Source: Lophium mytilinum (taxonomy: Eukaryota). Taken from it: a stretch of DNA of 64,000 bases. The position numbers were made by a program, and so were the translations under genes. Within the stretch, counting starts at the first letter, position 1; each line of letters opens with the position of its first letter. Below are positions 1 to 64,000 of this stretch, piece by piece. The stretch covers positions 1,061,834-1,125,833 of the forward strand of contig MU004189.1 of assembly GCA_010093605.1 (NCBI GenBank). The letters run 5' to 3'. The notes beneath the pieces are model-generated. The model was not told the origin of the DNA and did not search any database. It was given only the letters and a program-made list of their open reading frames with translations.

Positions 1-108
1 CTCTGCTGTCAAGCCTCACCTCGTAGCATTTCTGAAATAGTCCTCTGTTAACACCTTCCTCCAACCTAGTCAATCGTTGTTCATGCCATATCCCACATTA
101 TTAATCCC

Positions 109-1980
109 ATGTTTTCCCGACTACATCTTCTTCCAAACTCAATCCTTCTCTCTTTCCTTCTCCAGAACATCGCCCATGTCTTGGCTGATCTATCTCCATA
201 TTTCAGTGACAAGAAATTCGACAATGGCGAATACGGCTCTTACCCTATGCAGACTTTTCACTCCTCTGATATCGTAGCGCCGCGAATCAACATTCTTAGC
301 TCGAGTTCACGATGTGACGACGGATCGTACATTCTAATAACTCCACGAGGTCATAGAGTTCCAGATGAAGCTCGGGGCCCAATGATCCTCGACCACCGAG
401 GTGATCTAGTCTGGGCTGTGACTGGGTACGAGCAAACTTACGACTTGATGGTTCAGGAATACGCTGGCCAACAGTATTTAACATTCTGGGGCGGGAACGA
501 TGCCATAGGTGGCCACGGTGCTGGTCATTACTATATGGTATGAAGACTTTCAAGCCTTCCCTTTCTTCGCTTCACTGGTCCATCATTACCTCCAGGTCAT
601 TACAAGCCGTTATCGAACGATACAGCTAATACCAAGCAGATTGATTCAACTTACAAACAGACCAGCAAAGTTGGTGCCGCCTCCGGGATGGCTGCCGATC
701 TCCACGAATTTCGCTTTACAGATGAAGGCACCGCTCTGATTACCGTGTACGATGTCCATCAAGTTGATCTCACATCGGTCGGAAAGTCAAAGGACGGATA
801 TGTATGGGATAGTGTTGTGCAAGAGATCAACATTTACAACGGAGAACTACTCTTCCAATGGCGTGCGTCTGACCACTACAACGTCGTTGATTCCTTTCAT
901 GACGTCGGAGACGAAGGAGCACAAGACACACCTTGGGACTTCTTCCACATTAACAGTATTGAGAAGGATCCCTGGGGCAACTATTTGGTATCATCGCGCT
1001 ACATGCACACCATCACATACATCAACGGTACCTCCGGATCCATCATCTGGAGACTCGGTGGCAAGCGCAACGATTTCAAAGACCTATCCAACGGTCGAGC
1101 AACAGACTTCACTTTCCAGCACGATGCACGATGGCACCATAACTACACCGTCATCAGTCTCTTTGATAACGGTGCTCAGTACCCAAGCCACGATGAGAAC
1201 GCACCATACAGTCGTGGAATGAAGATCGCTATTGACGACGAGAAGATGACTGCGCGACTAGTAACCGAATACATCAACCCAGAAAAGCTCCTCAGCTCGT
1301 CGCAAGGCAGTACTCAAGTCCTCCCAAACGGCAACGTGTTGGTTGGATATGGATACAACGGGGCCTTCACCGAATATGCTGCCAACGGCGATACATTATG
1401 CGATGCGCACTTCGGCTCCGCAAAGAGTTTCCACACTGGCGAAGTTCAAAGTTACCGCGCGATGAAATTCAACTGGACTGGCCGACCGAATACAAGACCT
1501 AGCATGGCGATCTTAGACGGGTCTGCGTATGTGAGCTGGAATGGAGCGACCGAAGTGCACCAGTGGGTGGTTGACAACTGCGATTATGAGGACGGAGAAG
1601 AAGAGTCATGGCGGCCTGTCATTAACGCCAAGAAGAACGGGTTTGAGACCATGATTCCTCTCAGCAAAGCTCTGGGGCCCTACATCAGAATTGCCGCCCT
1701 CGACAAAGCGGGCCGTACCATCAGCACCACTGAAACAGTTCCCTTCGACGGCGTGCGTATTTTCCAATCAGACGTGGCACCACTACTCTGCTAACTGCTT
1801 TTTTAGGAGACTGTGATACAGGAACTTCAGCTTACCAGCTCGAGTAGCAGGCCGATTGTACTTTTCATCGGGGTTCTCACCTGTGCTACCACTGCGATAG
1901 TCATCGGATGGGTGTTGAAGCGATTGCGCCGGCGGACGCATGTTCAGTATTCGAAGCTTGCGACGGCCACGATGATGTAG
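109..1980 (+). CDS. Arylsulfotransferase (ASST/Arylsulfotran_2)-like protein with signal peptide and C-terminal TM anchor; exons 109-537, 640-1752, 1807-1980
   Basis: Motifs DLHEFRFT, WDFFHINSIEKD, WRLGGK, FQHDARW, SQGSTQVLPNGNVLVGYG, VSWNGATEV. GT-AG introns with CTAAY branch sites join in frame. Last exon encodes IVLFIGVLTCATTAIVIGWVL followed by KRLRRR. Confidence 0.85.
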
Positions 1981-2877
1981 CGGTGACATCCAAAAGCTTT
2001 CGCTTGTTTTCTTCCATGTTTTGCGATTTTCCTTTTCGTGCAATATACTATTCCAAGCTTTACAACGCATAGATTGCTCGTTCGCAAGCCGTCGCAAGAC
2101 CGCAACTGCTCGATCTCCTACCGATCCCAAATACACGCAAACTCTATAACAACGCTGAACGCTCATCGCAACACGAGACTTCATTGCATTCGACCAGTTC
2201 TGTTCACTAGGATTGGGATCCTGCAGGGGTTGATCCGCGACGCAATCCGTCTCCACGCCAAGCCACCTCCCGCGAATTGGGGCGAGAGCGTGCGGCACAG
2301 CAACACCACATCCACAACGCTTCAATAAAGTCTCACATACCTGGCACCCAACACTTTTGCAAGCGCCCGGCGGGCTTGGTCCAATCGAGCGCAGGCTAAA
2401 GAGGCACAGCCGACCCCTGCATCCGCGAAGAGCGGAATAACGGCGCCACCCGTCTCGTCCCGCCTGTCTGCCTTGCTAAGAATACATTGACAGCAAGCGC
2501 AGATAAGACTTTCTTGTGGTAGTGTAGTCTATTTGCCAATGGTGTTGTAGGGTTGAAGGCGGCTGATGTCTGGCTGCGGAGGAGGCATTGCGCAATCCAT
2601 GCCCGGACTGCATATTTTACCACATCTTCTGTACCAGCAGCGTGGACATAGCGTTAGCATATGCGAACCAAGCAGCCAGGATTATGGCTGCGGAAAGAAG
2701 AGATGGTTCGCAGTGGGTATATCTGGCCGTGCATCACCCCATAATGCTAGGATCGTTTTCCCATACTACCACACGTTCCAACTTTCCAGAACGATCGCTT
2801 CGCTCTTGAAGCTTTACCTTTTCATCATCGATAGTCTAATCGAGTAGCTGGCTACACTGAGAATTGCGTCAGACATC

Positions 2878-3991
2878 ATGGGTTGCGGTTCCTGCCTCAT
2901 GGTCACGCTTCGGCTTTTCCAGGCCCTATGCGCCATCACCATGCTAGCTCTGGGTGTATGGAGTGCGTTTGCCCAAATCTCTTTGCCATTTCGCAAGACT
3001 CAAAGCTGAACTCTTATAGTCAACGACACCGTCACCAGCGCCCGCGAAAAAGGCGACGACGTGATCAACGCCATATTTGAAGACCCGGACCGCGAGAAAC
3101 TAGTCCGAAACTTCTTCGACTCCCTCCTCCAGACCCCAAAGCGTGTCTGGTTCACTATCGGTGCTGTACGTCCCCATCCCTCAAACAACCCATCTTCCCA
3201 CCACATCAACCTAACCCACAAGCCAGGGCACCTGGACCCTCCTCTACCTCCTTCTTCTAACCACCACCCACCTCATCTCCCGCCGCCGCACTCGCAAAAC
3301 CCAGAGCATCCCCACTTCCTACACACCTCCGCCGTCTACCTCGAATTCCACCCCAAAACGCCTCCACCCACTCCCGACACCCCTCCACCTCTCCCTCGAC
3401 CTCCTCACCACCTTCCTCCTCGCCGCCGCCTTCGCCGCCGTCGCCTCCCTCGCCCTCTCGCTAGAACCCGTGTGCATAGCGCTGGATTTCGTGGCGCCGG
3501 AGACGCTCGCGTTCGTGAAGGTGTGCCCGATTAGTAAGGTCGAGGCTGTTATGAGCGGGCTGACTTGGTACGCAACTGCACTTCTCCGCTCTGGTATTTT
3601 GGTTGAAGTTAACAGTAGCAGGTTACTCTTTGCGTTCACCTCAGTTAGTTTAGTCGTGAAACACTGCTGCGGGTGCGTGAAGCGTAGGAGGGATAGGAGG
3701 ACGAAGAGGGTGAACTTTGACCCTGCGGCTTCGACGGCTGGTATGGTTCCACGAATGGGGTATGCGGCGGTTCCGGCTCCGCATGTCTATGCGGGTGATC
3801 ATCTTGGACAGCCGATGGAGGTTGGGAGGGAGGGCGATGTGCGATATGATCCGTATTCGCCCATTGATGGGCGGGGGAAGAGGGGGTTTGTAGAGGTTAG
3901 AGTTGCGGAGGACGAAGGTGGTAGAAAAGGAGAGAAGGAGAAGAGGGGATTGTTTGGGATTATGGGGATGAAAGGAGGGCGAAGGGGATAG
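2878..3991 (+). CDS. Multi-pass membrane protein, MARVEL-like (about 4 exons)
   Basis: MGCGSCLMVTLRLFQALCAITMLALGVW, then GTGCGT..TAG and GTACGT..CTAAC..CAG introns linking hydrophobic segments (GTWTLLYLLLL, LLTTFLLAAAFAAVASLAL, LLFAFTSVSLVV) to ORF 3470-3991. Confidence 0.6.
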
Positions 3992-4472
3992 ACTTAGCGG
4001 GGGAATACATGGCTGGACCATGCAGGCGATGCAAAAATGTCGCAAGATTTTTGTGTCTCACAATTTCTCCATCTATCTCTAGGCCAAGCTTGATCGCATG
4101 TCTGATGAGATGATATGCGGCCCAGAATATAGCCACCAGGAACCCACTTCACCAGAACTCTGTCACGTGCACCCAAAAACACAGAAAGGCATGTATCGAG
4201 CCGCCAAAAAATCCAGTCCTGCAGGTGTTCGCCTTACGCTTTCCTCTTGTCGTCATCTAAGCTGTTCACTCTTGCGCATTTAGCCTTACAGATTCTATAC
4301 CGTCACGTGTCTGCGTGCCCCCCCCCCCTCCCACCCCCCAATCGGGAAGGCCCGGGTGGTCTAAAACCGTACCACCACGCCGCGCAAACCCCCCGGCTTC
4401 AAAGTTCACTGTGCGACCTTCTGTTCTTAACACTCATGCAGCACCATAGCCAAGACTTGCTTAAGTGGGTAA

Positions 4473-5127
4473 TAGACGTATACCGCAGCCGTATATACAC
4501 CCTAGATATGGGCAAGTGCCCTTTTTCTACTAGATGCTACTAATAGGGGCAAGTTTTACATTAGGGTAGTAAGTTTATAAAATTTATAAATATTACTATT
4601 TAATACTACTAATTAAGATTATTAAAAGTAGTAATAAAGGCTAGCTACTAATTATAGATAGAGAGCTATAAGGTAGTCTATAATAGTATATATAGTATAG
4701 TATCTAGAGTTATTTTATTTTAGAATCTATACTATATATACTATCTTAATATAGTAGATATATACTACTATAGAATATAAAGGCTACTATAAGTATAAAA
4801 TATAGGCTTAGAGGGGTTACTATTATATTAATCTATTACTTCTTACTATATTAAGATAGTATATATAGTATAGATTCTAAGGTAAGATAACTCTAGATAC
4901 TATACTATATATACTATTATAGACTACCTTATAGCTTTCTATCTATAATTAGTAGCTAGCCCCTATTACTACTTTTAATAATTTTAATTAGTAGTATTAA
5001 ATAGTAATATTTATAAATTTTATAAACTTACTACTCTAATATAAAACTTACCCCTATTAGTAGCGTCTAGTAGAAAAAGGGTACTTACCTATGTCTAGGG
5101 TGCATATATGGCTGCGGTATGCGTCTA
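4473..5127. repeat. RIP-damaged long inverted repeat (arms ~4473-4756 and ~4844-5127, ~87 bp spacer)
   Basis: Left arm TAGACGTATACCGCAGCC...CTATCTTAATATAGTA is the reverse complement of right arm TACTATATTAAGATAG...GGCTGCGGTATGCGTCTA. Differences are mostly transitions and the core is very TpA-rich. Confidence 0.85.
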
Positions 5128-5551
5128 GTAAGGAGTAATAGATTGACATAATAGTAACCCCTCTAAGCCTACGTTTTGCGCTTGCAGCAGCCCCTGTATT
5201 CCATGGCGGTATGCGTCTAATGGGCTGCAGCACCGCAGGGGTCGTGCTGCAGGCCATCGGCGCTAGGATCGGGCGGATCCGAGATGCTGGGTGGAAGGAA
5301 GTGGGGCGGGAACGTGCGTGCGGCAGGCACGTGGGATAGGCAATCGGGTGGGCGGGAGAGGCTGGTCGGTGCCTTGGTTGTGGGACTGGGTCGAGGCTGG
5401 GGTGGGGTTGTGCTGCCTGTGGCGCGTGGAAGATCCGAGACGTGCGCTCAATGCGCCAAATGCTTATGATGACTTCGAGATGAATTAACATTAGATTAGC
5501 TATGATACTGATATGTTGTTACACTTTTTCAAACACTCCCCACGACCTCAA

Positions 5552-7257
5552 TCAATGGAGCCGAGCCAGCATCTTCCTCCACCCCGCCTTCTCTTCTACT
5601 TCCTCCTCCTCGTCCATCCCAACATGGATCCATCTCCCATCATCCAGATCCACTTCATGCGGCTTCGCAAAGCCCGTCCGCGTGACAGCCTTATGCCCTG
5701 TATACGCAACCACGAAAAGAATCAAGCTAATATACGCCACGAAAAACCCCTTCGTACTCCACGGTAAAAACGCCGTAAAGCCCTGGCCGAAGATAATGAT
5801 CACGCACCATACGAGCCCGTACCACGCTGCGTACGGCTGGCAAGGCGCTGTATACGGAAGATCGGCCCGCGATCTCGCCTGCACTTTCAGGGCCCGCATG
5901 AGAGCAAGATGGGAGCCGCAGATGCATGCCCAGGCAATAAAGCCAGCGACGGCGATGATGTTCAGGAACCAGTTGAAGACATCGCCGCCGTTGCTGCTAA
6001 GGTTCATGAAGCCGAGAAGGCCGAAGGCCGAGGTAACAGCGACGGCGTAGACAGGGACGCCGCGGCGGTTCGTTTTGCTGAGAAATGCTGGGGCGCAAGA
6101 AGAGTCGGCGAGGGCGATGAGGATGCGGGAGCCGGAGTAGACGTTAGAGAGGGCGGCGGAGAGGACGACGGTGATGAGAATCGCGTTGATGATATCGGGG
6201 AGGGCTTTAACGCCCGCGAGCTTCGCGGCGATGACGAGAGGCGAGGCGGCGGCGTTGGTGGTGCCGATGAGGAGCTCTTCGTTGTTGTAGGGGACTAGGA
6301 TGCCAATGAAGAAGATGGTGGAGATGAAGCAGGATAATATCGTCCAGAAAGTCTTGCGGATAGCACTGGGCATTGTCTTGCCTGGGTTCTCGCTTTCGCC
6401 GGCGCCGACACCAACGAGTTCGGTGCCTTGGTAGGCGAAACCAGCTTGGATGAGTACGGCAAGGCAGCCGACAGCTTTGGCACCTGCTGGAGAGGCAGAA
6501 GTGTCAGCGAGAGAGGGGTATGGTGCGAATGCTCCCGGGGTGCGCCAGTAACGGAAACCGATGTAGCCGTCATCTCCTGCGCCAGCGTTGATGCATATGG
6601 CGAAGATAGCGAACCCAGCCAGGGCGATGACTTTGATGCTTGCAAACCAGACCTCGCACTCGGCGTAAAGATTGACGGGAAGAAAATTGAGCGCTGTGAT
6701 GGGCACCCAGAAGATTGCGATCCAGGCTCCGATGCTGACTTTCTCCGTCCAGTATTGCATTACTAGACCCGCAGCGGTCAGCTCGAGCGCGTAGGTGATA
6801 GCCCAGCTAAACCAGTATATCCATCCAAGGGCGAAACCGAGAGACGGATCTACAAATCGTGCGGCATGTTGTGTGAAAGAGCCGGCTAGCGGGTATGCGG
6901 TGGAAAGTTCGGCGAGAGAGAAGGTGACGGCGTAGACGATCGTGCCGACGAAAGCATATCCTATGAGAGCTCCAGCAGGTCCAGCGGTGGAGAGGGATGT
7001 GCCTGAGGCAATGAAGACACCTGTGCCAACAGTGCCGCCTGGTTTAGTCAGCTTTGAGATCTTTGAGTTTGGGAATGGGATTGCGGACCAACGGCGATCA
7101 ACTGGAGATGGCGGCTTTTGAGGGTTCGTTGAAGTTCGTTAGTCGTGCCTGGGATTTGCTTCTCTAAATCACTCGATGAGTGGATAGATGATTTCTCTGC
7201 ATTGTCTGCCATAGACTTGGTTGGAGGAGAGGGCACGGGAAGGGCATTGACTTCCAT
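5552..7257 (-). CDS. Yeast amino acid transporter (YAT, APC superfamily) permease; intron 7039-7088
   Basis: LQRTLKSRHLQLIAV-GGTVGTG after splicing; ECEVWFASIKV, GFRYWRTPGAF, AYQGTELVGVGAGES, SPLVIAA, YSGSRIL motifs. Confidence 0.92.
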
Positions 7258-7877
7258 TGTGGTAGTAGAATTATGACTAGATTAGAGCACGTTCGCGAGA
7301 CTCTATGTTTGAGGTATATTGACTTGACGGTGATAGAAACACTTGAAGTGTAATGACTGAGAGCTTGGCTATGGCATGGTGGCTATATATGACGATCCTC
7401 AACGACACACCCACGCGAAGAAAAACAATGGAAAAACTCGAAGGGTTACCATTTCAGAGTTTTAGCGATGGGCCCACATGTAACGTGTGGTTAATACTAC
7501 ATGGAGCTCATTTAAGCTTTTGGGCGCGGAGCCAAGCCCAGACTCGGACGGGAAATAAGAGTTTTCAGGTGGAGTGACCTATTTCAGCTAGCATGTCGCG
7601 TTGTGAGCATCGCCCCGGGTACCATCGGACAGCCAGCGCGAGAATCTAGATGGTCAAGAGACACAGTGTGTGTTGTAACTGTGCTCGGATGTCGGAGTCG
7701 TGCGCGGCGTGATGCGTCGTGGAGGGACGATAGTTGAAGTGGTGATGCAGGTGGTGCGCCTCTTTGGCGGGAAGAACGTTTCGCCGGTGGTGTGGCGCAT
7801 CTGGGCCGGCCCCACGTGATCCTCTCCCGGCAGTCAGCTGTTAATCTTTGGGGCTACTCGTGCAAAAGCAGCAAGTA

Positions 7878-8215
7878 CAGTAAACCCCCGTTATAGTGTT
7901 CTCGCAATGCAGTGACACTTTCTATAGAATGATATATTTCGGCTGACCGTACATTTTTATATAGGGTATAGTAATAAGCTAGTTAATATAGTATTATAAG
8001 CCCCCGCTCACTAAAATCACACTTAGCAGGGGTAACTTTTATACGGGCGGGTGGTCCGTGGTACCTCTAACCCTCCCTGGAACCCCCTAATCTTGGTGTT
8101 TTAGGAGGCCGCTAGCTTATAAAGCTCTAGCACGTAACATTAGATCTAGTAATATTCTCTATACAGTAATACAACCTCTCGGCAAAAACCGTATTACTAT
8201 AACTAGGGGCTACTG
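7878..8215. mobile_element. Non-autonomous Tc1/mariner-pogo-type MITE, partly RIPped
   Basis: TA|CAGTAAACCCCCGTTATAGT ... ACTATAACTAGGGGCTACTG|TA: imperfect TIRs starting CAGT, TA on both sides, TpA-rich interior. Confidence 0.65.
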
Positions 8216-9096
8216 TAATCGTATGCATAAAGCTTCAAAAGAGGGGGTTTCAATTTCCGGACTCTGCATTAAGAGAATTGTAGAACTAAGTCACTTGATC
8301 AATACAATCTCAACTCATCACTTTCTATACAATTACCTTGACAATTAGCACCAGCCAATACCGCGACTGGACGAATGGGTAGTAACAAACTATCACCATG
8401 AGGTTTTGAAGATCGCCGAATATCGCAAGGAGCTCGGCCTGAAGCTAGAAGGCTGGTTTCATACCCTACACGTACGAGAGCACATCAGCCACCAATACTT
8501 CGGTACAGTCCACGCACTGATCAACAGACCAAGGCGGGGGGTAAAGCGGTCAATTCCGGCGGTGGGTTGGGTCACGTGGGGTCGCATTGCCGAACTCCAG
8601 AACACTGAGCTTCACAGCATGTGCCGCCCCGCTGAATTGGCCCTCGCATACCTAGTATTGTCTCTACCTCCATGCATCGAAACTGTACTGCCATTGACGG
8701 AGCGGGGTGGTGCTCTGGAGTACGTACTGGCGGTGAAATGCACTCAAGCAAAGCCTAGCTTTTTCACTAGTTCCGCCACCCGAGCCTGTCCTTGTCCAGG
8801 GATCCCTCTTTAATATCCCGGAGCGCTCTCCAACCTACTCAGCGTACTCGTACAACAGATAAATGGTTCTTATATCTATGGGCTGAGTTAAGGGCTTTAT
8901 GCAAGGGAGTGCCACCACCAATCGGTTTAGGCCGACATGTCGCCCTATATTCGATCTATCACAAAGGTGCAACTCGACTTTGCTCTGGAGGGGGGACCCA
9001 GATGACCCAGCAATCTTGCACCCTCGAGCCTCGTCTGCAGTTGTGTCCGATTGCTCGCTGTAACCACAATGAGCACATGCGATGCGGCGCCGCCCG

Positions 9097-9174
9097 CATA
9101 ACCCCGGTCAACAGCGGATTGCCATAACCCCGGTCAACAGCGGATTGCCATAACCCCGGTCAACAGCGGATTGC
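9097..9174. repeat. 26-bp perfect tandem repeat x3 (CATAACCCCGGTCAACAGCGGATTGC)
   Basis: Directly visible. It is followed by a diverged ~50-bp duplication at ~9210-9310. Confidence 0.9.
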
Positions 9175-9966
9175 GGTCTGGTTCGCTTTTCGGGTTAGGT
9201 CCTACGCACTTACGCCCCGTCTTGCGGCAGCTCATTTGAACACGCACGCTTTCTGTAATCTTTACATTACGCCCCGTTTTGCGGCTCTTTTAAACATACA
9301 TGCTTTCTGCAGTATCATTTGCATGCATACCAACCCCTGCCAATCAGTATACTCCCCATGAATCAGAGCGTATGAAACCCGGTGATGTGATTGGTGTCTT
9401 TGTCGTCGTCGTCTGCGTAGAATGGGACCGCGGGTTTGTAACGCCCACCACTGCCCGCCTCAATTAACATAGGAACTGCTGCCGCTGCGCCCGTCAGCAA
9501 GACTCCCCCTCAATCTTCTCGTCCATGAATCCATGGCCGTTGCCTTACTTTGCTCACTGTCCTGCTCGCTGGCACGCCACGCTGATCGGCCTATAAGTAG
9601 TGCGGCATCCCGGCGTAAGAATGGAGGCAATGTCCTGGCTTATCCACCATCTCTATTCCTCTCCGCACACTGCCTTCTGTTCATCCTCGCCTGAGCCCTT
9701 AATACCATATCTTCAGAGCCACCGCCCTCATCCACTCACACCTTCCACCTCTCCCTCCTCTTCCTATTTGCCTTCGTCAAGCCCTCCTATCCACCGACAA
9801 GGATACACCACCCTCAGCCTTCCCTGTCTCCTTTCCCCATAATCGCTGCTCTACGCTTGCCGACTGAAGCAGTCATTCAAAGGGTCCCACACTAGGCACC
9901 ACATCTCAGCTAGCCTCCCTCCCACCGGTATCTTCTGTCGTAGCGTTCAAGGCCAAGAACAATACC

Positions 9967-10285
9967 ATGCCCGGCTGGCTCATCGATTCGGCCAAGACGC
10001 CCTTGGAGCAAGATCCTGGCGCAGCTTCTGGCGTCCGCGAAGAGCCAAACGATCCCAGTGATGTCCAGGCCCAAGTATTTTACCCCTTAAATTACTCTCA
10101 GATGATACTAGACCGAGGGCTGACACATTGCCATTCAGGATCAAAGTACTACGGGCCAAAGACTCCCGAGCACCCGCAATAATGATACCAATCGTAATGC
10201 TGATGCCGGACCCTCATACTCGATGACCCGCTGGCTCAATGAAAGCCCCCGAGAAGACCACTGGAGCACATACAGCCGTGGATGA
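9967..10285 (+). CDS. RW-x9-W microprotein copy 1 (84 aa); exons 9967-10074, 10139-10285
   Basis: ATACCATG start; phase-0 GTATTT..GCTGAC..CAG intron; exon 2 ends PSYSMTRWLNESPREDHWSTYSRG*; TATAAG at 9592. Confidence 0.8.
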
Positions 10286-12657
10286 GAGCATAGGTGCGGG
10301 TCATAATGGCTATAACTAAGACCTGGCTATGGATGCTGGCATCTGGAAAGGACACATCTTTCAGGGAGGTCGGTGACATGATGAGGTCCATGACTCCCTC
10401 TCTTGGGAGCTTTGGGATGGGCGTCTTGCTTATAGTTTGGTGCCGCGATGTTTTGTTTCCTGCGATCAGGCCGATGCGGCCAATGTCTCAGAGCTTCAAG
10501 GATGTAGAATTGTTATGATTGGATAAATGTATCGTGTGAACGGGAAATGGAGAGATTGACTTGAACCGAAAAACTTGCGTACTTAGGTCGCTATGCTCTA
10601 CTCACTAAATATGATTGTGGTAAGCTTATCGAAGACAGTCGACGCACGGCCGCATGAGTTAGCTAAGCGCCGAAAGCGCGACAGCGCAGACGGTTCGTTG
10701 CAGCCCTCTAGCAACACGACTTAACGGCGCCGTGAATGGCTAGCAAGGCAAAGCACTATGGAATCTCAAATGGGTCGTCGCTAAATATCATATCCATCGT
10801 CCACCATGACTATGCCGCTCTGCACCGACGGAAGCCCAATTTGAGGCAACAAGGTTGTGGAGAGGGAGTGAGAGAATTGCAAAGAGCAAGGACGACTAGC
10901 CAAATAGTGCGATGAAAATTAGCGTTTAACTGATTGAAGATGCAGATGGCTTGAAATTTCATGGTGGTGGATGGATAGAGGATGAGTAGGACAATTCACG
11001 AAAGGCTGACGTTCAGCCTGATCACGGGATCCGCTGACTAAGAAGCACGTGATGTTGAAGCGCGCCACGAATACGTCAATTTGTCCCTTTCCTCAATCGA
11101 GATGTAGGTAAGCAGTGGAGTCCCGAGAAAATTCTGAGCATGTACTGCTCGTACTGCAAACCGCGCTTGTGGTTATGGACATTTGAGACCATGGCACCGT
11201 CAGAGTAGATTCAACTAGGTGCAGCTATTCTAGTCTTTATACAAGGCAGCCCAGTGCAGTTCGCGGAATATGAACTAGTGTGAAGATTTCAAGTTTGTGT
11301 TATTTCGTAGATTCAGACTCCTTATGCTCTAGACGTGAATTCTTACTACCGCTCTTAGGCTCTTCATCACTAGCCGTTGATTGGCTGGCGGGTAGATCGA
11401 GGCACCTAGTAGTGCCTCGCAAACATCCCCGAAACTCTTATGATCACTATCTTTTTCATACTTTCACATGCATTCGGGCATCCAGATATTCTATGGCAAG
11501 GCGGGATAGCATGACGACGTCGAAGTGAAGACTAAAAGCTATGCTGCGGCGGCAATACACATTCCGCAATTCCACTTCTAGCCTCGAGACCGGCCTAGAC
11601 TTACACACCTCAGGCCATCCTTGGGGGTGTCCATGGTATAGGTCGATACCTTGCGCCTCACTTCGCTCGCCCCAAGGTTCCGCCCTGCGCACCCTGCCCA
11701 ATCACGCGATGCCCTTGCATGTGCCTAAGCACGTGACTTCATTGCTCCACCTCTAAATCAGCAACATCTTCTTGGTCAGTGACTTCTATTGCTCGTGATT
11801 CTGGTAGTGGCAGCCCTTTCCAGCGGTAGTGCACGGTTGAAGCCTTTGACGGGTCCATGATGTGGTGCGTCGTTCTTGAAGTCCGGTTGTTTGGTACAAG
11901 CTACGTTTTCAAGGCGTGGATGCTACTCAACTCCCAATCAGAGAAAGATGAGGTTTCCCTTCTGAAAGCAGGGGCGATGCTAGATCCTCGGGGTAGCAGA
12001 GAAATCCCTAGCGGGGCCAGTGAGCAGTTAAAAACCAGCCATGTGCGACGTTGACCTGCCCTATTGCACCATCCCCTGAACACGACCACAGAATGCCGCC
12101 GGGCGGCCTATCTTGGAGAAAGGTTGACTACGCGGAAACAAGTAGTTTTCCCGTCGATCAACACTGAATACTCTGTCGCGTTACTGAGCAGGCCCCGACC
12201 TCCAACATTTTGGATTGTGGGAGCACCGGAGCAGCCTCGAGATTTTGGCAGGTTCAAGACGTCAGAGTCTCGTTGCCGGTCACTGCTCAAAAGGGTGACT
12301 AATGGTTGTTGACACCTCAGACTGCTTGAGAGACTAAAATCCCGCGGATGAAACCAGGGCAAACTGCAGAGGCTAGGAAGCATGAGAATTGCCCTGTGAT
12401 TTCGACAACAGGAGGACTGAAACGAGAGAAAGAACTTACTTTTGCTGCAGCAGTCCCGGAGAAAGGTGTGTCGCTTGCTTTCATGGCATTCTTCACATCC
12501 CACGACTATAAGTAGAAGAATTTGATGTGCAACCTCCCTTTCTTTCGATCGCTTCTCTCCCCTTATCATCAACACCAACATACAGTGTCATTGGGCATTC
12601 TGATTTGCAGTACTTCTGCTCTTTACCCTACCAGTATCCACCGGGCCGTACCATACC

Positions 12658-13239
12658 ATGCCTGAGCGAACACCGTCTGCCACCATAGCAACGTCGGATG
12701 TGCTCGCTGACCCACCTATGGAGACCACGAAGATAGTGAAGAGTGTCGACGCGGTCACTGACAGTAGTCAATCTTCAGTGAGTCCTCACCAAGGCTCACT
12801 CGAGTTCAGGTTTACTGACCTCTCAAGCACACCGCTACCCGAGAAAATCCTCCAGGTGTCACTGAAACCTCGCACGCATCTCATGTCCTTCATCTTGAAA
12901 CCCAGGAGAGCCCCGGCCCTACTCGTTTCACCAACGGCGTCAGTCAGATGGTATAGAGCCTACCCGGTCGCGCCGCCCCAGCAAAGGACGGGTCATCATA
13001 GCAGCACTAATACACTCCTCATTTAGGGAACTGATATGAGTCTTCAGCATATCGTGGGTACTAAGTCTAGTGCTAAAGCGAGATTGTCTTACTCGATGTC
13101 AAGATGGCTCGCCGAGAGCCCAGAGGAGGAATACTGGCATACTTGTAGTCGGACAGATGTTTCCGAGCGTCGGATTGAGGATAGCTGCGAAGAAGAGGCG
13201 GCAATTACCTTCACTCTTAGCGGAAAACCGAGCTTGTAA
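12658..13239 (+). CDS. RW-x9-W microprotein copy 2 (151 aa); exons 12658-12777, 12828-12950, 13027-13239
   Basis: ATACCATG start; two phase-0 introns (GTGAGT..ACTGAC..AAG; GTATAG..ACTAAT..TAG); motif LSYSMSRWLAESPEEEYWHTCSRT; TATAAG at 12507. Confidence 0.78.
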
Positions 13240-16200
13240 CGACTTCGGTAGAAACGGCTTACTTAGTCGTTTGATAATTAATGATAAAGAGCTTACTTGA
13301 GGATCTACTCCCAGTTCCATTTTGACATGCGCTCGTACGCTGCAGGTGTCTTGAGACATCGGCGCGTTGTTGATGTTGACCTGGCCTGATTCATGAAAAC
13401 CAGGGCAATGACGATGCGGCCAGTTCGAATTATGCCTGCTGGCGCCTCGGGCAGTGGCGGATGGAATTACACACTTAGCTATTTTGTTGGCCGCTCCAGA
13501 CGCGTACATTCGCGTTAGCGTGGGGTTATTGGCGACACTGGATCCGCGGCTGCTCGCAGGCAAAAGGCCCATTTCTTCAGCGCCACTGCTGCTAGCCATA
13601 TCCTGAGGGGCTTGCATGACATTTGAGCTCAAAAATTTGCCTCCGACCTGGCAAGCCTCTAGGGCGACGGAGGTCGCCGGGGGACTTCATTCCCGTCTCT
13701 TTTCTCACTCGATCCAACGTTCGACCACGCTGCAGCGTGCAACCGGTCAGTCTGAAAGACACTGCTATAACTATAAGACCGGCGGACAACTAACAAGACA
13801 TGACCCGCCTTGAGAATGCAAGACCGTTAGGCCGTCTGGATGGCCACTCTAGGACATGATAGGGTCGTACAATGTGATATATCATTTATGCCACATGCTC
13901 GCTAAAAATAATCAGATTCAACGCCACGGCAACGGCACGCCCGCCTGCATGCTGCAGATTGCGCGTCATGACAGGTGTCAGCTAGATCCTCTGCTCGAGA
14001 TCGTGCTGCTGCTGGGAGCAGGGAGTTGACTGGACAGCATTCGCTAGCCTTGCGGCGTTCTGCGCACCGAGCGCGCTGGAGGGCGGTAGGAGAGGGGCCT
14101 TGGTGTGCAGGCCAATAGAACAGTCGAGCGTTCCAGGACACGTGCAGCGCGCTGGGACAGTCTTCTTCCCCCACTATGATCACCGCCAGGAACGATGCCC
14201 CAGTACCCAGACATTTCGCGCCAGGGTACCTCAACTCGACACGAGACTGCCCGGAGAAAGTTGGCCTCTGCGTTGCCCTGGGCCGAGATGACGGCAGGAG
14301 GGCGAAGCTAGCCGCGGTGCTACTCGCCAGCACTGAAGCCCGCAGATCTAAGGCGCATCAACTGTACAGTCTCGAACCGTGACACAGGTCGCTGCGGACG
14401 TCAAGAGGGCGGCGTTCCAAATGCTGTCGCTGACATGGTGTGTGACGAGTATGCTGCCACGTCAGGGTGTTGCAAGAATCATTGGACGGCAGACGGCCCG
14501 GACCGAGTTGGAGGAAGTGTCATCTGGCCGGATTCTCGCCCGTGGCCCATGGTTGGCTGGTGGGAGCCGGTAGAGATTCCGCGCATCGATCGCGTCTGTC
14601 CTGCGCCTGGCTCGGGAGCTGACCCCATCCCATGCTTCGAGCCCGGATGCTGTTGACGCATGAGAGACGGCCTCTGGTGCTCATGCGACAAGGTGCTGTG
14701 CAGGGCACGCTGCGGCGTACCTCTGTCTACTTGCGTAGCCGCTGAGGCAGAAGAGACATTCGTTGCGTGGGATATCTTCCTGTGTTAGCATAGCAGTGGA
14801 CTGCAGATAGACCGCAGAGAGGTTGAACCTTGGGATGAAGCCTTGGGGTGGAAATCTGGAAGTCCGCAACAAGGCTGAACCTTGAGATGAAGCCTGGGGG
14901 CGGAAAGATTGGAAGCGCAGCCTTGTGTTTATCTATAGCCTTGGAGAAGGCCGCATGGAGAGCTCGGAACCAGGGACGGTATCCTACCTACGCAAACAAC
15001 CACCCCATCCCACCATCCGACCACCCGGCATCAGTCCATTAGTTCCCCGAGGTACGTGGGGCACTAGCTGACATCGACCGGTTCACTCCCCGCCCAGCCT
15101 CACCGCGCCGTAGCGACTACCCACCTAACCCTTACTCTAAGTTTACACAGTATGTAATTCGTGCGCACGTCCTGCCTCCCTCCGCGTACAGAATATTCCG
15201 TTTCTGCTTTCCAAATATCAATCGCCAAGGCGAATTCTGCCGTTTTGTTACTCTTCTGCTGTGCAATTACGTGACGCATGATCGTGCTCGCGCTAATCCT
15301 TTCGTGGTCTAAAAGGAGTGGACGCAGTGCTCTACGGAAGGGGCACATATACAGCAAGGCGTGTAAAGTAGTCTATGAGGTCCCCATCAAACTCAAGAGA
15401 TGATAACAAAAAGAGCTGACCTCGAATTATGGTTTGTGCTCCACAGATTAGACTTGGCGGCACTGTGGAGTGCCGATCACAACGCACGTCCTAGCGGCGT
15501 CATCTGGTGCCCGCCTGACATGGGTCCATTCCTCCAACTCGCCAACAACCACACTGGCTTCCACTCCGAGTTGGACCTTTCCATGTCTGTGTTACAATTC
15601 CCTGGCACGAAAGGAGATATGCAACGAAAGCTGCTTCTGGGAAGAAAACCGGTGCCAACGCAGAGAGTACTGTTCACCTTCAGCACCGTGAAATCGGTGA
15701 AACAGTGGCCTTTGACGCGCGTAACTGGATGCTGGCTCTAGGCCGACTTGACCCTTTGACCTCCCTGGCTTATCGGCTCCTTCAAGCCCCAACTCGGGCT
15801 CTAGCGCGCGCACGGCGTGGTTGGGCAGTTGGGCAAGGCGGAAGCGCAGGGGGTGGTTGGTTAGCTGCCAATGCAGTCACCGCATCATCACCCAAGACAC
15901 CAATGAGCATCATGGCTTTCCTGTTCAACGCCATGAAATGTTCATACAAATAAGATAGTAACAACCCTTGTATCTGGTCCATCTGCCTTCTTTGCACGCA
16001 TGACCGGCGTGCAGAAACGGTAAGGCATGCAATGAGCGCAAGTGGAAGCAGATCACCTCGCATATGCGGGTCGGAGAGACTGGTGCCGGTAAATGCTAGA
16101 CTTCCAACCTTCGTGCGACCTCGACATGAGGTCGTCTCACCAGGAGCTGGGCATCGAATCAACATAATTCCAGTAGCACCCGGTTGCCCGCGGTGATGCA

Positions 16201-16337
16201 AACCAGTTTATATGTATATAAAGAATGTACTGCCTTGAACTAATTGAACTTTTCTTCATCTCACACCGAGTTTCTCGACATAACCCTTCATTTGAACCCC
16301 GGTTTCGTGTCTTGACTCCGTAACACACCTTCTCAGA

Positions 16338-16678
16338 ATGACTCTTTCGAACACACCAGTAAAGCACAAGCCAACCTTGGCTCCTGCTAAGAATTCCGAG
16401 CTCAACGAAGCAGCGTCTGTGGTTACAAACCAGCAAGCTAAGATCGCTTCGAAGTCTGCCCCCAGGTCGGCACACGAGTGTGGCCAACCTGTACGATCCC
16501 ACTCCGAAACAGTTACCGTAATGTCACTGACATATTTCTGCTCCAGGGCATCGATGAAACATCCAAGTCCATTAGAACGAGCGAGCCCGCCTTGGAGAAC
16601 AACATGTACAAGCCCATCGAACGTTGGCTGAGCGAGACTGCGAAGGAGGAATACTGGCACACTGAGAGTCGGACATAG
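16338..16678 (+). CDS. RW-x9-W microprotein copy 3 (94 aa); exons 16338-16490, 16547-16678
   Basis: Phase-0 GTACGA..ACTGAC..CAG intron; motif MYKPIERWLSETAKEEYWHTESRT*; TATATAAAG at ~16215. Confidence 0.8.
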
Positions 16679-19148
16679 TGCTATGAAGCACACCGGGTCT
16701 TTGTAGTAGATAACAGCTTGGACTTCGAAGAGAGAATTATACAGTTCACATTCGAATGAACTCAATGGACGTTAATTAGTGCCAAAAAATCTACTTTTTA
16801 GCTCTGAGAGAAACATGAATGGTACCTTGATAGTATCATGAACATAACAAGACACAGATAGGCAAAACGAATAAAAATTGCTCACATCCTTTGTCATAAT
16901 ACCGACTTTCGGAGCATGCAACCGCATAGTCCTGACAGTCTTTGCTTCCCGGTGAAAAAAATCTTGGTATCACCTAATTCTAAGTATGGCGAGGGTATTG
17001 AGCCTTGGGGTTGAGAACCCGTGCGTGATGGACTAAGTGGACGTTTGACGCATCAGTAGCGCTGGCACTTCCACAACCAGTGATAAATTTTTACCGGAGC
17101 CTTTATGCCCGGCAAATGAAGAAAGTCCTCGGACCGTTCAGGATAGAGCCGGGCTGAACCTCCAGTGTCGACGCAAAGAGTGAGAGGACGAGAGAGCGTG
17201 CGTGGATCTGTATGGCTGGCTACGCCGCATCGCATCATATCCACAGAGTCGTGAAAAGGCAGTAGCGCCATCATTCTCATCAGCTAAGAAGCTACCGGAC
17301 GGGCGCGGCAGAAAATTGTATGCACCAGGTACGATTGAGACATAATCTATCCGTGGCCAATAGTGACACACAAGGTACGATTGAGACATAATATACCCAT
17401 GGCCAACAATGACACAAAAGGCTTACTAGTTCATTGTAAGCCTATTACTGGAGCCGGAGATAATCGCACAGGTGCAATGCCCACCAAGGTGGATGCTGGG
17501 GATGAAGCAACCATCAATTTCATCAGCTAAGAAGCTGCCAGATGTTTAAAACGTGAGGCTATGGCAAAGCTCTCGGCGTGAGGGGTGCATGATATGGATG
17601 CGTTGGCATTCGAGAGGCTAGTCAGGCTTATCTGAAGTTGCATGAGAGGGTGCGCACTAAGCCGGTCACAGGTCTCCACACCGGAGGCTCATATGTCACC
17701 GCTCCAAGGAATACACAGCAGAGTCAAGTCGGACAGGGCTTAGCTGGTGTTCTAACAGGCTAGTCGCATGAGAGGCTGCATAGGGTGTCTGCTGAGAGAA
17801 TATGCCCGGTATCTGAGGAACTCTGTGGATCCTCCATTTGTGACTGGTATTCGTTCACGTCACCGGTGACCCGTCCACGGCCCGGGACAATGGTAGGATC
17901 ATAAATGAGAAGATAACAATTGCGCGTATGAGCATCAATCGCTCAACGGACGGAACTAAAATTCATCCTATTGCTAACATAACCCGATTTACCTATCGCT
18001 AGGTCGGGTGGCATATTTCTCTTAAGCTGGTCCGCGGGAGGAAAAGGCAACTGCAATGTGATTTGGTGGGGACGTGAGAAAGTGCCCCAGCCAAAAGATC
18101 GGCGAGCAGTGCTTGCTGCGCGGGAGTGCTTCGCTGCCGTGCAAGGCGGAGATGCTGCGCCATTTTGCAGCTGGAGAGGGCGTCTCGGGTACTGACTGGC
18201 CAGCGTTGGACCCAGCGCACTTCTGCTGAGCAGCCCGGTGCGGTATGGGGTTTGGAGAATCGTTGCTGCTTCGGGTAGCATGGCAGTGGTAGAAATCGTG
18301 GGCCGAAGCGAAGTGGACTTGAATTAAGGTTGTATGCAAGGTGCCGTGAAGGCTAGGGCTCGCGCAACCGCTCACCACGCTAGGGCCCGCGCGGCCGCTC
18401 ACTTGTTTCGCCGCGCTCCCACTTCGCTGCGCTTCCACAACGCTGCCGGGGACGAGCAACCCGGACCCACTCGACTTCCATGACGCTGCAGCCCGACTCA
18501 GTTGATTCGTCCGTTTCACGCTGCTTACGAGCTAGCTGGGATTGATCAAGCTGGATCATGCACCCCTCACGCCGAGAGCTTTGCCATAGCCCCACGCTTC
18601 AAGCACCTGGCAGCTTCTTAGCAGAAATTGATGGTTACCTCATCCCCAGCATCCACCTTGGTGGGCATTGCAGCTGTCCTGGACACCTTTCCGCGTCCGA
18701 GTGGCACACCCGAAACCCAATCAAATCCCAGAAACAGCAACGCTAAGCCTAGTCAAGCTAATCGCGCGGTCTCTGAATTGCCTGAGCCGCCATGCAAAAG
18801 AGAGAGAGAAAAAAAGTCGTATCCAGTTCATCTGCCTTCTTTACCTGCATGACCAGCCTATGGCAAAATGAGCGCACGTAAAAGGGCGGATGGGAGCCCG
18901 AGGGTCCCTCCGCACCCACCATAGTGGACACTTCTCATATTGTTATAAAGGCTCTGTTATTCCAAACCGACCGAGCGTTCTTTCAGCACACATTGAGCCT
19001 TTCAGGTCTGCCTTTGTACCCTGAATACTCCTTTGACGCCTTGGCTCCTCCGGTTGCTAACACTACTCATACGGCACCCCCTTCGTACACTTTCCCGAAG
19101 AATCCTCCTCTTGTATCCGTAGAGCACTAGCTGTAACGACGATCAACG

Positions 19149-19456
19149 ATGCATCTTCCACAAGCCGTGCAGTCTAAGGAAAGTCACTCTGAGACCAAAG
19201 ACGAGAAGACTGGGACTACTCCGAAATCCACGAGCAGTCCCAGAGTCGCAAATGACAACAGTGACAAGGTACCACGCCATCTCCACCTAGTTTCCCTGCA
19301 ATACTGACACTGTCCATGATTAAGATAGTCGGCAACCCCTCTGAAGACATCAAGACCAACGAATTACGTCCAGGAATCACTCGATGCAGTCCTCTTGAAC
19401 GCTGGCTGAATGAGACTGCGAAGGAGGAATACTGGCACACTGAGAGTCGGACGTGA
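19149..19456 (+). CDS. RW-x9-W microprotein copy 4 (83 aa); exons 19149-19268, 19325-19456
   Basis: Phase-0 GTACCA..ACTGAC..AAG intron; motif RCSPLERWLNETAKEEYWHTESRT*; TATAAAG at ~18944. Confidence 0.78.
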
Positions 19457-19750
19457 TACCACGAAGCATATCGTGGTCGTAAAGCATGCTAGTAGCTCGG
19501 GAATAGTTCAAGCACGGCTTCAGGTTACACACCGTTCGACTTCGGCTGAGACTGATCACTGATGCGGGTGGATGTATGCTTCTGAGAGTTCGGAAAGCTA
19601 TAATAGATACTTCGAAAGTAGTCTAAATAGGCCTTCGAGTATATGATTAGTAGGAAACGGATATCTACCCTACCTATATCATTGTAAAGTAGTCAGCTAT
19701 AAGCTGCACCCACAGAAGGTTCAGGAGCTTCCCGCTGAGCAACCGAAAAC

Positions 19751-19890
19751 ACCACCTTTGACCGTAAATGCGGACGAAGGTTTGTACTACCTTTATCATC
19801 ACTCCTCCCTAGTTATGACCGGCATGCCACTCTAGCAAACACATGGACAAGCATGACCGGCCCTACAAGTGCTCCGTCGCGGCGTACGAG
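19751..19890 (+). pseudogene. Fragment of a fungal C2H2 zinc-finger transcription factor gene
   Basis: TTFDRKCGR-[intron 19780-19835]-SKHMDKHDRPYKCSV resembles the fungal C2H2 signature F(D/E)RKCEWSKHMDKHDRPYKC. No start or continuation is visible. Confidence 0.65.
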
Positions 19891-20157
19891 TCTTGGCATC
19901 ACGTGACCTGGAGACTTTTGCCCAATCGCGATTGGAATAGAGGCTACGCATGTCCTACTCTCGTATGAGATCTTGAGTGAATGCCGAATGAAAGGACTCG
20001 AATGTATTAGATGAGGAAATGCGTTAATGAGAATTTGGCGTAGAGAACACCGATGTTGCTAGGAACACGTAACCTTGCGATAAAATGCTTGACGTCCCGA
20101 GAGCGTTCGAATAAGCCACTGTGGCAGCGGATGCTTAACCCGAGCAGGTGCTTGAAA

Positions 20158-20500
20158 CCGGTACCGACCGAGATCTCCTAGACACTCGATCCAGGTGTCT
20201 TCAAATGTGGGCACGGTTTCGTAGAGCAGAGACATCATCTGTAGGCTAGATAGAGAAAAGCTAGCATGTAATCTAGCGACTCTGGCATCCGGCGTCTTAG
20301 CAGCTTAAGGAAAGAGTGAATACCGTGCTTCCACATCCGCGCCGGCATTGAGTACTTGGAGGCAAGACGGCGCAGTGCAGGAGAGGCCAAAAGGTGCCGA
20401 CTGGCAAGAAAAAAGTCATGATGTTCATGCAACAAGGTCCTATGCAGCGCGATCAACGCTTGCCAGTGGTCATTCGTCAGCCTGGAGTCTCCGACTGTCC
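20158..20500 (-). pseudogene. Est1/SMG6-7-like (Est1 DNA/RNA-binding family) pseudogene fragment A
   Basis: WQALIALHRTLLHEHHDFFLAS...PALRRLASKYSMPARMWKHGIHSFL...DYMLAFLYLAY, then a 1-nt frameshift at ~20241, then MMSLLYETVPTFEDTWIECLGDLGRYR and abrupt truncation. Confidence 0.8.
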
Positions 20501-21775
20501 GATCTTCAAGTAAGAAAGAAACGGGGCTGAGCAACACTGCACCGCAAGGCTAGCAAATCACATCTCCGCAATCCCTACCCGGAAACATCGGCAGTCGGCG
20601 AACTGTGAGGTCGGCGAACTGTGCCACCCGCAATGGTAAGAGTGCCACCAGCCCCCAGCTAGCTTGATACAGTTTAAGAGAACTCTGATCAGAACCACAT
20701 ATGGGTATCAGGTACTTGAATCTCTCTACGTATGGAGCACCGTCGACAGCTGCATCCGCGGGTATTTTCCAGCCTCCTACGTCATGCGCTCTCAGATCAT
20801 GACTAGGATGCATTCTCAGTGGTGTACGCTCCAGAATCTACTTCGAAGCTAGAAAGTTGCTATGTTCAGCTGGATTCATACTTGTAGATTGGAGAATAAT
20901 AGGATTTAAAGAGATATTGCAGCCCTATTCAGCAGAGAGGTGACCGCTGTTGAATTCTTCCAGCCTTGCGGCGCGCAAGGCTGTTCATCGAGATCCCCAT
21001 GAACTTCGCAGTGCAAAGAGCAGCGCGGTGCCCAAGTAGGAAGAAACGTCCGGAGAGCGTGGGATGAATCATCCCGTGCGAAGTTGTCTTAGAAGAGTGG
21101 GGTTTGGACCGCAACCTGCAACCTGGGAGACAGCTTGGACGTCGGGGACATGCAGACAGGGGCTCGGGGGCGTTTGAGATGAGGCGGGGTGCCCATCGTC
21201 GCACTCGGGGCGGTGGGGGCAGGCCAGCCCAAAATCGAGGGCCCGTCCAGTCGTCCAATAGTGCAGCAGAGCCCGCTCGTCGAGAGCGTGAAAGGAGCGT
21301 GGGGGGACATGAGGGAAATTAGTATCCCAGCCAGTGTGGTGACTGCTTGACAGCTAGCCGAGCCAATCAGCAGCGCGGTTGGACCTACTTCCAGCTGCAA
21401 GACCACGCCTCACGCATGGCATAGCACTCGCATGGTGATGATGGCGCTGAGATGCAGCACATGGAGCAAGCAGGTCTCCGAATCTGTCCATCTGCCTTCT
21501 GTTGCCTTGCAAGCCAACTTGCAGTGCAATAATCACTTGCATTTCCACCATGCAGGAGTGAGAATTGCGAGGGAAAGTCCGGTGTAGTCTTCCGCGGTCG
21601 CAGTATGGACTGCTTTGATGTGGCATAAAAGGCTACGCTCTCCTCGACATGGCCGCATTTTCTTGTTGATCTTCAGCGGCCGATTGTTTGATCATTTCTT
21701 GCTTTTGGAAACTGTACCTCTTAGTCTATACCTTCTCGGTTCAAAAACACTCAGAACGCACGGCGCAACCATACC

Positions 21776-22114
21776 ATGGCGGATCATAATGCGAGTCAGC
21801 CCAATGAAAATGATGCTGGGAATAAAGAGTTGATCCCTTCGCGGGTATCCGATGCAAAGGGCGGCCCGTCCTTGAAAGCCAATGGTCTTAAGGTACGATC
21901 GAGATTGCCGTTGAAATATCCAGGCCTCTGACGTCAATTATTTTTTCAGCAATTTCAGACGATTAATGGCTGCTCTGATCCTACTGCTGGCAACTTCGAA
22001 GGCCATTCCAAGGATGAGGCGAAAAAAGAGCTACCGTATTCGATGATTCGCTGGCTCAACCAGGCGCCAGAGGAGGAATACTGGAATTCTGAAGATTCTG
22101 GCAGGTGTACGTAA
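21776..22114 (+). CDS. RW-x9-W microprotein copy 5 (93 aa); exons 21776-21892, 21950-22114
   Basis: ATACCATG start; phase-0 GTACGA..CTGAC..TTTTCAG intron; motif LPYSMIRWLNQAPEEEYWNSEDSG; CATAAAA at ~21624. Confidence 0.8.
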
Positions 22115-22924
22115 TTGTGCCTTCTTCTTGTCAGTCGGACTCGCTGGATTGGGGATTGGGTGGAAAAGGAAGGGGTTTGTAAAAGTTTTGACTTCGCAAG
22201 ACACTAAAAGTCCCTCTATGTATGAGAGTTTCTCCTCGCATCTTGTTCTGAGCGATGTGCTCAGAAATTGGAACGTGATGCTCAAGTGTCTCTGCCAGAC
22301 GTAACGCTGCGGAGGAGACAGGGCGGAATGAAACTCAGAAGTAGCCACTCGGAAGAGATGGCGCATAGCTCAAGCCACCGCTTCTGATCTATATGAACGT
22401 GTTTGAATGCGTTTCGGAGGAAGAAGAAGCAAAATGGAGTTGCGGGGAAGCTGAGGGGTAAGGCTGATGTTCTCGTGCCCCCACCCCCACGTATCCCACG
22501 CACATGGCAGGCCCAAGAGTGGGTCATTCCCGTCCCGGAGCCGACCCGCTGGCGCCGTTAGTTCGATAGCGCTACCGTGTTCTTTCTGCCAACTGAGAAG
22601 CCATGCTTGGCAATGCTTAAATTTTCAGCGAATCAGGTCAACGCCAGTGACCTGAATTGTGGGCCACCCGCACCTGAGCCTGTCTGACATCTCCGCTAGG
22701 AGGCCGCTAGGATCCACCTCCAACGCTCTTGAGTTTAGGGGATCGACTAGCGCTGCCAAGCGTGGCTTCTTAGTTGGTAGAAAGAACACGGTAGTCGTGC
22801 ACCAACTCTTCTCGCACGTCATGCCATCTTCTTAATATCTTTCACATAACATGTACTACATCTTCACCCACGAGGCTGCGTGCACATAGCTCTGATAATA
22901 ATACGTAGTCTCGAGACTAGGCTA

Positions 22925-25900
22925 GAAGGCTGCACCGGCTCGTGCACCGGACTAGCTTGTGCACGCGCTTTGTTACGAACCCAGGACGCGAGCTATCCCA
23001 GGACAAGCGTCCCAGGAGGAGGACGGCCCCAGGACAGATGTCCTAGGACCAACGGTGTGCCAGGACACAGGCTGTCCCAGGACAAACATCCTAGGACGAG
23101 TAGGGTCCCAGGATAGAGGTACCAGGACCCAAGGGGACCTAGTACAGTAAGATAGATGCAGTTCCAGCCGTATCTATATACAGGAGGGTATTTAGAGGAT
23201 AATAGAAAGGCAACTAGAAAAGGTAGTAGTTATAGAATATAAGGTTATATAACTAATCTTCTAGATCTTACTTAGTATAAATACTAAGGGTAAAATTAAA
23301 AAGAGTAGAGAGTAATCTCTATAATCTTAGTAATCTTATATTAAGAATAGAGATTAGAGAGAATAGAGAGAGTAGAACTAAATTATATAAAGGTTAAATA
23401 ACTATAAGAGTCTAGAGAATTCCCTATTATCTTTTATTCTTTATACTTAACTTCTTATTATATCTAGTATATAGAACTTAATAGCAATTAATTATAACTT
23501 AAGTATTTTAACTATCTTTATATACTTTTAATACTATTAAAGCTACCTTTCTTTTAATATTCTACTTATTTATACTTAAACCTTATATTATATATTAGCC
23601 TATAACGCAGTTAACTAGTAGGTAAGTAGAAACCTAACTATCTAGACTCTCCCTCTAAAGTCTCTTAGTATAATCTTTAGGTAAATAGGTAGTTTATAAT
23701 ACTTTAAGTACCTATAAGTATTAGATACCTGTGTAATAAGTTAAGCTATTCTAGTAATATTTATAACTTTAGAAATAACTAGTTAGCCTACTATAGTATA
23801 GTATATAGTAGAGTAGAATAGATAGCTTATAGAGCTATATACTATAATATTATAGCTTTAGATAAGAGCGGAGTAGTAGGCTTAGGCCTAGTTAACTAAG
23901 GTACCTTTACTAAGAAAGTATAATAGTACCTAAGGAAAGCTTAATAGCTTTCTTATAGAAATATAACTTTACCTTTACTATAACTAGGCTATATACTCTA
24001 AGAAACCTAATAAGGTTCTAGTAGTAGGTATATACCTAGAGGGTAATGCCCTTATATAGTTCTACCTAATAATAGAAAATTTCCTTAATAATTCTGCGGA
24101 TAAATAAGATAATAATACTAGAAGAGTCTTTAGAAACTATACTATCTTTAAGAAATATATTAGGGATATCTATAGAGACTCTAACGCAACCTAAACTACT
24201 ATATATAAACTCTAGTACCTTAAATAGACTAGAATAGTAGCGGAATATATAGCTAAGTTTTAATAGTATTTAGCGCAACTTAACTAGAATAAGAGCCTTC
24301 TAGTTAAATAGTATTATGCGGGTCTTATAAATAAGATTAAGAATAAGTTTATAAGTATTAACTAACTAACTAAACTTAGTAAGATAGTTAAACTCTATAA
24401 CTAGATTAATAACCGCCATATTAAGAGAATATTAGAAAAGAAGAGCTAGTAAAAACTAGTAGTAACTATAGAGAAGAGATAGAAGTACTCTTAGAATAAT
24501 TACTATAGAGACCTAATAGATTTAGACTATATTAGTAAATAGGCCCTAAAGAAGAAATAGATAAAAAAGAAGAACTCTAAGCCTAACTTTTAGAGGCTAA
24601 ATAAGAACTAGCTTAAGAAATAGTATAATAATAACGCGTGCCTATAGTATAGTAAGACCGGCCACTACTAATAAGACTATCTAGCGGGAGAGTTTAAGGG
24701 TAGTCTAGGAATAAGTACTAATACTAGAGTTACTATAATCTAGAACTAGCTACTAGAGAATATAGAAATCCTACTTAACTAAGCATAGATTAATACTTGC
24801 ATCCGGCGCAAGGTGTACTAGATCTGCGGGATACTAACCTACTAAGAACTAGAGTATAAGATAGAATATTAGGAAATCTATATAGACTATAATAGATATA
24901 ATAAAAAGAAACTATTTCTTAGGGAAATTAGGGCCTAGTATATAGATACCTACGCTAAGGTATAAAAAATATATATAGAGTACTGCGCTAGGTAAAAGCT
25001 TAAAGAAGAAGAATAGATATATAATGCGCAAGAGAAATAGGCAGCTTATTATAAGAAGAGATAATAGTATAATATACTACTATAGATAATATATAAACTA
25101 GAGGGATATAATATCTATAGTTTATAATAAATAGACGCTAATAGGTAAAGAGTAGTAAAGAAACTAATACCCTATAGAAATATAAGTTTTATAGCGTGCT
25201 ATAATAATAACTATTAAATATATTACTAGGCTAAGGAAGAAAGTAATTACTTTTCTTAGAAGGTAGAATTATAGAAGATAAGAGTAGATACTCTAAGACC
25301 CCCTACTAAGGTTAAACCTATAATACTAAAATAATCTACTAGTATCTTTATAGATAAAGAGTTAGCTAAAGTAATAAAGAACCTTAATATAGATAAAGAT
25401 TTTATTATAATTAATAATAAAGCCCTAGAAGACTAGGGCTTAAAAGAGTTAGATAACTCTAACGCCTAGAAAAATATTAGCGCTAGAAACTAGCTTAACT
25501 AGATAGAAGAGACTATAGTGGAACTAATAGACGCCCCTATAGATAAAGAGTCTAGCAATAAAAATAACTATAGAAGTAATAAATACTAAGTACTCTATTA
25601 GATATAGTATAAGAATAGATATAGGTACTACTAAAAAGGAAAGAGAGTAATAGGATAGAATACTAAGGACTAGTACTATCTACTCTTACGCTTAGTAGAA
25701 TGCTTTAAGAGTGCCGGATGCTATATCTATAGCATAGACCTATAGTCTAGAGTTCTAATAGATCTAAAAAACTAGTAGGCTACTAGACTAAGAAATTACT
25801 AGAAAATATAGTAATAATATTTCTAAGAAATATATATAGTATATAGCCCCGGTTATACTTATATATTAACTTTAAGATTAATAAGAGACTTAAAGGAAAA

Positions 25901-28900
25901 GCATTAGTAGATAGTAGAGTATTCTAGAGCTTTATATTACTAAAATAGGTAGAGAATAAAGGCCTTCTATACTAAAAGAAATAGAAATCTAAGAAAGTCT
26001 AACTAGTAGATAACTAACTACTAGAGTACGGAGGAGAAGTAATTAACCTTAAAACCTAACTTATAATATTATTAGTAGCTAGCTATATAGAAATACTATA
26101 TATAAATATTATAGATATTAAAGGGCTAGATATAATTCTAGAATAGGATTAGCTCTACTAAAATAACCTAGTAATTAACTAGAAGAAGAGAGAAATAAGA
26201 CTAGTAGCCCGGGTGGCTAGAATTAGATAATTAGTTTAGTAATAACTAGAAAACTAGAAGAAAGAACTCTTTATAGGATAAATCTCTCTATATAAGATTA
26301 AGAGAATCTATAATAAATAACTAGTAGATATAGAAATTATCTAGCTATAATAAATAGCTACTATTAAAGAAGTAGTTATAGAGATACTATAAAAAAACTA
26401 CTTAGAGTTTAAGAAACTCTTTAAGAAGAATATTAAAAATATGCTACCTTAGAACTAGCTATAGAACTATATAATACTACTTAAGAAAGGGGTAAAGCTA
26501 ACCCCGGGACCTATCTATTTATTATCTTAAGATTAGTATAAGGCGCTGCAAGAATATATTAAGATAAACCTAGCTAAGGGCTATATTAAGGAAAGTAAGA
26601 GCTTAATAGCCTTACTAATCCTCTTTATACCTAAAAAGAATAGAAAACTATAACTATATATAGACTATTAAAGACTAAATAATATAATAATTAAGAATTA
26701 CTATCTATTACTACTTATCTAGGAGTTATAAGACTACTTATAAGAAGCTAAATAGTTTACTAAGTTTAATATCTAAGAGAAATATTACTATATTAAAATA
26801 ATGCCTAGTAAAGAGTAGAAGATAGCCTTTAGAATAAGGTTTAGACTCTATAAGTATAGAGTAATGCCCTTTAGCTTAACTAACGCCCTAGTAATATTCT
26901 AAGTACTTATTAACTACGCGCTATAATAATATCTTAATGTATTTATAACTATATATCTAGATAATATATTAGTATATACTAATAGAACCTTAAAAGAATA
27001 TAAGGAATATATATAAAAAGTACTTATAAAGCTATAAGAGTTTAGACTTCTAGTATACCTAGATAAAAGTAAGTTTTATATTATAATAATAGACTTCCTT
27101 AGCTTTATTATCTCCCGCAATAGAATTAAGATAGACCTAAAGAAGACTATAGTAGTCTTAAAATAGCTAACGCTATAAAATATAAAGGATATATAGTTAT
27201 TTTTTAGTTTTATAAACTTCTATAGAAAGTTTATTTAGAAATATTTAAAAACTACTATACCCCTTATAGAGATAACTAAGAAAGATAAGGGATTTTAATA
27301 GACGGTAGAAACGTAGACCGCGTTTAATAAACTTAAGAAGAAGTTTACTACCGCCCTAATTCTAATAATATTTAACCCGGAACTAGAAATAATAGTTAAG
27401 GTAGACGCCTTAGACTATACTATAGGCGCTTGCTTAAGTTAGAGGTACCTAGATAGAAAATGCTAACTAGTAGCATTCTATTTAAGAAAACTTACTCTAG
27501 AAAAACTTAACTATAATATTTATAATAAGAAGTTATTAGTAATTATAGTAGTATTTAAGTAATAGAGACTCTACCTTAAAGGACTAAAATACTAGATAAT
27601 AGTCTACTTTAACTATAAGAACCTTACAGCCTTTACTACTATAAAGTAGTTAAATAGATAATAAGTAAGATAGGTAGAGATGCTAGCCTTATTTAACTTT
27701 AAAATCTATTACTAGAAAGAATTAGAGAATAGAGCTATAGACGCGCTTAGCCGCTAATTAGACTATATACTTAGTACTAAACTAGTATATAATATAGTAC
27801 TTATAAGGGCTATAGACGGCACCTTATAATATAATAATCTAAAACTAGCAGTAATACTTAAGATAAGCAACGCTTAGATAAATAAATTCTAGAAAGAAGA
27901 TAGATATATAGAGGCCTTCTAATATAACACTTCTATAATCTTAGATAAAGATAGTAACTAGATATACCTAATAAAGAGAATGTTATAGGTACTAGAAGTA
28001 TACTATAAGAAACTTACTAAGGAATACTATAGCGCGCTAATGTATAGATACTAAGAATAAGAAAAAACCTTAGAGAGACTCTTAAGGAACTACTAGTTTC
28101 CCTAGATAAGAGTAATAGTAAAAGAAGTAATTAAGAACTGCAAAGACTATAGAAAAAATAGAATAGTAAGATACGCACCCTATAGATTACTTTAAAACCT
28201 AAGGGTTTCTAAATAACTATAGGATTTAGTAATAATAGACTTTATTATAAAGTTATCTCTATTAGTAGAACTAGGAACTAATATAAGCTATAACTTAATC
28301 TTAGTACTTATTAATTAACTTACTAAATTTTTATACTTTATACTAGTATAAGAAATATATAGTATAGCTAAGCTAGCTTATATAGTACTATAAATTCTAC
28401 TAAGCAGCTACTAGCTACCTAAGAAATTTATTACTAATAGAGATAAACTCTTTATTTTATACTTCTAGAAGACCCTTATAGTAAGGTTAGGGGTAAACTA
28501 TAAGCTCTTAATAAGTTTCTACCTATAGATAGATAGATAGATAGAATAAATAAACTAGACTTTTAAATAGTACCTATAAAACTATATTAACTATTAGTAG
28601 AATAACTAGGTAGAACTACTACCTATAGTATAGTTTACCTATAATAGCGCTAAATTAGCTATAACTAGCAAGTCCCTATTCTATATAAACTACAGCTATA
28701 AGCTAGAGGTATATTAAAAAGCTAGGAAAGATATAATAAACGCGTAAATAGTAATAGAAAAGGCGGCGTTGCTAAGAAACTTATATATATACCTTAACTA
28801 AAGTATTTAGGCTAGAAATAAGATAACTTAGGCATATATAGATAAGAAATAGTTAAATAGACTAATCTTTAAGAAGGGGGATAAGGTTTACCTATACTAA

Positions 28901-31779
28901 AAAAACCTTAAGACTAGAAGACCTAGTAAAAAACTTAATTATATTTAAATAGAACTATTTAAAGTTAATAAAGTTATTAGTTCTATAAACTATAAACTAA
29001 AACTACTAAAGAATATAAAAATCTACCTAGTATTCTATATATTACTACTTAAACTAGTACTAGTAAATACTAAACTCTAAACTACTATATAACTTAAGAA
29101 GGAGAATAAATATAAGGTTAAAGAAATCTTAGAACTATAGAAGATTAATAATTAGTAGAAGTACTTAGTTAGATAGAAAGAATAGAAAATAGACTAGAAT
29201 ACCTAGAAACCTATTAAGAACCTAAGAAACTACTAATAATTAGTAAACTAGTTTTACTAAAGAAATTTAGCAGCGCCGGATTCTAGGTAGAGGGAGACCC
29301 TAGGGCAGCCTAATTAACGTTCGCTAGTAGGTTAGAGGACCCGGGTAATAGCTATCTAGAGGATTAGGTAGTAGCTAGCTTCTCCGCCTCTTCTAAATTC
29401 TCTAACTTCTTAATAGAAGTAAGCTTCCGCTTAAATATCTTTTTATAGTAATACTTAAGAAGCTAGAGTTACTTCTAAATATAAATCTTGCGCATAAGTA
29501 TTACTTACTCTACCTCTTTATAAGTAAGTATAGCCGCCTCTATAGTAACTAGCTAAATCTAGAGCTTAGCCTCTACTTTCTTAACTTAAGTCTAGTATTT
29601 CTTAGTTACTACTAGATTGCAGGACTTTAGGTTGCAATTAAGGTACTTAGAGTACTAACTAGATATAGTATCTACTAGATAGTACTAATAGAAGCGCTAA
29701 TAGTTTCTATAGAGAGTTAGTATATTATAATTATAATTATAAATCTTAGAGGCTAGATATTTATAATAGATAGTTAAGGTTTTAACCTTAGGTATAGCAA
29801 GAAGAAGAAAGAGTAGAGAATACTACCTTAAGAGTATAGAGGTATCTCTAGCCTTATATAGAACTAAGATAGTATAAATTAACTTTTAAGCTAAAAGTCT
29901 TATAGGGGGAGTAAGTATTATAAACCTAGAATATAAGCTATTCTAGAATAAGTATTCTAGAAGAAGGATGGCCCTAGAATAGATATTCTAGAACTAATAG
30001 TATACTAGAATATAGGCTATTCTAGAATAAATATTCTAGAATAAGTAGAGTTCTAGAATAGAGGTACTAGAACCTAAGGGGACCTAGTATAGTAAGATAG
30101 ATATAGTTCTAGCTATATTTATATATAGAAGAGTATTTAGAGAATAGTAGAAAGATAACTAGAAAAGGTAGTAGTTATAAAATATAAGGTTATATAACTA
30201 ATCTTCTAGATCTTACTTAGTATAAACGCTAAGAGTAAGATTAAGAAGAGTAGAGGGTAATCTCTATAATCTTAGTAATCTTGCATTAAGAATAGAGATT
30301 AGGAAGAATAGAGAGAGCAGAACTAAATTATATAAAGGTTAAATAACTATAAAAGTCTAGAGAATTCCCTATTATCTTTTATTCTTTATACTTAACTTCT
30401 TATTATATCTAGCATATAGAACTTAACAGTAATTAATTATAACTTAAGTATTTTAACTATCTTTATATACTTCTAATACTATTAAAGCTACCTTTCTTCT
30501 AATATTCTACTTATTTATACTTAAACCTTATATTACGTATTAGCCTGTAACGCAGTTAACTAGTAGGTAAGTAGAAACCTAACTGTCTAGACTTTCCCCC
30601 TAAAGTCCCTTAGTATAATCTTTAGGTAAACGGGCAGTTTATAATATACTTCTTCCCCTAATAATATCTAGTAGAAATTATACTATCTTATAGAATTAGC
30701 TAAAACTAGGAATACTAATAGAATAAAGCTCTTTACTTACTTTAAAAATAAAATTAGAAAATTATAATAATTTTTAAGATAGTTATAAAGCTAAGAATAG
30801 TTTTTTCTAAATTACTTATTTTATAATTAAATATAGCTATAATTATAAAGTAAGCTTAAAACTAGTTCTAATAGCTTTTAATATACTTTATTACTACTAC
30901 TATAAATATTAAAGCTATTAGTATAATAAATTTAAATATAACTAAGCTTTAAAGTAGCTAGTTTTACTAAATACTAATAATTTTAAATATACTAGCTAGT
31001 ATAGTACTTTTATATAATAAAACTTTCTAAATAAGTTTAATATAGCTAAAAGCTTATATATTTACTAGTTATTAGCTAGTAAATAGATTTTAAGCTATAG
31101 TTATATAAAATATTAGTATTTTCTAATTTTATTATATTATAAAGAGTTTATATACTTTATTAGTATAATTATAAGCTATAACTAGTATAATAATATATAA
31201 TTAAAAGATAGTATACTTAAAACTAAATATATTTACTATTTAATATACTATTTCTAAGTTTTTATAAAATATTACTATTTTTTATTAATTTTTAAGTTTA
31301 AATAATAGTTCTCTTATATAACTCTACTATTTAAAGTACTATACTATTTAAAGTTATACTAGCTTTTATAAGAGGTCTTTCTATTACTTTTTAATAATAA
31401 TTTAAATATATAATTTAACTAGTAGAGTTTATTTCTCTAAATACTTAAGTATAAAATAATAGTAAAGCTTTTAATAGTTAATATATAGTTTTATAGAAGC
31501 TATATATATTATAGATATAAACTTTTAACTTACTTTATTAATAATTAAAATAGTTATCTAGCTTTAATATAATATTACTAGTTAACTTTAAAGCTTAATA
31601 GCTAAAAGATAAAAATTTAATTTCTAATAAAAATAAGTTCTACTAGTAGTTCTACTCTTTAGTATACTAGATTTTAAATTTTGAGCCTAAATTATAAGAG
31701 TGTTGTATTCTTATATGGTTTTATTGGGGGAAGAGCCGCGTGCACAAGCTAGTCCCGTGCACGAGCCGGTGCCTCCTTC
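22925..31779. mobile_element. TA-flanked TIR DNA-transposon remnant (probably Tc1/mariner-pogo type), interrupted by an LTR retrotransposon; RIPped body ~30652-31720
   Basis: TA|GAAGGCTGCACCGGCTCGTGCACCGGACTAGCTTGTGCACGCG... pairs with ...CGCGTGCACAAGCTAGTCCCGTGCACGAGCCGGTGCCTCCTTC|TA. The left TIR continues (CTTCCCC..AATAA) after the 3' LTR. A related TIR at 62137 borders a pogo/Fot1 transposase. Confidence 0.75.
22971..30646 (+). mobile_element. Full-length RIP-inactivated Ty3/Gypsy (chromovirus) LTR retrotransposon; LTRs 22971-23701 and 29916-30646
   Basis: Two 731-bp LTRs; TSD CGCTT/TACTT (related by transitions); PPT AGGGGGAGTAAG before the 3' LTR. Degenerate gag CCHC (~24640), protease ALVDS (~25900), RT VMPFSLTNA and YLDNILVY (~26860-26975), RNase H DA(S)DYTIGACL (~27400), integrase, chromodomain YKVKEIL..KYLVR (~29110-29170). 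Many TAA/TAG stops. Confidence 0.93.
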
Positions 31780-32041
31780 TACAACAGGTTTGGCTTGATC
31801 TTGGAGAGAGGCTGTCGGCCATCTAATACTTTAGTGCGTTGCGAAATAGCCAGAGTAATGTCAAGAAGCAACGAGCGAGAAAAACAGTACGGATCCAAGG
31901 CGACATCAACATATTCAAATCGAAGCTTGGTGCACCTGGATCCATCAATTTAGGGCTGAAATCGAGTTCATTGACATATGACTTGGTCTCGTACATCTAC
32001 ATCAGTCAGTGTAGCTGGTGTAATGTATCGGCCTTCCAGGT

Positions 32042-33036
32042 TCATATCCACTGCTTATTTCCAAAATGCGAGATAAAAGCACCACCAAACCCACTGTCGA
32101 TGCTGGCCTTCTCCCAAGTCGACCTGATAGTTCGAACGGCTTCGTCTACGGGCGTTGCGCCCTTGAAATCAGGAGCATAGGCTGCAAGCTTGCCCATGAA
32201 ACCCATCAAGCCTTGCATCTGTTCCGGAGTAACTGTGAGTTCGAATTAGCAGAACGTCCACATGTTCCAATCTTGAAATCAGAGACACGTACCACTGTCA
32301 AACTGGCCCACCTCTACCACTCCCGGGCTCATGCTCAGGAAGAGCACACCGTCTTTCTTGTATTGCGCGTTGAACTTGGCCACAATGACGTTCATGGCCG
32401 CCTTGGACGCAGCATACAAAGCACTGTTCTCAACCTCGAGATCGTTAATGAAGTCGAGGTCGGCATGACCGCTGGAAATGGCGATGACTTTCTTAACCTT
32501 ACCCTTAAGGACAAGAGGGACGAAGAGGTTAAAGAGGTGGATGTTGCCGACGACATTGGTCTTGAATAGCTTCGATGAAACATCCTCTAGCTCCTCGACC
32601 TTGTCGCCCCTGTTGAGCACATAGTGTTAGCCTCAGACCAGCCCAAACAGTAGCCAGAGGGAAGTGGACCTACAATGCGCCGATGGGGTCAAAGGCGTCA
32701 AAGTGGGACGGGAAAGCTCCGTTGGCAACTAGGTAGTCGATGCCACGCTCGCCAACAATCTTGGTAGTGTCGGTAGCGGCTTGCTTCAGAGTGGCGTAGC
32801 TCGTGAGATCTGCGTGGAGAATGTGGACATTGGAACGGTCGCCCAGCTCTGCTGCCACTTTCTTTACGGTCGCAGCCTTATCGCGAACTAGACCGACGAT
32901 GACGTTCTTCGGATCCTCCGAGATCTGCTTGACGAGCTCGAACTACACTGGATTGAGCACAAGCAATGTGTAAGACGGTATGAGGTGGCCTTACTCCGAT
33001 TCCCTTGGACACTCCAGTAATAAGGTAGACCGACAT
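32042..33036 (-). CDS. Short-chain dehydrogenase/reductase (CsgA/C-factor-like), multi-exon
   Basis: MSVYLITGVSKGIG Rossmann start, IDYLVANGA, FKTNVVG, YAASKAAMN (YxxxK), SPGVV, C-terminus FGNKQWI*. Confidence 0.88.
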
Positions 33037-33447
33037 GCTGAGAGATCTTAACTTGGCGTGAGAGGCAAAGTAGAGTACTGAGATATGAGATAGATTGTAA
33101 GTCTGCGTTGGAGTCTTCTGATATTTATACTCAGAGCACCTCGCAGCATCCGTGCGGAATCTCGAGAGCTAGCCCGCGCACAAGTTCAGGTCCGCTTTAC
33201 TACATGCCACGCCTCACCCATAAGAAGCTCTCTGTCTTGAAAGTTGGTCCCCTAGCAATGGAGGTGTTTTATATTGCGGACTAGCTTCCGCCGTTCGGGT
33301 TAGCGTGCGGGAAATTGGCCAATGGCGAAGCACCGAGCTGATGACAAATGCACGCCTCCATCCCCCTCGACTTCCGCTGCGGACACGATCGGGAGCCAAC
33401 TCTACCCCCGGAAGGATATTCTAAAGATTTGTCCTTGGACCAAGCAA

Positions 33448-34728
33448 ATGCGAACGGAACTGAACGCCTGTCGAGCCTGCGCAGGGTCGAAGCGAAAATG
33501 CGGTCGGCAGATGCCGTCCTGCGCACGATGCGCGGCTAGGGGCAGGTCCTGCGTCTACCCACTAAGAACAAGGCCAGCTTCCTCGTCTCGACCACTGATA
33601 TCGCGTGCGATGAGAGGCTCGGTGCCAAGAGTGGAGGATGGACTACTCACTGAGGTTACGGGCAGCACATCCTCCAGCACTGGTGACCTAATCCTTCCAG
33701 ACGACATTAGATGGGACATAGAGTTCCCATTCATGAACGGCGACTTCCCTACCCCGTTGTCTCTCATTTACACGCCCAGTGCGCCGGTGGTCAGGGCAGA
33801 CTGGTTCCTTGCGCCCGAGACGTGGGCGATATCCCAGAAATTCGACACGTCGGCCGATGCGCCAATTGGCAGAGTGGAGATGAAGAAGCACGTGATAGTG
33901 CTGCAGTCTTGGTTCGAACGCTGGGCTACCACCGGCAGCAATCCTTTTATCCACCCCCGTCTGTACAGTGCGAACGTCCCGGCGTGCGTGCAGGTCGCGT
34001 ATGCCACGCTAGCTAGCTACATCCACCGGACACCCGCAAACACGGACACGGTCCTCCAAATTGTAGAGGACAGATCAAACGATCTACTCCTGGAGAACGG
34101 GGCTATTCTGGACAGGGTTGGGGTGGAGGAGTGGGCTGACAGAGGGGAGCAAGACGTCGACCTGTTCACGCAGCTAACACGGCTGCACGCCCTTATGGTC
34201 TACCAGATCATCGGCCTCTTCGACGGCGACATCCGCGCCCGCCATGTCGCCGAAGGCCACATAGCCATTCAAAACAGCTGGGCCGCCAAGCTCTTTCACT
34301 CAGCCGCAAAGGCATTGTCAAACACTCAAACCGCTGCTGCCACGCATCTCGTCGGCTGTCTCCCAAGGCCATCCACCGACTCGCAACAACAATGGTACCT
34401 GTGGATTCTATCGGAGAGCATCCGCCGCACCTGGCTCATCGCCGCCAGCCTTTCCCCCATCTACGTCGCGCTGCAGCAGTGCTTTGCGCCCTGCCCCGGC
34501 GGCGTCATGTACACGAACCGTAGCGGCCTTTGGAATGCTGCGAGCGCTACTGAATGGGAGAGGCAGTGCTCGGCAAGGAGTGTAGGATTCTTGCAGCGCT
34601 TCGAGTGCGATAGGCTCCTTGACGACGCGGAACCCGCCGACATTGACGAGTTCGGGACGGCCATATTGGACATGACCTTCAGTGGGGAGTTGTTGGAGAA
34701 GTGGAGGGACAGAAGCGGTGGCTTCTAG
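33448..34728 (+). CDS. Zn(II)2Cys6 transcription factor (upstream in-frame ATG at 33322 also possible)
   Basis: CRACAGSKRKCGRQMPSCARCAARGRSCVYP binuclear cluster; GSNPFIHPRLY and WILSESIRRTWL C-terminal motifs. Confidence 0.9.
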   Translation: MRTELNACRACAGSKRKCGRQMPSCARCAARGRSCVYPLRTRPASSSRPLISRAMRGSVPRVEDGLLTEVTGSTSSSTGDLILPDDIRWDIEFPFMNGDFPTPLSLIYTPSAPVVRADWFLAPETWAISQKFDTSADAPIGRVEMKKHVIVLQSWFERWATTGSNPFIHPRLYSANVPACVQVAYATLASYIHRTPANTDTVLQIVEDRSNDLLLENGAILDRVGVEEWADRGEQDVDLFTQLTRLHALMVYQIIGLFDGDIRARHVAEGHIAIQNSWAAKLFHSAAKALSNTQTAAATHLVGCLPRPSTDSQQQWYLWILSESIRRTWLIAASLSPIYVALQQCFAPCPGGVMYTNRSGLWNAASATEWERQCSARSVGFLQRFECDRLLDDAEPADIDEFGTAILDMTFSGELLEKWRDRSGGF

Positions 34729-35594
34729 TTGCTGAGACATGTTTTGATGCGGCTTTTTATTTATTACTGCCTCATAGGCTCGGACGCGATGTAGAGGTTG
34801 GTAGACTGTATATAATACTCCCTTTTAGTGATATAGCTACCTACTAGCTGAGGCAATCATTACAGCAGTGTTCAACGTGCAAGGAACACGTGCGTTAGTG
34901 ATTTATCGGCGTCTCTAACTAAGTTTACGTCTACCTTATGCAACGATGAGGTCGTCAAAGAAAAGTTGAAAGATGAAAGAGTTGAGTGTTCACTATAAAA
35001 GTGGATTTTGACCGACCTAGCAACCTGACCGTGTCAGCCAGGTGCCACATGTTTGAAAGACGCACGAACAAAACTATATATACACATACTACGTCCTAAG
35101 ATGTTTTCGATTGACGACGGAGACACCCACGGAAATGTGGTACATCACGTGATGAACACCCTTCCGGCCCATGTCCATTAATAAATCCGGACAACGCCAA
35201 GGATAAGTCAGCCCAACTCTCCAAAATAGGGGAAATAATACGATTATCCTCTCAATAAGATCCCAAGCAGAGTTAAATCTTGTTGTGCTTGGTCTTCGGT
35301 GCCGTAGCTAGCCCGTCCTATCCCCGCGTAATGTGCTGGTTACATAATACAATCGCCCCAAAATTCGTCCGATCAGCACATTACGCGAGTCATTAGAGCA
35401 GCGAATGCTTGCATCCGTGACTTCGCTTAGAAATGTACGTGATACTGTGGAGTGTATAAAGGGTCAGCTGCGAAGGTGAAGCGGCACCGCAGGAAAGCCA
35501 GAACAGCATTGTTTGCATATTTGGCAGCGTTCCCTTCTTGACGAATAAAGCATTTTCGTATCGAAAGAGAAGAACTGCAACAGAATATTGGGAG

Positions 35595-36690
35595 ATGTCT
35601 ACCATTGTCGCAGTTGCAGGTGGATCGAGTGGGTTGGGCCGTACGATCGTCGACGCCTTGAAGGCAGATGGTCGATATGAAGTGCTGATTCTCGGACGCA
35701 AGGTATGTGATCATACAACTTCTCTTGGGCCCCCTTTCTCATCTCTCCCACGCGTGGAATTATGTCAACTAACAACATCTCCAGACGAACCCCAAGCTCG
35801 AAGAGGAATCCGGCGCACGCGTGCTCGCCGCCGACTACACAAGCGTAGACGCTCTCGTAGCGCTCTTAGAAGCGAATAAAATAGCGGTCGTAATCTCGAC
35901 CGTAAAATCGCTCGTGGATACAACTCCAGAGTTCAATCTGATCAAAGCGGCTGCACGCTCGAATGTGACGAAGCGGTTTATCCCGAATGCGTGGAGCGCG
36001 TTGGAGTTCAAGCATGAGTGAGTGGATGTAACACGCTTTACACAGTCTCGCTCAGCTTTTCTAACGCGGACATGAAGACCTAGATTCAAGAGCCTCCCGA
36101 TCGCTGTAGCAAGGCTCCAAGCCCTAGACGAACTGAAGAAGACGACTCTTGAGTGGACGGCTATCTACCCTGGGATCTTCATGGAATCGTTCGTGCAAGG
36201 CCTGCCAACGCATCTGACCGTCTACCCGCTCGAAGTCGACGTCGAGAACAACACTGCAGGGCTTCCGGTCAAGGGCGAAGGACCAATCTCTCTAACATAC
36301 TCACGCGACATCGCAAAGTATGTCGCTTCGCTCCTGAGTTTAGACAAGTGGGAGCAATCGTACTTCATCACGGCGGATGTGAAGACATGGAATGAGATCG
36401 TAGCGGCCGCGGAAGTCGGCAAAGGTGTGAAGTTCAACGTATCATACGACTCGGTCGAGAAACTGCAGAGGGGCGAGGTCACTGACTTGCCGGGGTATGC
36501 TAAGATGTATGAAGCGTTCGGGGGGGAAGCCGCGAAACCAATTGTGCAGGGGATATTTGCGCAGTATGGTCTTTGGATGGAAAAGGGGATTTTCAAGTAC
36601 AAGGGTGGAACGTTCTTGAATGATGTGTTTCCAGAAATCAAGCCTTTGACGCTGGAGGAGGCGTGGAAGAAAGCTGGTGGAAAAGCTTGA
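35595..36690 (+). CDS. NmrA/isoflavone-reductase-like NAD(P)-binding protein; introns 35703-35784 and 36018-36083
   Basis: MSTIVAVAGGSSGLGRTIVDAL, NLIKAAARSNVTKRFIP, LEWTAIYPGIFM, TYSRDIAKYV, TWNEIV. Confidence 0.88.
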
Positions 36691-37592
36691 GTGGTATCAA
36701 GCTTGGCCTAGGAGCCGAATGACTTCACTGGATGAGTGGAATAAGTTAAAGATATCATGGACCTAGTCGTGGCAGTTGAGTACTCACCTGGAAGTCTCCA
36801 CCGCAGCATCAATGGCAGACTGTTATCGAAATGCTGTCAATCTATAAAAGAAGAATCCCAACCGTCACCGGGGTGAAACTCCTTGCACACAGCCTTCTTG
36901 GAAGTGACTAAACGAGTGGCTGGACGAAGGGTGCCAATATCAAGACCTTTTCTAAGCTGGATTCTGAGCTATGTGTTTTAGGTAGGCAAGAGCTGGCGGG
37001 TCGGTACATCGGACGGCCGAACGGCAGAGATATACGTATCGCTGCATATGCTCGCGCAGCACAGCCACGTTCGCCTCAGCCTTGTGGGCCAACCACGGTC
37101 GCACCGAAAATTATGCCTGTGCAGATCCAGATTGTCTCACTAGAGTATGCTTGCCCATATGTGTGACGACTACAGCTAGCGTGCGCGGTGTTTGGGCCGG
37201 TCAAACGTCGATTGGTGCTCTCTCCAATGCCAAAGCTTTACCGCCCGTACTTGCCTCCCCGATCTTCACGATGATACACAAAGTGCCGTATCAGCCAGGA
37301 TTACCATGTCGAACACTTGCGTAATCAGTGCGCTAAAAGAGGTGAAACATGACTTGTAGTGTAATAAGGACTTTGTTAGAGCGTATGGGTGATATCGGCG
37401 CGGCACGGAAAGAAACACGAATGCTGCATTCATTTCCAGGGAATGCCGGTACATAGTATAAAGGCTAGCTTTTTCCGCTCGCCAGAGACGAGGCACCTTG
37501 GCTTAGTTCATTGATTATTTCTATTAATTCCATCAATCATAACTCTGTTTTCACACTCATCCGTTCAAGGTGTCAGTATTTCCGCAGACAAC

Positions 37593-38005
37593 ATGACTGG
37601 AGCCAACGGAAACCCATCAGACGCCGCGAACGAAGTCAGAGACGAGAACATCATAGCCTCCGGAGTCAGAAAGCCTAGTGCGGCAGAGGCTAGGGTTGCT
37701 TCAACTGAAGTACAGCAAGTTGCAGTGAGATTCGTTCTTTCCCACACTGCTGAATCGAGACCGTAGCGCTTACAAACGGATGCAAGGTAATGGATCCACC
37801 AACGCGTGGTGGCACGGCAATCGCTAGCTTCGGCGAGCGTCTCAGCAACCTTGATCAGAACGGTGATGTGCCGTACTCGATGGCTCGGTGGTTCTTGGAG
37901 GACCGACATGACAGTTATTGGACAGCTATCGGACGCTTTGACACGGTCCAACAGAATGACAAGAATTCTAAGAAGGAAGGAGTCGCCGAGAGGGATGCAA
38001 TGTAG
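37593..38005 (+). CDS. RW-x9-W microprotein copy 6 (116 aa); exons 37593-37724, 37787-38005
   Basis: Phase-0 GTGAGA..AAG intron (acceptor inferred from frame; a nearer TAG acceptor would give an early stop); motif VPYSMARWFLEDRHDSYWTAIGRF; TATAAAG at ~37457. Confidence 0.7.
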
Positions 38006-40868
38006 ATTCTAAGGTCTTTAAATATCTAGTATGGGAGTTGAGGCCGGGTCTTTGGAACTGAGTACCCGTATTTTCTACTCAATTCTGTAAGCGGGATCGG
38101 TGCCGAGTGTGTATTGAAGTTAATTGGAGTTTGTTAAGGGCGGGTTGATACTTGCAAGTAAAGCTATTGCGCAAGTAGCCCAGAATCGATGTTGTCGCGA
38201 TAGGTGAATCTACGATTTGGTATAGGGATGGCCCCAAGAAACTCGGGTTGCTGACACGGACAACACCACTGGCTTCCGTTCAATTGACAAAAAGATTTGA
38301 ATGTCACGCTAGAGTCTTGGGCTAGGGATAATGCTCACAGGTTCCGGGGAAGACAACCGTCAGGCCGTCTTCGCTGGCCCGGCTCGGCTGCTTAGCGTGT
38401 CGCTACGACCGCCAATAACAGTCAAGGAGGCCGCCCCTAGGCAGCAAGGCAGCAATACCCCCAGCTGAGGTTTGCCTTCTTTTTGTGACCCACTCTACCG
38501 GCTATATCTTGACCAGCTAGTGCCGCAAGAGCTGATACGGTTCGCGCAATTTGAAGCAGGATATGGATTGAGAATACGTTAAATTCCCGATTGCAGGCCT
38601 GCAGACCGAGTAAGACGACTGCGTTATGACATGCCAAACAAGAGATCGGAAGGTTTTTTTCTTTCAATCCAATTTCTCGGTTTTACCTATCTTTGACAGG
38701 CTCAACCGGGACCCACTCAATCGCAATATCTGCTGCGCGCAACCCGAGTCGACCACTGTAGATTTGCTCAGCACGACAGAAGACCCTTGCAGGAACCTAC
38801 TTCTTTTGGTCGTGGCAATGCAGGGGTTTGAGTCTTTGTGCCCTACCTAAAGATGCGAACTGCAGACTGAATTTCAGATAAATAACAATGCCTCTACAGG
38901 TAATAGAAGATGAGTAAATAGATCTGGGCCATGCAAAGACGGTTCTCTTGATAGACGGTATTCCTGCAAGGGTGTTATTAGACTACAGTAAGAAAATGGC
39001 GGCAAAGACGGTTCCTGCTTCACTAATGAAACTCGAAGATACCCGTAGTGCTAAGCTGGGGTATGCCGGCCGGGTACTTATGTAACATAGTAAACCTGTA
39101 TCAGGTGTTACGCATGTGGGTCTCGTCAGCTATAAAGCCGCCAGAATGAGCTACCAGTGAGCCTTGTCGCTAATTGGCTCGCCTCAGCCTTGTAGTCTGA
39201 CCACGGCCACACCGAGAACAATGCATGAAGATCCTCTGCGTTTCAACGTAATCGCCTCACTTGAGTATGCCCGCCCAGCTGATACGGGGGACTGGACCAA
39301 TCCTGCTAAACGACCTTGCCAGTCCTAGTCCTAGCACAGCTATGCCAACTTGGCAACCCCTGTACCCCGGTCCGAGGGAAGGTGATTAGCCAATTAATGT
39401 CGAGCGCTGAGCTAGGGGTTAAAGATCCCTTAAATAGCCAAGACTTGGACGCAATATATCCAGGGGATCTTAAGTGCGGCACGGGGAGGACCGATACGGT
39501 GATATATAGCGCGGATTACGCCCGGCCTGAAATTTTCAAGCCGTTCCATGAAATTTAGCAGGATCGAGTTGGAGCAACTGGTGAAGATCATTATCAGAGG
39601 CATTTTCGAACGCATTCAAAGCCGACGTGAGGGTATCCATAGTGCGCGCTTAAGTGATTAGGAGAAGGATGGAGAAAGATCAAAGTACACCTCATATTCC
39701 GCCACGATGCCGCGCTTCATAGGCCCAATCATGTTAGTTTCTCTTAGAGACAGTCTCCAAGAGAAACTAACCTTATAGGCTCGCCTACGAACCCCGACTA
39801 TCACAACACGCCCCTGTTTGCTTGGCCCTATCATATCGTCCGCTCTTGGAGACTATCTCCAGGAGAAAGAACCGTACTGGGCCGCCTGCGAAACCCCGAC
39901 AACACCGACTATCACAACACGCCGCTATCTATTCGTGTGTGCTTGCTCCAGGCTCTCCTGGTCCACTAGTTCATGTCTTAGAAGAGACCGGCTGCGCATC
40001 GCAGACTTGAAAGATTGTCAGCCACTTCAACCCCTGTTGTTAACACCTGGTGATTATTGGATGCCAGGATGCCTGTGCAAGACATTATAGGATTTCTTTC
40101 CTACGGCATGCTTACTAGTTCTCAGGTAGGGGTATGCCGGCCGGGGTGTTCATTGACATGGCATACCTGGATCAGGTATTGTGCATGAGGGTATCACCCG
40201 CCACCATTCCTCAATCTCCCAGGGCGTCGAGATGTGTCGCTGATTGGCTGGTTGTCTTCCTCGGGAAGGCAACTGACCTATCAATGTCACTCCGTCTCTA
40301 CTCTCCTGGGAGATGCCACGGACTGACAACGGCGACGGACTGAGATCGAAGCAATTCTCGACTCGCATTCATACACCTATCAGATTAGCCAGGAATTCCC
40401 GCTAATGCATTCTCTTTCAACGTAGATCGCTGCATCGCGTGCCCTGTGTCCCTGGGGGCTCCTCAGTATGATCTCCACGCGGTACGCCTCGCCCATTCTG
40501 AGCAATCCGAGTCAACATCCACACAGCGCACCAGTGAGAAGGCGACGCGATCACACAAATTGACTGCATACGCCTTGTTTTGCGCTGCATGACTTCTCGC
40601 GGGCGCCGAGGATCTGAAACGTAGTTATCTCGTGCGCGCTAAGGCTATACGAGGAGAAATGGCTTGCATCTTGGCACAGCAATTCTTAGGCCTAAGGCTG
40701 TGCCCTCCCACGGTGCACATAGTTCTGGCCTCCCTTCAAGCCGTTACCCACTTCAAAAAATTGAAGACGCCAAGGTTCGACATTCTTTTGCCAAACCAGA
40801 GCAAGTATCTTGAGCACCCTTTGGGAGCCCCATGGTAACAGTGACTAGTATCGCCCCAAGTAAATACC

Positions 40869-41263
40869 ATGGCCTGCACCAACGCGACTGAAGCCACTGA
40901 AGAGAACTTTGAATCTATTAGATTTGACTTGCGACCTGTGTCTCAGGCAGTGACCGGTTCCAATGTGACGGCGGGAGACGGAGTTCAGGTAAACTCCATC
41001 CAAAACGACTGAAGGCAATGGCTAATGATATTCTCCATGACAAGAAGGACTGCTCCTTAAACGGCGATAACCAGCAGAACGGCACCAGCGCTGGGATCGC
41101 CAGCGTAGACTTCCTCGAAAGTCTCCGCAAGCTTGATCAAGGCCCCGCCGGATCATACGCCCTAGCCCGCTGGAGTACTGAGACCCCAAAAGAAGAGCAC
41201 TGGAATGCTGTGGGACGATTCGGCTCGGATAATAGTGTCAAGGAGAACGAGTCGAAGTTGTAG
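40869..41263 (+). CDS. RW-x9-W microprotein copy 7 (~112 aa); exons 40869-40988, 41045-41263
   Basis: ATACCATG start; phase-0 GTAAAC..GCTAAT..AAG intron; motif GSYALARWSTETPKEEHWNAVGRF. Confidence 0.8.
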
Positions 41264-41999
41264 TTGTGGTTGCGGCTGTATCGAGAGCTTGAGTCGTGGA
41301 TAGTCTCGAAAGTGGATGTTGGTGAAATGTGGCGACCGACTTATATGGATATCAAACGTACTCGGACTGGATCACCGCTCACATGGAAACGATTTCTTGA
41401 GACTTGAAGCAATGAAGCTTGTTGCCCGATGGAAGTTCCCTTCGGCAGAATACGGGACGTGTGTCAAGTGACTTCCATCGTGGAGCTGATGTATCGATAT
41501 TTGCGCAAGTAAAAGACCAGAGTTCGATATTCAGAAACCACTTTTTTCCGGGGCTTCCGTGCATTCTACTCCCTGATTTTGCCACCGTCGGCGTAGCTGA
41601 TGCTTAAGCATCGTGAGTTGTCCTGCAACCTAACGCCGCTAGTTTGGGCCGCAGCCGTGCTGGAATCCATGATTACTAGAAAATCAGTCGAAACTCTGGG
41701 AACGAACCGCATCCTACCATTGCGCGTTGATGGGAACAAGAGAGGGGGTGGTGGTGAACGTCGGATGCCGCTAGGTCGGCCAAACGCCCAACACCCTCAC
41801 TACACCCTCGCCCTCAATACTAGTCATGCGTATAAAGTTCGCCAACCATATCGCTAGTAAGCCTCGCTGCCAGGTGCATGGCCTGCGTCGGATGCAGAGC
41901 CTGGTCGTCGCAGTGACTGTACCTTATTATATAGTTAGCACGTAACTATAGTCTAGAACCGACTTTGGGCGCTTATAAAAGGGATAATATAAGGCAGAA

Positions 42000-42545
42000 A
42001 TTAAGAATAATAGTATAGCTACTAAAGCGCGTTGAGACGAGCGAAGATTGCAACATGGTGATATAAGCGACCAACATATAGGCTTTTCTTAGCGGCTTTG
42101 CTGTACCAGAAGCGAGCGACTCCTGCACGTCTTACCATCACGCAAGTTCCTCGTCCTCAATGATCTTGCAGATCCTCGTCCTCAATAGCCATGCGGTACC
42201 GACCAAGATCTCCTAGACACTCGATCCAGGTATCTTCGAATGTGGGCACCGTTTCGTAGAGCATAGACATCATCTGGTAGGCCAGCTCTTCGGCTCCGAA
42301 ATGAGAGGCCGGAATGAGGCATCGCGCGCAACCCACCAAAATGAATACAACTTACCTCAATGTTAATCGATTTTTATTATAAGAATTGATAATGTAAGGC
42401 GAGTTAAGAGAATCTACCTCTATCTATTCTAGGAAAGTTTGCAATATATTCGGGTACGTTATCTTCATATTAGTGGGGTGGGCGCGATACCTCATTCCGG
42501 CCTCTCATTTCGGAGCCGAAGGGGCCAGATAGATGAACGCTATGA
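42000..42545 (-). pseudogene. Est1/SMG6-7-like pseudogene fragment B, split by a MITE
   Basis: AFIYLA|MITE|YQMMSMLYETVPTFEDTWIECLGDLGRYRMAIEDEDL, a local duplication/frameshift, then AGVARFWYSKAAKKSLYVGRLYHHVAIFARLNAL**LYYYS with CAG->TAG-type stops. Confidence 0.82.
42286..42523. mobile_element. 238-bp MITE with ~60-bp TIRs and 5-bp TSD (GCCAG)
   Basis: GCCAG|CTCTTCGGCTCCGAAATGAGAGGCCGGAATGAGG ... CCTCATTCCGGCCTCTCATTTCGGAGCCGAAGGG|GCCAG. Removing the element and one TSD restores the Est1-like frame. Confidence 0.88.
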
Positions 42546-44274
42546 GAGAGCATAGCTTTATCCGGCAGTATAAGCCAAGAATAAACCCGCATTTGGGCAC
42601 ACTGACGGAATGTTAGTACCTAAATATTCCTACTCTTCAACGCCTCGTACAAAGGTAATAACCCGGGGCGCCCGTGAAGGGTGAGATGCCGCTCTTATAT
42701 GCACGGCGCAGCGTTGGGGCCGTCGATCCCAGGGTGTCGCGCTGCGGGTGAATGCCCAGGCACTGGCCGGCTGGGGCAGCTCGTCTTGTGCTCTTGACCA
42801 CGCCCGCCTTCCTACCTTTGAGACGGCCCATGATAAGGTGTGATGCACGCTTCATTGATCCGTCCTATTTACTTCAAATCATCTCTATACCTGCTACATC
42901 GAGGTATTATGAGAAGCATGTTGCTTCACTTTAATAAGATCTGCGCAATGTGTGATCTGCAAATGTGGGACCTGCAACACTGACGGATAGAATCCTCTTG
43001 TATTTTCCAAACCTTGCAACCTTGAACGACAGCGACCGAATAGGATCGTCTTTGGTCTTAACCCCTGCAGCCTTGCAGGACGGCAGATCAGAAAGCCTGA
43101 CGAACCAAATCATCTCCTGCCTTTTGATATTATCACGGACTGAGTGTGCCAGGATTATCCGCAATCGATGATCTTGGAACAAGTTGACTTCCTTGAATCT
43201 TGCCGCTCTGCTGATTAATCTTTAGCTCTCACGGTATGCAAACCTAGACCAACGTATCGTATGCGACCTCAATTTGGCAGTTCCGCGTTGGCATTCCAAC
43301 GACATCTGCGCAGGCTGACTACTGCCAATGAGCGAGGAAGCACCTAGCGAGGGAGCCCACCTTGAGAGCTGCATTTCGCCCTTCTTTGAGGAGACAACTT
43401 AGCACAGCCGACACCGCAGCTTTTGGCATCGAATCAAAACCTATACTTGAGTCAGCTTGACGGCCATCCTGAACTCGGCCCACTTTGCCTTTTCAACATG
43501 TATGTCTGCCTTCTTTGCGCATCCTGTAGATTCAGTAAAGTTACACCATTCATCTCGTGGTGGGCGTGCGGATGCCCATGGGAAGGATGATGCCGCGCAG
43601 TCTCTAAGGAGGCATATTGGCACAGCGGCACCGAATTCGCCTTTCGGACATCGCGCTAAGCCGGGACGAATGGGATCGTAACTTTTCTCCAAGATAAGGT
43701 TTTGCCGGAACGTCGAGGAAGGCTGAACGTTAGGCCACCCATTCCCTCCTCAGTTCTGCACCCTGGACGAGATCCATATGCACAACACCTGATCTAAGTT
43801 TGCCACGTCTAACCAAACAGCTCCAATACCGTGCAGGGAGTGGTACCGTTCAATGCACGCATCTCGCGTAGGCCTGTTCAATTGCATTCCCTTCGAACGA
43901 CCGCTCCGGAACGCCTGAAAAACCAAGGTCAGAAGGTCATGTGTATAGGTAGGAGCATGCAGAAGACCCTAGCAGCGATTTCTGCACTGATTCAATCCGA
44001 CGAGCTGACGTGTCCTGATCGCGCAAGTATTCGTAGACATAAAGATAGGCTCCCGCACCTTCTGGGTGGGTTGTATTGCTCCGCTTCGAATCGCACCTAG
44101 GCGTCGCTCAGCTCCCGAAACCATCTCTTTCTCGAATAAGTAGGCACGTAGTCTCGTAAGCTCCTTATATGAAACGCAGTTCGCGAGCGCTGATAGACCC
44201 GAATCAGCATTCCCGTCGGCAACAAGACCACGACCCAAACGAACGGCGCCGAAAAGCCGAACATAGATGATGAT

Positions 44275-44607
44275 ATGGATTCTCAGTCCTCTCCTCAAGC
44301 TAGGGCATCCGGAAACGAGGTTGCACATGTGTCTGCTAGGGTACGTGTTATCTACACGAACCACCCAACAGTCTTGCAAAGGCCAACGCTGATTGAAGGC
44401 TCTCATGTCTTTTAGGATCCTGCAGCTAGCAGCAGCTTTCATCAGGGTCTTCGTCACCTACACGAAAACGCAGAAGGAGAGCTCGCAACTACTCGTTGGC
44501 TGTCGGAAGCCCCGAATGATGAACACTGGAACGCAGTTGCGCGGCTAGGTACCGCCAAGCAGGAGCAGAACGCCCCAAGCGACGTCGACGGGGAACCTGA
44601 GATCTGA
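44275..44607 (+). CDS. RW-x9-W microprotein copy 8 (85 aa); exons 44275-44340, 44416-44607; probable 5'UTR intron 44156-44207
   Basis: Phase-0 GTACGT..TTTTAG intron; motif GELATTRWLSEAPNDEHWNAVARL. The start codon is less certain. Confidence 0.72.
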
Positions 44608-44984
44608 ACGCCATAAACGCGTTTTGCTGGGTGGGACTCGGGCAGTGGTCCTGTCTCGCTGAATGTGTTCTTCGTGAGCTTTTGGCTTGTGTCGGGGGAG
44701 GTTGCCGGTAGAAGTGTCGACTTGGCTTTCAAAATACGACGACAGGTCTTCTAGGTTTTCTTCGCAAATCCGATTAATCTAAAATCTTTACGCTATTTGG
44801 GTGTTCGACACTGGAGCGCGTTCCGACGCAGAGGTCGCATCACGTGATCCATGCGTGGAGAGACTTTTGATCAAACGTCCAAGCCCTCTGAAATGGATTG
44901 AGGCTTTGATTCCGGTATACTGTGCGGCTCCATTGGTATCGACTCGGATGGATAAAGAGGACGTTGTCAGGAAGATTATCATAG

Positions 44985-45323
44985 CTTCATCTTCATGTCT
45001 TCCTCTGTGGTGGGTCGTATTCGATATCCGGGAACAATGTCCTTTTAAATAGCCAACTAAGTTGCCAATGCCAGTTTGCGGATTGTAACATTGTCCGACG
45101 CAGAAATCTGCGCCAACACCCGCAGTGAGCCCGCATGTTCTTCCGGGTCCTCGTTGATGAGACCAGCCAGCCTTGCCAACTCTTCCTTTGCTTGCAGTAT
45201 CTGTTGCTTCAGAGGGACCTTGGGCTCCTCTGGCAGTGGTTCCTCCTCCTCCTCCTCCTCACTGCCATCAACTCCACCTCCGGAACCTAAGAAACTATTC
45301 GATTCCTCGGCCGCAGTCTTCAA
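44985..45323 (-). pseudogene. NOC3: Fragment of nucleolar complex protein Noc3 gene
   Basis: EEPKVPLKQQILQAKEELARLAGLINEDPEEHAG...IRKLALAT*LAI*KDIVPGYRIRP matches the Noc3 N-terminal region; in-frame stops; truncated at both ends. Confidence 0.75.
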
Positions 45324-47179
45324 TGATGTACCTAAGTTTCAGTTAGCAACTGCATAGCTATGACACTGATTTGACCTACGTCAAGTACACCAAAGAGTCT
45401 CAGCCCATATCTTTTAAGCCAGTCTAGGCTCTGACTACCCTGCATGGCACCTTATTGCATGAGCATCATGACTTTTTTCTAGCTTCTCAGTATCCCTCTA
45501 GCCTTCCTACTTTATGAAGTCTAAAATCGTAGTATTTCCTGCCATTATACAGCTGGAACCTCGATGTACATCCTGGGACCTTTAACGACATTTGTCCCTT
45601 CCAGGTGCGCCAGGACAACCTCTTGTCCTCAAACCGTTCTCAGAGTGGAGGACAACTTGATCGGACGCCCGGGTTGGCTTTGGGCAGCATTCGATGACCA
45701 TTGTGAATGAATATCTTGGACAGTAACAACCTGGACCGGAGTAGCTCGTTTTCGTTAAAGCAGAGCGGCTGACAAAGTCTATGAGGTGGTCGCCGTCTGG
45801 CTTGGGCAATACAATGTGCGATGAAGTGGCCTGATTTTCGAGAACTATACGCAATTGCATGCGCAATTGGGGTCTGTCGGGAACGCAGTTTTAGGGACGG
45901 GGCGGTGAGCAACGGAGACAATGCTAGCCTTGTGGACTACTATCTTCGTGCCCTTGTGTCTCTCTTGATTAAAACATCACGCTAAAGTGATAAGGCTGAG
46001 CATTCAGGCAGGCGGCCTATTCGAGGATATCAAGCGGTGAGCCACAGGAACGTTGACATTCTGTCAAGTCATCTTGATATGGCGGATACAAGCTGCAAGG
46101 CTGAAAATTCGACCAATCATATCTTTGCGTAGCAACAGGTCCTTCCTACCAGGGTAAGCGCCAACGCAATCCCAGAAGATGGTAGAGCGGGTGGCTCAAT
46201 ATTGCCGACCGCCCGTGCATCAGTGAGCGCTTGATTGGATGCCTTCTTCGAGGACACCGATGATCCAGCCATTCGTCCTCTCCAACCCGTCGCAACACTT
46301 CGCATGACTGCCATAGAGGTGCAGCGCTGAGAGCTTGGTTCGTTGAAGCATATAGAGCAGCGTAATGACGGCAACGAAATCAACGATCGTAGGAAGCGCG
46401 GCCTCGATTGTGTTCGCCGTTGACGCGCTGGAAGCAGAGCCGGAGAGTAGGAAGCCGGAGCTTGATGAGATTCTTGGCACATAGCGGCATAGGCCCAATC
46501 ATGGCCAAAAAGAGCCAGGTCAGCAACAAACCTCAACCAGGACATCCTTGATTCTGAGCGGCGTTTTGCCCCATTGACCTTCTGACGCATTGAGTTCGAA
46601 AGTCCACAGCTCCATTCCAATAGCTGGCCCGCATTCGCTGCACCATGGACTGGGGTGGGCAAGTCCCGGTGCAGCCGGAGAACGCCTGCTAATTGGCGTA
46701 CGGCCATATTGAATTGGCCACGATCCGTGCCGGAGTGCATCGCCAGACCGGGCCTGTCCCATTTGGTCCTCGCGGGGGAAATCAGCAGCGGGTTTCAAGG
46801 CGTTGAAACGACATCAGCAGAGCGCTTGGCTGAGAGGGCTGCCACATCATCCCGTTCTACGCGTGAGCCTGTAGGTAGGAGGCCCATGTTTGCAAACTTA
46901 TGGAACTTGGGAACTGTAATTGGCGCAAAAGTGCGTCGGACAACCGCCTCGCCGACTAAATAGCTACACAAAAGCAGGCTTGAGTTGCGAACCGTGTTGT
47001 CGTTGGGAGTATAAGAGGGAACGATTTCCCATCAGGAGTGACGGCGTCTTTCATCCTTTCCCACCACATCGATCTTCTCCGGGATTGTCCATCCGAACTC
47101 GACTTTAGACACGCTTTTCTTTCGAAAGATCTCTCGGTTTCATCGATCGATCTCTCGGTCTCATCAATCGATCCTGACT

Positions 47180-47448
47180 ATGACACAACCACAGAGCACC
47201 ACCGAGACAGCTCGCCCCGGTGATACCGCACCGATCGGCAACGGCCCTCCAACGAAATCGGAGGTAGGTGTACATGTCCACACTCTTTGCCTCCTGAGTG
47301 ACTGAGTTCTTTATAGCCAAATGTTTCCTCGGATGACGTGAAGGGCTATTCCATGGCCCGATGGCTGGACGAGAAGCCAAAAGACGAGGCATGGAGCACT
47401 GAGGGCTTGTTCAGTCGGACTGATGAGCGGCCGGTGGATGATTTTTGA
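47180..47448 (+). CDS. RW-x9-W microprotein copy 9 (71 aa); exons 47180-47263, 47317-47448
   Basis: Phase-0 GTAGGT..TAG intron; motif KGYSMARWLDEKPKDEAWSTEGLF; TATAAG at 47010. Confidence 0.8.
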
Positions 47449-50286
47449 GCCCAGCCGGAGAAGGCGTAGCCAGGAATGAAGGCCTCCATGTTGCGCAAGC
47501 GAATTAGTGTTTTCAAGTGTGGTAGCCTGTGAGCCCATGATGTAGCTCTGGAATGATGGAGTGTAGTCTGCGTTGAAACAGTATGAAGTATTGGAAGGAA
47601 GATGACGGTCAAAAAGGATTAAAACTCAGAAGACGGAAAGGATTCAATTTAAAAGACATAATGGATGAAAACCTGCCTGTATGAATACCATGCCTCCAAC
47701 GATGCTTTACCATCCTCCTCCGCCTCCTCCACATGTTCGCGGCCTTCCTTACTTCCTAATACCGCCGCTGGCCCTTCCAATCCCTTCATTGAAAGTCTGG
47801 ATTGGTGTGTGTAGACGAGGGTATCGGAGCGAATAGCCATGGGAACAACTCCTCCTCCTCCACGTCCTGTTCCTCCACCCCCTATCTTCACCGTTAACCG
47901 CAGTTCTAGTAATAACCTCTTCCAATCAGACACTTCTATAACCCCAAAGAGAATATATGGTCAAGCGGGCTTGCAGCGATAACGATCTTATACCTCCATG
48001 GTACTCTAGGGAGACGGATCCAGACGGCGATAGGTATAGGAGAGTCCTCGTATGTAAAGGTAGTACGTATGTGCCATTTCAAGGTGCATTTGCAACCAAC
48101 TTGGCGATCTCCATGTGGCTCCGTGCAAGATTTGTTAGTGGATGCAAGGCGTACGCGACGTGCCTGCCACCGAGAAAGGCCCACTATGCCTTGAAAACCA
48201 CATCAGCAGGCCCTAGGCATGTCAGATGGCCCGACATCGAGCTACCAGGATCGGCTCCCCAGTTGGCGGCAAGGCCTGGGTCTACGGGGGCGGAGGAATA
48301 GAAAAACAGAAACTCCACGCGTAGCATGGGCTGAGAAGCCACGCTTTGAAAGAAGATGAAACATGGAGTACCCGAGACGTCTGAGTCATAGACAAACCGA
48401 GTGGAATAGCGTATCATCGTACACCGCAAGGAGGCTATTCACAAAGAGCCGAAGCCCTTCTCCAGCTGAAGATACCCGACATTTCCGCGGTTCGAGTCTG
48501 AGCCGATTGGTAGAAGAAGGCAAGGTTGCTAGGCATGAATATAAGACGGCAGCGGTGAAGAGTTAGTGGAGATGATTTTCACCGAGCGAGCTGCAGAGCT
48601 GGGTGTTCGATGCAATCAACGTGTGACAGACATGAGCGGTAAAAAGGTATACTTGCAGCAAGAGAGTAAGGGGAGTCGTTTCGACCGTGAAGAGACGGAA
48701 ATTGGAATAGTAAATCCTAAGGGGCATCATTTGTGAGCCGAAATTGGCTGCATGCATGATAACAGGGCGGATAGGAGAGGTTTCAATAACCTATTCCGGA
48801 AACCCTTGCTGGTTGCCGCTAGCTGGCCCGCATGCAGGGACTACGAACGTTCCGAAAGGCTGAAGAAGGCGTCCTGTAAGGAGTGTGGGGCTGAATAATG
48901 ACAGATGAAGTGCTCTGTCCGGTGAGGAAAGCGAACCAGTTGAGCGCCGCGGAGGGCATTCCAGTGCGTGTGCCTAGAAGGCCTCTGGAGAATGATTTGG
49001 GCGAAGCGAAGAACGAGCCCAATTGCGCGCCGCGGAGGGCGCGCCTGCACTCGAATCGTTTACATACTTTTCGAATAGTGGTATGATTACACTCCGACCT
49101 GGCCGAGGGGCCGATCCCCTTACGCCACCCGTTGTGCTTCGGAATATTGAAGCGGGGGCGCCCGGTTTCTACCCGCTGCGCCTCTTCCCACCGCCCACAT
49201 GGCGGTGGGGAAGCTAGCTCATCCAGGTCCATACCGCCGCGTAATTTCGGCCTGACGAAGGTGTGCAGTATGTGAGTTTCGTCTCGGAAAAGTCAGGCTG
49301 TTGTAAATTGGTATGTAGCCTCACTGAAGACCAATGAGGTGCTGAAAGGGGTTGAAATGTGCCACCCGCTGCAGGTGCCGCCCAGGATGGCATCGTGGAC
49401 TTGGAGTGAATGAAATCTCGAAGGCGTTTGTGGTTATTCAGAGAGACATGCATAGAGCTAGAGCGGCGTTTAACGGAATCGATAGGGTTCTCTCCCGCTG
49501 GATCCGTAGCGCGCTATAACGACTACGTTTGTACCAGCCGCTGCGGGCTCCGCCTTGAACATTGCTGGACGCGGGAAACGAGGCGTTAGACGGACAAATT
49601 CCTCAGGATATCGGGCCTATACTCATGTCCGCACGACCGGGTTGCTTCTTGCAAGTCGCTTAAGTTTACAATCAGAACCGACACAAGCTGAAGCTCGGCA
49701 GAGATCATACGTGAATTCTGGCCATCGCCCTGCCCATCTTCCTGCGCCTTGGACTTGTGGAGGCACAAACCGGAAGGTCATAGCTCCATTCTGACTGTGG
49801 GCCTACGCTCATCGTATAGGAAACAAGAGTTCTCCAAGATGTCTCCATGATAGCAGAAAGCTTCCACCAAGCTCTATTAGCTAATTCGTTGAGTATCTTT
49901 CAGATTGCGCAGAAGAGCTGTCCGGTGGTGATCAGGCGACCCGCCACGCGATGTTGAGCTGGAGAGGACCCAGCGTAGAGATACATGCAGCAACCCTGGC
50001 AGGCTCGTATAAATCAGTTGGTGCACAGATACGTTAGACGCCCCGGGTCCAGATCTGTGGCCGTGATGTGACGCACATTTTCGGAGCGCCGTCAAGTCGG
50101 ATGTACTAGGCGTTGCTGCCAAGCACCAATCCAATGTGCACAGGGGTAGTATAAGGTGCATGATATCCCCTCCATATTTGAGGTTTCTTCTTCAGCGCCT
50201 TGCAACAAGCAACCTTCAATTTCCACCTTCATCTCTTTAAATCTGGACTTTTTTCTCCACCGCGATTTCTACCCTTGCCGATTCCC

Positions 50287-50588
50287 ATGGCCGAAAAGAA
50301 GCACACTGAAGAAACGGTCGGTACCGTGAAAGCTGCGGCGCGCAGCTCTTCGTCCCAACCGCAAAAAGCGGTTAGTCTTTCCTTCACCATCCTAAAGTTT
50401 TCCCTAACGTAGTGTTTCAACAACAGAATGGCTCGACCAAGAGCCCGCAGCACTACAGCATGACTCGATGGCTGGAAGGAAATTCAAAGGTTGAACCTTG
50501 GAGCACCGAGGGATGGGGTAGCCTGGTCGAGGGACATAAAGCAGCGGCAAATGTGAGCCTAGTTGTGGAAGATGGGTCCTCAAAGTGA
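50287..50588 (+). CDS. RW-x9-W microprotein copy 10 (81 aa); exons 50287-50370, 50427-50588
   Basis: Phase-0 GTTAGT..CCTAAC..CAG intron; motif QHYSMTRWLEGNSKVEPWSTEGWG; TATAAG at 50150. Confidence 0.8.
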
Positions 50589-52398
50589 CCAAGTCTGCCG
50601 TTTTGGGTCACGGTTTCGGTTTTGTCCGTGAAGGCAGGAATTTTACGCCTTGTAAATGGAGAGGGGGTTTCTTTTCAACTGGAAGGCCGTCGAGGAGAAT
50701 TGAGTTTTCGCAGGATTTGAAGTTCCGTAATGGAGAGAATATAGCAAGAAAGGTGAAGAATGAAGGCGCGTATGCCTCAATCACCGTGACGCTAATTGAG
50801 GCGACGTCATGCATCCCAGCATCTCAGGCTACAAATAGCGTTGCCTTTGCATCCTCTTGCGGAAGGCGTATTGCCAATCCGTGAGATTGGGTAGTAAAAT
50901 GTCGCATAGCGGAGTTAGACGGCAGCAGAGCGACGATCGATACAGTCTCGGATAGCTTGACTTGTCCTTCTCTGGCATGCCGCCCAAGAGGCGTGTAGGA
51001 TATCCCCGAAAAAGGCTCAAGCGGTCCCTGAGTAGTGGGTGAGTGGCAGGGCCGCCCCCCAAACTACGTTTGCGATGATACGACCTCTGAGATCGATGGC
51101 CTCGAATGAGGCCAAAAAAGCCAGAAGGCAACCGCGGTCATGCAAGTGGCAAGACAGGAGGACAACGGAGTCGTTGCGCAGCCGGTCGAGCCACTCAGAC
51201 CTTTCCCCCACGTCATTCAGTGTGATGCACACAGAAGCGTGCATGAGGAAGTGGTCATGTGACTGGATACGAGACGAGTACAGTCTAGTATTGGACAGCC
51301 TTGCAGGAGTCCCAAAGGTTCGGGACGACGGACGGGCGGTGCGACCCTCCCTTTCGCTGGCTCCACGAGGAGCCCGCATGGTCGGTTAGTCATGTGACTG
51401 ATTAGGGGGTGAGTGAAGCCCCGTATTGGACAGCTTTGCAGCAATCCCAATGGCTCGGAACGCCGGACGGGGGTAGAATCCCGCAGTTTTGCTCGCTCGC
51501 CGGCCTCAAAACCTGCCACCCATGTGTCGCGGCTGTGGTCTCTTTCTTGTGGGTCCCTTTCTTACAGACATGTGTTAGCGCAATGGCGGAGATAGATTAC
51601 GAAGTAATCAGGCGCTCAGTAACTCACTCAGGTAGCCCCCCTCACCATTGCGGGACACAAGTAACCGATAGAAGCCAATGAAATTATGCCTAGGGTTCAC
51701 TGGCTCATGCGGTCGACTTATGTGTTCCGGACTTTGGGACACATAGTAGTTGGTCATACCATTTTACTGACGTTCAATGTTGGCGTCCCGAAACCTGGCA
51801 GCCTTAGAGCGTGCGGCACCATGAACGGTGAGCGGTCCACTGTCAAGAGTTAGGAACACGCTACGCGAATGGCTCGAGTGACCAATTTAAAAGAGCTGCA
51901 GGTTGGTGTATGTTTGCCTTAATGTCGTTTTCATGAGAACCATTGCACTGGGGTTTCATGGGTTGCTCAGGTTGCAGAAAAGCGGCATCCTAGCGGGCAC
52001 CCGCTGCCGCAGCTGGAGGACTCCGTGGGGTCTGACATGGGTCGCCGGATCGCCCTCGAAACCCTAGGCAGTCAATTGTGCCGCCACATCTGATCGAGCG
52101 TGCACTCACGAAGCGCCACGCATCAACCCCGGCTGATGGCGTGTCTACAATTGGCGTACATGGACGCTGAGAACGGTAAGAGTCTTGAATCGATAGGCCC
52201 GCTTGACACAGCCAGCCGGTTGACGGCGGCAGATTCCTCGGGGCGAAAGTATAAGAGGCAAGTTTGTCGTCCGTCTTTGGTTCCCAAACTCAGTTCCGTT
52301 GCATCAAGCGTTACCATCAGCCTTCCCTGATCATACTTCGATTCTGCACACGCAAATCTTCATCTTAGATACCAACCTGGTCATTCCTAGCCCCAGTC

Positions 52399-52700
52399 AT
52401 GGCACAACAAAAGCGCACTGAAGAGGCCGTCAGGCTTCCAGGAGCCGCAGAAGTCAGGCATTCTCTCGAGGGACAACCGCTAGTTTGTGGGCCTACCATT
52501 TTAATGAATCTTGCACTGACATGGCGTGACAACAGCAGCATAGCTTGACCAGATGTCCGGAAGAATACTGCCTGGCTCGATGGTTGCAAGAAACACCAAA
52601 GGAAGAGCCATGGAACACGGAAGGGTGGGGGAGCTTGCTAGATGAGCACGAGGCGGGGCGAGCTTCGGCCGCAGCTACCGAGGATCAGTCGTCCAAGTGA
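52399..52700 (+). CDS. RW-x9-W microprotein copy 11 (82 aa); exons 52399-52482, 52536-52700
   Basis: Phase-0 GTTTGT..ACTGAC..CAG intron; motif EEYCLARWLQETPKEEPWNTEGWG; TATAAG at 52250. Closest to copy 10: both have a 28-aa exon 1 and end SSK*. Confidence 0.8.
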
Positions 52701-53399
52701 TGGAGCCGCTTAGCTACTGTTTTTCTTCTTTTGTGATGGACCGCGAAGGCATGAATATGATTATTGACAGATAGGAACTAAATTAAGGGCTCATTTAGGG
52801 GCGAAAAAGCGACAATGAAATTGGCTTAACATAGAGGTTCCTTACGTCGAGAGAAGATAGCAAAAAACTTGAAGAACAAAGCACGTTCGAGTACTACATC
52901 GCCAATTGTGACGCTAGGGGTCGATGCACCGCTCACCTCAGCAGCTGCCGCCTCTTATCCCTGACCGTCCATCAGGTTCGGCTCCCTTGGTGGAGAGATA
53001 AATATCGCCGCCGCTAGATTCTCCGTCGCGCTCGTGGCTTGTCTCCCGAAAGCTTCAAATAGGAAGCGAGGCGGGGCAAGAAGGGACGTGCTATGCATAC
53101 ATTGTGATATGGATTGCATTCAAGTTAATAAGACGTATAGTTTCGTGGCAAGGCTTCTTAATGGAAGTAAGGGAGTGGAGGATTGTCTGATCTCGGTGTT
53201 GACGAAACACCCGCCTGCACACCTCTCCAGCTTACGTAAAAGGTGACGCACAGGCCAGCATAGCTCGAGCTCCGCATCGTGCCCAGCCATCAAATAGGTA
53301 ATAACAACGACGACATCAGCGATCATCAGCGTGCGGCGTGTGGACATGTACCCCGTCTATACAACTATCCTCTAGATGTGGTGCACTTCTTCGGCAACG

Positions 53400-53517
53400 C
53401 TACAGGTATACCGGGATCGTTATTGTCATCGCCGTCGTCATCTTCTGCGTGGTATCGTGGTTTGCCCCGCGAAAGGGCGAAACTCATCAGTATACAGGTC
53501 CAACCGTCGAAATCAGA
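53400..53517 (+). pseudogene. C-terminal fragment of a GABA/choline-type amino acid permease
   Basis: YTGIVIVIAVVIFCVVSWFAPRKGETHQYTGPTVEI resembles the last TM helix plus YxGP tail of ACT-family permeases. The rest of the gene is absent. Confidence 0.45.
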
Positions 53518-53984
53518 ACCTTTCTTTATGTAAGAAGAGCTAGAGCAGAAATTTCCAAACTCTTAGGCTTGCCTCCCCTTAATATCGAGGGCGACACCAC
53601 GCGCGCACCTCGACTGCCCCCTCGAATCAGTACCTCAACCACACATACCTTTCTACCTCAGGCATGCCCTGAGGACGCTCTCCGAACCACGGGCTATTGA
53701 CGACGGTACTCTCGATGACGTCACCCGACTCCTGTTGAGCGGATTCGAAATTACCGATCGAAAATTACCGATCGAAGACTTCTGCCCGTCTCACAAGAGA
53801 AGCCTTTGGGGCAACAAGCGGGTGCGGTATCAACTTTATACACCACCAGATTGGGGCGCGAAGAAGCATAACTATACAATGTCTTGCTGGGCTAAAGGTC
53901 ACTGGAAAAGGTGATGTTAGTGACGGGAAGACCATAGTAAGATGATGCTCGGTGACTGCTTTCGGGAGATGCCTCTCCCGAACA

Positions 53985-54320
53985 CGCGGCGTGGTCAAAA
54001 TCACCCAGCGTCTATTGTTCTGAATTTACCCGAATAGATCCGATGCTTTTACTCACAATAACGCACAGAAAGGCCCCCCGCTATGTTCCAACTGCGTCTA
54101 GACACCTAGCGTAGTCACAACGACCCAGCGTCTACGATTTCAAGGCTCACGCGGTTAGATCCGATGCTTTTACTCACAATAACGCACAGAAAGGGCCCCC
54201 TCCATATTGTCACCGCGTCTGAATACCCGGCGTAGTTATATCCACCCCGCGTCTATCATTTTGAAGTCTACACGGTTAGATCCGATGTTTTTACTCAACA
54301 ATGTCCCAGAAAGGCACCCC
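53985..54320. repeat. 121-bp-period diverged tandem repeat x3
   Basis: TAGATCCGATG(C/T)TTTTACTCA at 54035, 54156 and 54277, with flanking GCGTCTA and CAGAAAGG recurring. Confidence 0.85.
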
Positions 54321-55036
54321 CTCCCACTTCTATCCACCTAGACCTCATATAGATACTCGCCAACCACCTCAATTACGATGGAAAGGGTCCTAATGTACAG
54401 ATGTGAATCCAAAACAGTCTCTCAATGTGAACGAGTATCATGATTTACTACACTGGTAGTCTATAGCTACAAGGCTGCCCCCTCGTTGATCAGGTCACGC
54501 ACGTTGAAAGCACGTGATTTGTTTTCCTAGTTGCATCGCTTGATATTGCTTCAGGCTTAGGAAACAAATCAAGCACCATGCAAACGCAGTTGATTTCCAT
54601 GCCTCTGTAGCTCCGAGTCAAACTTTGATGGTGGTTGGTATCGATGTGATGTGGTTGAAAGATGCTCATGACCGGATGGTCCTAGCTCAGGGCCGACGTC
54701 AGCGGGAAGCGAAGGAAGCTTGATCCAAGTCCAAGCACATGTCAGACGCGACTTATCCCACCAATCCCGCCAATTGCACCACCATCCTCAACACCTACTC
54801 TCCAACTATCGTCACTCTTTCCGATAGCTTCCAGGTTTACCCTCCTCCCTTCTCCCACGATATCTCCGCCTCTCGCCACAATTCCCCGCCACGCCCACCT
54901 CCTCACACTCCTCCGCGACAGTCTCCGCACCCCTTCCCTCGACCCCAAAACACGCGCCGCCGTCCAGCAACTCCTACCAGAGTCCGCCCGCTGGCTGCTG
55001 AGCACCAAGGACACGGGCGACCCGCCCCCTGCGAGT

Positions 55037-58000
55037 ATGTCGACGCCCGAGAACAAAGGCTACCTCTCCGCAGGTATCGGGGCTTTCTCGCCCTGGACCT
55101 CGCGCAGCAACACGCCCAAGCCCCCGCCGAGTCCAAGGGAACCGAGGGAGAGCGAAGCATCCGTTGCATCCGAGACTATGGGAGGGCCACAGAGAGGAGG
55201 CGACCATACCATTAGTCGGCGGCATCGGTTGAGTCTGAGGAATTATCCGCGGGACTGTCCTGTGCTGGCTGTGCAGTGGTATCATGCGATTGATGTAAGT
55301 GCATCCCTGTGCACGGAGAAAGGGCGGTGAGGGGATCTGGAGTGCCAATGCTGATATTGTGGTGTTGCAGATTCCCAAGCGTAAACCACTCGCTGCCAAG
55401 ACTCCTCTCCCCGACGACGAAAAGCCTCCGGCACCGAAGAAGTGGGCGCAGTTCTCGCCGGGCGATTCGAGGGCGATTGAGGCAGCATTCCAGAAGTTAG
55501 CGGATGAGGTTGACATTGCGGATGAGAGAGCGTTGAAATTCCCAGGGAGCCCGCGCCCTCGATCGACAGAGCATCAAGAGTCGCTTGATAAGGCTGGGAA
55601 GGTGAAGGTACCAGTGAATGAAGATTTCCTCTTCGACGTTGATGTTGAGGCAAGAGAATTGGGTCCCGCGTACTGGTTGGGGCCGGTCTACGAGGTGCGG
55701 CGTGGGACTTGGTTCTATGGTGAGTCTAGCCTGAGCCCTGATTGAAGCGGATTGCTAACACGCATTCACAGAGAGCACCGGACTCCCATGCGACGAAAAC
55801 CTTGCCACCCAGCTTGAAGAAGGATATCTGAAACTTAGGCCATGGAAATTCCCGAAGTCCGAAAAGCGCTCCGTATCGCAGCCTCGTTCACGACCACAGT
55901 CATTGAGAGCTGCTCCTGGAGACGAATACCGGAAAAGCCTCAAGGAGTCTAGATCGAATCCCATAACCCCAAAATCATCCTCGGACAACCTGAAAGCCGA
56001 GTCCCCTTATTCCGCGAGTGATGCTACAGGAGAGGAGGCATCACCATCCCATGATCAAATGAAAGCCCATCGACTGTTCGGTACACACATGAACTCTGTT
56101 GTCACCTATCAAAATTCGACAACAGCATGGCTTTTGACAGACGATTTTCTTTCACGCATGAGCAGCAACGTCTATCAACGATTCGCCGGTGGTGGACACT
56201 TCGCGGGCGTCAAACTCACTCGAGGCTCATCTAGCATGACGAAGAAGAGCAAAGACGACGACCGGCCGGGATCATCTGGCTCAACGTCTGATGATGCATC
56301 CGAGGCGAATACCGAGGGCAAACCCGAAGTCAAAATCGACACTGATGTTTCAGACGGAGAAGAAGAAGACCATGCACAGTCGCCTTCGGAAGCTCGCACG
56401 AAGACTCTCGCAAGGCACATGTCATCTCTGGTGTCCTCGACGCAACCGGCAGATCCTGCTAAGCAAGAAGAGGAAATCCGGAAACGGGATGAGAAAGAGA
56501 TCCGTGACGACTACCAGGACCAGTCCGGCGAAGAGCAAGGCCGTGACATTGAGCACCTGCTTCTCGTTACCCATGGCATTGGACAACGTCTTGGAATGCG
56601 CTTGGAGAGTGTCAACTTTGTCCACGATGTCAACACTCTGAGAAAGTCTCTCAAGGGCGTCTACGCGAACTCTACTGATCTACAGGCTTTAAACGCCGAG
56701 GTTGACAAGCTGCCTAAAAATTGTCGAATCCAGGTCCTCCCCATCTGCTGGAGACATCTCCTCGACTTTCCAAAACAGAGCCTCAAGCACAATCGCAAAG
56801 AACACGACCTCGGTGACCTCGATTTCGATGACCAGGATTACCCTAATCTCGAAGACATCACCATCGAAGGCGTTCCTACCGTGCGCAATCTCATCACCGA
56901 CCTCGCCCTCGATATCCTCCTCTACCAGAGCCCCGCATACAAAGGTCATATCTCTCGCATCGTGCTTCAAGAATGCAACCGCATCTATCGTCTCTTCCGC
57001 GAACGCAACCCCTCCTTCAATGGAAAGGTAAGCTTGGTCGGCCACTCTCTTGGCTCCGCCATTCTCTTTGATATTCTCTGCCACCAGAAAGATGATAGTC
57101 CTTCCCAACACCACAAGCACCGGCGCGCCACCGATGACCACATGAAACTCGACTTCCCCGTTGAGGACTTCTACGCCCTCGGTTCGCCGCTTGGTCTCTT
57201 TCAGATGCTAAAAGGTCGAACCATCGCCGCTCGTCAACCATCTGCGTCGCATACCCCCGCCGAAACCCCGGGTGAGGGCTTCGATGACCCCTTCGTCTCG
57301 CCGACCGGTAAATCAAAGGCATTCGAAATCACCACCAGCCGTCCGAAATGCAACCAGCTTTTCAACATCTTTCATCCCACTGACCCCATCTCGTACCGCA
57401 TCGAGCCTCTAATCTCCCCAGCCATGAGCGCCTTGAAACCCCAACCCCTCCCATACACCAAGAAAGGTATCTTCGGCGCCCCAGTCGGCCAAGGACTAAC
57501 CGGCATCGGCGCGCGCGTCGGCCAGAGCGTCAGCGGGCTCTGGACCAGCCTGAGCTCCGGCATCGCGTCCAGCCTCATCAACCGCAGCCTCGGCATCACC
57601 GGCGACGACGCCGTCAAGCTCCAATCCCAGTCCGCCCGCCCCTTGTCCATCGGCGCCGGCACCAACATCACAGCCGGTGGCGTCCTTCCCACAACAGGTA
57701 AAGACCCAGACCCCGCCTTCATCAACGAAGAGCGAAAGCGCCGCCTTGGCGAAGACCCTATCACCGCCGGCGACGTCGGCGAACACCCCCCCACGCTTAT
57801 CGACACAGAGATCGAAACGCTCTTCTCCGGCTTCCATAAGCGCACGCGGAGCCAGACGAGTGAGGACGCGTGGGCCACGAGGGAGTCGCTTGAATGGCAA
57901 GAACTGGAAGAAAAGAGCCGGCGGCTGCGGCGGGAAGAGGCGAAGGTGCGAGCACTGAACAGCAACGGCCGTGTGGACTACAATATCCAAGAAGGCGTAA

Positions 58001-58246
58001 GTAATGCGAGTTTGCTACGTGTGTTGGGGACGCAACGGGGTGGGCTTTTGGCGAGAATGGTTGGTGCTAACTGTGCTAAAGGCATTTGATATCAATATTT
58101 ACCAGAGTATTGCGAGCCACTTGACGTATTGGGCGGATGAGGACGTGGGGCACTTTATTATCTCGCAATTGTTGGCGAGGCATAGGGTGTTTATGGGGAA
58201 GGAGGGGGAGATGGAGAAGGAGGAGAAGAAGGAACAAGAGGAGTAG
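55037..58246 (+). CDS. DDHD-domain phospholipase A1 (PA-PLA1/Ddl1-like); introns 55295-55370, 55720-55771, 57997-58081
   Basis: YEVRRGTWF, HLLLVTHGIGQ, lipase motif VGHSLGS, LGSPLGLF, FNIFHPTDPISYRIEPLI, NGRVDY, SHLTYW; canonical introns. Confidence 0.92.
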
Positions 58247-58319
58247 GGGCGGTTTTGTAGGAGTTAGTGAGTAGTTGTAGGTTATACCCCTAACGGCATG
58301 GATATCCCACTCTTCGAGT

Positions 58320-59860
58320 TTGTCTTCTGCGCGTGAGATACCGTTGTCTGGGGCGGCCTAAGTATAGGGTAGCAGGCCGGTCGAGAGGGTGTCTAATATA
58401 GACTGCGTGGATATCTGGATGGGCAGCTCGACTGAAAAGACATGTAGTCGGATACCGCACTCGGTAGGCAAGAATGCTGCGCGCGCGATACCGCTGTAAG
58501 GAGTAGCCTGGGTAACGTGGAGTTGTCTGGAAAAAGGGTCGCCTAATCTGCACTGCGTTTACAAAAGGACGGGCGTATAGCTATCCCACTGCTCGAGCTT
58601 TGCTTCTGCGCAGGAAGATACTGCTGTCTGGAGCTTGGGACGCTGGTAGCTAGCCGGTCCGCATGGTGTCTGATATCGACTATACGAATATTTAGATGGG
58701 CTGCTGGAGTATGAAAATGGGCGGGCGCGTATCTCACTCCTTCGGCGGGGTTTTTGCAAGTGTGATACCACTGTCTGGGGTGGTTCAGGTAGGGTGCAGC
58801 GGGATGGGAAAAGGTAATGTAATTTCTACCCCATGATTATAGAAACATATTTACGGATTTGTAGGTGGTACAGCTTCAGTCTTGCTCGCGCGATGCTAAT
58901 GTTAGGGGTGGCCTAGCGAGGGTGCGACGGGGTGGGAAAAATTAGCTGAAATACAACTGCTTGAACGATAGGATACGGTCGCGTAAGTCTCACCGCAGGG
59001 AGGTTGCTTTTGGCGGTGCGAGAGCACTGTTTAGGGTGGCTCAGCTGGAGTCCGACCGGAATGGTCAAGAGGCTACCTGATATAGACCACCTGAATGAAA
59101 GGATAATTCCTCGGAAGCCTTGTCGTTAGGTGCTTGCTATTGCTCGCTCAATAGCACTGTCGGGGGTAGCCCAGCTAGGGTGTCACTAGCTGGTCAAAAG
59201 GAAGCCGAAACTCAACTGCAAGAATAGAAGGATATAGATCCGTAAATTATAGTACGGGGACTGTCTTTCTGCTCGCTTAATAGTACTGTCCGGGGTAGCC
59301 TAATTAGGGTATCGGCGGCCGTTCAATAGGTAGTCTAATTCCCACTGCAACATTCTTGACATCGGGTATAGAGTTGAGCAAGCTTACTGGGGCACTCCCA
59401 GGGGTGGTGCTATTAGTTCGTACTCTCTTCTCTTTCGTGCTAATACTACCCGAGCTGCTTTTAGTACGCTTTCCCTATACCTAGAGTAAAGAGGTTGTAA
59501 GCTTACGCACATGAAATTTTTGCTGCGGGACGTTTACTTTGCTCACTCAATACCACCGTTTGGGGTGGCTTAGCTGGGGTTTTGTTAACCGGCCAAGAAG
59601 TAGTCCTATTCCGGTTACATCAGTCTTTAGATCATGATTAGAGCTCTAGAAACCTGTAGTGGTGCTCTAAACGGTGGCGTTGTCAGTCTGCTATTCCATT
59701 CTATGGGTGGTTGATTTGGGCTGGCATCTGATCACCACTGACGTCTTCTCAACAGACTCGGGAATCTCATTGCTGGAGCTTCCAGCTTGCTCGCGCGACA
59801 CCGCTGTGAGGAGTGTCTCGGCTAGCAGGTAGGTGGTCGGTCGAGAGGTAATCCAATTCC
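58320..59860. repeat. Highly diverged tandem array, ~11 units of ~130-150 bp
   Basis: Recurring TTGCTCGCKCRATACYRCTGTYKGGGGTRGCYYAGCTAGGGT-like core at about 58325, 58476, 58603, 58752, 58881, 59010, 59140, 59268, 59540 and 59787, plus a weak copy near 59435. Confidence 0.7.
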
Positions 59861-60350
59861 TCTTGCATTACTCTTTACATCTTTATCAAAGACTCGAGGC
59901 GCGTTGGGGTGCCCCAAGCAATCTCTATTCTATTTCTTTGGGTGCCAATCCTCCTCCGCTTCCATGCAGCATCTTTTGGAACCACGGTACTGAGTAGCTC
60001 AATTACGAGGCAGTCAGTCAGTCAAGAGGCAGCCCGAATCCCACACTCCTTGCATGAGCATCGCGTTCGGAGTCATAAATTGCCGTAGATCGAGACGAAG
60101 TCAGTGAGGCCACCTCCGCTCTCACATTCACCACAACGCACAGCCACCAGCTCCAAGACGTGGATTTGTGCCCATCGACCCAACCTTAAAACCAACGCCG
60201 CATCGCCCACTCTCACCTCGCTCATCGCCACATCATCCGCGCAGCTCGCTGCCAATAGTAAAAGCTTTATGAAGGCAGCCGCCAACGACCATCCACCAAC
60301 ACAGACAACTTGAAGCGCGCAGCACAGATCGACTTGCCTCTTCATCAGCC

Positions 60351-60909
60351 ATGTCCTCCGCGTTTCCTCCCGCCTTTCAGATCACACCCGCACCCCTCCC
60401 CCCCGGTCTCCCTCCCGGCCGCGCGACCATGGTCGTTCTCCCAATCCGCGCGAACGCGAACACCGCCGCGTCCATGGCTATGCCACCTCCGAAGCCGAAG
60501 CGGTTCCCGCCGAAGGAGAAGGTCCAAAGCCAGCAGCAGCTGCAGCAGATGCCGGTACAAGCGCAGGTGCCGGTCGAGGATCCAAAGTATACGAAGATGG
60601 TGCGTTTACAAATCTAGTGCTATATCATATCTTTCTCTTTGCTAGTTTCGGTTGAATGGTTTCGCTTGTACGCTTTCCTCGCATTTTAAAGCCAATGTGG
60701 AAGTGGATGTAGAAGCTAATGACCTGGGAACGATGCAGCGTAGTGCCGCTTTCCACGATCTTGTCAATAGACCCGCGTACGCGTTCTACTACGAGGCGAC
60801 GATTCGGCAGTGGTCGGAGTCGGTGTCGATTGCGACGAATCTGAAGGAGAGGATGGGAGAGAAGGAGGCGATGAAGGGGGGAGTTTGGCCGTGGGGGAAG
60901 AAATTTTGA
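60351..60909 (+). CDS. Small hypothetical protein (139 aa), Pro-rich N-terminus; exons 60351-60599, 60739-60909
   Basis: Phase-0 GTGCGT..GCTAAT..CAG intron joins two ORFs in frame; exon 2 reads RSAAFHDLVNRPAYAFYYEATIRQWSESV... Confidence 0.6.
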
Positions 60910-61334
60910 GAGGGGCTCGCCGGGAGGCTCCACAGCGAGTAAAGGATGGGAGTAGAGAGGGGAAGTTGGAGAGAGGAAGGGTGAGATGGCAGGAGAGGCG
61001 TTGAAGCAGCAGCGCTCCTAGCGGATATGTTCGAGACGTTGAAAACAATCGACGTCTTGGATGAGGACAATAAGCGAGATCTTCGGGATATGTGATTTGG
61101 CTTAAAGCAAGACACTACGACGCCGGTCTCCAGATCCCAAGATAATAGGGGTTTCATGTAATGCGAATATATCAGCGCATTCACCATGACCAGCGCACCA
61201 CCTTCTAACCACAACCATGCGCCGACGTGAGCCCTTCAGAAACCACCAGCATCACCACAACCACCCATTGCACCCGATTGTCTATCTACCTGACTCAACA
61301 CGATCCAAAAACTGACCCTCCTCAACACATAACC

Positions 61335-61827
61335 ATGCCCGCACCCCCACAAGCTCCCCCAATAACCAAACCAGCTGCGTCACCCAAACCCTTCTGCGAC
61401 ATCACCATTGCGCAGAAATACGTAAGCGCTGCTGTCCGTGCGATACTCGCAGCCAGATTTCTCGTACTTGCAAAGAGGGGAACCGACGAACTGACTATCT
61501 TCCTCACATACAGTGGTTCTCAATCCTCAAAGCCACCCCTCACCATCGTTACTGGAACGATAGTGCTATTCGGCGATGGATGGAAGATGCTGCGCCTGTT
61601 GCGCCACCAACGGATGTTCCGGCGCTGGATGTTGTGAGTTCTGCCCTCTTATGAGCTTCGGAGAGGGGTGCGAGGGATGCTACGGGACTAACGGGGTGTA
61701 GGACGGAATTGAGAGGATAGTGGCTGAGATGGAGGAGGAATGGGGGAAGGGGAGGGGGAAGATTAGGCTGCGAAGAGGTGTGCGGAAGGGGGTTCCGCCG
61801 TTGTGGACCAACTTTCACGACCTATAG
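61335..61827 (+). CDS. Small hypothetical protein (110 aa); exons 61335-61421, 61514-61633, 61702-61827
   Basis: Two phase-0 introns (GTAAGC..ACTGAC..CAG; GTGAGT..ACTAAC..TAG); exon 2 reads WFSILKATPHHRYWNDSAIRRWMEDAAP... Confidence 0.6.
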
Positions 61828-62136
61828 CGACGACGAATGGGTGAAACAGCTGTTAAGGCAGATAAAATGCTACTGTATTGAGACTTTCGACGCCGCTGTA
61901 ACGCTTTCGGAGGTGTCCTACATATCAACGTTGATCTAGATATGGTGGCGCGATGGTAAGATGGAAATGGGAATGTAGTTTTACGAGCTTCTGACGTTCT
62001 GGAAGCTCTTTTGTAGTCTAGCGAGTGGCTGGTGCGGAGTTCTTCAGTTACTTGTTTCAAATACCTGAGGTAAGTATGCTCGCGGACGTTCAAGATTGGA
62101 CGTTGAGTGTGGCGGTGCACTGGTCCTGAGGCGCTA

Positions 62137-64000
62137 GAGGGCGGCACGGGCTTGTGCACGGGACTAGCTCGTGCACGCATTACCAAAAATCACGCACAAT
62201 AGAAAAATAAGGTTTTCCACTATAATAAGACTTTCTATACAACTCTATAAGTATAAAGTTAAGGTAACTAAAGCTACTCTTTTACTCTATTATAACTATG
62301 TAACTCTCTAGATACTTAAAGGACTTTCTATTTCTCTATAGCTAGCCTAAGGCCTTAAATATATTAATTTTCTTCTTATTATCTATTATAATAATATACT
62401 AAGTTTTTAAAGCTATTTTTCTTAGTATATATAGCTTATAAGCTCTACTTTTACTAAGTAGCTACTAATTAGCTAGCTTTATAGCTTAGGCGGCTTTATC
62501 TAATATCTTTTTAGCTCTCTTAGTATTATATACTATTCTCTTATATATATTCTTCTAATGCCGCTACTAAGATACTTACTACTATATTTATACCTATTAT
62601 TTCTCTTTTTATATAGCTTTTTAAAGCTTTATATTCTCTTTAGTATTAAAAACCTACTTTTTCTCTTTCTTTTATTTCTTTTAAAGCTTATATACCTATT
62701 TTACCTTATTAGGGCTATAGATTATTATAAATCTATCTTCTTTATATATAATAGCTTTAAAAAGAGGCTATTACCTCTTTCTTTTCTTTTATTTCTTCTT
62801 AATAGCTCTATATATAGCCTTATATTATATTTCTATAAGCTTAAGCTATATCTCTAGCTTATATACTCTCTATATAAAAGTATAGTTATTTTAGCTTAGT
62901 ACCTCTTTTAAAATTCTTACTATAGCTTTCTAGAATATTTCTATACTAAAATTAGCTATAGGAAGTTTCTTCTAAGTACTTATATTATACTAATATTAGA
63001 TTTTCTTTAAAATAACCTTAGAATTATATAGATATATACTAGTCCTTTTAAAGCCTAAAGCTATATTCTTAGGCATTATTATAAGCTTCTATACTAGCTA
63101 AAATAATTAAAAGAAGTTTCTCTTTATAAATCTTATATACCCTTAATTTTAATACTAAAATATTACTAATTAAGTATTATACTATATAGTAAGAGGGCTA
63201 AAAAGAGAGATATTTAATAGCTATAATTTATATATTAAATAAGGTAGAAATATAAAGAGAAGAATTCTATTCTTAATATAAAAGTTAATAAATTTACTTA
63301 TTATATATAAACCGTAGCTATTAACTATTAGTAGCTACTAATCTCTTCTATACTAAGCTTTAGCCTTTATTTCTCTTTAGAATATAGTATATAGCTAGGC
63401 GTAGCCTATAGTATAAAAGGTCTATCTATTTAGTAAAGATCTAAAGAAATAGCTATATTTTTATAGTTTAAAATTCTATAGCTATATATTTTATAGATTA
63501 CTAGAAATAGCTTAGTATATAAGAGTAGAAGAGAGCTTTATTCTATTAGTATAGATAGAAGCTACTACTATAATCTACTCTCTATTTCTATTCTATATAA
63601 TATTCTTAAGCTTTAGTATATTTTTAGTAAAGATTCTATACTATTCTATTAAATAGCTAATAAGAAAGCCCTTTTTATCTATATTATAGATATTATACTA
63701 CTTAATACTATACTACTTAATTTTATTACTAAGAAGCTTAAAGTATAAGCTATAGTAGTATTTTAACTCTATCTTTTACTATATAGAATTAATAGGCTTT
63801 AAATAGCCTATATTTAGCTATATTTTATATTACTTATAGAACTAGTATATCTAGTTTTCTTCTAGCTAAATATTATTTATTTTCTAGGCTAAATAATAGA
63901 GAATTTAATATATAGAGGGTATTTCTTTAGCTATAAGGTAGCTAATATAGGCTAGGAGAGCACTAGATTAAGCGCTATTAAGTAATATTTAAGTATTATA
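62137..64000 (-). mobile_element. RIP-inactivated pogo/Fot1-like (Tc1/mariner superfamily) DNA transposon, running off the window end
   Basis: TA|GAGGGCGGCACGGGCTTGTGCACGGGACTAGC TIR. Minus-strand degenerate DDE motifs: LLIVNSYG (from LLIVDGHGSH, ~63320) and KRNFF..KNIALGFKRTSIYLYN (~63020-63125). Extreme TpA enrichment. Confidence 0.8.

Follow-up and report, generated by a model that had tools for sequence, protein, structure and literature searches.

The window, a 64,000-nucleotide stretch of the Lophium mytilinum genome, contains a row of eleven small genes on the plus strand, with starts 2.1-3.7 kb apart and one 15.8-kb gap, as the initial annotation had described. The last exon of each gene encodes R-W-x9-W, and our six-frame scan places this motif at the same eleven plus-strand positions, and reads it as the same peptides, as had been listed before. 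Genes 2-5 are already annotated in public records as hypothetical proteins, with the same ATGs as in the initial annotation; because of these four, the array could be called hidden only in part, namely for the seven genes that are absent from the public hits. The public models map exactly to the window: gene 2 (12658..13239; exons 12658-12777, 12828-12950 and 13027-13239; 151 aa; motif 13090-13137) is P0001 (KAF2495424.1), the public model containing two introns; gene 3 (16338..16678; exons 16338-16490 and 16547-16678; 94 aa; motif 16610-16657) is P0005; gene 4 (19149..19456; exons 19149-19268 and 19325-19456; 83 aa; motif 19388-19435) is P0004 (BU16DRAFT_561706); and gene 5 (21776..22114; exons 21776-21892 and 21950-22114; 93 aa; motif 22037-22084) is P0002 (KAF2495428.1).

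The other seven models are inferred, either here or in the initial annotation. Gene 1 lies at 9967..10285 (exons 9967-10074 and 10139-10285, stop included; 84 aa; motif 10217-10264). Beyond the gap follow gene 6 at 37593..38005 (exons 37593-37724 and 37787-38005; 116 aa; motif 37874-37921), which has the weakest intron signals of the array, and gene 7 at 40869..41263 (exons 40869-40988 and 41075-41263; 102 aa; motif 41156-41203), for which an alternative unspliced form of 80 aa is possible from an in-frame ATG within the motif ORF. The row ends with gene 8 at 44275..44607 (exons 44275-44340 and 44416-44607; 85 aa; motif 44482-44529), gene 9 at 47180..47448 (exons 47180-47263 and 47317-47448; 71 aa; motif 47347-47394), gene 10 at 50287..50588 (exons 50287-50370 and 50427-50588; 81 aa; motif 50454-50501) and gene 11 at 52399..52700 (exons 52399-52482 and 52536-52700; 82 aa; motif 52566-52613).

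All eleven ATGs exist, and in every gene a phase-0 GT..AG intron of 50-86 nt can be drawn before the motif exon, leaving the models open throughout. In six motif ORFs (genes 1, 5, 8, 9, 10 and 11) the conserved residues are preceded by no in-frame ATG, so that an upstream exon is needed. A stop codon follows the second Trp after 6-33 codons in each of the eleven genes. The start context ATACCATG is found at four of the eleven genes, as claimed, against a background of five occurrences in ~53 kb. A TATA-like box had been called usual, which was not confirmed: TATA[AT]A occurs within 400 nt upstream of 4/11 genes, where the background rate is 0.27 per 400 nt. The module exon is the sole part common to the array units.

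The scan gave three more R-W-x9-W matches on the minus strand, two of them with stops and none family-like. In 200 block shuffles, stop-free matches on both strands averaged 1.88 (maximum 7), or ~0.9 per strand, compared with 11 plus and 2 minus observed. A family HMM recovers all eleven window copies at E 5e-13 to 1.6e-6, the scores of the four public window proteins being partly circular as these were among the instances from which it was built; over the window it finds no copy beyond the eleven.

The gap had been described as filled by transposable elements and a 3-gene cassette. An AT-rich, RIP-like block (22991..30646; GC 0.24-0.28; RIP indices 1.83 and 0.14) does split the array here, and it is bounded by direct repeats of 711 bp each (22991-23701 and 29936-30646) that are 88% identical. 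The 11 ORFs of the block gave no real hit to a transposon protein domain, so the transposon label is interpretative; the block is probably a degraded LTR element. The gap further contains a plus-strand ORF for a Zn2Cys6 transcription factor (33304..34728; Pfam Zn_clus, E 5.9e-6), with an RNA contig over it at 33400-34820, as well as a plus-strand gene that RNA contigs show to be spliced.

Coding status, age and family range

In the motif core, the three codon positions carry information of 1.14, 1.40 and 0.67, and only one frame is both open and conserved over the motif, the remaining five being closed or unconserved. The degenerate third positions, together with the state of the other frames, indicate that the motif is selected as protein, which bears out the view of the small genes as protein-coding. 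A structured RNA or DNA element was considered and rejected on the uneven codon-position information, the lack of any Rfam match and the folding of one copy at a z of -0.77.

Synonymous divergence between the paralogues is saturated; nonetheless all 22 Trp codons are intact. The initial annotation had named dN/dS as a check, and in the last exon the ratio is 0.11-0.44 (5 of 8 paralogue pairs, with computable dS), not near 1. The array is thus an old tandem expansion with purifying selection on the module. The diversified repertoire that had been envisaged does not fit, since these are ancient paralogues with saturated dS and not a recent diversifying set.

The array genes are not private to this genome. 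Judged by sequence, they form part of an unnamed family, so far unstudied, that is widespread among filamentous ascomycetes (Pezizomycotina). In a profile search, 77 of 81 hits carry the module in one to three copies, mostly near the C-terminus, in proteins of 47-310 aa. The named members come from three classes of Pezizomycotina, the Dothideomycetes, Sordariomycetes and Lecanoromycetes; beside the L. mytilinum proteins of genes 2 and 5, they include KAK7916868.1 (Apiospora marii), MCJ1355787.1 (Icmadophila ericetorum) and MCJ1440697.1 (Stictis urceolata). Among 95 module instances from outside the window, R is conserved in 88%, L in 91%, E in 79%, P in 76% and the second W in 96%. The assertion that the proteins belong to no named family stands: P0001 and P0002 match no Pfam family at E up to 1, a PDB profile search gave no match, nor did the literature, and the profile search that had been proposed led to this unnamed family.

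The relatives resemble the array proteins in their small size, polar composition and C-terminal module, and in many metagenome copies a single short ORF includes an in-frame Met. They differ in arrangement: 19 metagenome loci have a single gene copy or two each, and some relatives combine two to three modules in one protein, whereas the array has eleven separate genes in a row. Conservation of the module in at least three classes argues against a lineage-specific system of allorecognition or antidotes.

The conserved module and its proposed role

The eleven array proteins share the features of the family: small, polar, non-secreted, with the module near the C-terminus. They measure 71-151 aa, with GRAVY values of -0.6 to -1.35 and 0-2 Cys. 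As had been stated, they show no sign of a signal peptide: their N-termini lack hydrophobic stretches, with Kyte-Doolittle means over 9 residues that reach at most 1.16. Their sole conserved element is the module, ~22 residues with the consensus S-Y-x-M-x-R-W-L-x-E-x-P-x-E-E-x-W, often followed by N-x-V-x-R. AlphaFold2 models of two family proteins (P0002 and P0066) have a mean pLDDT of 62 and 61, with 78-83 in the module blocks and 52-63 elsewhere, and place helices at 69-76 in P0002 and at 40-49 and 60-63 in P0066. Taking low pLDDT as a proxy for disorder, the models agree with the earlier proposal of intrinsic disorder, predicting a disordered chain except for a short helix on the motif.

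We propose that each gene gives rise to an acidic, polar, largely disordered and non-secreted protein that presents one conserved module. The module would consist of an amphipathic helix (S-Y-x-M-x-R-W-L-x-E) and a Pro-kinked acidic stretch closing on the second Trp (P-x-E-E-x-W), and may act as a docking peptide that folds upon engaging a conserved, folded partner which Pezizomycotina have in common. Differences between the paralogues in regulation, fate or address would then stem from their variable N-termini and tails. For gene 7 and one old subfamily, the address would be a C-terminal PTS1 that directs the protein to peroxisomes. We regard this reading as a whole, in which a docking module, a common partner and variable ends as addresses are joined to an old expansion under purifying selection, as evenly poised between right and wrong.

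Small disordered regulators of enzymes are familiar from yeast, where Sml1, Hug1 and Dif1 are paralogous proteins of ~100 aa with a short conserved binding segment. Their likeness to the array proteins is one of general description, and they may serve as a model of a possible working mode.

Alternative readings and antisense transcription

The tripeptide [SAC][KRH][LMI] stands at the C-terminus of 12/93 family proteins, compared with 45/10308 internal tripeptides (0.44%), an enrichment that counts related sequences, so that a binomial treatment overstates their independence. In the subfamily with tails of 19-22 residues, the end varies among C-K-L, S-K-M, S-R-L, A-K-L, A-K-I, S-K-L and C-R-L while the remainder of the tail drifts. 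Within the array, one protein of the eleven has such an end (gene 7, S-K-L); in genes 10 and 11 the last three residues are S-S-K, and the remaining ends are dissimilar. These ends are shared with PTS1 matrix proteins, from which the family differs in having no enzyme domain and in missing the signal in most members, and peroxisomal import is accordingly a prediction. Piggy-back import into peroxisomes is established in yeasts and Aspergillus (Gpd1-Pnc1, Mdh2, HxnX-HxnW). It is conceivable, although we think it unlikely, that the family consisted at its root of small PTS1 proteins whose module carries a PTS-less partner into peroxisomes in this manner, with PTS1-less paralogues competing for the partner and retaining it in the cytosol; 81/93 family proteins and 10/11 array members lack such an end, and read-through extensions of the array genes yield no PTS1.

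A related and, in our estimate, rather improbable proposal is that the module is a Pezizomycotina-wide docking peptide for a single hub and the family a set of interchangeable adaptors, of which the PTS1 members import the hub and the PTS1-less members retain it. If this were true, the ten PTS1-less array genes would compete for the hub and keep it outside peroxisomes, and the copy number and stage-specific expression of the array would set the distribution of the partner between compartments, perhaps gated by antisense transcripts.

Such transcripts are present over genes 8-11, where RNA contigs reveal spliced transcription of the minus strand (43915..53175). The contigs may merge several transcripts, and the end at 53175 was computed from contig size. 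Four canonical minus-strand introns (43915-44058, 45332-45379, 51561-51627 and 52778-52845) are the sole splices in this region; the transcripts contain no long conserved ORF. The claimed plus-strand introns of genes 8-11 are not borne out by this one RNA data set, in which the contigs that bridge them are colinear with the genome and unspliced, contigs being prone to lose rare forms; expression and splicing of these plus-strand models are thus predicted. Neither the spliced antisense transcripts nor the PTS1-like ends of gene 7 and the subfamily figured in the initial annotation. The spacers of 2-3 kb between array genes are long for genes this small.

Together, the unspliced contigs, the minus-strand introns and the long spacers could point to mistaken small-gene models or silent loci, with the motif exons belonging to longer, unrecognised transcripts or the antisense RNAs being the functional products. 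This is very unlikely given the codon-level selection in the plus frame, the stops shortly after the second Trp in all eleven genes and the lack of conservation between units outside the module. Furthermore, relatives in other fungi are likewise small, many metagenome copies being single short ORFs, and the minus-strand ORFs have no relatives.

The docking reading also has to be weighed against known Trp-containing motifs. The consensus of the Atg8-interacting motif is a run of acidic residues followed by W-x-x-[LIV], and x-x-[LIV] follows the second Trp in 45/95 instances from outside the window, with E-E or D-E before it. The proteins could then be small autophagy adaptors or cargo. The fit extends to only 3/11 array copies, however, and does not account for R-W-L-x-E-x-P, the half of the module with the stronger conservation, which makes this reading very improbable indeed.

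The profile also recovered P0009 and P0051, PYCO1-repeat proteins with 15-20 repeats each, which have the string S-Y-S-M-T/S-K-W in common with the opening of the fungal module. PYCO1 is a diatom pyrenoid linker whose K-W-S-P sticker is helical, depends on its Trp and forms tetrads (PMC10288592). Its repeat (PF24428) resembles the fungal module in being short and helical, in needing its Trp and in lying within a disordered protein (PMC10288592). By analogy, the module might be a self-associating sticker that joins disordered chains into oligomers or condensates, and some fungal members do have two to three modules. We consider this highly improbable: most members have a single module and so cannot cross-link, the sequence C-terminal of the Trp differs, and fungi lack Rubisco. 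In Pfam, the PF24428 model matches P0009 (E 1.1e-43, a sum over 13 repeats) and weakly P0051, but neither P0001 nor P0002. We take the likeness to PYCO1 as convergence or chance.

Lastly, the invariant Arg before the first Trp and the fixed-length, Trp-bounded core recall the W-x8-W pheromone peptides of filamentous ascomycetes, yet precursors of pheromone-like or ribosomally synthesised peptides cut around an R-W...W core are scarcely credible here, since secreted precursors of the alpha-pheromone or RiPP kind have a signal peptide and repeated cores with dibasic flanks, whereas the array proteins have no signal peptide, which speaks against such precursors, a single core each and no K-R flanks in the aligned exons, Pfam searches of most, not all, window ORFs of at least 120 aa gave no modifying-enzyme family, and conservation reaches well beyond the W...W core.

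Eleven motif genes and their relatives

The array consists of eleven small plus-strand genes, numbered 1 to 11 in order of their ATGs (9967, 12658, 16338, 19149, 21776, 37593, 40869, 44275, 47180, 50287 and 52399), and each carries an R-W-x9-W motif in its last exon. Our six-frame scan of the window returned the same eleven plus-strand sites as the initial annotation, with identical peptides, at 10217, 13090, 16610, 19388, 22037, 37874, 41156, 44482, 47347, 50454 and 52566. The minus strand holds three more matches, which are chance-like. Block-shuffled versions of the window gave a mean of 1.88 stop-free matches, both strands summed, and a maximum of 7; the array is real and lies far above chance expectation. 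Its members are old paralogues, and the microprotein family to which they belong is undescribed and widely distributed. Alignment of the units at the DNA level is nearly impossible, genes 3 and 4 giving the sole motif-to-motif match. When 1274 short ORFs of the array were compared all against all, neither strand yielded a further conserved exon; the comparison gave only other-frame by-products of the motif and a few small repeats.

In a codon-wise alignment, information in the motif core is 1.14, 1.40 and 0.67 bits at the first, second and third codon positions, and the codons for the Arg, Leu and Glu of the motif differ between copies. The remaining two plus and three minus frames either contain stops in several copies or lack conservation. 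Judged by these patterns, the motif is under selection as protein. Paralogue dS is saturated (above 1 in five of eight pairs and not computable in three), and dN/dS, a check proposed earlier, is 0.11–0.44 for the last exon wherever the ratio is computable. Saturated dS, low dN/dS and the codon pattern together mark these genes as old duplicates in which selection has retained the module of about 22 residues around the motif, including all 22 Trp codons. Rfam and tRNA searches gave no matches, and the RNA fold of one motif copy has a z of -0.77. In a tree built from 107 instances of the module (28 residues, without support values), the window copies are spread over at least three positions among sequences from elsewhere. 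This would be compatible with subtypes that predate the species, although the tree is too weak to rely on.

A profile of the eleven motif exons (alignment A1) was compared with 1.84 billion representative proteins at E up to 1e-3. This search for relatives, also called for by the initial annotation, gave 81 matches, 77 of them with the same module. The four others are two PYCO1-repeat proteins (P0009 and P0051) and two proteins without the module (P0062 and P0069). The 77 module proteins are 47–310 aa long and contain one module in most cases and two or three in the others; modules usually lie near the C-terminus. Named members are few and all recorded as "hypothetical protein", from Lophium (Dothideomycetes), Apiospora (Sordariomycetes), and Icmadophila and Stictis (Lecanoromycetes); the remaining members derive from metagenome or transcript assemblies. 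The view that this is no named family has held up. Pfam, the PDB and searchable papers supply no function, structure or family name for the module: Pfam was empty at E up to 1 for 15 family members (18 proteins scanned), the profile search of PDB sequences gave no matches, and targeted literature searches found no description of the family. A word-based query using the exon of gene 2 had no matches, a second alignment used as query (A2) had 20, none informatively named, and ESM Atlas look-ups gave scores of at most 0.83 and no lead.

A DNA scan with a degenerate version of the module retrieved 23 metagenome loci, 19 of which hold a true copy; L010, L015, L017 and L021 were discarded as chance-level. 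Two loci (L002 and L011) hold two module copies each, 3.7–6.8 kb apart, and in many loci a single ORF that includes its own Met could encode the small protein. No array near eleven copies was seen elsewhere, as the 19 true loci have one or two copies each, with flanks examined up to 10 kb. Pfam analysis of 65 ORFs from nine loci placed a GNAT acetyltransferase gene next to the motif gene in L006, L009, L014 and L018, four loci with very similar motif ORFs. This pairing did not turn up in the other loci scanned or in the window, and the same 65 ORFs revealed no more widely shared neighbour gene. We saw the module fused to a known domain only in P0098 (503 aa, a cluster mate of the profile match P0071), in which TPR_10/TPR_12 repeats precede a disordered tail ending in the module; this is a single case from a short contig.

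The module as a putative binding peptide

Among 95 distinct instances from outside the window, the consensus is S-Y-A-M-Q-R-W-L-x-E-K-P-K-E-E-P-W-N-A-V-A-R. The R is conserved in 88% of these, L in 91%, E in 79% (plus Q in 18%), P in 76%, the second E in 75% and the second W in 96%. AlphaFold2 models built with family alignments for the gene 5 protein (P0002) and for P0066, a relative with a PTS1, are chains without a fold (mean pLDDT 62 and 61, pTM 0.23 and 0.27, respectively). The sole modelled structure is a helix over S-Y-x-M-x-R-W-L, to which P0066 adds a short helix right after the second Trp; pLDDT is 78–83 in the 10-residue helix blocks versus 52–63 elsewhere. In such a helix, M, W and L would share one face.

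All of the sequence evidence agrees with the earlier proposal of a disordered protein carrying a short linear binding motif, which also matches the usual picture of a disordered, peptide-presenting protein. We adopt its core idea, in which the disordered protein would present the module as a binding peptide. The retention of 22 residues in three or more classes of filamentous ascomycetes, with the rest of the protein free to drift, suggests that there is a binding partner, probably an important one. The array offers eleven natural variants of the module at one locus, a ready panel for pull-downs and mutagenesis.

The two PYCO1-type matches are long proteins with 15–20 repeats, each starting S-Y-S-M-T/S-K-W like the fungal module. 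However, the sequence after the Trp differs, and the Pfam PYCO1 model misses the fungal proteins. Fungi are without Rubisco. We treat the likeness as convergence or chance, useful only as a model of how a peptide may act: the K-W-S-P sticker of the diatom protein PYCO1 forms a helix, requires its Trp and binds, as a tetrad, the small subunit of Rubisco (PMC10288592).

Part of the family may carry a further signal. C-terminal tripeptides of the form [SAC][KRH][LMI] occur in 12 of 93 family proteins versus 45 of 10308 internal tripeptides, a statistic that overstates independence because the sequences are related. Nearly all cases belong to a subfamily with a tail of 19–22 residues after the second Trp, in which the tripeptide alternates among accepted PTS1 forms and the tail sequence drifts. 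Gene 7, with its S-K-L terminus, is of this subtype; genes 10 and 11 terminate in S-S-K, and extension of the reading frames by stop-codon read-through yields no PTS1. Maintenance of such a signal at the extreme C-terminus, behind a tail that drifts, suggests that part of the family is imported into peroxisomes.

Gene models and antisense transcription

All eleven proposed ATGs are present. Four of them lie in ATACCATG, as described, against a background of just 5 occurrences per ~53 kb of non-AT-rich window. The motif ORFs of genes 1, 5, 8, 9, 10 and 11 have no in-frame ATG 5' of the conserved Y-S and thus require an upstream exon. An open model with a phase-0 intron can be drawn for all eleven genes, with GT..AG introns of 50–86 nt and products of 71–151 aa. 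In genes 1, 6 and 7 the predicted introns occupy 10075-10138, 37725-37786 and 40989-41074, respectively. For genes 2, 3, 4 and 5, public models (P0001, P0005, P0004 and P0002) map exactly and use the same ATGs, with plus-strand introns at 12778-12827 and 12951-13026 (gene 2), 16491-16546 (gene 3), 19269-19324 (gene 4) and 21893-21949 (gene 5). Records looked up for genes 2, 4 and 5 list them as hypothetical proteins of Lophium mytilinum. The other seven genes are absent from the 81 proteins matched in the profile search; genes of this kind escape annotation. The products are acidic (pI 4.4–6.8, one 8.1) and polar (GRAVY -0.6 to -1.35) with 0–2 Cys, and the predicted lack of a signal peptide agrees with the absence of a hydrophobic N-terminus from every product. 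The TATA-like box described as usual fared less well, the strict consensus occurring in only 4 of 11 genes, near background.

RNA evidence comes from a single run, examined over 33000-52900, whose type was initially a guess and which we take as RNA because its contigs are spliced. They confirm the plus-strand introns 35701-35782 and 36018-36077 of an unrelated gene at 35504-36471. Gene 6 lies within zero-cover bins of the run. The predicted junctions of genes 8–11 (introns 44341-44415, 47264-47316, 50371-50426 and 52483-52535) are not borne out, as no bridging contig is spliced there: a 1091-nt contig (44058-45148) passes unspliced across the gene 8 intron, and a 7870-nt contig (45377-51560 joined to 51628-52777) across those of genes 9, 10 and 11. 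All joints around these four genes belong to the minus strand, with introns at 43915-44058, 45332-45379, 51561-51627 and 52778-52845 that have canonical donor, branch and acceptor sites, and spliced minus-strand transcription spans 43915-53175, antisense to genes 8–11.

On the evidence of these contigs, antisense transcripts predominate in the sample. The missing sense splices do not imply that the small genes are silent, since contigs drop rare forms. ORFs in the spliced minus-strand RNA reach at most 207 aa, and the longest has no relative beyond its own record; the minus-strand ORF at 46117-46794 matches only its own record. The antisense transcription may represent one long non-coding RNA, or several RNAs, that perhaps gate the sense genes.

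The array gap and neighbouring repeats

The window is fungal, with ORFs assigned by Pfam to Zn2Cys6, amino-acid permease, arylsulfotransferase-like and DDHD-domain proteins. The 15.8-kb gap between genes 5 and 6 contains the Zn2Cys6 transcription-factor ORF (33304-34728, plus strand), a three-exon plus-strand gene with no Pfam match (35504-36471) and an AT-rich block at ~23000-31800. Direct repeats of 711 bp, 88% identical (22991-23701 and 29936-30646), bound this block, which has a GC content of 0.24–0.28. Its RIP indices are strong, at 1.83 for TpA/ApT and 0.14 for (CpA+TpG)/(ApC+GpT), compared with 0.74–0.76 and 1.21–1.30 in the array itself. Pfam detected no transposon domain in 11 ORFs of the block. 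The block is probably an LTR element degraded by RIP, and it would have split the array. Duplicates as small as the motif genes may lie below the RIP recognition length, and genes this short may therefore be able to multiply despite RIP next door.

A second AT-rich, RIP-like block occupies the window end (62135-64000) and shares a 44–45 bp end sequence, inverted, with both ends of the first block (31737-31781 and 22923-22967). Between genes 3 and 4, a 126-bp inverted repeat (17468-17593 and 18555-18677, 90% identical, arms ~960 bp apart) looks like a small non-autonomous transposon. Spacers of both array halves have short repeats in common (20159-20249 with 42194-42285, and 20404-20447 with 45440-45483; 92% and 89% identical). 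An RNA contig that matches 42665-42816 at higher depth, and whose flanks differ from those in the window, points to a related element transcribed elsewhere in the genome. Directly downstream of the array, at 53980-54324, lies a diverged tandem repeat of ~120 bp with copies 76–77% identical.
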